The position numbers and the translations under genes were made by a program. Positions 1-64,000 of a stretch of 64,000 nt of DNA are shown here, in pieces; position 1 is the stretch's first letter, and every line of letters begins with the position of its first letter. The notes beneath the pieces were generated by a model, which searched no databases, was not told where the DNA came from, and saw only the letters and a list, made by a program, of their open reading frames with translations. The stretch is from an uncultured Selenomonadales bacterium (GTDB lineage: Bacteria > Bacillota > Negativicutes > Selenomonadales > Selenomonadaceae), in assembly GCA_946411735.1 (NCBI GenBank), contig CAMKFB010000002.1:572-64571 (forward strand), given 5' to 3'.

Positions 1-120
1 GAAATCGAGGGGCGCCGGTGCGTCATCGAGATCGAGGAGTTCTCGTCGAACGTCGAGGACGAATACTTGACGCTGCCGGCGACGTTGAAGGATGTCACGA
101 AACGAAGGAAGGAGGGCTGA
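1..120 (+). CDS. 3' end of an upstream gene (partial at window edge), function unknown
   Basis: Frame 1 is open from base 1 (..EIEGRRCVIEIEEFSSNVEDEYLTLPATLKDVTKRRKEG) to TGA 118-120. Codons are GC3-rich like the neighbours. Its last codons carry the GGAAGGAGGG SD (107-116) of the next gene. Confidence 0.4.
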   Translation, partial: EIEGRRCVIEIEEFSSNVEDEYLTLPATLKDVTKRRKEG

Positions 121-122
121 TC

Positions 123-941
123 GTGCGGCGGATATTTTTGATATTGACGGCGCTGGTGTGGTCGACGGTGATGTGCGCGACGGCGGGGGCGGCGCCGAGT
201 TGCATAATGCTGACCTTCACCGATGACACACGCTACGATCAGGTGAATACGGCGGCGGAGCTGTCGGACGACGTGATGATCAAGCTGATAAACAGCGGCA
301 AATTCAATTTGAGCGCGGACGAGCCGATCGAGGCGAACATTGCGGCGCATCTTTACGACGAGAAGGTTATCGGCTACGAGGCGATGGAGCGTGCGTTCGA
401 GAGCGACGATTTTGACGAGGTGTTTGAAGAAATTCTCGACGGTCGCAAGGCGCAATCGATCGCGACGGCGCAAGTAGGGCAGATTATTTCTCCGGAGCTC
501 ACGTCGAAAATCGGCAAGAAGAACAACGCCGAGTATTTGATTCAAGGGACGATCATCAATCTGGGCGTGGGCAATTGGATGAAAGAGGATTACTCGACGA
601 TGAGCCGCGCGATCAATATGGCGTCGACGTTCACGGGGATGTCGGGCTCGACGAGTGCGGTCGGCAGTCCGCTTGGCAACATGGCGACGTTCGATGTGAA
701 GAAGACGGGGATTGGCGTGCAGTGCGATGTTCGATTGATCAAGGCGTCGACGGGCGAAATTGTCTGGAGCAAGCGCGTGGTCGGCGTGGCGACGCAAAAG
801 ATGATCGATGTTGGCATTGCGAAATTCGGTCGTGAGAAATTGAACGATGCGTTGCGCGAGAAGGCGCTCGACGAGGCGTCGACAAAAATAGTGGCAGCGC
901 TGATTGACGATCTCGACGCGGGCAAATTGTTCGTGAGGTGA
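123..941 (+). CDS. Secreted CsgG/LpoB/FlgO-like envelope protein, paralog 1
   Basis: In-frame GTG 123 lies 7 nt after GGAGG. Signal peptide RRIFLILTALVWSTVMCATAGAAP. IMLTFTDDT..AELSDDVMIKLINSGKFNL..AEYLIQGTIINLG..VQCDVRLIKASTGEIVWSK matches the CsgG-family pattern by eye. The ORF-track start at 18 has no SD and would bury the signal peptide. Confidence 0.6.
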   Translation: MRRIFLILTALVWSTVMCATAGAAPSCIMLTFTDDTRYDQVNTAAELSDDVMIKLINSGKFNLSADEPIEANIAAHLYDEKVIGYEAMERAFESDDFDEVFEEILDGRKAQSIATAQVGQIISPELTSKIGKKNNAEYLIQGTIINLGVGNWMKEDYSTMSRAINMASTFTGMSGSTSAVGSPLGNMATFDVKKTGIGVQCDVRLIKASTGEIVWSKRVVGVATQKMIDVGIAKFGREKLNDALREKALDEASTKIVAALIDDLDAGKLFVR

Positions 942-945
942 TCTC

Positions 946-1566
946 ATGAGATGCGCGGCGGTAATATTGGCGGTGCTGGCGCTTATCGGAGCGATGATGA
1001 CGGTCGAGGCGGCTCCGCGCGGAGAGAAATACAAGGTGGCGGTGTGCAGCTTCGGCACGTTTCAGGAGATCGACATCGACAATTTGAAGGTCGAGGGCTC
1101 GGAGAAATCGCTATACTCGTTGGTGATTGACGGGCTGCTCGATACAAAAAAATTCTCGGCGTTCGAGCTCGATCGGGCGACGCTTGATGCGGCGGGTGTG
1201 AATTACACCGGCAAGATCACTCCGAGCGATGCAAAGAAGATCGGTGAGGTGCAGGGCGTGCGCTACATCATCTGCGGGAGCGTAAGGAATATCGCGCCGA
1301 TCGAAAGCGAATGCACGGTGCTATCGAACGGGCTGAAGGTTTTCTCGGTGCGGGCGCGCATTTCGTTGCAGATGATGGATGTGACGACCGGCAGGTATGT
1401 CAAGGGCGCGATCGGAGCGGGGACGTCGTCGAGTTCGCACGTGAGGGTCGGCAATGACATACACACGCTCAGCATCGGAACGACGAAGGTAGCGCAAACG
1501 AGCGTGGTGAACGCACTTTGGAAGGCGGCGCAAGACGCGACGAAAAGTCTTGCAGCGGAGTTGTAG
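946..1566 (+). CDS. Secreted CsgG/LpoB/FlgO-like envelope protein, paralog 2
   Basis: ATG follows GAGGTGA. Signal peptide MRCAAVILAVLALIGAMMTVEAAP. YKVAVCSFG..LVIDGLLDTKKFSAFE..VRYIICGSVRNI..ISLQMMDVTTGRYV has the same pattern as paralog 1. Confidence 0.6.
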   Translation: MRCAAVILAVLALIGAMMTVEAAPRGEKYKVAVCSFGTFQEIDIDNLKVEGSEKSLYSLVIDGLLDTKKFSAFELDRATLDAAGVNYTGKITPSDAKKIGEVQGVRYIICGSVRNIAPIESECTVLSNGLKVFSVRARISLQMMDVTTGRYVKGAIGAGTSSSSHVRVGNDIHTLSIGTTKVAQTSVVNALWKAAQDATKSLAAEL

Positions 1567-1595
1567 TCGGCGAAGAAATGATTGGAGGTGGTTGC

Positions 1596-2147
1596 ATGAG
1601 AAAAATATTATTGGCAACACTGTTGATGTTGTTGATGAGCGGTGCGGCATTGGCAATGGAAAAGCCGCGAGCAATCGTTATTACCCCTGAGGTTTCAGGA
1701 GGCGTCTGTGACTGCAGCGATTTGGGGCTGTTTCTTTCGACAACGGAATTTTTAACGGTTGCTCGAGATTTGACTGTGCAGGATGTGTTGGAGATTAACC
1801 AATTTGTTGTTTACGATTGCGATGTGGCATCGGAACAAAAATTGAGCTTCGATGAGTTTGTCAAGCAATACAACATTCAATACTTGATCAGGGTTGACGT
1901 AAGTTTTATAAAAGCCAACGTTTTTACCAAGAATGGTACTGACACTTGTGAACTGCAAGCAGGCGTAAATCTTTCTTTGATTGATATCGAAAGCCGCGAA
2001 ATTCTCTTCAGTACGAATACCGCGGGTAGCACCAAACGTAAGCATTCGGATGCGAGTTACGGAACAATAATTTTTGATGCAATTTCCGACGCGATTAAAA
2101 AGGCGACCATCGAGTTGTCAAGATACTGTGTGGCTAACTTTCCTTGA
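1596..2147 (+). CDS. Secreted CsgG/LpoB/FlgO-like envelope protein, paralog 3 (AT-rich, divergent)
   Basis: ATG 1596 follows GGAGGTGG. Signal peptide MRKILLATLLMLLMSGAALA. RAIVITPEV..IQYLIRVDVSFIK..VNLSLIDIESREILFS echoes paralogs 1 and 2. GC is markedly lower than in the flanks. Confidence 0.5.
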   Translation: MRKILLATLLMLLMSGAALAMEKPRAIVITPEVSGGVCDCSDLGLFLSTTEFLTVARDLTVQDVLEINQFVVYDCDVASEQKLSFDEFVKQYNIQYLIRVDVSFIKANVFTKNGTDTCELQAGVNLSLIDIESREILFSTNTAGSTKRKHSDASYGTIIFDAISDAIKKATIELSRYCVANFP

Positions 2148-2169
2148 TATCGAAAGGAGATGTTCTTCA

Positions 2170-2892
2170 ATGAAAAAGTTAATCGAACTCCTGCTGACGG
2201 CATTTCTGGCGCTTGTCGTCTTGGCGTCGAGCGAGGCAATCGCCGCTTATCAGAGGACGGCGGATAACACTGTACCGGCATATACCGATCGCAATCTCAG
2301 CAATCGGCAGGGCAACGAACGGGTTGATCGCGGCGACGTGGTGACGGTGTTCGAGGAGACGGACAATGCTTATTACGTCCGTTATCCGACTCCGCGCGGG
2401 ACGAAGGATCGTTGGGTGCCGAAGAATATTTTCAATGACAGCGGCTCTCAACCTTCAGGTGATGTGAGACAAAAATTGATGTACGCCGTATTTCGTAATG
2501 ATGGTGCACACATCACTTGTGATTTTGACGGATATCAGAATACGCGCGGCAGACATGAGGGAATTGATATGGTTCTTTCGCACAACGCTCCCGTCTATGC
2601 GGCAATCTCCGGCGTCGTGACGAGAGCCGGCGGCTCATTCAATACCGTTGCCATTTACGATCAGAACAATGATAAAACCGTCGTTTATCTGCACTTTAAT
2701 TCGGTAACGGTTCAACAGGGACAGTATGTTAATAAAGGTGATCACATCGGATATCAGGGAAGTAACGGAGCCTCCGCGTCTCATGTCCACATCGAAGTTC
2801 GTAACGGCAGACGTACGGCAGCCGCAAAAAGTGTAAACGATCCGACGTTGGACAATCCGAATCCTTATGATTATTGGAATAGAGTACTCTAA
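2170..2892 (+). CDS. Secreted SH3-domain / M23 (LytM-type) metallopeptidase
   Basis: ATG 2170 follows AAAGGAG. Signal peptide present. SH3-like segment DRGDVVTVFEETDNAYYVRYPTPRGTKDRWVPKNIF. M23 metal-ligand motifs HEGIDM and HVHIEV. Confidence 0.85.
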   Translation: MKKLIELLLTAFLALVVLASSEAIAAYQRTADNTVPAYTDRNLSNRQGNERVDRGDVVTVFEETDNAYYVRYPTPRGTKDRWVPKNIFNDSGSQPSGDVRQKLMYAVFRNDGAHITCDFDGYQNTRGRHEGIDMVLSHNAPVYAAISGVVTRAGGSFNTVAIYDQNNDKTVVYLHFNSVTVQQGQYVNKGDHIGYQGSNGASASHVHIEVRNGRRTAAAKSVNDPTLDNPNPYDYWNRVL

Positions 2893-2935
2893 GTAAACAT
2901 CCTAATAGAGTTTGTTTAGAGTGTTGATACAGACA

Positions 2936-2974
2936 GTCCTGCGGTGCTCAGCGCGCTCGCGGACATCGCAGGAC
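2936..2974 (+). other. Intra-operon stem-loop (possible processing or attenuation site)
   Basis: GTCCTGCG (2936-2943) pairs with CGCAGGAC (2967-2974). It lies in the only sizeable gap (116 nt) of the operon and is not followed by a proper U-run. Confidence 0.3.
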
Positions 2975-3008
2975 GCAATCTTTATCAATCGAGTGGAGGT
3001 AAAATACA

Positions 3009-4220
3009 ATGTTTAGTCGCATCAAAAAATTGCTCTGCGCGGCGCTTATCGGCGCATCGATGCTCGTCGGCAGCGGCGCGGTCGAGGCGGGCATCGTTAC
3101 CGATCGCTTTCCTCTGACGTGCTATACCGATCATCGCATCAACACTTTCGACAACATCAACGGACGGCAGGTCGGTTACATCGATGCCAACGTCGATTGG
3201 ATCACCATCACCGAGTATCGCGACGGTTGGGTCAAGGCGTCCTACAACGGCTTGCGCAATCCGCAATACAACGCGCGCTGGTTTCAAGTCACCGAAGTTT
3301 GCGCCGATCCGAATTACTCCAATCGCAGCGTGAATGTGCGCGGCAGTCAGACGGTCTACACGACGCGCTCGAGCAATACAAAGATGGGCAGCGTGTCGAA
3401 TAACGAGAGCGTGATCGTCATGGCGGAGGTCGGTAATCGGGCGCAGATTCTTTATCGGCTCGACAACGGCACGGGATATAAGATGGGCTGGGTTCCGAGT
3501 TCGGCGATCGCCTCTCAAAACGTGGGCGGCGGGCTCAAGGGTGATGTCAACGGCGACGGTCAGGTCAATCAAAACGATGTCGATCTGCTTTTGGCGTATT
3601 TGAGAGGTCAAACGCAATCGATTAATCGGAGCAACGCCGACTTCAACGGCGATGGCGACATCAGCATCTCCGACGCCAGCGCGATCCTTAAAAAAATACG
3701 CGAAAATCCTCAGCCTTCGCCTAATCAAGTACAAATAGATTTGAATGTGCCTTTAATCAAACAAACCAATTATCCCAAGGATATGATCGGCACCAGATCG
3801 ATCGCAGCTCGAGGCTGTACAATTACGTCACTGACGATGAAGTACAACTATCATAATCACACCAACATGACGCCGCCGGAAATGATGGAGAAACTCCGTC
3901 CCTTCCGTGGTGAAAACGGCAATGATGTGGATTGGGACAATGTCAAAGCCCGCCTCGGCTATACTACCGATCTCGTTTCCAACAGACCACGCCTCACCAA
4001 CGAGTGGATGGCAAAGATTTACAATCAACTCAAGCGCGGCAATCCTGTCGTGATCGGCGCCTACAACTATCATTGGGTCGTGGTCAAAGGATATACCGGC
4101 ACTTCGACAACAAATTTCAGAGCTGCCGACTTTCAAATCAACGATCCGTCAAATAACTTCACTAACCTTCAACAGTTCATCAATAAATACAGCGGTGGAC
4201 TGCGTGGAATAGTATATTGA
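3009..4220 (+). CDS. Secreted SH3 x2 / dockerin / papain-like cysteine peptidase (C39-like or CHAP-like)
   Basis: SD GGAGG 9 nt upstream. Signal peptide present. SH3-like segments (..DGWVKASY.., ..GYKMGWVPSSAI). Duplicated dockerin type I loops GDVNGDGQVNQNDVDLLLAYL and ADFNGDGDISISDASAIL. C-terminal domain has GCTITSL (Cys), YHWVVVKGY (His) and INDP. Confidence 0.8.
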   Translation: MFSRIKKLLCAALIGASMLVGSGAVEAGIVTDRFPLTCYTDHRINTFDNINGRQVGYIDANVDWITITEYRDGWVKASYNGLRNPQYNARWFQVTEVCADPNYSNRSVNVRGSQTVYTTRSSNTKMGSVSNNESVIVMAEVGNRAQILYRLDNGTGYKMGWVPSSAIASQNVGGGLKGDVNGDGQVNQNDVDLLLAYLRGQTQSINRSNADFNGDGDISISDASAILKKIRENPQPSPNQVQIDLNVPLIKQTNYPKDMIGTRSIAARGCTITSLTMKYNYHNHTNMTPPEMMEKLRPFRGENGNDVDWDNVKARLGYTTDLVSNRPRLTNEWMAKIYNQLKRGNPVVIGAYNYHWVVVKGYTGTSTTNFRAADFQINDPSNNFTNLQQFINKYSGGLRGIVY

Positions 4221-4233
4221 ATGAGGTGTAATC

Positions 4234-5145
4234 ATGAAATTCATCAGAAATAAGTCACTCGTGCTTGCCGCCGCGCTCGGAGCCGCCGCGCTCACCGTCA
4301 ATCCTGTCGCTCAATTGCCCGCCGCTTACGGCGCAACTTCCGTCAACGTCAACGTCAATCAGACCAATATCTCCAACGGGGTCGATTGGTTGCACGGCGC
4401 CGACTCCCTGATCTACGCCGAAGGGCGCGGGCGCTCCGGAGGTAAAGGCGTGTCCATGGCACGTCTCGCCGCCATCACCGACGCGCAACGTCATCTGCTC
4501 GGTACCATCAAGGGCGTGCAGATCGACTCCGAAACTCTCATGGAAGACCTGATAATCGAAAAGGACACCGTCCGTGCGAAGATCAACGGGCTCCTCCGCG
4601 GCGCTCAGATCGTCGAAGAATATCCCATCGATAACGATGAGTACGTCGTCAAGATGGCGGTTCCGCTTTACGGCGTCAACGGCAGTCTCGCCTCCGTCGT
4701 CGTGCCGGAGATCATGGACAGAGGCACGCCCGCGCCTTTCCCGACCGTGTCCTCGAGTGCAATCAGTCAAAGCGAAGCTCAATCGATCAGGAGCGCGCAT
4801 TACACCGGAGTGATCGTCAACGCCGACGGCATGGAGATGTCGCCGACCTTCTCGCCGGTCATTTACGACACTGACGGTCGAGCGATCTACGGCGTCGACA
4901 ATCTGCAATACGATGTGGTCATCGAGAAGGGCATGGTCGATTACGCCGACAATCTCAGCGGCGCGCGCGCGGACGGTCGAGCGGGCAATAATCCGTTGGT
5001 GATCAACGCGGTTGAGGTGCGCGGCGGTCAAAATTCCGTCAATAAAGTCAACGCGGTCGTCAGCGTCGAGGACGCCAATAAAATTCTGCTCGCCAACGAA
5101 GGCAATGATATGCTCGACGATACATCGGTCGTGTTCGTCAAGTAA
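4234..5145 (+). CDS. Secreted LPP20/FlgP-like protein with extra C-terminal domain
   Basis: SD GAGGTG. Signal peptide without a lipobox Cys. GKGVSMARLAAITDAQRHLLGTIKGVQIDSETLMEDL..GLLRGAQIVEEY..EYVVKMAVPLYG resembles the LPP20/FlgP family core by eye. Confidence 0.55.
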   Translation: MKFIRNKSLVLAAALGAAALTVNPVAQLPAAYGATSVNVNVNQTNISNGVDWLHGADSLIYAEGRGRSGGKGVSMARLAAITDAQRHLLGTIKGVQIDSETLMEDLIIEKDTVRAKINGLLRGAQIVEEYPIDNDEYVVKMAVPLYGVNGSLASVVVPEIMDRGTPAPFPTVSSSAISQSEAQSIRSAHYTGVIVNADGMEMSPTFSPVIYDTDGRAIYGVDNLQYDVVIEKGMVDYADNLSGARADGRAGNNPLVINAVEVRGGQNSVNKVNAVVSVEDANKILLANEGNDMLDDTSVVFVK

Positions 5146-5157
5146 GGAGGCGGGTTT

Positions 5158-8100
5158 ATGGCGACTATTAACAACAGCACATCGAATACAATTATATCCG
5201 GCACGTCGGACGATGATCTCATCTACAATGGCTCGTCAATGGTGTACAATGACCCGTCAATGGTGACGATCGATGCCGACGACGGCGACGACACCGTCCA
5301 CAACTACGGCGATTCGGTGACGATAGACACAGGTAATGGCAACGATTCCATCTTCAACACCAATAGCAATAATGTGCTGATCTCTTCCGGAGATGATAAT
5401 GATATAATCCACAACTATCGCGCTCCATTTACGACTATAGATGCGGGCGCGGGAAACGATTTCATCAGCAATAGCTATGGAAGTTCATTGTCGGCAATTG
5501 AGTTGGGAGATGGCAACGATACCGTCCACAACTATGGCGATTCGGTGACGATAGACACAGGTAATGGCAACGATTCCATCCACAACTCAAACGGCTCGAA
5601 CACGATGATAGACGCGCGAGCAGGTGACGACGAGATATATAATAGCGGCACACTGGTGACAATCTCTGCAGGAGACGGCAACGATTCCATCTTCAATGAC
5701 GATGGCTCGTCGGTAACAGTAGATTCTGGCGCAGGCAACGATTCCATCTACAATCGCTACAGCGATTCGGTGATGATCTTTGCGAGGATAGGCAACAATT
5801 ACGTCAATAATGACTATAGAAGTTCATTGTCGGCGATTAATGCGGGCGACGGCAACGATACCATTTATAATGGGGGATCATTAGTGACGATTAATACGGG
5901 CGATGGCGATGATTCCATCATCAACTTCTATGGCTCGAACGTGACAATCAATGCTGGCGACGGCGACGATTTCATCTACGACTACGGATCGTCTACGACA
6001 ATCAACGCGGGCGCTGATGACGATGTGATTAGTCTGGGCGCTGATGTGATTAGTCTTGATGGAAGCTCCGCACTGATCGTCTACAACGACGGTGACGGCA
6101 ATGATTCAATCTACAGTTACGACTCCAACACCGACACGCTCAATATCGCCGACGGGCTCTCGACCACTTCTGTTCAATCCGGCTCCGATATCATCATCAA
6201 CGTCGAAGGTTCGTCGAGCGGCTCGATCACTCTCGTTGACGTTGCCGACTCCGATACCACCGTCGCCCCCACGCCGACTGTCGAGCCCACGCCGACCGTT
6301 GAGTATCATGAAGGCTCCATCAACGCCGCACTCACACTCTCGGACGCGGACACTTCGACGGGCGTCTATGTGGTCGACGGCTCGGTGGAAATCGACAGCG
6401 GCACCGTGTACACGGCGACATTCGCGACTTCGACAGTCAGTACGGATATTGTCGTCGGCGACGTCGAAGAGTTGAACTATTTCGCGCGGAATGTCGGGAG
6501 GCAATCGATCGAAGTCTCCGGCGACAGTTGGAACGTCACCGCCACACAATTCGACGACAGCGTTGCTTGCTCAGGCGAAAACATCATAGTCAATGCCGGC
6601 GCCGGCAATGATGTGATCAATAACACCGGCGCATCCAATGAATTTCATACCGGCGACGGCGATGATTATGTTTACAATGCGGCTTATAGGGGACAAAGAC
6701 GCGGCTCATTGACTACCATCGAAACCGGCGAAGGCAATGATACGATTGACAGCGCCTGCTACGATGTGCTCATCAATGGCGGCAACGGCGGTGATTTGAT
6801 CTCCAATTACAGTTCAGCCGTTACGATCGATGCGGGCAGCGGCGATGATTACATTCTCAACTCCAAAGTGACGGGAGACGAAACGGTCAACGTACATTAC
6901 GGTCACAGATTTTATGGCGGTATCGGTTACAGAACCGGAGCCGAAGTCTCGATAGTCGGCGGCGACGGCAACGACACAATCGAGAATTACGGCGATGATG
7001 TGACGATTGATGCCTCGGGCGGCAACGATGTGATCACTCTCAACGAAGGCTCCGTGCGGATCGTTTATACGGACGGCGACGGTAACGATACCGTCTACGG
7101 TTTCGACTCCGACACAGTAACATTGGCGATCGCCGAAGGTCTCTCGACCACTTCCATTCAATCCGGCACCGATATGATCATCAACGTCGAAGGAGACTCC
7201 GTCGGTTCGCTCACTCTCAAGAATGTATACGCCGATATCGGAAGTATCAATGCTTACGTTGATCTCTCGATTGTGCGCAGCGGCAAAACCGGCTCATTCT
7301 TCGTCACGTCCTCCGACACCTTGAGCGACGGCAATGCCTATCACACTGCCCTCTTCCAAGCTGACGGCTCCGTCAATATCCCTGCCGACGCCGTCACTTA
7401 CAACAATCATTCTTACTATGTCTTCAACGATGTCAACACCGATTGGTACTCTGCGGAGGATTTTGCCGAATCGATCGGCGGTAACCTCGTCATCATCACT
7501 TCCGAAGGCGAACAAAATGTCGTCCAAGGCATGCTCGAATCTCTCGATGAAAGCGTTGCAAAAAATAATTATTGGATGGGAGCCACAATCGAGTCCACCG
7601 GCGAAATCGACGGCGTCAAACAATATAATTATCGCTGGGTCGACGGTACGCCCGTTGATGGAAATTCCTATACTCATTGGCAGCAGTACGGAAGACCGCA
7701 ACCCGATGGAGACAGCGGCTCCATTATGATGTACTATGCGGTTAATCCATATGCTACCAATTCACGGGGCGATTGGAATGATTTCTCGAGCAGTGGAGTA
7801 AACGGCGAATCTTTCTTCGGAATTGAAAACTTCGGAGCGATCGTCGAGTGGAATAATGAGCCGTCAACCGTTATCGGCACCGTCTCGAGCGATCACGTCT
7901 ACTCCGCCGTGTCGGATATCGGTAAGCAATCGATCACCGTTGCAAGCGATTGGTTCGTCACCGCCTCCGACCTCGACGACTCGATTCTGATCACCGGCGA
8001 CGCCTCTACCGTCGAACCCGGCAACGGCAATGATGTGATCTCCATCAACGGCGGCTCCGCGCGGATCGAGTATAAAGACGGCAACGGCGATGATACGATC

Positions 8101-9828
8101 TACGGCTTCTCCATCGATACCTCGACCTTGCAGTTTGCCGAGGGCTTATCAACCGATGCCGCGACGATCGGCAACGATATCGTGATCACCGCAACCGGCG
8201 ACTCCGTCGGCTCGATCACTCTCAAAGATGTCGTCGAACCTTCGACCGTCACCAATAAGATTGATCTCGTTTACATCGTCGACACCAGCGGCAGCATGGA
8301 TCAATACATCAACAAAATCAGAAACACCGCCGCGATTTTCGGAGACTACCTTACTGAACGGAACGTCGAGTTCAGGCTCGGGCTCGTCGAATACGATACG
8401 CGCGAATCCATCAGAAAATATGATTTCACCTCCGACATCAATACTTTCATCGGCAATGTGGATTACGTCCTCGGTAACAGCTTTGAGGACAATCAGGGCG
8501 CCGAATACGGTTTGAGTGCCATAACCGATCCCGATAACGGTGCGCTGTCTCTGAATTTCGATTCCGACGCCGATAAGTATTTTGTCGTCATCACCGACGA
8601 AGGCTATTGGGACAATAATTCAGACTCTGAGACTGTGATCGCTTCACTGCAGGCGGCGGACATTCAGCTCGACGTCATCGGCAGACTTCGTTCGAAGGCA
8701 CGATATATTCCCGGTTACGGATATCACACGGAAGATCTCGATTGTCAGCCGGAATGGGAGCCGATTGCCACGAGCACCGGCGGAGAATTTTATGATATTG
8801 ACGGTGATTATAATCGGGGGCTTCAAAAGATCGTTTCACCCACGACCGATGGTAAAACTGTCGTCATCAACCTCAGCCTTGCCGACAGCTCGACAAGCGG
8901 CTGCTTCGTGTTGGATGACGATTCGTCGAGGACCGCGGCATTCAAAACTGAAACTGTCGAGGGCGATACGATTGTCGGCTTTGTCAACGGCGATCACATC
9001 TACGAGGCTGCCGACGATTCGGCTCGACAGGAGATCAGGGTCACCTCCGATTGGAACGTCACTGCCACCGACAAAAAAGATGAAATAAAAATTTACGGTT
9101 CCGGCACGACAATCACCGGCGGCGGCGAAAAAGATTACATCACCATCAACAACGGAGTGTCGACCGTCACGCTCGCCGATCTTGATGTCGCCGAAGACGA
9201 TCTCACTTTCGTAAGCGGCATCACGCCCGGCGAGCTTGATTCCTCCGTCGAGAATGGGCAACTCGGTTTTTCTTCGACCGTCTTGTCTTTCGATATGTCC
9301 GATCAAAGCGCACTCACCTCCGACATCAAAAACTACACCGTCCACAACGGCGATAACGAACACACCATCGCCGATCTGCTTTACGGCACCGACACTCATC
9401 GCGTTTCGCTCTCGTTCATCAATTACGGCGCCAATCCCCGCCGAACTTATGTCACTAGCCTTGCCGACGTCGACGAGGGCTTTTTCGAGCTCACCGACGG
9501 CGACGGCAGCCGCTCGGTCTGGGGCGGCAATGACGGCGACGATACTCTCACCGGCACCGACGGCTATGACGAGTTCTTCTATCTTAAAACCAACGGCAAT
9601 GATGTGATCGAAAACGCCGGCGACAACGATCTGATCAATCTGCTAAACATCAGTCTCGAGGAGATTGATCTTGAAAGTTTCCCGTATGCGATCGGCGACG
9701 ACGCGACCACGATCAAGTTTAATGACGGCGGCTCGATCCGCGTCAACGGCACGTCGGAGGTCGGATTCAAGGTCGCCAATGTCGATTGCACGTTCTGCGT
9801 CAAGGATCGTCAGTGGGCGATAAAGTGA
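5158..9828 (+). CDS. Giant (1556 aa) RTX-like repeat / C-type lectin / vWA surface protein, no N-terminal signal peptide
   Basis: SD AAGGAGG 7 nt upstream. About 14 copies of an 18-20-aa x-G-x-G-N-D-x-I-x-N beta-roll-like repeat (about nt 5260-6060). A DGDGNDxxYxxDxxxDxLxxAxGLSTxxxxxGxDxxIxxxGxSxGSxTL module occurs 3 times. C-type lectin-like segment at about 7399-7855 (YYVF..WYSAEDFAESIGGNLVII..NYWMGA..YRWVDGT..WND..IVEW). vWA domain with MIDAS DTSGS at about 8260-8835. C-terminal RTX-type GGNDGDDTLTGTDGYDEFFY. Confidence 0.85.
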   Translation: MATINNSTSNTIISGTSDDDLIYNGSSMVYNDPSMVTIDADDGDDTVHNYGDSVTIDTGNGNDSIFNTNSNNVLISSGDDNDIIHNYRAPFTTIDAGAGNDFISNSYGSSLSAIELGDGNDTVHNYGDSVTIDTGNGNDSIHNSNGSNTMIDARAGDDEIYNSGTLVTISAGDGNDSIFNDDGSSVTVDSGAGNDSIYNRYSDSVMIFARIGNNYVNNDYRSSLSAINAGDGNDTIYNGGSLVTINTGDGDDSIINFYGSNVTINAGDGDDFIYDYGSSTTINAGADDDVISLGADVISLDGSSALIVYNDGDGNDSIYSYDSNTDTLNIADGLSTTSVQSGSDIIINVEGSSSGSITLVDVADSDTTVAPTPTVEPTPTVEYHEGSINAALTLSDADTSTGVYVVDGSVEIDSGTVYTATFATSTVSTDIVVGDVEELNYFARNVGRQSIEVSGDSWNVTATQFDDSVACSGENIIVNAGAGNDVINNTGASNEFHTGDGDDYVYNAAYRGQRRGSLTTIETGEGNDTIDSACYDVLINGGNGGDLISNYSSAVTIDAGSGDDYILNSKVTGDETVNVHYGHRFYGGIGYRTGAEVSIVGGDGNDTIENYGDDVTIDASGGNDVITLNEGSVRIVYTDGDGNDTVYGFDSDTVTLAIAEGLSTTSIQSGTDMIINVEGDSVGSLTLKNVYADIGSINAYVDLSIVRSGKTGSFFVTSSDTLSDGNAYHTALFQADGSVNIPADAVTYNNHSYYVFNDVNTDWYSAEDFAESIGGNLVIITSEGEQNVVQGMLESLDESVAKNNYWMGATIESTGEIDGVKQYNYRWVDGTPVDGNSYTHWQQYGRPQPDGDSGSIMMYYAVNPYATNSRGDWNDFSSSGVNGESFFGIENFGAIVEWNNEPSTVIGTVSSDHVYSAVSDIGKQSITVASDWFVTASDLDDSILITGDASTVEPGNGNDVISINGGSARIEYKDGNGDDTIYGFSIDTSTLQFAEGLSTDAATIGNDIVITATGDSVGSITLKDVVEPSTVTNKIDLVYIVDTSGSMDQYINKIRNTAAIFGDYLTERNVEFRLGLVEYDTRESIRKYDFTSDINTFIGNVDYVLGNSFEDNQGAEYGLSAITDPDNGALSLNFDSDADKYFVVITDEGYWDNNSDSETVIASLQAADIQLDVIGRLRSKARYIPGYGYHTEDLDCQPEWEPIATSTGGEFYDIDGDYNRGLQKIVSPTTDGKTVVINLSLADSSTSGCFVLDDDSSRTAAFKTETVEGDTIVGFVNGDHIYEAADDSARQEIRVTSDWNVTATDKKDEIKIYGSGTTITGGGEKDYITINNGVSTVTLADLDVAEDDLTFVSGITPGELDSSVENGQLGFSSTVLSFDMSDQSALTSDIKNYTVHNGDNEHTIADLLYGTDTHRVSLSFINYGANPRRTYVTSLADVDEGFFELTDGDGSRSVWGGNDGDDTLTGTDGYDEFFYLKTNGNDVIENAGDNDLINLLNISLEEIDLESFPYAIGDDATTIKFNDGGSIRVNGTSEVGFKVANVDCTFCVKDRQWAIK
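5293..5580 (+). repeat. 60-bp near-identical direct repeat inside the giant gene (5293-5352 and 5521-5580)
   Basis: accgtccacaacta[c/t]ggcgattcggtgacgatagacacaggtaatggcaacgattccatc occurs twice with 1 mismatch. The period is 228 bp, equal to four 19-aa repeat units. Confidence 0.9.
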
Positions 9829-9835
9829 GGTGCGG

Positions 9836-11986
9836 ATGATGTATAAAAAACGTTGGCTCAAAAAAAATCTGTCGGCGCTGATCGCCTGCGCCGGTCTGAT
9901 CACGTTTAATGTGCCGGGCTTTGCGGCAAGCGGCGCGTCCGATGTCGTGCATGGCGGCGGCGACGAGGAAAGTTCGGAGGATGTGACGGACAATACCGTA
10001 ATTGTTGAGTCCGGCTATGATGTTAAAGAAGTGATCGGCGGCGTATCGGCGGAAGGCGTTGTCAAGAACAATACGGTCGAGATCAACGGCGGATCGCTCG
10101 AAGGCGCGGTCGGCGGCGTGTCGGTCGTCAACAGCGAAGCGGGCAATGTCGCCGGCAATGTTGAAGGCAACAAAGTCATAATGCGCGGCGGCTCGGCGAA
10201 GTACATCTCGGGCGGTGAAGTCGGATATCTTTATCCGCGCGACGGCGACGAGACTCCCGACGTCACACAATCGAACTTTCAGGAGGGCGGCGAAGTCTCC
10301 TCTAATAAAGTCACGATCGAAGGCGGCAACGTCACCGGCGCGGTTGTCGGCGGCTCGGCTTTAACCGGCTCCGCGCGGAATAATTCCGTTGCGATCACCG
10401 GCGGCACGATCAGAGGACAAGTGATCGGCGGCATGGTTCGTTATTCGATCGAGCGATCGGAAGCGACCGGCAACACGATCACGATCGGCTTGGAAGACGA
10501 GGACAAAAGTTCGTCGATCGATTTGAGCAATGCCGAGCTGATCGGCGGCTGGCTGGGCGACGGCTCGGGCGGCTATTCTTACACCTCGGGCAACACGCTC
10601 AAGGTCACGAACGTCCATGATCTTGAGGTTCGGAGCATCAACGGTTTTGACAAGCTTGACTTCACGTTGCCGACGACGGGAGATGTGATGCTCAAAATCA
10701 CCGGCGGCGAAACGACGCTCGACGGCACGACGCTCAAGGTCGGCTCAAGCGGCGATAACGCTCGAGTGGAAACCGGATTGCAAGTCAATTTGATTCAGAA
10801 TGACAGCGGGCTCAGGTTGTCGAACATAAAATTGGAGGAACCTTTTATGGAAGGACACTCCATCGAACGCGAATTGGAGCTCATTACCGACGACGGTGAA
10901 ACGATCGCCGTCTTTAACAAAGATAACAAAGACGAGTTGGCGACGAGTGCGGCGCTCGACAGCGACGGTTTTTTGAGGACGAACGGTTTTCATGCGCGGG
11001 TCGGTGATATCATTAAGCTCAACGACAAAATAAACGAACTTACCAATAATGGCGACATCCTCGGTCATACCGCGCAGAATATAATTCAAAACGTCATCAA
11101 GGATTGGAAACCGCCCGAAGAAGAGTTCCGCGAGATTCAAGATGAAGATGTCGAAGTCAGCAATGAGATGAAGGTTTTTTCGGGCGGCAACGGCAGTGCG
11201 CTCCGAGTAAAGCTCAGCGACGGCGGGCACATTCGCAATAATGTTGTCGGGCTTGGGATCGGCGGCGCCAAAACTCTCGTCAACAAAGGAAACGGCAATC
11301 ATTTCAGCTTTGCGCCGCTCATCGATCACGGCAAGGGCAAGTTTGACACTTACACGGAGAACGGCAATCACGGCAAAGGCGATACACAGTTCAGCGGCGG
11401 AGGATTTATCGCGCGACGGATGCTCACCAACGGTTTTTATTACGAGGGCAGCCTGCATTACGGGCGCGCAAGGTCGTCCTTCGAGTCTAATGACTTCGAT
11501 CGCGATTCCAACGACAGCACGTATGATTCTTACGATATGTCGGCACCGATCATTGCGGGGCATATCAACATCGGCAAACTGTTTGCGATCAATCGCGAGA
11601 ACACCGTCCACGTCTACGGTCAATATTTGCACTCGCACCAGGGCTCGATGTCAACGCATCTTTTGAACGGCGATCATTACGAATTTGACAGCGTCAATGA
11701 CGGGACGTTTGTCGCGGGCATTCGCTTCATCAATCAGCCCAACAAGGTGAACAAGTTTTATTCGGGCTTCGCTTATCAGTACGATCACAGCAGCGGCTCG
11801 TCGGCGGTGCATAAGGGTCAACGGACGCATGAGGTCGATTCAAACGGCAGCAGCGGCATGTTCGAGCTCGGTTGGGAGATCAAACCGCACGCGGCAATCC
11901 CTTGGGTGGTCGATCTCGGAGCGGTCGGTTGGATCGGTCAGCAGAAGGGCTTGACGTTCCACGCGAAGGTTAAAAAATCTTTCTGA
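9836..11986 (+). CDS. Type Va autotransporter (beta-helical passenger + C-terminal beta-barrel)
   Basis: ATG 9836/9839 follows GTGAGGTG. Signal peptide ..[23 protein letters not shown]. Passenger has iterated N-x-V-x-I-x-GG-x-V-x-G-x-V-GG repeats. The C-terminal ~270 aa have alternating hydrophobics and end ..[12 protein letters not shown] (terminal Phe). Confidence 0.8.
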
Positions 11987-12013
11987 GCTCCGCGCGGAGC
12001 CGACAAGATTTTT

Positions 12014-12039
12014 GGAGCCGAGGAGGCTCCGTTTTTTTT
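12014..12039 (+). terminator. Rho-independent terminator after the autotransporter gene
   Basis: GGAGCC (12014-12019), loop GAGGA, GGCTCC (12025-12030), then G + T8 (12032-12039). Confidence 0.75.
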
Positions 12040-12042
12040 CGC

Positions 12043-12071
12043 TTTACTTTGCACGGGCGAGAATGTATACT
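12043..12071 (+). promoter_or_regulatory. Candidate sigma-70-type promoter of ribBA
   Basis: TTTACT (12043-12048), 17 nt, TATACT (12066-12071), with TG just upstream. The -35 is weak. Confidence 0.35.
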
Positions 12072-12085
12072 TCAATTGGGGTGAT

Positions 12086-13282
12086 ATGATGAATGATTTT
12101 GCAACCGTCGAACAGGCAATCGATGACATCAAGCACGGCAAGATGGTGGTTGTGGTCGACGATGAGGATCGCGAGAACGAGGGCGATCTCATTTGCGCCG
12201 CCGAGACCGTCACGCCCGCCGACATAAATTTCATGGCCACTTACGCCAAAGGTTTAATCTGCACGCCCATCGACGGCAAGCGCCTCGACGAGCTCAACAT
12301 TAATCAGATGGTCGTCAACAACACCGACAATCACGAGACCGCCTTTACCGTCTCGATTGACGCCTTCGACACGGCGACCGGCATCTCCGCCTACGAACGT
12401 TGCCGCACCATTAAACTGCTGATCGATCCGACCGCTAAGGCGTCGAGCTTCCGTCGACCGGGGCATGTTTTTCCGCTCCGCTCGGTCGAGGGCGGCGTCC
12501 TTCGTCGAGCCGGTCACACCGAGACCACCACCGATCTGGCGCGGCTTGCCGGATTTTATCCCGCCGGACTTTGTTGCGAGATCATGGACGATGACGGGCA
12601 TATGATGCGTACCGAGCGCTTGAAAGAATTTGCCGCGCATCACAGACTCAATATCATCACCGTCCAAGCGCTGATCGAGTATCGCAAGCGGACGGAGAAA
12701 TTCGTCCGACTGATCGCCGACGTCAACTTCCCGAGCCGCTTCGGTTGCTTCCGACTCAAGGCTTATGAGAGCACGCTCGACGGCAAGTGCCATCTGGCGA
12801 TCGTCAAGGGCGATGTCGCCGGCAAATCGAATGTGCTCGTGCGGGTGCATTCGGAGTGCTTGACGGGAGATGCGCTCGGTTCTCTTCGATGCGATTGCGG
12901 AGATCAATTGCATCAGGCGCTGGAGCGTATCGAGCACGAGGGCGAAGGCGTAGTGCTTTACATGCGTCAAGAGGGGCGCGGGATCGGGCTGGCGAATAAG
13001 ATGAAGGCGTACGCACTGCAGGATCAGGGTAAAGACACCGTCGAGGCGAATATCTTATTGGGCTTCGCGCCGGATTTGAGAGATTACGGGATTGGCGCAC
13101 AGATATTAGCCGATCTCGGGCTGTCGACGATCCGATTGATGACAAACAATCCGGCGAAACGCGCGGGGCTGGAAGGGCATGGGCTCAAGATAGTCGAGCG
13201 GGTGCCTATTGTAGCCGAGCCGACCTGTTTCGATAAGCATTATCTCGACGTCAAAAAAGAAAAAATGGGTCACGAGTTATAA
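12086..13282 (+). CDS. ribBA: Bifunctional 3,4-dihydroxy-2-butanone-4-phosphate synthase / GTP cyclohydrolase II
   Basis: [16 protein letters not shown] (DHBP synthase), then [36 protein letters not shown] (GCH II). Confidence 0.95.
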
Positions 13283-13295
13283 GGAGGAAAAATTT

Positions 13296-13670
13296 ATGAG
13301 CAGAATTTTCGTCAGCGAGGACAAACAGTCAATGGTGATGCTCCTCAAGGGCACCGTCGAGACCATTAACAACGGCAGCAAGATGATCCCCATGGGCGCC
13401 AATACCGTCGATGCCGCCGTCGAAAAGCACGTCCCCACCATTAAGGTCGAGGGCAAAACCGTCAGCGTCAAGGTCGGCAGCGTCGAGCATCCCATGACGG
13501 AGTCTCATCTCATCGAGTGGATTTATCTCCAGACGAAAAAAGGCGGGCAGTACCGCCATCTGTCACCCGTCGACAAGCCCGAGGCGACGTTCATTGTTGC
13601 CGACGATGACGAGCCGATCGCCGTCTACGAGCATTGCAACCTGCACGGACTTTGGAAGGCTGATATCTGA
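13296..13670 (+). CDS. Superoxide reductase (desulfoferrodoxin-family, 1Fe type lacking the N-terminal CxxC centre)
   Basis: [43 protein letters not shown] is the SOR centre II signature. No Cys in the N-terminal 40 aa. Confidence 0.85.
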
Positions 13671-13683
13671 TCGGAGGCGCGTT

Positions 13684-14148
13684 ATGCCCAATATCATCGA
13701 AGGCAATATCACCGGTCGCGGGCTCAAGTTCGCGATCGTCGTGTCGAGATTCAACGAGTTCATCACGTCGAAACTGCTCGGCGGCGCGCTCGATATGCTC
13801 CGCCGTCACGAAACCAACGAGGATGATATCGACGTCATTTGGGTGCCGGGCGCATTCGAAATTCCGTTGCTCGCAAAAAAATTGGCATCGAGTAAAAAAT
13901 ACGACGCCGTCATTTGCTTGGGAGCGGTGATCCGAGGCTCGACCACGCATTACGATTATGTCTGCAACGAAGTATCGAAGGGGATCGCGACGGTCGGGCT
14001 GTCGACGGGCGTGCCGACCATCTTCGGCGTCGTCACCACCGAGAACATCGAACAGGCAATCGAGCGCGCGGGAACCAAGGCAGGCAATAAGGGAGCCGAC
14101 GCCGCCGTCAGCGCAATGGAGATGGCGAACCTCCTCAAATCGATCTGA
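13684..14148 (+). CDS. ribH: 6,7-dimethyl-8-ribityllumazine synthase
   Basis: ATG 13684. [53 protein letters not shown]. The ORF-track start 13594 overlaps the SOR gene. Confidence 0.95.
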
Positions 14149-14845
14149 CGGCAGTGATCGCAAACAACGGCACTCGATCGAAGTCAAGACTCTTATCCCG
14201 ATGCACGAGCGGCGCAATGTCCTCGTCGACCGTCACATCAAAGCCGAGCGCGCGAAGAACTTCAGCATCCCACGACGGACGGCGCCGCCGACTGATCTCC
14301 AGCGCCTCTTTGATCAGATTGCACTCGTCAAGCTGATTTTCCGTCACATCGCCGCGCGCACACGTCGTTACATCAAAAAAATTCTTGTCGCCGTAATCCG
14401 AATCAAAATTCATCAGCACGCCGCCGATCTTCAGCACCCGTCGCCACTCCCGATAAGCGCCCTCGACATCAGGCAGCGTCCACGTCAAATTGCGGCTGAT
14501 CACCGCGTCAAAACTTTCGTCGTCGAATTTCAAATCGTCCGCGCTCATCTCGAGCAGCCGCGCGCGACTATCGAACAACGTCAAATTTTGTTCGGCTTCC
14601 TTCAACATCTCCCTCGACAAGTCAATCCCCGTCACATCATGCCCGCGTCGAGACATCAGCACCGCGAAAAAGCCCGCGCCCGTCCCGACGTCGAGCACTT
14701 TATAAAAACTCCGCGCGGAGATTTTTTTTTCGATATAACTCAGCCAAGCATCGGCGTCCGCACTCTCGAGCTCCCGCCGTCGAACTCGACCGAAATCCTC
14801 ACTGCGCTTATCCCAATAATTTTTGATCCGATCCTCAATCGACAT
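14135..14845 (-). CDS. Class I SAM-dependent methyltransferase
   Basis: [28 protein letters not shown] (motif I) and [20 protein letters not shown] 14845 shares one base with the upstream TGA (TGATG). SD GGAGG. Confidence 0.8.
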
Positions 14846-15594
14846 CAATTCGCCTCCGTCGAAAATATTTCCGCTGCCAATAATTCTCGTGTCCACTCCG
14901 ATTGCGGGCGCTTGATCACGTCCTCGACCGCGCCCGTCTCCACGACTCGCCCGTCGTGCATCACCATCACTCGCTCGACCAATGTCGGCAGTATCGCAAG
15001 GTTGTGCGTGATGAACAGCAACGCGATCCCGCGCTCGACGCTCAATCGCCGCAAAAGCCCCGTCACTTGCGCCTGTACTTTGACGTCAAGCGCCGAGGTC
15101 GCCTCGTCGCATATCAATAGTTTCGGCTCCAACGCCAGCGCTCGCGCGATCGCCGCCCGCTGACATTGCCCGCCGCTTACCTCGTGCGGATATCGCTTCG
15201 CCAACTCGACCGGCAGCCCGACCGCCTTCAACAATTCTTCGACCCGCGCCTCAACATTCGGCATCGACCAACGACGCAACGGCTCACCGACGCTCCAGCC
15301 CAATGTCCGTCGCGGATTAAACGCCTCCTCCGGATTTTGAAAGATCATCTGCATCTTGCGATACACCGCGCGGAGCCGCACGCCCGTCAGGCGCGTGATG
15401 TCCTCGCCGTCGAATGTGATCGAGCCGCCGTCGGCATCGATCAGCCGCGCGATCAATTTGACCAGCGTCGACTTGCCGCAACCCGACCGCCCCACGATCC
15501 CAAGCCGCTCACCCGCGTCAAACTCAAAACTCACGCCGTCAAGCACCACGCGCCCGTCGAATATTTTTCTCAGTCCGTCGACCTTCAACATCAT
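14845..15594 (-). CDS. ABC transporter ATP-binding protein (NikE/OppF/DppF-like)
   Basis: Walker A GRSGCGKST, signature VSGGQCQR, Walker B LLICDEATSALD. ATG 15594 forms an ATGA overlap with the TPR gene stop. Alternative starts at 15615 and 15591. Confidence 0.9.
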   Translation of the reverse strand: MMLKVDGLRKIFDGRVVLDGVSFEFDAGERLGIVGRSGCGKSTLVKLIARLIDADGGSITFDGEDITRLTGVRLRAVYRKMQMIFQNPEEAFNPRRTLGWSVGEPLRRWSMPNVEARVEELLKAVGLPVELAKRYPHEVSGGQCQRAAIARALALEPKLLICDEATSALDVKVQAQVTGLLRRLSVERGIALLFITHNLAILPTLVERVMVMHDGRVVETGAVEDVIKRPQSEWTRELLAAEIFSTEAN

Positions 15595-16943
15595 TGGCTC
15601 AACAGCCGCCGACAATTTTCGAGCTCGTTGCGCGCCTCAGGACGATCCGGCGCCAACTTCAACACTTTCTCGAAATCCGCCAGCGCCTTCTCGTAATCGC
15701 CGAGTTCTTTATACGCACGCCCGCGTTGGAAATACCTTTCACCATCCGCGCCGCCCAACTCCAGCGCCTTCGTAAAATCTTTGAGCGCCGCTCGATAATC
15801 CTTCATCTCCATTCGGACAGCCCCGCGCCAATAATATGCCAACGGCTTGTCCTCCGATTTAAACCGGATGTAATGAGTAAACGCCTTCAACGCCGCTTCG
15901 TAATTCTCGGCGCCAAAGTACGCATACCCCAAATAAAAATACGTCGGCTTATACGACGGCTCCAACGCCGCCGCCTTCTCGAGATCGGCAACCGCCGCCT
16001 CGTATTCGTCGAGCAAGTTATACGTCCGCCCGCGAAGCGAATAATATCGACCCGACGCGTTCTCATCATTCTTGATCGCCGCATTAAACTCATCCAACGA
16101 CGCCTTGTACTTCTCGGCGTCAAAATACATCACACCAAGACAAAAATGCGCCCACGCGTTATCGGGCTCGAGCTCGAGCGCCCGCGTAAAATCCTTCATC
16201 GATTTTTCTTTGTCGTTAAGAGTCCCGTAGACCCGACCTCGATTGATGTACGGCGCCGCATTTTCGGGCTCAAGCTCGATCGCGCGGTTGAGATCCGGCA
16301 ACGCCCGCTCGTATTCACCAAGCGAAACATACGCGTCGCCGCGCCCCGCAAATGCAGGCGGATATTGCTCCGCCGCGTTGTCAATTACAACCGTCAAGTC
16401 CGCCGCCGCCCGACGATAATCACACAAATCCAACCGTATCAGCCCGCGACCAAAATACGACGCATAGTCATCGGGGTCGAGCGCGATCACGCGCGTAAAA
16501 TCCGCCGCCGCCTCCCGCAATTGATTCAACTCGCCGTACTCGCAAGCACGCCGATAATATGCGTCCGCGCTTCGCGGATAATAGCCCAGATACTTCGTGT
16601 AATCCGCCACCGCCTTCTGATGGCAACCCAAACTTCTATAGGCATCCGCGCGGTTGAAATAACAGTTGGGCTTATCGGGATCGAGCTTGATCGCGACGGA
16701 AAAATCCTCGATCGCGCGCCGATAATTGCCCGCCTCGCCGTGGGCGCAACCGCGATAGAAATGCATCTCGGCACTCTTGGGCATAAGCCTGATGGCTGTC
16801 GAAAAATCGTCGATCGCGCGCCTGAAGTCTTTGAGATCGACGTAGGCGAACGCGCGCTCGACATGCGGCTCGACCAAATTCGGCTCGGTCTTGATGAGTT
16901 TCGTGCACCGCGCGATAATTTGTTGTGCATTTTCTACGGACAT
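15591..16943 (-). CDS. Tetratricopeptide (TPR) repeat protein embedded in the ABC operon
   Basis: More than 10 34-aa units with recurring A-I-x-D-F-x-x-A-I-x-L-x-P (AIDDFSTAIRLMP, AIEDFSVAIKLDP, AAADFTRVIALDP, ALPDLNRAIELEP, SMKDFTRALELEP ..). ATG 16943 follows AGGGAG. Confidence 0.85.
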   Translation of the reverse strand: MSVENAQQIIARCTKLIKTEPNLVEPHVERAFAYVDLKDFRRAIDDFSTAIRLMPKSAEMHFYRGCAHGEAGNYRRAIEDFSVAIKLDPDKPNCYFNRADAYRSLGCHQKAVADYTKYLGYYPRSADAYYRRACEYGELNQLREAAADFTRVIALDPDDYASYFGRGLIRLDLCDYRRAAADLTVVIDNAAEQYPPAFAGRGDAYVSLGEYERALPDLNRAIELEPENAAPYINRGRVYGTLNDKEKSMKDFTRALELEPDNAWAHFCLGVMYFDAEKYKASLDEFNAAIKNDENASGRYYSLRGRTYNLLDEYEAAVADLEKAAALEPSYKPTYFYLGYAYFGAENYEAALKAFTHYIRFKSEDKPLAYYWRGAVRMEMKDYRAALKDFTKALELGGADGERYFQRGRAYKELGDYEKALADFEKVLKLAPDRPEARNELENCRRLLSQ

Positions 16944-16994
16944 GGCAATCACTCCCTTCGACGCAAGTCTAGCAAAACTCATCGGGAGTGTCAA

Positions 16995-17684
16995 TCAAGC
17001 GGCGACGGCGGCGCTGCTGTTTTGCACGACCAAAATTTTGTCGGCGATAAAATTGGCGACGCCCGGGTGGTGCGTGACGAGCACGATCGACAAGCCAAAG
17101 CGGCGTCGGAGGTTGAGCAGTTCCTTGACGACATCGGCTTGAGTGACGGTGTCGAGCGCGGAAGTAGGCTCGTCGGCGAGTAAAAGTTTCGGCTCGAGAA
17201 TGATTGCGGCCAGGATGCCGGCGCGTTGAGCCATGCCGCCGCTCAAGCGGAAAGGATATTCGTCGAGCACGCGCGAAGGGAGATTGATTTTGCTCATCAA
17301 CGCCTCCGCGCGGAGAGTGAATTGAGCGCGCGACCAATCGGTGTGTGCTCGGACAGCTTCGTAAATCTGATCGCCGATGGTTCGGATCGGGCAAAACGAC
17401 GCGACGGGATTTTGAAAGATCGTTGCGATCGAACTGCCGGCGAGTTGACGGCGTTGGCGGTCGTCGAGCGCGGTGATGTCGCGTCCGTCGAAAGTGATGG
17501 AGCCGCCGCTGATTCGACCGTTGTGCCCGAGCAGTCCGTTGATCGCCTTGAGCACGGTCGACTTGCCCGAGCCCGATTCGCCCACAATCGCAAGAATTTC
17601 GCCGCGCTCAAGATCGAAGCTGATATTCTCGATGACGGTTTGAACGCCGTAACTGACGGATAAATTTTTGATCGATAAAATCAT
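16995..17684 (-). CDS. ABC transporter ATP-binding protein (NikD/OppD/DppD-like)
   Basis: Walker A GESGSGKST, signature LSGGMAQR, Walker B LLLADEPTSALD. ATG 17684 follows AGAGAGG. Confidence 0.9.
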   Translation of the reverse strand: MILSIKNLSVSYGVQTVIENISFDLERGEILAIVGESGSGKSTVLKAINGLLGHNGRISGGSITFDGRDITALDDRQRRQLAGSSIATIFQNPVASFCPIRTIGDQIYEAVRAHTDWSRAQFTLRAEALMSKINLPSRVLDEYPFRLSGGMAQRAGILAAIILEPKLLLADEPTSALDTVTQADVVKELLNLRRRFGLSIVLVTHHPGVANFIADKILVVQNSSAAVAA

Positions 17685-53369: not shown

Positions 53370-54272
53370 ATGAGCGTCGGAATCAAAGATATGCGGGCGT
53401 TTTGCGCGGTCGTCGAGGAGGGCAATATCAGCCACGCCGCTCAGCGGCTCGACGTTGCTCAGCCCGTCCTCTCGAAACAAATCAAGCGGCTCGAGGAGGA
53501 GCTCGGCGTCAAGCTGTTCGATCGCGGCTCGCGCCACATCAGACTCACCGTCGCCGGTCGAGTTTTTTATACCCGCGTCGAAAAAATTCTCGGCTTCATC
53601 GACGGCACCGTTCGCGAAATGAGCGATATCGGCGCGGGCTCGAGCGGCTCAATTCGTATCGGCGCCATCACCACCTCCGGCGCGATGATTTTGCCCGAGC
53701 TCATCAATCGATTCCACCAACTTTATCCCGATGTCACGTTCGAGATTTGGGAGTCGGAGGGCGCGCGCATTCTCGAGATGCTCGACAGCCGTCAGCTCGA
53801 AATCGCCGTCACCCGCACGCAGGTCGACAACGAAACTTACAACTCGATCGTCCTGCCGCACGAGCCCTTCGTGATGCTGATGAATGAACACAATCCGATC
53901 GGCGCCGCCCCCGACGAAGTTCGACTTGCCGAGCTCGAGGGGCAATCGTTGATCATCCCGCTCCGTTGGAAGTCGATTTTCGTCAGCAATTGCAAGCGGC
54001 TTGGGTTCGAGCCGAAAATTTTTTGCGTCTCCGACAGCTTCATTCAAGGGCTGCTGATGGCGCGAATGAATTTGGGGATTGCGATGTTCCCAATGTCGTC
54101 GCAAGCGCTCTCGACCGAGGGCGGGCTCATATATAAGCGGCTGGTCGAGCCGGAAATGACCACGCACACCGTCATCAGCTGGCTCAAAGATCAATCGCTG
54201 TCGACGGCGTGTCAAAATTTCCTGCGCCTGTTTCGAGAGATGTTCGTCAACGGAAGGACTGATGCCGATTGA
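53370..54272 (+). CDS. LysR-family transcriptional regulator
   Basis: N-terminal wHTH MRAFCAVVEEGNISHAAQRLDVAQPVLSKQIKRLEEELGVKLFDR, plus a LysR substrate-binding domain. Confidence 0.9.
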   Translation: MSVGIKDMRAFCAVVEEGNISHAAQRLDVAQPVLSKQIKRLEEELGVKLFDRGSRHIRLTVAGRVFYTRVEKILGFIDGTVREMSDIGAGSSGSIRIGAITTSGAMILPELINRFHQLYPDVTFEIWESEGARILEMLDSRQLEIAVTRTQVDNETYNSIVLPHEPFVMLMNEHNPIGAAPDEVRLAELEGQSLIIPLRWKSIFVSNCKRLGFEPKIFCVSDSFIQGLLMARMNLGIAMFPMSSQALSTEGGLIYKRLVEPEMTTHTVISWLKDQSLSTACQNFLRLFREMFVNGRTDAD

Positions 54273-56353
54273 GACTCTACATCGCCGAAAAGCCGAGCAT
54301 GGGGCGCGAGATCGCCGCTTGCCTTGCCTCCCCGCACACCGTCAAGGGCAAAAGCTACATCGTCACCGGCGACGGCATTGTCACGTGGCTTTACGGGCAC
54401 GTTCTTCAACAGGATGAGCCCGAGGGCTATGACGAGCGCTATAAGCGTTGGGATGCCGCCGACTTGCCGATTATTCCTCGGGAGTGGAAGTTGCACGTCG
54501 ATAAGAACGCGGAGGCTCAGTTTGATGTGGTCAAGCGGCTGATCGGCAAGGCGGACGAGATTGTGCACGCGGGCGATCCCGATCGTGAGGGGCAATTGCT
54601 TGTCGATGAGGTTCTCGACTTCGTTGGCAATAAAAAGCCCGTCAAGCGGATTTTGCTCAACGCGCTCGACGAGCAGAGCATCAAACGCGCCAATGCCAAC
54701 CTTCGCGACAACGGCGAGTTTCTTAATCTGAAGCAGTCGGCGTTGGCGCGCTCGAGGGCTGATTGGTTGATCGGGATGAATTTGTCGCGCGCTTACACTC
54801 TTGCCGCGCGACGAGCCGGTCACAGAGATTTTGTGCTGCCGATCGGGCGGGTGAAAACGCCGACCTTGGGGCTGGTCGTTCGACGCGAGCGCGAGATTAA
54901 AAATTTCAAGCCCGTCGATTATTTTTTGATCCGCGCGGAGTTTTTGCATGCCAACGGCGCCTTCGTCGCTCAATGGAAGCCGTCGGAAAAATTTATGACG
55001 GAATTACATCCGAAGGCATTCGACTCCGAAAATCGGCTGATCGACAAAAAATTGGCGGAGGCGATGTTGAAACAATTTGAGGCGGCGCCGCACGACGGGA
55101 AAATCATTCTCTGTCAGACGAAGGAGAAAAAGGAGCCGGCGCCGTTGCCGTTTTCGCTGTCGGCGCTGCAGATCGCGGCGGGCAAACAATTCGGCTACGA
55201 GCCTCAACGCGTGCTCGACATAGCTCAAAAGCTCTACGAAAAAAAGCTGACGACTTATCCGCGCTCCGATTGCTCATTCCTGCCGACCAATCAATTCAAG
55301 GACGGCGCGAGGATACTGCGGAATTTCGAGGCGACGCCGGAGTTGCGTCATTTGATGTTGAAGGCGGACGCGTCGATTCGAAGTCGGGCGTGGAACGATA
55401 AAAAGATTACGGCGCATCACGCGATCATCCCGACGCTCAACTCGCTCAACCCCAAAACGGTCACGGCGGAGGAGCTCAACATTTATATGTTGGTGGCGCG
55501 GGGCTATGCGGCGCAATTCCATCAGCCGTTCGTGTACGACGAGACCAACGTCGAGGTGAAGTACAAAGAGGAAAAATTTGCGGCGCGCGGTCGAGTGGTG
55601 AAGGCGCTCGGTTGGAAGGAATTATATCCGACGAAGAAAAAGCCGTTCGCCGAAGACGAAGACGCCGAAGTTTTGTTGCCGGCGATGTCAAAGGGCGACG
55701 CGGTTGAGTACCAATCGGGGTCGATGCTCAAAAAAACGACCAAGCCGCCACCGCGCTTCACCGCCTCAAGTCTGGTGCAGGGAATGAAGGACATTCACAA
55801 GTACGTCAAAAATCCCGAGTCGAAGAAGCAACTCAAGGACGTGTACGGGATCGGGACGGAGGCAACGCGCGCGTCAATCATCGACGAGCTCATCACGCGG
55901 CAGTTTTTGAAGCCGCTCGGCAGAAAAAAGGAGCTCGAGCCGACGGAGCGGGCGTATCTGTTGATAGACATGTTGCCCGACGAAATGACTTATCCCGACG
56001 CGACGGCGATTTGGGAGGATAAGTTGCACTCGATGTCGGAGGGCGCGGGCACGCTCGAGGATTTTCTTGACGGGCAAGCGGAATTCACGCGGCGGCTGTG
56101 CTCGATGGCGAATGATGCGACGGCGAAGTTGGTCGGCGACGATAAAATTTTGTGTCCGAGGTGCGGGCGCGGGATCATGGTCAAGCGCAAAGGGCGCAAC
56201 GGAGAATTTTGGGGCTGCTCCGATTATCCGCGCTGTCGAATGACGTGCGACGATCGAGACGGCAAGCCCGCGTTTTTGAACCGAGTGTTCGACGACGAGG
56301 AGATCATTTCGTCGGCGGATTTTATCAACAATCAAAGGAGGAAATCATTATGA
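54269..56353 (+). CDS. topB: DNA topoisomerase III with C-terminal zinc ribbon
   Basis: MRLYIAEKPSMGREIA..VTWLYGHVL..RYKRWDAADLPIIP..VHAGDPDREGQLLVDEVLDF is close to the E. coli TopB N-terminus as I recall it. C-terminal CPRCGRG..WGCSDYPRC. The TTG start overlaps the LysR stop (TTGA). Confidence 0.9.
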   Translation: MRLYIAEKPSMGREIAACLASPHTVKGKSYIVTGDGIVTWLYGHVLQQDEPEGYDERYKRWDAADLPIIPREWKLHVDKNAEAQFDVVKRLIGKADEIVHAGDPDREGQLLVDEVLDFVGNKKPVKRILLNALDEQSIKRANANLRDNGEFLNLKQSALARSRADWLIGMNLSRAYTLAARRAGHRDFVLPIGRVKTPTLGLVVRREREIKNFKPVDYFLIRAEFLHANGAFVAQWKPSEKFMTELHPKAFDSENRLIDKKLAEAMLKQFEAAPHDGKIILCQTKEKKEPAPLPFSLSALQIAAGKQFGYEPQRVLDIAQKLYEKKLTTYPRSDCSFLPTNQFKDGARILRNFEATPELRHLMLKADASIRSRAWNDKKITAHHAIIPTLNSLNPKTVTAEELNIYMLVARGYAAQFHQPFVYDETNVEVKYKEEKFAARGRVVKALGWKELYPTKKKPFAEDEDAEVLLPAMSKGDAVEYQSGSMLKKTTKPPPRFTASSLVQGMKDIHKYVKNPESKKQLKDVYGIGTEATRASIIDELITRQFLKPLGRKKELEPTERAYLLIDMLPDEMTYPDATAIWEDKLHSMSEGAGTLEDFLDGQAEFTRRLCSMANDATAKLVGDDKILCPRCGRGIMVKRKGRNGEFWGCSDYPRCRMTCDDRDGKPAFLNRVFDDEEIISSADFINNQRRKSL

Positions 56354-56769
56354 CATTGGAAGAGTTGAAGAAGCAGAGCCCGTTCGATATCGGCGCGCCC
56401 AATGACAAGTACGCGCAGTTCTTTGACGGTCAGAGCTACCTTAAGATGCTGTCGCTCGAACAGGTCATCGTCGCCAACGTTACCTTCGACGTCGGCTGCA
56501 GAAATCATTGGCATGTCCATCACGCCTCCACCGGCGGCGGTCAGATTTTGATCGTCACCGCGGGGCGCGGCTACTATCAGGCGTGGGGCGAGGAGCCGCG
56601 CGAACTTAAGCCCGGCGACGTCGTCAACATCCCCGCCAACGTCAAACATTGGCATGGCGCCGCCCCCAACTCCGTTTTCCAACACCTTGCCATCGAGGTC
56701 GCAGGCACCGATCAGTCCAATGAGTGGCTCGAGCCGGTCAACCCCGCCGCTTACGCGAAATTGAAATGA
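56350..56769 (+). CDS. Cupin-domain protein
   Basis: ATGA overlap with topB, SD AGGAGG. ..NHWHVHH..GGGQILIVTAGRGY..GDVVNIPANVKHWHGA.. (cupin_2 His motifs). Confidence 0.8.
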   Translation: MTLEELKKQSPFDIGAPNDKYAQFFDGQSYLKMLSLEQVIVANVTFDVGCRNHWHVHHASTGGGQILIVTAGRGYYQAWGEEPRELKPGDVVNIPANVKHWHGAAPNSVFQHLAIEVAGTDQSNEWLEPVNPAAYAKLK

Positions 56770-56797
56770 TTCAACACGGTTTGAAAGGAGTTTTACG

Positions 56798-57388
56798 ATG
56801 CGAAAATTATTGATGACATTGATGTTGGCGTTGGTGATGGTGTTAACCGCGTGCGGCAACGAAGCCGCCAAGTCCGAAACCCCCGCCGCCGAAGCCGAGC
56901 CCGCCAAGGCGCCAACCACCACAACCTTGGTCGCGTACTTCTCGTGCTCGGGACATACCAAAGCGTTGGCCGAAAATGCCGCCCAAGTGCTTAACGCCGA
57001 CCTTTTCGAGATTAAACCCGCTCAACCTTACACCGCCGAAGACCTCGATTGGCACAACGAACAGTCCCGCTCCACGCTCGAGATGAATGACGACTCCGCC
57101 CGCCCCGCCATCGATGGCACCGTCGCCAATTTCGAGCAGTATAAAACCGTCGTCATCGCTTATCCCATCTGGTGGCATCAGGCGCCCCGCATCATCGATA
57201 CTTTTGTCGAGCAGTACGATTGGAACGGCAAGACCGTCATCCCCATTTGCACCAGCGGCGGCTCCGATATCGGCACCAGCGGCAGCTACATCGCCAACCT
57301 CGCCAAGGTCGGCAATTGGAAGAACGGTAAGTGCTTCTTCGCAAACACTTCGCTCGACGAGGTCAAAGCGTGGGCTTCGGATTTGTGA
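56798..57388 (+). CDS. Flavodoxin-like lipoprotein (extracytoplasmic)
   Basis: Lipobox VLTAC after a hydrophobic leader, Pro/Ala/Thr linker, then LVAYFSCSGHTKALAE..VVIAYPIWWHQAP..ICTSGGS (flavodoxin_4-like). Confidence 0.8.
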   Translation: MRKLLMTLMLALVMVLTACGNEAAKSETPAAEAEPAKAPTTTTLVAYFSCSGHTKALAENAAQVLNADLFEIKPAQPYTAEDLDWHNEQSRSTLEMNDDSARPAIDGTVANFEQYKTVVIAYPIWWHQAPRIIDTFVEQYDWNGKTVIPICTSGGSDIGTSGSYIANLAKVGNWKNGKCFFANTSLDEVKAWASDL

Positions 57389-57937
57389 TCAACGATTGAA
57401 GAACGGCGCCGAGCTGAGGTATTTCTGTCGGAGGATCAATTTCTGTTCGATCTTGCTGACAAATTCCTCCGCGCGGCGCAAATCTTCTTCGTCGGGATGG
57501 GTCGAGGCGCGCTCCCATCGCTTCACGCTGTCGACCGTGTTGTGCGGATCGTCCGCGCCCGCCGCTTTCCTCTTCTCGATCAGCTCGGGATCGACACGCC
57601 CTTGACAGTCAAACGTACCCAAAATGTCACAGCCCTTGCCCAGCAAATACGCCGCTCGCGCGAACGCCGTCACCACATGCTCCGAACCGTTCTCGACCCC
57701 ATGCGTCTCGAATAATACCACTCGAACGTTGCGCACCGTCGGCAGGAAATTTTTCATCACCGGATCGGGCGCCCCGCGCTTGAGCCAATAGCCCAGCGCC
57801 ACTATTTCATAGCCCTCGAGATTGGGCATGCTCTCGTCGATGTTGAACAGGTCGCCGCCCGACGCCCGCGCGATCGCCTCCGCCACCTGCCGCGTGTTGC
57901 CCGTCACCGACGTGTACGCTATCGCCCATTTGCTCAT
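57389..57937 (-). CDS. Flavodoxin-family protein
   Basis: MSKWAIAYTSVTGNTRQVAEAI.. FMN-binding loop T-x-T-G-N-T. Confidence 0.8.
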   Translation of the reverse strand: MSKWAIAYTSVTGNTRQVAEAIARASGGDLFNIDESMPNLEGYEIVALGYWLKRGAPDPVMKNFLPTVRNVRVVLFETHGVENGSEHVVTAFARAAYLLGKGCDILGTFDCQGRVDPELIEKRKAAGADDPHNTVDSVKRWERASTHPDEEDLRRAEEFVSKIEQKLILRQKYLSSAPFFNR

Positions 57938-57977
57938 CCGTCATCACTCCAATCTGTTTCGTCAAAGGAGATTCTTT

Positions 57978-58658
57978 ATGAGAGCTGTATTTATCAACGG
58001 CAGTCCCCGCCGCAATCAAAATACTTTCAAGATGCTCGACGCCGCGCGCAAGGGCGCCGAGTCCGCCGGCGCCGACACAGAGATGATTCATCTGTTCGCA
58101 AGCGAGTTCACCGGCTGCAAGTCGTGTTTCGCTTGCAAGCTCAAAAACTCTAAAACCAACGGGCTTTGCGCTGTCAAGGACGCCCTCCGCCCCATTCTCG
58201 AAAAGTGCGTCGCCGCTGATGTTATCGTCTGCGGCAGCCCCGTCTATCTCAGCGCGCCCACGGGTCAATTGCGCTCCTTCATTGAGCGGCTCGTTTTTCC
58301 TCTCATCACTTATATGGTCGACGAGAACGGTCAGCATCTGCGCGTGCGCGATAAGCTCGTCCCCACCGCCGTCATCTATACAATGAATTGCCCCGAATCG
58401 TGGATGGAACGCTTCAATTATCCGCTCCTGCTCGAGGTCACCGCCGATAATCTCAGGGCGGCGTTCGGTCACAGCGAAGTGCTTTATTCCTGCGACACCT
58501 ATCAGTTCAACGATTACTCCCGCTACGACATCAATATGTTCGACGAGACCAAGAAGCGTGAGCATCGCGATAAACAATTTCCAATCGACCTCGACAACGC
58601 TTACAACCTCGGGCGCCGATTGGTCGAGAAGGCGGGTGAAGCTGATGGAACAAATTAA
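57978..58658 (+). CDS. NAD(P)H-dependent FMN reductase / iron-sulfur-flavoprotein-like protein
   Basis: ATG 57978 follows AAAGGAG. MRAVFINGSPRRNQNT..GCKSCFACK..IVCGSPVYLSAPTGQL. Confidence 0.75.
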   Translation: MRAVFINGSPRRNQNTFKMLDAARKGAESAGADTEMIHLFASEFTGCKSCFACKLKNSKTNGLCAVKDALRPILEKCVAADVIVCGSPVYLSAPTGQLRSFIERLVFPLITYMVDENGQHLRVRDKLVPTAVIYTMNCPESWMERFNYPLLLEVTADNLRAAFGHSEVLYSCDTYQFNDYSRYDINMFDETKKREHRDKQFPIDLDNAYNLGRRLVEKAGEADGTN

Positions 58659-58941
58659 TCGCATACGATTGATGGAAGAATGCCTCGACGAGTCCCGCGC
58701 CGCCGTCGATCTCTTGAATGATGCCCTCGATTACTATTTCGACGTCCGCTCCAAATATATGGCGCTGGTCGAGTATTACGATGACGGTCAGTGGCGCCGC
58801 GATTTCGACGATGACGAGGCGGGTAAATTGCCGCCCGATCTCAAGCGCGGAGTTTTATCAGAGGACGCCGTCTGGAATTTGATCGAGGATCATCGCGCCG
58901 CGCTCGAGCGCATGAAGGAAATTTTATCGAGCGAAGAATGA
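58645..58941 (+). CDS. Small acidic protein (DUF4298-like by recollection)
   Basis: ATG 58645 overlaps the end of the previous gene. ..YYDDGQWRRDFDDDEAGKLPPDLKRGVLSEDAVWNLI... Confidence 0.45.
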   Translation: MEQINRIRLMEECLDESRAAVDLLNDALDYYFDVRSKYMALVEYYDDGQWRRDFDDDEAGKLPPDLKRGVLSEDAVWNLIEDHRAALERMKEILSSEE

Positions 58942-60072
58942 GCGGCTCCGACATTGCCACCACACGATTGCCAGCGCGATCACCGCATAAATCATGCCGC
59001 CGCCTATCACCGCGCCCGTCGATATGTGGTCGATGAACAGCCCGCAAAACGCCGTCGCCGACATCGTCCCCACATTCGCCGCCGTCAAAAATAATCCGTT
59101 GGCAAAATCGGGTGCTTCGGGCGCCGCATGCGACAGCCAATATTGGTTGATGTTCGCGTTGATGCCGCCCAGCAAGCCCCATAACACCGTCAGGATCGAC
59201 ATCGACCACACCGCCGTCGAGCCCCCCGCCATCAGCATCACGTACACCAACATCAGCGCAATCGGAAACAGTTTGACCGTCCACGTCGGCTGCACCGTCA
59301 ACAATCCGCCCGCTATCATGCTCCCGAAGATGTTGCACAGCCCGTACACGAACAGCAGGATCGATACCACCGTCGGCGCCGCCATCGTCACCTCTGACAG
59401 GTATGCCGCCAGATAGTTGAAACAGCCGAATACCGAGCCGTTCAAAAAGATTACCGCAAAGATCGACGCCCACACCATCGACCGCCGCAATACCCCGATT
59501 TGCGCCCCGTAGCTCAGCGGCTTCGTCGCTTTGAACGGGCGAATGAATATGATTGTCGCTATCAACGCCGCCAGCGTCACCAACGCGAAAAATCCGAACG
59601 CCGTCTCTAAATTGAACGTCTCCGCCAGGAAGTTGCTGATCGGCACGCCCACTACCATGCCCGCGCTCACGCCTATGTTGATCTTCGCCACTTCGCGCGG
59701 CGCATTCTTGCCGCCAAGCTCCGCCGCGATCGAAAACGCCATCGCGCAATACACCGGATGGAAGAACGACGGCACTACCCGCAACATCAACAGCGTGTCG
59801 AAGTCCGAAGTCAACATCGAGCCCACGTTGCACACCGTGAACAGCCCCAGCACGAATATCATCATCGGCTTGCGCGGGAACCTCGAGCACAAAAGCGGCA
59901 TCGTCGGACCCGCAATGCCCACGCCCAACGCGAACAGACTTATCAGCAGGCTCGCCGTCACGATGTCCACGTTGAACTCGCGCGCCACATACGGCAGGAT
60001 TCCGATTACACCCATCTCCGTGTTGAGGATGCCGAACGTGCCGATTACCAATATCCATATTAACATCGTCAT
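58924..60072 (-). CDS. MFS transporter
   Basis: 12 hydrophobic segments. ..GILPYVAREFNV.. and ..LRVVPSFFHP... ATG 60072 (alternatives 60066 and TTG 60084) lies 11 nt downstream of a TATAAT. Confidence 0.85.
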   Translation of the reverse strand: MTMLIWILVIGTFGILNTEMGVIGILPYVAREFNVDIVTASLLISLFALGVGIAGPTMPLLCSRFPRKPMMIFVLGLFTVCNVGSMLTSDFDTLLMLRVVPSFFHPVYCAMAFSIAAELGGKNAPREVAKINIGVSAGMVVGVPISNFLAETFNLETAFGFFALVTLAALIATIIFIRPFKATKPLSYGAQIGVLRRSMVWASIFAVIFLNGSVFGCFNYLAAYLSEVTMAAPTVVSILLFVYGLCNIFGSMIAGGLLTVQPTWTVKLFPIALMLVYVMLMAGGSTAVWSMSILTVLWGLLGGINANINQYWLSHAAPEAPDFANGLFLTAANVGTMSATAFCGLFIDHISTGAVIGGGMIYAVIALAIVWWQCRSRSFFAR

Positions 60073-60083
60073 CACCCGCGCCA

Positions 60084-60112
60084 ATTATACCACGCGCGCC
60101 GCGCCCTTGCAA
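60084..60112 (-). promoter_or_regulatory. Promoter of the MFS gene (near-leaderless)
   Basis: On the minus strand: TTGCAA (60112-60107), 17 nt, TATAAT (60089-60084). No SD between the -10 and the ATG. Confidence 0.55.
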
Positions 60113-60129
60113 TTCTCGATCGAAAATCG

Positions 60130-60158
60130 TTGACTAAATTGCAATCGATAAGTATAAT
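60130..60158 (+). promoter_or_regulatory. Consensus-like promoter of the TPS locus
   Basis: TTGACT (60130-60135), 17 nt, TATAAT (60153-60158). 5' UTR hairpin GCGGCG-CAACCAA-CGCCGC. Confidence 0.65.
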
Positions 60159-60215
60159 TTTTGGGCGGCGCAACCAACGCCGCTTAATCCGCAAAAAATT
60201 TTTGGAGGCTTAACT

Positions 60216-60656
60216 ATGACTAATAAGGCTGAACAGTTTAAAGCATATCTCGACGAGAAGGAGATCAAAGTTTTCGAGATCGAGGAGCTCGAGAACGACG
60301 AGCAGGAGACCGTCGCTTTCCGCTCGCGCATGACCATCGAAGGTCAGAGCTTGCCGCTGGTCGTCATCGTCGACAAGTCTATCTTCACCATGATTCGCGT
60401 CCAGCTCCAAGCGCAGGCGCAGACACCCGAGAACGCCAACGCCATCGCCGCTGCCGCCAACGCCGAGAACGCCCGCTTCAAACCCTTCAAAGTTTACACC
60501 AACGCCGGCGGCGATTTGCTCCTCGACGTCTGCTTGAGTTTCATGAACGACCTCAACGGCGACGAAATTTATGTGCTCTTCGACAGCATCATCGCCTACC
60601 TCAACGGTAAGGACGGCGGCTATCGTCGCTTGATGAAGGCGGTTTGGGGCGAATGA
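60216..60656 (+). CDS. Small cytoplasmic acidic protein, YbjN / secretion-chaperone-like (tentative)
   Basis: SD GGAGG. No signal peptide. ..FKAYLDEKEIKVFEIEE..VAFRSRM..LPLVVIVDKSIFTMIRV..LLLDVCL.. fits the alpha/beta YbjN-like pattern by eye. ATGA-coupled to tpsB. Confidence 0.35.
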   Translation: MTNKAEQFKAYLDEKEIKVFEIEELENDEQETVAFRSRMTIEGQSLPLVVIVDKSIFTMIRVQLQAQAQTPENANAIAAAANAENARFKPFKVYTNAGGDLLLDVCLSFMNDLNGDEIYVLFDSIIAYLNGKDGGYRRLMKAVWGE

Positions 60657-62296
60657 AACGCTCATTGGTCGCCGCGCTGTTGATGTCTGTGATGTGCTCG
60701 ACGGCGTTCGCTGCTGCCGAGGGCGGCGACGATGCCGGCGCTCAAATGCGCCGCGCTCAAGAGGCGCTCGAACGTCAACGCGTCATCGACCAGATTAACG
60801 AGGACGAACAGAGCCGCCGCGCCGAGGTCGAGCAGGAAGAAACGCCCGAGCAGACCGATCAGTCCTCCGTCACGTTCACGCTCAAGCGCGTCGAATTTTC
60901 GCCGTCGGAGCTTTTGTCCGAGGACGAGCTCAAGAGCATCGCTGATGAATATCTCGACCGCGATATCAGTCTCAACGACATCAACGCCATGATCGAGAAG
61001 ATCAACGCCCTCTACGCCGACAAGGGCTATATGACTTGCCGCGCTTACCTTCCCCCGCAACGCATTCACGAGGGCGTGGTGCAGATCGGGCTGCTCGAGG
61101 GGCGCACCGGCAATGTCAACGTCATTAACAATAAGCACACGCTCGACAGCTATATCAAAAACAGTTTCCCGCTCACCAAGGGCGCGCTCGATAACACCGT
61201 CCGCGTCAACGAGCACCTTCAGTGGTTCAACGGCGTCAACGATGTGCAGCTTCGCATGGCAATGAAGGCGGGCGCCGAGTTCGGCACCACCGATTACGAC
61301 ATCTACGCTTTCGAGCCCGCCAATCAGCGGCTGTCGATTATGGCCGATAATAACGGCTACGACAGCTCGGGGCGTTGGCGCGAATACGTTTTCTACAATA
61401 ATCGCAGTCTCACCAATCAACGCGACGCCTTCCGCCTCTATTGGCAGCACTCCAAGGGTACTGAGGCTTGGGGCACCGGCTATACCCTCCCGCTCGGACA
61501 TCGCGGCATCAAACTCGACTTCGATTACAGTAATAACAATACCGAAAATATCAAGGGGCAAATGAAGTCCTTCGGCGTCGAAAGCGATTCCTACAGCGCG
61601 GGCGTCACCTTGCGCGTCCCGTTCAAGGTCGACCGCCATTCGCGCTACGAGGCGGGTTTCCAATATCAACATCAGGAGTCCAAAACCGATTTCGGCACCA
61701 AGACCGATTTGCGCCTCCGTTGGGTCGATGATAACGTCAATCGCTACATCCCTTATGTGTCCTTCACGCATTACGGCAATCACTCCATTTTCTATCATAA
61801 GCACTCCGCGCGCTTCGTTCGACGGCAGGATTTGACAGGCGCCACCGGCGACGCCGTCAATTACGAGCTCAGCGGTTTTTGGCAGCGACAGTGGTCGGGC
61901 GGGCAATCCCTTCAATCATCTTTCGAGGCGCAGTTGAGCTCTCGTCAAGGGCTGGGTTCCAGCGATCGCTTCTTCATCGGCGGAAGTAATTCCGTCCGCG
62001 GCTACGAAGAATCTTATCTCGGCGGCGAAGAAGGTTTCACCGCCAATCTCGAGTACGTTCTGCCGCTCGATAAAAGCAAACGCGTACGCGCTCTGACCTT
62101 CGTCGATTACGGGCGCGTCTACGGCTCCACCGTCATCGACGGCGAAAACGACCTCGTCTCCACCGGCGTCGGGCTCAACGCTTACCTCAAAAATTGCAGC
62201 TTGAGTTTGACTCTCGGCGTTCCCTTGAAACGTCACTTCGGCGGAGAACATCTCGATAAAACTCGCATCCACTTCTCTATCAACGGCAACATCTGA
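60653..62296 (+). CDS. Two-partner secretion outer-membrane transporter (TpsB; ShlB/FhaC/HecB family)
   Basis: Signal peptide MKRSLVAALLMSVMCSTAFAAA. POTRA-like region (..VEFSPSELLSEDELKSIADEYLDRDISLNDINAMIEKINALYADKGY..). Beta-barrel with ..FFIGGSNSVRGY... Confidence 0.9.
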   Translation: MKRSLVAALLMSVMCSTAFAAAEGGDDAGAQMRRAQEALERQRVIDQINEDEQSRRAEVEQEETPEQTDQSSVTFTLKRVEFSPSELLSEDELKSIADEYLDRDISLNDINAMIEKINALYADKGYMTCRAYLPPQRIHEGVVQIGLLEGRTGNVNVINNKHTLDSYIKNSFPLTKGALDNTVRVNEHLQWFNGVNDVQLRMAMKAGAEFGTTDYDIYAFEPANQRLSIMADNNGYDSSGRWREYVFYNNRSLTNQRDAFRLYWQHSKGTEAWGTGYTLPLGHRGIKLDFDYSNNNTENIKGQMKSFGVESDSYSAGVTLRVPFKVDRHSRYEAGFQYQHQESKTDFGTKTDLRLRWVDDNVNRYIPYVSFTHYGNHSIFYHKHSARFVRRQDLTGATGDAVNYELSGFWQRQWSGGQSLQSSFEAQLSSRQGLGSSDRFFIGGSNSVRGYEESYLGGEEGFTANLEYVLPLDKSKRVRALTFVDYGRVYGSTVIDGENDLVSTGVGLNAYLKNCSLSLTLGVPLKRHFGGEHLDKTRIHFSINGNI

Positions 62297-62320
62297 TGCC
62301 AATTCAATCCTTTCAATCAG

Positions 62321-62348
62321 CGCTCGAGTTTGTTTCGAGCGTTTTTTT
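62321..62348 (+). terminator. Rho-independent terminator after tpsB
   Basis: CGCTCGA (62321-62327), 7-nt loop, TCGAGCG (62335-62341), T7 (62342-62348). Confidence 0.7.
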
Positions 62349-62360
62349 ATTGCAGACGTA

Positions 62361-62369
62361 TGGTATAAT
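62361..62369 (+). promoter_or_regulatory. Extended -10 promoter element upstream of tpsA
   Basis: TGg-TATAAT (62361-62369). No good -35. Confidence 0.4.
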
Positions 62370-62399
62370 ATGACATAACACTTGAAAGGAACGATACTC

Positions 62400-64000
62400 A
62401 TGAGAATCGGCACCGTCAGAAAAATCCTCCTCGGGCTGACCGCTTTCAGCTTGTTCGTAACCCCCGCCCAAGCGTCCGAAATTACCGATCGGAACGGTGC
62501 TTCCTTGATCGATCCGACCGCCAACGTCCACAACCTCTACGCTCAACAGATCGACGGCACCACCGCCCGCAGCTCTTACGACAAATTTTCCCTCGACCAA
62601 AATCAGATTGCCAACATGCATTTCAATCAACGGGGCGGCACCACCTTCGCCACCGACCTTATCAACACCGTCAATCAGCGCATCGACATTAACGGCACCG
62701 TCAACGCCATCAGAAACGGCGCCATCGACGGCAACCTTTATTTCCTCTCGCCCGAGGGCATCGCCGTCGGTAAGACGGGCGTTATCAACGCGGGCGCTTT
62801 CATCGCGCAGTCCGAAGGCGGCTCCGTCGATATCAACGGCATCGTCAATGCTCGAAATAATATCACTCTCCAAGCTCAGAACATCACCCTCAACGGCGCG
62901 CAATTGACTTCGAATACCGATATCGACTTCACCACGCTCGTCAACGCAGGCACCACCGTCAATACCCTCGAAAATCTGTCGATGACTGCCGATCCGACAG
63001 GCAGCGGCGATATCATCATTGAGGCGAAGGCGACGCGCAACTTCACCGCCACGCCCGTGCTCAACGGCTCCGTCAGTCTGATGGCGATTGCCGTCAATGC
63101 CGGCATCAGCGACCTCGACAGCGCCTACGCTCAAAATCTCCTCAGTCAAGCCAAGAACTACTCATCGACCAAGCCCCTCGAAGTCTCTGCCAATATCGCC
63201 GATTCCATCATCACCGCCGACGGCGCCCTCACAATCAATACCGTCGAGCACATCGACGCCAACCTCGTCAACGGCACGCACAACACCGTCGGCGCCACCG
63301 TCATCGCCATCAATCATAACGCCAAGACCCTTATCGCCGGCTCCACCCTCAGCGGCTCATCCGTCGATATCGCCGCCCGTCAGGCAGGTAACATCAACTC
63401 CACCGTCAATCAGTCGGGCGCAGACGTCGCCGAGTTCGGCAGCAGTTTCAACTCCGTCAAACGAACGGGCGATACCGCCGTCAGCTTGCGCGGCTCATCC
63501 GTCACCGCCACCAACGGCAATCTCAACATCCGCGCGGAGGATAATCTTGCCGTCACGCTCAACAACCCCAATGATTTTTTCGCCACCCTCGGAATCCCCT
63601 CCACCGTCGTCAAGTCCATCAATGACTCCTCGACCCGCGTGATCATCAACAGATCCTCCGATTCCGCCAACAAATTGTCCGCTACAGGCGATATCAACGT
63701 CGACGCCGTTAACGACACCGCCGCCGACCTCACCGTCGCAAACGCCTTCATCACCACCATCAACGCCATCGATAACGCCGCCGCCAATATCACCATTCGG
63801 GATAACGGTCATTCTTTCAAGGGCAATAACATCAATTTCTCCACACGGTATAACCCCACCATCGCCGCGGCTTCATCGCCCTCGACCGCCAATCTCGGCG
63901 GCGACTCCGCCATCGAAGTCTCCAACGGCAATTACTTCAACGCCCACGTCGTCAATTTCGCCGCCACCTCGGGCGCAACCGCTCAAGCTCCCGACATCAT
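62400..64000 (+). CDS. TpsA exoprotein (filamentous-hemagglutinin-type, N-terminal TPS domain), 5' partial; runs off the window
   Basis: ATG 62400 follows AAAGGA. I translated the frame by hand to base 64000 and found no stop. Signal peptide ..LTAFSLFVTPAQA. TPS-domain-like ..SSYDKFSLDQNQIANMHFN..NGTVNA..LYFLSPEGIAVG... Then N/T/G/A-rich beta-helix repeats. Confidence 0.85.
   Translation, partial: MRIGTVRKILLGLTAFSLFVTPAQASEITDRNGASLIDPTANVHNLYAQQIDGTTARSSYDKFSLDQNQIANMHFNQRGGTTFATDLINTVNQRIDINGTVNAIRNGAIDGNLYFLSPEGIAVGKTGVINAGAFIAQSEGGSVDINGIVNARNNITLQAQNITLNGAQLTSNTDIDFTTLVNAGTTVNTLENLSMTADPTGSGDIIIEAKATRNFTATPVLNGSVSLMAIAVNAGISDLDSAYAQNLLSQAKNYSSTKPLEVSANIADSIITADGALTINTVEHIDANLVNGTHNTVGATVIAINHNAKTLIAGSTLSGSSVDIAARQAGNINSTVNQSGADVAEFGSSFNSVKRTGDTAVSLRGSSVTATNGNLNIRAEDNLAVTLNNPNDFFATLGIPSTVVKSINDSSTRVIINRSSDSANKLSATGDINVDAVNDTAADLTVANAFITTINAIDNAAANITIRDNGHSFKGNNINFSTRYNPTIAAASSPSTANLGGDSAIEVSNGNYFNAHVVNFAATSGATAQAPDI

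Follow-up and report, generated by a model that had tools for sequence, protein, structure and literature searches.

A conserved gene cluster of Negativicutes encodes CsgG-family and FlgP/FlgT-like exported proteins and may specify a non-flagellar ring complex

The window (the whole 64,000-nucleotide stretch of DNA analyzed here, from an uncultured Selenomonadales bacterium) opens with a compact series of genes on the plus strand: positions 1 to 11986 hold eight complete, co-directional genes, g1 to g8, together with the final 39 codons of one more gene, upstream of them (Table 1). The first-pass annotation had described an operon of nine genes; the shared direction stands and the gaps are exact (2, 4, 29, 22, 116, 13, 12, and 10 nt in order, from the upstream fragment, the U4 tail, through g8), whereas the count becomes eight genes plus a fragment. 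A GGAGG/GAGG-type, Shine-Dalgarno-like motif was found 5 to 12 nt upstream of every start, as had been reported, and the GTG start of g1 is backed by P0150, which is identical to the 272-aa product. Directly 3′ of g8, a hairpin at 12013..12031 with a 7-bp stem (5 GC pairs) is followed by T8 (TTTTTTTT), in a region where the total of terminator-like sites is not above that of shuffled sequences; a promoter-like site (12043..12071) and the start of ribBA (12086) come next. At the left edge, the C-terminal letters of the fragment are LTLPATLKDVTKRRKEG, followed by the stop, and its frame-1 translation closes with CVIEIEEFSSNVEDEYLTLPATLKDVTKRRKEG and a stop. This C terminus fits the consensus with which U4-family proteins end (alignment A3), and in three relatives (loci L007, L008, and L012) U4 stands immediately upstream of the g1 ortholog. 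Positions 1..12040 are the 3′ (right-hand) two-thirds of a cluster of ~12 genes, the rest of which lies left of the window; the earlier view of one tightly packed unit reaching past the left edge is borne out by four further genes, U1 to U4, which are seen there in relatives.

Table 1. Features of the cluster within the window
Feature	Position	Strand	Description
U4 tail, 3′ end (39 codons)	1..120	+	~260-aa exported-protein family, no assigned fold
g1	123..941	+	exported CsgG-family paralog, 272 aa, GTG start
g2	946..1566	+	exported CsgG-family paralog, 206 aa
g3	1596..2147	+	small exported paralog of g2, 183 aa
g4	2170..2892	+	exported; one ~70-aa SH3b-like module and M23 metallopeptidase domain
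g5	3009..4220	+	exported; two SH3b-like modules, type I dockerin, C39-like cysteine peptidase
g6	4234..5145	+	exported two-domain protein: FlgP-like SHS2 domain and Tp0624-D2-like domain
g7	5158..9828	+	1556-aa signal-less repeat protein: RTX-like repeats, C-type lectin, VWA, C-terminal RTX-type block
g8	9839..11986	+	type Va autotransporter (by structural model), 715 aa, equal to P0121
Terminator-like hairpin and T-run	12013..12040	+	closes the unit before ribBA

The conservation across Negativicutes to which the first-pass annotation had looked is found: the core U1-U2-U3-U4-G1-G2…G6 is kept, its order sometimes permuted, in loci of 20+ genomes of Selenomonadaceae, Phascolarctobacterium, and other Negativicutes. 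The complete order is U1-U2-U3-U4-g1-g2-(g3), then a variable slot, g6, and optional adhesins. Our comparison comprised 26 expanded clusters, the window included, and because many of the loci come from fragmented metagenome-assembled genomes (MAGs), counts of absence are to be read as lower bounds on presence. The clusters are flanked by unrelated housekeeping genes (rib, TerD, ClpX-like, and similar) that differ between genomes, and neither flagellar nor type I secretion system (T1SS) families occur among the 25 families most recurrent across the 121 proteins that flank 22 clusters. The CsgE/CsgF and CsgA/CsgB Pfam families were found neither in the window nor in the upstream genes of relatives; as first noted, the gene set sits away from curli and flagellar genes. 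A literature search returned no description of the cluster, in line with the initial statement that no described system of such composition was known. Distant versions of the module, in Deltaproteobacteria and Nitrospirota, carry GNA1162-like and TPR(+SLH) proteins between the g6-, U1-, and U2-like genes.

In every cluster protein but g7, an N-terminal signal sequence is the sole membrane-type segment. None of the cluster proteins has an internal transmembrane helix and the cluster encodes no ATPase; the earlier description of the module as envelope-spanning finds no support here. The leaders of g1 to g3 are of the signal-peptidase-I type, and a lipobox is present in 0 to 1 of the 19 to 50 Negativicutes members checked per core family (0/2 sequences for g3): 0 to 1 of 25 to 30 per family for U2, g1, and g2, and 0/50 in the g6 family, as opposed to 4/31 g6-family members outside Negativicutes. 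Lipoboxes do occur in several relatives from WOR-3, Deltaproteobacteria, and Nitrospirota. LolA and LolB are absent from Negativicutes (PMC5007114).

The three CsgG-like paralogs first assigned by eye can be placed in this family. Both g1 (1.5e-5, 24.8 bits) and g2 (1.5e-4, 21.6 bits) exceed the gathering cut-off of 20.8 for Pfam CsgG (PF03783), and g3, which has no Pfam match and, besides the window, orthologs only in its closest relatives, L007 and L008, is tied to the g2 family by profile-profile comparison (99.3%, E 4e-20). Such comparisons also join g2 to the U2 family (100%, E 3e-44) and g1 to the U2/CsgG family (98.3%). At the level of sequence, U2, left of the window, is the best CsgG match within the cluster family: its family matches Escherichia coli CsgG in the PDB at 1.3e-8, in an alignment that runs through the TM1 hairpin region. 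Compared by sequence with the PDB, neither the g1 nor the g2 family profile finds CsgG; that of g2 gives a weak match to LpoB only, and weak LpoB matches were also obtained for g1 and U2. In the AlphaFold model of g1 (pLDDT 76), one insertion is helical and another, of 40 aa, is poorly ordered; the latter, a single insertion at the TM1 position of the monomer model, has pLDDT <50, and only ~12 residues occupy the TM2 position. The model matches CsgG, FlgT (3w1e, 8z5n_0), GNA1162 (4hrv), CT253, and PelC with E values of 1e-6 to 1e-4 and low TM-scores of 0.3 to 0.43. CsgG, FlgT, PelC, and GNA1162 are ring-forming, outer-membrane-associated proteins.

A three-gene cluster for CsgG, a GNA1162-like protein (DUF799), and a lipoprotein is widespread in Gram-negatives, exemplified by D1G37_12595-12605 of Acinetobacter baumannii and GNA1162 of Neisseria meningitidis (bioRxiv 10.1101/2021.05.19.444899). 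The present locus resembles it in that a CsgG-family gene shares a small operon with genes for exported TolB-like proteins, in the match of the g1 model to GNA1162, and in the GNA1162-like proteins of the distant module versions. Nevertheless, the window proteins lack a PF05643 match, and the Negativicutes cluster, which is non-lipidated, also has FlgP/FlgT-like proteins, U3/U4, and a variable slot.

The LPP20/FlgP-like assignment of g6 is well founded at the family level. Taken alone, g6 has no Pfam match; the profile of its family finds FlgP chains of known structure (9hmf_C, 3.3e-14; 8z5n_2, 4e-6) and residues 141 to 259 of 5jir_B (2.6e-5), which delineates two domains, a FlgP-like SHS2 domain with a β-hairpin insert (residues ~56 to 143) and a domain like D2 of Treponema pallidum Tp0624 (~188 to 300). 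Homologs of g6 are named “LPP20 family lipoprotein,” and many carry PF02169. In the sequence alignment, profile positions 56 to 143 run without gaps over the β-hairpin insert of FlgP (residues 66 to 158), the sole insertion preceding the helix. The N-domain of U1, also left of the window, likewise aligns with solved FlgP (2.5e-10), gapless over the same insert, which has been linked to ring oligomerization (PMC12222027). Its mid-domain resembles U2 (93.8% in profile comparison), and although U1 matches FlgT_N only under the cut-off (8e-4) and has no sequence match to FlgT in the PDB, its predicted succession of a FlgP-type SHS2, a CsgG/TolB-like, and a C-terminal domain makes it FlgT-like. For U3 and U4, two paralogs that together account for a third of the core, no match to a known fold or family was obtained.

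In Vibrio, flgO, flgP, and flgT are clustered together, and the present cluster also groups genes for SHS2, FlgT-like, and small ring-type proteins. In the H-ring of the Vibrio flagellum, rings of FlgT (C26) and of FlgP/FlgO (C58) lie beneath the outer membrane, FlgP and FlgO being lipid-anchored (bioRxiv 10.64898/2025.12.02.691832). The likeness to this structure and to the Campylobacter basal disk extends to the relation of g6 and the U1 N-domain to FlgP, ring-linked β-hairpin insert included (PMC12222027), to the predicted domain order of U1, which would be that of FlgT (SHS2, TolB/CsgG-like, C-domain), and to the superposition of the g1 model on FlgT. Unlike both, the cluster has no flagellar neighbors, encodes non-lipidated proteins, and occurs in Phascolarctobacterium as well; it also comprises four to five CsgG-family paralogs, U3/U4, and a variable enzyme slot, and g6 adds the Tp0624-D2-like domain.

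Between the CsgG-family genes and g6, the variable slot is filled here by g4 and g5, which had been described as two SH3-tethered wall hydrolases. The enzymatic part is confirmed: g4 matches Peptidase_M23 (PF01551) at 5.8e-19 with its zinc-binding motifs HxxxD and HxH present (RHEGIDM, SHVHIE), and g5 matches Dockerin_1 (2e-12) and Peptidase_C39_2 (9.2e-11). The SH3 part is weaker, with an under-threshold match of the g5 N terminus to SH3_3 (E 7.7e-4) and no Pfam SH3 match in g4; a module of ~70 aa specific to the cluster is, however, common to both proteins and to 30/37 variable-slot proteins. Among the 37 proteins scanned, lectins and dockerins rather than hydrolases are the commonest domains (RicinB 13, dockerin 13, M23 5, C39_2 5, C10 3, and CHAP 2), and some clusters have no hydrolase at all.

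Could these proteins form a secretion system? A CsgG-type (type VIII-like) system, in which U2 would be the outer-membrane channel that exports Sec-delivered slot proteins to the surface, with g1 to g3 as possible accessory rings and the FlgP/FlgT-like proteins as a periplasmic cage or adaptor, is a reading that we consider unlikely. The alignment of the U2 family to E. coli CsgG over the TM1 hairpin would fit it, as would the typically extracellular RicinB and dockerin domains of the slot proteins, whose common ~70-aa module could serve as a recognition tag. There is also precedent, as relatives of CsgG and HfaB export or anchor surface polymers. In A. baumannii, PNAG and Cup pili are lost when the CsgG cluster is mutated (bioRxiv 10.1101/2021.05.19.444899). 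With the curli channel, HfaB, and PelC, the cluster shares g1 and g2 scores above the Pfam CsgG cut-off, the CsgG match of the U2 family, and the CsgG and PelC matches of the g1 model; like the curli system, it is Sec-dependent and has no ATPase of its own. It departs from the latter in having several paralogs in place of a single channel gene, no csgA/B/E/F-like genes, and no lipobox, and in a g1 model that contains no convincing pair of membrane hairpins. Specifically, the core proteins have no lipid anchor, the second transmembrane hairpin is missing from the g1 model, and the first insertion is of low confidence, all of which speaks against a channel. Moreover, the CsgG pore passes unfolded chains, neither a curli-like substrate nor a CsgE/F analogue was recognized, and SH3b-like modules joined to M23, CHAP, or NlpC/P60 domains are equally consistent with action on the cell’s own wall in the periplasm.

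At the 3′ end of the cluster, g7 is a giant protein that, as initially reported, has no N-terminal signal; we found no hydrophobic segment anywhere in it. Of the domains first proposed, the lectin (Lectin_C, 1.8e-6) is confirmed, residues 1445 to 1506 give a local match to NCBIfam RTX_toxin, and the match to VWA_2 is weak (0.037), with an intact DxSxS (DTSGS) MIDAS motif. It also contains 19 GxGxDx[LIVF] motifs in degenerate RTX-like repeats and ends in the C-terminal letters GGNDGDDTLTGTDGYDEF. LapA and SiiE are type I secreted RTX adhesins, and g7 resembles them in its missing signal, degenerate Gly/Asp repeats, lectin and putative VWA modules, and putative C-terminal RTX-type block; it differs in that its repeats give no Pfam HemolysinCabind match and that no ABC, MFP, or TolC genes lie beside it. 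None was found among 20 further window ORFs scanned, most of the largest included, which agrees with the first-pass annotation. By its build, g7 would be a type I secretion substrate whose transporter is encoded elsewhere. The neighboring g8 yields a model (AlphaFold, pLDDT 78.5, for a 718-aa query starting at 9830) in which a hydrophobic leader precedes the repetitive β-strands of a β-helix passenger (residues 40 to 400, pLDDT mostly >85), a low-confidence region before the barrel (residues 399 to 443, pLDDT <50), and a 12-strand barrel at residues 446 to 717 with an aromatic end (…KVKKSF). The top Foldseek matches are the β-domains of EspP, BrkA, EstA, AIDA-I, and NalP (E 8e-12 to 7e-10; TM on target 0.6 to 0.82, and 0.35 for full-length EstA), in agreement with the autotransporter originally placed here. 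Although g8 itself has no Pfam match, the autotransporter family included, its remote homologs carry PF03797 (P0137, P0138, P0144, and P0148) or are named autotransporters. It differs from known type Va proteins in being recognized through structure and remote homologs only, and shares with them the β-helix and 12-strand barrel. The model identifies g8, which is present in 8/26 clusters, as a type Va autotransporter, in principle self-sufficient for export.

The first-pass annotation had combined the CsgG-like and FlgP-like proteins and the wall hydrolases into a dedicated export or anchoring machine for signal-less g7. We find this improbable, although g6, g7, and g8 are spaced by 12 and 10 nt before one common terminator-like hairpin, the scanned ORFs of the window include no T1SS gene, and signal-less RTX or VWA genes occur in 5/26 clusters (the window, L007, L008, L015, and L062, in the last two at other positions). 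Orthologs of g7 in the slot after g6 are confined to L007 (1336 aa) and L008 (1157 aa), so that only 3/26 expanded clusters have a giant RTX-type gene there, which undercuts the proposed coupling; elsewhere the core is complete without a g7-like gene, as in 21/26 expanded clusters and all minimal modules. Nor does the cluster provide an inner-membrane or energy-coupling part by which a protein with no signal could leave the cytoplasm, and the C-terminal RTX-type block of g7 resembles known T1SS substrates. A second signal-less, canonical RTX protein lies far from the cluster in the same window (48729..50366), and related genomes are rich in RTX-type giants (the 20-kb locus L058 alone has three), so the adjacency of g7 to the cluster is weak evidence. 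Probably, g7 is a lineage-specific addition and not the cluster’s cargo.

We give equally little credence to a periplasmic complex for peptidoglycan remodeling or cell shape, in which proteins of the CsgG/LpoB-like and SHS2 types would act as scaffolds or regulators for M23, C39-like, CHAP, and NlpC/P60 hydrolases working on the cell’s own wall. Precedents would be the control of a PBP by LpoB and the role of Csd/Pgp proteins in the cell shape of Helicobacter and Campylobacter; the weak LpoB matches of g1, g2, and U2, the M23 catalytic motifs kept in g4, the recurrent peptidoglycan peptidases of the slot, and the SH3b-like character of the ~70-aa module point in this direction. Yet the prevalence of lectins and dockerins in the slot and the clusters that have no hydrolase do not, and the FlgP-type hairpin insert and the many ring-type paralogs would be left without explanation. 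A flagellar accessory, adding a structure like the H-ring or basal disk to the Selenomonad motor, is very doubtful: flagellar FlgP is the solved protein closest to g6 and to the N-domain of U1, whose predicted domain order would be that of FlgT, and many Selenomonadaceae are motile, but the flanks of 22 clusters hold varying housekeeping genes and no recurrent flagellar family, the cluster is well represented in Phascolarctobacterium, described as non-motile, and g6 has an additional C-terminal domain that FlgP does not have.

The reading we favor, with middling confidence, is a Sec-dependent complex of non-lipidated proteins, ring- or disc-shaped and non-flagellar, close to the outer membrane, with a client slot and optional adhesins. 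The cluster would be an autonomous unit of ~12 genes in Negativicutes, whose core products, exported by Sec with neither lipobox nor inner-membrane segments, would form concentric rings or discs by spontaneous assembly, needing no energy source; these oligomers would sit in the outer periplasm, against or within the outer membrane. Such a complex would resemble the flagellar H-ring/basal disk (FlgT/FlgP/FlgO) and the CsgG/PelC rings outside any flagellar context. We infer this ring assembly from homology; the location at the outer membrane and the client relationship are likewise putative. The low TM-scores of the g1 model, the failure of the g1 and g2 profiles to find CsgG in the PDB, the missing lipid anchors, and the unmatched U3 and U4 count against this reading. 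The variable-slot proteins (here g4 and g5), in which 1 to 6 SH3b-like modules are joined to a varying set of peptidoglycan peptidases, ricin-type lectins, and dockerins, would be clients or working parts of the complex. As for g7 and g8, they are probably lineage-specific adhesin-type additions at a variable 3′ end, co-transcribed here and leaving the cell by separate routes, g7 presumably through a type I system encoded elsewhere and g8 through Sec and BAM/TAM self-insertion. Given the 12- and 10-nt spacing of g7 and the recurrence of such genes in 5/26 clusters, the cluster may nonetheless be functionally tied to adhesins in some lineages. Taken together, this is a conserved cluster of diderm Firmicutes, undescribed so far, whose proteins may build an outer-membrane-associated ring complex independent of the flagellum.

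The series of co-directional genes that opens the window had been counted as nine in the first-pass annotation, whose description of strand, gaps and Shine-Dalgarno motifs is accurate; it consists of eight complete genes (g1 to g8) preceded by a gene fragment. The gaps along 1..11986 are, in order, 2, 4, 29, 22, 116, 13, 12 and 10 nt, a GGAGG/GAGG-like motif lies upstream of each start, and the starts of g1 and g8 are backed by identical database proteins (P0150 and P0121, respectively). Between g8 and ribBA, a GC-rich hairpin of 7 bp followed by eight T is suggestive of a terminator, in a scan that as a whole did not rise above its shuffles. In this lineage, the cluster splits the riboflavin operon, with ribE (Lum_binding, seen in the related locus L008) on one side and ribBA-ribH, with a desulfoferrodoxin-like gene nested between the two, on the other. 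The G+C content is 0.505-0.544 across the cluster versus mostly 0.55-0.60 elsewhere in the window, and an Rfam scan of the window at the gathering cut-off returned no match, hence no FMN riboswitch or other RNA. Taken together, the split operon, the lack of an FMN riboswitch in the window and the slightly low G+C suggest that the cluster was acquired as a block.

Coordinates of cluster genes and other features (window positions unless a relative's locus is named)
Feature	Position	Strand	Remark
Upstream gene tail (U4 end)	1..120	+	last 39 codons
g1	123..941	+	GTG start
g2	946..1566	+	
g3	1596..2147	+	
g4	2170..2892	+	
g5	3009..4220	+	
g6	4234..5145	+	
g7	5158..9828	+	1556 aa
g8	9839..11986	+	715 aa
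GC-rich hairpin	12013..12031		
Riboflavin side	12086..14148		ribBA at 12086
Desulfoferrodoxin-like gene	13296..13670		
ispG/gcpE	47514..48722		
Second RTX gene	48729..50366	+	545 aa
proS	50844..52565		
TpsB-type transporter	60644..62296	+	
U3 + U4, L008	4563..6184		
U3 + U4, L012	3824..5403		
Riboflavin sides, L008	1867..2505 and 17457..19525		
VWA/autotransporter region, L062	8587..16096		
Candidate CAP/SCP, L029	10958..12457		
Candidate CAP/SCP, L030	10872..12383		

The cluster extends left beyond the window and is conserved. An alignment of the g6 family was used to fetch 78 loci from one-genome-per-species contigs, in which ORFs were called mechanically and families assigned by two-round HMMs built from the window and two annotated relatives; as most of the loci are on MAG contigs with truncated ends, counts of absent genes are approximate. 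The upstream genes U1 to U4 were inferred from the syntenic loci L007, L008 and L012. The gene neighborhood proved to be conserved across Negativicutes, with expanded clusters in 26 loci (Selenomonadaceae, Phascolarctobacterium/Acidaminococcaceae and one “Veillonellaceae” MAG), usually in the order U1-U2-U3-U4-g1-g2-(g3)-variable proteins-g6, which is permuted in some of them. L007, the nearest relative at 76% identity in g6, keeps synteny for all genes from U2 to g8 and then ribBA; in L008 the cluster lies between ribE and ribBA, and in L012 it has an HTH gene on one side and a ClpX-like gene on the other. Synteny with and identity to L007 and L008 put the window among the rumen-type Selenomonadaceae. 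In 121 flanking proteins of 22 clusters, neither a flagellar nor a type I secretion family is among the 25 most recurrent ones, so the cluster acts as a unit of its own. The sole recurrent flank family is that of the secreted CAP/SCP proteins (6 of the 121), probably representing conserved genes just 3′ of g6 in Phascolarctobacterium, with candidate places in L029, L030 and other loci of that genus. Smaller versions also exist: oral Selenomonas and Centipeda periodontii (L034, L035, L038 and L040) have a minimal module of U1 in two to three tandem copies, U2 and g6, without U3, U4, g1, g2 or the variable slot; Deltaproteobacteria, Nitrospirota, WOR-3 and Scalinduaceae have a shorter module of g6, TPR(+SLH), U1, GNA1162-like and U2; and Sericytochromatia loci have g6 alone. 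In the deltaproteobacterial loci L065, L075 and L078, the SLH domain (4.6e-7 in L075) belongs to the TPR protein whose gene separates the g6-like gene from the U1-like one, which hints at a link to peptidoglycan or a secondary polymer in other phyla.

At the level of individual families, the CsgG-like and LPP20/FlgP-like folds previously assigned by eye were both confirmed. g1 and g2 just exceed the Pfam gathering score for CsgG and match LpoB and FlgT_M more weakly, and g3, for which Pfam gives no match, is tied in as a g2 paralog by profile-profile comparison (99.3%). The same comparison makes g2 (100%) and g1 (98.3%) paralogs of the U2 family, whose member here is placed upstream of the window from the relatives. 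A PDB profile search with g1 gave chance-level matches only; its AlphaFold model (pLDDT 76; g1 and g8 were both modeled as monomers) retrieved CsgG, FlgT, the Vibrio LPHT-ring chain 8z5n_0, GNA1162, CT253 and PelC at Foldseek E values of 1e-6 to 1e-4, with low TM-scores of 0.3-0.43. The g1 family alignment (A6) displays an invariant Cys a few residues past the predicted signal cleavage site and an invariant motif C-x4-F-x-DDTR-x-D (…CIMLTFTDDTRYD…), neither of which is a lipobox. The g6-family profile matches solved FlgP (C. jejuni 9hmf_C, 3.3e-14; Vibrio 8z5n_2 and 9yds), and the alignment is ungapped over the FlgP beta-hairpin insert that has been associated with ring formation (PMC12222027). 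The C-terminal half of g6 matches domain D2 of T. pallidum Tp0624 (5jir_B, 2.6e-5), a fold without known analogues or function according to the authors of that structure (PMC5104382), and Pfam has no match for g6 itself or for this domain; the two-domain family comprises 585 clusters at 50% identity (E ≤ 1e-30). U1 (350-390 aa) matches FlgP (2.5e-10) and g6 (97.9%) with its N-domain, which retains the hairpin insert in sequence alignment as g6 does, and has a CsgG-like middle domain (93.8%) and a sub-threshold FlgT_N match, so that its predicted domain order is that of FlgT. U3 and U4, present in 21-22 of the 26 clusters, are exported mutual paralogs (hhalign 96%) of ~265 aa with no Pfam family and chance-level hits only in PDB profile searches. 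Many Selenomonadaceae additionally have a g6 paralog that is shorter (270-290 aa) and stand-alone (L044, L047, L050-L053, L056, L058 and L066), with its own conserved context 3′ of a ~156-aa gene; the Quinella copy (L047) has ORFs resembling lpxA/fabZ/lpxC by eye at a distance of a few kb.

The slot between g2/g3 and g6 holds one to four genes, here g4, an M23 peptidase whose zinc motifs are intact, and g5, which combines a type I dockerin with a C39-like peptidase. The peptidase domains of the two supposedly SH3-tethered wall hydrolases are therefore present, while the SH3 assignment is sub-threshold: the ~70-aa module common to g4 (one copy) and g5 (two copies) scores as bacterial SH3 at 7.7e-4 in g5, and Pfam has no match for the N-terminal module of g4. 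One to six copies of this SH3b-like module occur in 30 of 37 variable-slot proteins, in combination with other domains; across the 37, we found RicinB lectin and dockerin domains (13 proteins each), M23 and C39-like peptidases (5 each), C10 (3), CHAP (2), and NlpC/P60 and C-type lectin (1 each).

FlgP, FlgT, CsgG and PelC all assemble into homo-oligomeric rings that lie either in the outer membrane or against its inner face. Since these solved relatives form rings and the hairpin insert of FlgP is retained in both g6 and U1, the favored reading is that the core products would self-assemble into a ring or disc complex of the outer periplasm that has no relation to flagella and whose clients or working parts would be the enzymes and lectins that carry the SH3b-like module. 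Internal hydrophobic helices are absent from all cluster proteins, and every one except g7 carries a cleavable-type leader; thus, the cluster is without an inner-membrane or energy-coupling part. Essentially no lipobox was found in Negativicutes members of U1, U2, g1, g2 and g6, several relatives in other phyla having one, which fits the reported absence of LolA/LolB from Negativicutes (PMC5007114). Alternatively, the cluster might be a CsgG-type exporter for the variable-slot proteins. U2 matches E. coli CsgG structures at 1.3e-8, first membrane hairpin included; the g1 model has a disordered 40-aa insertion at the position of CsgG TM1 and too little space for TM2. A wall-remodelling complex, in turn, would draw on the peptidases of the slot, which are outnumbered there by lectin and dockerin proteins.

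The first-pass annotation had instead viewed the cluster as a candidate envelope-spanning export or anchoring module for g7, portrayed as a signal-less RTX/lectin/vWA giant. That portrait stands in that g7 has no hydrophobic N-terminus, 19 degenerate GxGxDx motifs with an RTX-type block at residues 1445-1506, and a C-type lectin domain (1.8e-6); the VWA match is weak, with the MIDAS motif intact, and Pfam has no match at the C-terminus. For a new exporter, the outcome is mostly negative: a g7-like gene occurs in 5 of the 26 clusters, the giant occupies the g7 position in three (the window, L007 and L008), and a mechanistic dependence on the cluster is unsupported. A second signal-less protein in the window, with canonical GGxGxD RTX nonapeptide repeats (HemolysinCabind 2.4e-11), implies that the genome has a type I secretion system at some other place. 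Its gene is wedged between ispG/gcpE and proS with no such system beside it (neighbors ispG, proS, thiD, a LysR regulator and topA); nor do the ~600-aa ORFs at 27-31 kb encode ABC exporters (one SSF symporter, one without match). Given the fitting build of g7, this second RTX protein and the high frequency of RTX-type giants in related genomes, the best explanation for g7 is a substrate of type I secretion whose gene entered the variable 3′ end in a single small lineage. The gene is likely co-transcribed with the cluster there, which may reflect co-regulated surface functions. The adjacency of g6-like and RTX genes, also seen at the stand-alone paralogs of L051, L056 and L058, was rejected as weak evidence for a functional pair because RTX giants are very dense (three in L058) and these three loci are orthologous. 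A canonical RTX protein of 963 aa lies elsewhere in the L015 cluster. The autotransporter call for g8 was upheld by its model (pLDDT 78.5), a beta-helix with a 12-strand barrel that best matches autotransporter beta-domains (EspP 8e-12; BrkA TM 0.82 on target); Pfam gave no match and the PDB profile search chance-level hits only, and the family is present in 8 of the 26 clusters. In the “Veillonellaceae” MAG locus L062, the VWA and C-type lectin modules fused in g7 are separate small genes, encoding a 269-aa signal-less VWA protein and a 162-aa exported protein, C-type-lectin-like by eye, between two g8-type autotransporters. The window also encodes a TpsB-type two-partner-secretion transporter (POTRA_2 8.6e-21, ShlB 2.9e-19, Omp85).

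The weakest reading, a flagellar accessory, has the FlgP and FlgT likenesses in its favor and against it the flanks and Phascolarctobacterium, a genus described as non-motile. The parts of the cluster belong to known superfamilies, but the defining features of every named system fail. Among described entities, those closest to it are the H-ring genes flgO/P/T of Vibrio and the CsgG/GNA1162-like lipoprotein operon, which is widespread and still uncharacterised (bioRxiv 10.1101/2021.05.19.444899). Unlike the flagellar H-ring, the cluster has no flagellar linkage and, unlike the lipoprotein operon, the window proteins have no GNA1162-like match; curli genes are missing, in contrast to the curli system, and the cluster proteins are non-lipidated, whereas CsgG, FlgP and FlgO are lipid-anchored (bioRxiv 10.64898/2025.12.02.691832). 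Full-text searches yielded no paper that treats CsgG or LPP20 family proteins of Negativicutes in this way, and literature searches on non-flagellar FlgO/P/T homologs turned up no account of the cluster.

Negativicutes serve as the principal model for retention or loss of the outer membrane in Firmicutes, and their envelope machinery has been little studied experimentally (PMC5007114). The cluster is a conserved multi-gene unit made from relatives of the lipid-anchored ring formers of the proteobacterial flagellar motor and curli pore, in a version that lacks lipid anchors and flagellar genes and whose slot of wall- and glycan-binding enzymes changes rapidly. It is tempting, if rather improbable, to see in it a Sec-dependent machine for outer-membrane assembly or secretion that has gone unrecognised in diderm Firmicutes, one in which non-lipidated CsgG/FlgT/FlgP-type rings with U3/U4 would display or release lectin, dockerin and hydrolase proteins and dock adhesins; if true, it would be how a Lol-less clade solved outer-membrane protein anchoring or export. 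The ring complex itself, if true, would point to a wider, non-flagellar use of the FlgP/FlgT fold, suggest a candidate for the ancestor, or for an offshoot, of the flagellar disks, and offer a handle on how proteins are positioned at the outer membrane in a diderm that lacks Lol.

Follow-up and report, generated by a model that had tools for sequence, protein, structure and literature searches.

This locus raises the question of why one short palindromic word, CTCCGCGCGGAG, recurs throughout unrelated genes, and what purpose its recurrence may serve. The window, which is the whole 64-kb stretch of an uncultured rumen Selenomonadaceae MAG that was analysed, holds 13 perfect copies against 0.02 in dinucleotide shuffles. 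Sites with at most one mismatch number 28 (including 15 one-mismatch copies) against 0.74, and the perfect 10-mer TCCGCGCGGA is present 23 times against 0.62; none of these observed counts was reached by any shuffle. The counts and positions given in the first-pass annotation were reproduced exactly on recount, and the excess it had noted also holds in the window under third- and higher-order Markov models, where the 12-mer is expected 0.027, 0.07 and 0.36 times under M3, M4 and M5, respectively. For the 10-mer, M3 predicts 0.25 copies, which corresponds to an observed/expected ratio of ~93. In synonymous-codon shuffles, which keep every protein and the codon usage of each gene, the 12-mer occurs 0.38 times and the 10-mer 1.06 times, against 12 and 22 occurrences observed in coding sequence. 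CTCCGCGCGGAG is a 10-12-base word present in unrelated genes at ~100 times over expectation. The annotation did not know the word from the literature, and the literature searched yielded no paper that describes it.

Every codon phase and either gene strand is represented among the copies, which fall in unrelated proteins. The phase 0 copies, read as LRAE, are located in an ABC ATPase gene (17304..17315; gene 16995-17684, -), grpE (31031..31042; 30893-31474, +), a PilM/PilN-like gene (39992..40003; 39752-40948, +), a gene for an RTX-repeat protein (49737..49748; 48729-50366, +) and proS (52341..52352; 50865-52565, +). Phase 1 copies, read as APRG, are found in a CsgG-like gene (1013..1024; 946-1566, +) and dnaK (32799..32810; 31475-33331, +). 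The phase 2 copies, read as SARS, belong to the genes of a class-I SAM methyltransferase of small-molecule type (Methyltransf_11; 14709..14720; 14135-14896, -), a solute-binding protein (SBP_bac_5; 18450..18461; 17909-19456, -), an NAD-binding dehydrogenase (27605..27616; 26998-27873, -), a B12-binding radical SAM protein (36682..36693; 34785-37370, -) and a radical SAM/DUF512 protein (45671..45682; 44976-46325, +). These phase assignments, and the presence of copies in GrpE, DnaK and ProS (50928 and 52341), had been read correctly from the start, as had the intergenic position of the remaining copy (11988..11999), which begins 2 nt past the stop codon of gene 9830-11986 and occupies the apex of a hairpin (11968-12019, -20.5 kcal/mol).

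As was first proposed, the signal operates on the DNA itself, and unrelated proteins have its peptides imposed on them. Of the 6 LRAE peptides, 5 have exactly the codons CTC CGC GCG GAG, against 4.7% predicted from codon usage; all 5 SARS peptides have the motif codons, against ~0.7% predicted. Relative to amino-acid shuffles, the peptides LRAE, SARS and APRG are also ~10-fold more frequent. The DnaK copy lies within a PAPRG context that we take to be a conserved DnaK motif, so this copy would have been made by codon choice alone. The ProS site at 52341 came about through replacement of K by R and of A by E; L(K/Q)xx, for example LKAA, is what this position holds in most relatives outside the clade.

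Among the 15 one-mismatch copies, the mismatch is at position 1/12 in 10 and at position 2/11 in another 4, which bears out the earlier remark that the outermost bases hold most mismatches. Four copies read ATCCGCGCGGAG, in an ABC permease gene (21093..21104; 20786-21595, -), gene 46392-47201 (46989..47000, +), topB (54929..54940; 54269-56353, +) and gene 62382-63998 (63528..63539, +). CTCCGCGCGGAT is found in an RTX-like gene (8055..8066; 5158-9828, +), the radical SAM/DUF512 gene (46187..46198, +) and a thiD-like gene (53056..53067; 52565-53365, +), and CTCCGCGCGGAA in gene 9830-11986 (10369..10380, +) and twice in the radical SAM gene 34785-37370 (34851..34862 and 35195..35206, -). The others are CACCGCGCGGAG in an ABC ATPase gene (15364..15375; 14845-15615, -), CTCCGCGCGGTG in aroC (42146..42157; 41699-42790, +), CTCCGCGCGGGG at the M-L-R-A-G codons of proS (50928..50939), CTCCGCGCGGCG in a flavodoxin gene (57467..57478; 57389-57937, -) and CTCAGCGCGGAG in putP (29503..29514; 29239-30837, +), the last being the sole core mismatch. 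The core CCGCGCGG also occurs with weaker flanks, as CTCCGCGCGGGA at 2390..2401 and at ten further sites starting at 16644, 19505, 19694, 21931, 22610, 22880, 26006, 34136, 39084 and 47352, of which 19505 (terminator-like CCCCGCGCGGGG) and 22610 are intergenic. One-mismatch variants of this 8-bp core are at background (~13 observed vs 12 expected), and the core is very sharply defined. Intergenic positions account for 1 of the 13 perfect copies and 3 of the 39 core sites, not above the ~6% non-coding fraction. The smallest gap between sites is 344 nt, and close pairs are lacking (P ~0.01).

Comparison of the flanks of the window copies reveals no conserved sequence outside the 12 bases, and the ProS codon alignment contains no indels at motif sites. 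From these sequences, the copies are seen to arise by substitution rather than insertion, and the word is no mobile repeat. An assembly artefact is excluded by the recurrence of the same sites at orthologous positions of independent assemblies (L001, L002, L208, L209 and L085).

The first-pass annotation treated palindromy as the defining property of the word, and as the reason to set uptake sequences aside; this view is not supported. Conditional on the 8-mer CCGCGCGG, the CT.. flank is statistically independent of the ..AG flank, with a maximal-order expectation of 14.0 against the 13 copies observed, and the word of the sister clade is not palindromic. These two observations indicate that the 12-mer represents two overlapping oriented 10-mers, and the independence of the flanks fits orientation-independent units better than a palindrome selected by a dimer. 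The signal has as its unit an oriented ~10-mer, [C/A]TCCGCGCGG. In this genus the 8-bp core of that 10-mer happens to be a palindrome, so that CTCCGCGCGGAG results from the overlap of two oppositely oriented units. Counted on both strands of the window, CTCCGCGCGG occurs 42 times and its A-variant 8 times more, together ~0.7-0.8 per kb.

The same enrichment is observed in three related species (L001, L085 and L208/L209; ProS 87-91% identical, GC 52-57%), in which CTCCGCGCGG occurs 27 times vs 0.5 expected. It was not seen in ~80 other Negativicutes and Firmicutes loci, GC-matched Selenomonas included; all motif-bearing sequence examined lies in or near one syntenic region. The sister clade is enriched, at similar density and in both orientations, for the non-palindromic relative ATCTGCGCGG/CCGCGCAG, which differs by one letter. 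The 21.7 kb of L004 contain ATCTGCGCGG 11 times, where 0.1 is expected, and the word is followed there by an A/T-rich tract, and in L006, L007, L009 and L010, CCGCGCAG occurs 8-13 times each vs ~1 expected. Sites of the sister word are sense and antisense, in several phases, and balanced in orientation (16:15 in L004, 61:43 pooled). The commonest window variant, ATCCGCGCGG, is a single base away from the L004 word.

Between the window and L001 (79% nucleotide identity), 5-6 of 10 sites are common and 4 are lineage-specific. The ProS copy at 52341 is kept in L001 and the site at 46989 is identical; 54929 corresponds to a perfect CTCCGCGCGGAG and 45671 to TTCCGCGCGGAG, while the positions orthologous to 49737 and 46187 carry no copy. 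The lineage-specific sites differ at 3-7 of 12 bases, transversions among them, which makes a repair bias toward a single transition a poor fit. At the conserved ProS M-L-R-A-G site, the synonymous codon follows the version of the clade, the window clade using GCG and the sister clade GCA (..CGC GCA GG.).

In its length, its density (~0.7/kb), its independence of orientation and its variants specific to clades, the word is best matched by self-tags of the DNA-uptake or HIP1 type, tags with which naturally transformable bacteria tell their own DNA from foreign DNA. We tentatively propose, with slightly less than an even chance of being right, that the word serves as a genomic self-tag specific to this lineage and of the DNA-uptake-sequence/HIP1 kind. 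This proposal builds on what is directly established, namely the enrichment, its origin at the DNA level and by substitution, the orientation independence and the dialects. The tag would probably function in natural transformation; both this link and the identity of the reader are what we infer. A sequence-specific step in transformation would favour DNA fragments with the word, either when a type IV pilus/competence apparatus binds the DNA or takes it up, or immediately afterwards. Homologous recombination of the preferentially acquired fragments would then carry the word across the chromosome, a molecular drive that selection may strengthen, and the word would enter genes where protein function tolerates it, through synonymous and amino-acid-changing substitutions. 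As the recognising protein drifts, the word would drift with it, giving clade dialects such as CCGCGCAG(AT) for the sister clade and, for the window clade, CCGCGCGG(AG). Such a system has not yet been described in this Selenomonadaceae group.

Known systems offer close parallels. Enrichments of DUS and USS are in about the range of the word here, that of Chi being far lower, and the densities of DUS and USS match ~0.7-0.8 per kb. Like the word here, the DUS of Neisseriaceae is a highly over-represented 10-12 nt word, roughly 1 per kb, present in both orientations and within genes in several frames, with outer positions less conserved than the core and dialects one or two bases apart in related genera. 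In contrast to DUS, the present word is unrelated in sequence and without the CTG core, its core is palindromic, its host is a diderm Firmicute (Negativicutes), its uptake role is putative, the window yielded no ComP homologue, and the word shows no concentration at terminators or in inverted pairs. The USS of Pasteurellaceae is likewise hyper-abundant, imposes preferred peptides where proteins tolerate them and has clade-specific subtypes, and the A/T-rich tract of the L004 word recalls USS flanks; sequence and host phylum differ, and the word here shows neither terminator bias nor an excess of core one-mismatches, with no receptor identified. About half of DUS/USS are reported to be located in terminators.

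HIP1 (GCGATCGC) and other cyanobacterial iterated palindromes are also palindromic, GC-rich and spread across coding DNA in all frames. Like the word here, HIP1 is often extended symmetrically past the 8-mer and partly kept at orthologous sites, and it has a suspected role in transformation. It differs in sequence and phylum and is phylum-wide, whereas the word here is confined to genus/family level, is not conserved as a palindrome clade-wide and has no associated methyltransferase found. The analogy to HIP1 drawn at the outset remains reasonable, since HIP1 is now reported to enhance transformation and proposed as an uptake/transformation enhancer, but the word as a whole resembles the DUS/USS dialects at least as much.

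The window contains a type IV pilus mini-operon (38761..41733, +) with prepilin-like ORFs at 38761-39342 (signal RGFILAE) and 39339-39755, PilM/N at 39752-40948 and PilO at 41155-41733; it is context only, and a link to the word would be putative. Counted for the self-tag reading are the size of the excess, length and density, the evidence against a mobile repeat, the pressure at the DNA level, lineage restriction, dialects, the independent flanks, site turnover with partial conservation, the lack of close pairs, these pilus genes and the reported effect of HIP1 on transformation. Counted against it are the lack of terminator bias, the position of all motif-bearing sequence examined in or near one syntenic region, the absence of comEA, comEC and dprA from the 64-kb window, and the pilin-like ORFs, which yield no receptor: they give no Pfam hit, hence no ComP_DUS, and an AlphaFold model had no significant PDB match. 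Core sharpness also counts against it, being more typical of enzyme-like recognition (methyltransferase, nuclease). A pure drive model predicts a cloud of near-matches, as reportedly seen in H. influenzae data.

That sharp core, without one-mismatch excess, is typical of enzyme specificity and lends weight to an unlikely alternative: a HIP1-like iterated palindrome, unconnected with DNA uptake, that a methyltransferase, biased mismatch repair or both would maintain. On this view GCGC, CGCG or the 8-mer would be read by an orphan or R-M methyltransferase, and very-short-patch-type repair or selection for methylation would keep turning near-matches into matches. The core is a perfect palindrome in the window clade, the sites track the coding share without terminator bias, a spread like that of HIP1, and GCGC is at 2-3.7 times its base-composition expectation in motif-bearing clades vs ~0.8 in the motif-less sister L003. 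The non-palindromic sister word speaks against this alternative, as do gains that take several substitutions, transversions among them, rather than a single class of transition. The window contains no gene for a DNA methyltransferase, a restriction enzyme or Vsr, the cognate functions envisaged earlier. To our knowledge, 10-12 specified bases exceed any known methyltransferase specificity, VSP-type bias produces modest enrichments only, and for HIP1 too, current work favours transformation.

Binding sites of an abundant chromosomal protein (nucleoid-associated, segregation/occlusion or condensin-loading factor) are a less probable, rather doubtful explanation. The palindrome in the window clade, the fairly even spacing without close pairs and the copies kept at some orthologous sites would suit it; however, roughly one site per 1.5-5 kb is too many, parS, Noc, SlmA and MatP having tens of sites per genome. 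Turnover between species is also fast, and a non-palindromic sister dialect with independent flanks does not suit a symmetric dimer site.

More improbable still is a Chi-like signal for AddAB/RecBCD that would mark self DNA and stimulate recombinational repair. Chi, too, is short, over-represented and clade-specific, and its GC-rich sequence includes a GCGG-like element; the core GCGCGG resembles Firmicutes Chi (AGCGG, GAAGCGG, GCGCGTG), and a Chi-like role is among two mechanisms proposed for HIP1. Chi sites, however, are 5-8 nt, few-fold enriched and strongly co-oriented with replication, whereas the word here is 10-12 nt, ~100-fold enriched and palindromic or unskewed. The asymmetric sister form shows the little skew noted above, and on the sense strand the C-rich CCGCGCAG is more frequent than the orientation that ends in GCGG.

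Finally, the word might merely reflect GC/CpG-rich codon usage, a recurrent protein motif or a dispersed repeat element. The common CGC/GCG codons and GCGC of this genome and the sites on conserved peptides (DnaK PAPRG, ProS MLRAG) might speak for this reading. Its chance is negligible: the absence of flanking homology and indels speaks against it, and it is refuted by the three phases, both gene strands and unrelated proteins, by GC-matched relatives free of the motif, and by M3-M5 models and synonymous-codon shuffles that fall 30-500-fold short of the observed counts.

The 12-bp palindrome CTCCGCGCGGAG occurs in 13 perfect copies in the window, against 0.02 in dinucleotide-preserving shuffles, and in 15 one-mismatch copies, for which the same shuffles give 0.74. 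Its 10-bp core TCCGCGCGGA is perfect 23 times, with a shuffle expectation of 0.62. These counts, as well as the coordinates, match those of the first-pass annotation exactly. Markov models of order 3, 4 and 5 predict 0.027, 0.07 and 0.36 copies of the 12-mer, respectively, the order-5 figure being already inflated by the motif itself. The order-3 expectation for the 10-mer is 0.25, which puts its observed-to-expected ratio at ~93, and it is the top over-represented 10-mer of the window by a wide margin. CTCCGCGCGG is found 42 times on both strands of the 64 kb (0.8 expected), and the palindromic 8-mer core CCGCGCGG 38 times (6.5 under the M3 model). With a density of ~0.7 per kb and a roughly 100-fold enrichment over Markov expectation, this is a hyper-abundant word of the type seen in uptake sequences, which are 9-12 nt long and occur about once per kb. 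The G+C content of the window is only 52-58%. Chance, GC content and codon bias are ruled out by the shuffles, by M0-M5 Markov models and by synonymous-codon shuffles, and the earlier statement that GC-richness cannot explain the excess stands under the Markov and the synonymous-codon nulls.

Genes were called with a self-trained codon model, many of them were checked against Pfam and NCBIfam, and every copy was placed. Twelve of the 13 perfect copies lie in genes, on both strands, and are translated as L-R-A-E (five), S-A-R-S (five) and A-P-R-G (two); the remaining copy is located 2 nt past a stop codon. The motif is hosted by unrelated genes, among them grpE, dnaK, proS, topB and aroC as well as genes for ABC transporters, radical SAM proteins and an RTX-like protein. 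The three phases, the two gene strands and the unrelated proteins rule out one repeated protein motif. Shuffling of synonymous codons within each gene, which preserves proteins and codon usage, leaves 0.38 12-mers compared with 12 observed and 1.06 10-mers compared with 22 observed. LRAE is encoded by CTC CGC GCG GAG in five of six cases, where codon usage predicts 4.7%, and SARS by the motif codons in five of five (~0.7% predicted). At the peptide level, too, LRAE, SARS and APRG exceed amino-acid shuffles by ~10-fold. The DnaK copy sits within a 14-residue peptide, a conserved DnaK motif, and therefore reflects codon choice alone. The pressure acts on DNA and not on protein or on a repeat, as had been proposed from the presence of the motif in three phases of unrelated genes; neither codon bias nor a repeat element explains the copies.

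Palindromy, which the first-pass annotation had regarded as the defining property of the motif, does not hold up in that role. Given the 38 copies of CCGCGCGG, the flanks CT.. and ..AG are independent of each other, 14.0 12-mers being expected in the maximal-order model and 13 observed. The 12-mer is thus two overlapping oriented 10-mers, with [C/A]TCCGCGCGG as the proposed unit, rather than a specially selected palindrome, and the homologous word of the sister clade is non-palindromic. The core is sharp, with one-mismatch core variants at background (~13 versus 12), while conservation is graded at the two outer positions; no conserved extension was found in 30 bases around the copies.

The sites are spread across the whole window, and core sites are distributed in proportion to coding content. 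Close pairs are absent, with a minimum gap of 344 nt (P ~0.01), and the gaps have a lower coefficient of variation than random, though not significantly so. Intergenic DNA contains one of 13 perfect copies and three of 39 core sites, which is about the non-coding share and indicates no enrichment. The sole perfect intergenic copy caps a hairpin of -20.5 kcal/mol directly 3' of the stop codon. No special folding of the in-gene copies was found and the window has no Rfam match, on which grounds an RNA element was rejected. REP- and MITE-type repeats are intergenic elements with extended homology that are inserted relative to orthologues. Here the flanks are unconserved, 12 of 13 copies are genic and the motif codons are gap-free against orthologues; lacking flanking homology and indels, the copies do not constitute a dispersed repeat or MITE.

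Judged by its ProS homologues, the window derives from an uncultured Selenomonadaceae bacterium of rumen or gut type. The motif is carried by loci of related assemblies, L001/L002 (ProS 90% identical, nucleotide identity to the window 79%), L208/L209 (ProS 91% identical) and L085 (87%), where some sites coincide with those of the window, and CTCCGCGCGG is found 27 times in the pooled L001, L085 and L208 (0.5 expected). Its presence in independent assemblies shows that it is not an artefact. All motif-bearing sequence obtained lies in or near one syntenic region. The 12-mer is absent from 80 loci around proS of other Negativicutes and Firmicutes species, among them GC-matched Selenomonas (L017, L027 and L028, with 58%, 55% and 55% G+C), and the one one-mismatch match in this set is in S. 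noxia (L027). A metagenome scan for CTCCGCGCGGAGAT returned GC-rich chance matches, a viral-contig scan for GGCTCCGCGCGGAG only GC-rich chance matches among the matches listed, and homologues of an accessory TPP enzyme of L208, used in a search for unlinked loci, belong to other lineages. Separately, an unrelated viral contig from IMG/VR (L155, GC 65%) carries CTCCGCGCGGAG(TC) three times, plus one near-copy, within ~630 bp (9880-10511), and a fourth perfect copy at 276-287; in this other organism, the copies look like a repeat array or a local operator.

A different form of the word is found in the clade that adjoins the window clade in a neighbour-joining tree of the single gene ProS, on which the clade relationships given here are based. 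In L004, a Selenomonadaceae MAG from buffalo reticulum with 40% G+C and a ProS 79% identical to that of the window, ATCTGCGCGG / CCGCGCAGAT occurs 11 times in 21.7 kb (0.1 expected), split 5:6 between the two orientations. The 8-mer CCGCGCAG is enriched in the related loci L006, L007, L009 and L010, each with 8-13 copies against ~1 expected. The orientation of this asymmetric form is near balance (16:15 in L004, 61:43 pooled) and its sites are sense and antisense in several phases; uptake sequences, too, occur in both orientations, having no replication or transcription polarity. The two clades therefore have distinct dialects, CCGCGCGG(AG) in the window clade and CCGCGCAG(AT) in the sister clade. 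The cores are one transition apart, CTGCGCGG versus CCGCGCGG, and this single transition makes the latter self-complementary. Among the variants in the window, ATCCGCGCGG is the most frequent (8 copies versus 0.7 expected), and a single base separates it from the L004 word. A low-GC third subclade (L003, L083, L084, L086 and L087) has no such motif, and no other dialects were found in this low-GC sister group (L003, L083-L087). A further locus, L210 (ProS 80% identical, GC 53%), has a weaker enrichment of TCGCGCAG (14 versus 2.2) and many CGCGC[AG]G sites, which may represent a further, degenerate dialect or codon bias only.

Comparison of orthologous codons reveals no indels at motif sites in the ProS alignment. 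The conserved ProS peptide M-L-R-A-G is encoded by CTC CGC GCG GGG in the window clade and by CTC/TTC CGC GCA GGx in four of five motif-carrying sister-clade members, L006 having TTT, and by assorted codons in outgroups. The change from GCG to GCA by clade means that a synonymous position of ProS tracks the dialect. The LRAE site at 52341 corresponds to L(K/Q)xx, e.g. LKAA, in most relatives outside the clade and was thus made by amino-acid changes. The ProS sites of L004 itself, I-C-A-E and D-R-A-D, are lineage-specific replacements too. Of 10 sites compared between the window and L001, five to six are common to both, and another four, with differences at 3-7 of 12 positions, are lineage-specific. 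Sites are turned over as well as conserved, and the gains draw on many types of substitution.

The best-fitting known kind is the DNA-uptake-enhancing sequences (DUES, i.e., DUS and USS) together with HIP1, the iterated palindrome of cyanobacteria, because of the length, enrichment and density of the word, its independence of orientation, its in-gene sites with preferred peptides and its one-base dialects between sister clades. Like HIP1, CCGCGCGG is a palindromic octamer core that is hyper-abundant in coding and non-coding DNA. HIP1 has been reported to raise transformation efficiency and has been proposed as an uptake signal, so that the HIP1 analogy of the earlier annotation, which we retain, and the uptake reading converge. 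By analogy with these, the word may quite possibly be a transformation-linked self-tag, a reading that we hold tentatively. It is also possible that uncultured rumen Selenomonadaceae have an uptake-signal system of their own, in which an asymmetric 10-nt tag, ATCTGCGCGG, has become the self-complementary CTCCGCGCGGAG by a single core transition. A 2025 survey lists known DUES from two families only, Neisseriaceae and Pasteurellaceae, with about half of the copies located in terminators. The strong association of DUES with terminators and inverted pairs is a clear difference from the window word, which lacks terminator bias. Literature search found the motif strings in no bacterial-genomics paper, in line with the earlier remark that the motif is not known from the literature, and turned up nothing relevant on DNA uptake sequences of Selenomonas or other Negativicutes.

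The sharp core and the absent terminator bias keep alive a HIP-like mechanism of the methylation or repair type, which we consider unlikely. The word differs from HIP1 in that its sister-clade homologue is non-palindromic, its sequence is not GCGATCGC and its host is a member of the Selenomonadaceae rather than of a cyanobacterial lineage. HIP1-type palindromes have cognate (orphan) DNA methyltransferases recognising sub-sites. The cognate methyltransferase, restriction or very-short-patch-repair gene envisaged earlier does not appear in the 64-kb window: no DNA methyltransferase, restriction-modification or Vsr gene is present among ~55 ORFs scanned, and the sole methyltransferase (14135-14896) is of the small-molecule type. 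A role as binding site for a chromosomal protein is improbable. A Chi-like signal is very improbable, Chi being an asymmetric 5-8-mer strongly co-oriented with replication, unlike the palindromic word of 10-12 nt, whose sister form shows little skew. DNA-modification genes were also seen beside proS in relatives, with no apparent link to the motif: an MmeI-family enzyme in the motif-bearing L085 (2688-5501) and N6/N4 methyltransferases in the motif-less L083 (800-2395) and L084 (5529-8304).

With regard to a reader for a transformation-linked tag, the cognate receptor of DUES is the minor pilin ComP, and ComN is predicted. The window contains a small type IV pilus operon on the plus strand, in which two prepilin-like ORFs (38761-39342 and 39339-39755), one of them with the signal RGFILAE, are followed by PilM/N and PilO. 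The first prepilin-like ORF, upstream of pilMNO, is fast-evolving, with only seven detectable homologues of 55-100% identity. The AlphaFold model of its product (pLDDT 79), a long N-terminal helix followed by a beta-sheet, is consistent with a pilin and has no significant PDB match. Neither ORF has a match to the Pfam family ComP_DUS. The operon would be compatible with a role in DNA uptake.

Only two proteobacterial families are established to use sequence-tagged self-recognition in natural transformation, and the competence field has long asked whether it exists in other bacteria. If true, an uptake system of the Selenomonadaceae would be the first outside Neisseriaceae and Pasteurellaceae, the HIP1 proposal aside, and natural transformation in the rumen would then be species-biased. 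As a diderm Firmicutes example, it would bring in a new phylum and a natural series of dialects, close relatives showing three natural states (palindromic dialect, asymmetric dialect and no motif), and would make testable the origin and change of tags, the protein that reads them and the molecular-drive model; the dialect series and the motif-less sister clade would allow the receptor to be found by phylogenetic profiling. It would further suggest that homologous gene exchange is frequent among abundant, uncultured bacteria of the rumen. In practice, the tag is a simple marker with which contigs can be binned or assigned to these lineages, and a candidate element to improve genetic transformation of Selenomonadaceae.

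Several other elements of the window were observed. A GC-rich intergenic repeat of ~130-170 bp is present at 34650-34785 and 37400-37560, with an inverted copy at 41030-41115 and fragments near 17846-17866 and 22545. The repeat has internal complementarity and contains GGGTGGGA/TCCCACCC boxes, which occur 8 times (0.5 expected); REP-like or sRNA-like in appearance and without an Rfam match, it bears no relation to the 12-mer. The A5T5 palindrome AAAAATTTTT and related A/T-tract words, with examples at 17836, 17869, 19519, 40983, 41018 and 60194, are 6-12-fold enriched, mostly intergenic, and are found throughout the family clade (L004, L006, L083 and L084 among others), also in relatives without the GC-rich motif. 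The segment 49931-50230 is repeated exactly at 50458-50757 (300 nt, 100% identity, 527 nt apart). This direct duplication extends over the 3' part of the RTX-like gene and sequence upstream of proS; either a recent tandem duplication or an assembly artefact could explain it. Finally, the minus-strand gene at 27943-29157 encodes an unusual fusion of a DEDD/RNase_T exonuclease domain, a TerD domain and a C-terminal ribbon-helix-helix.
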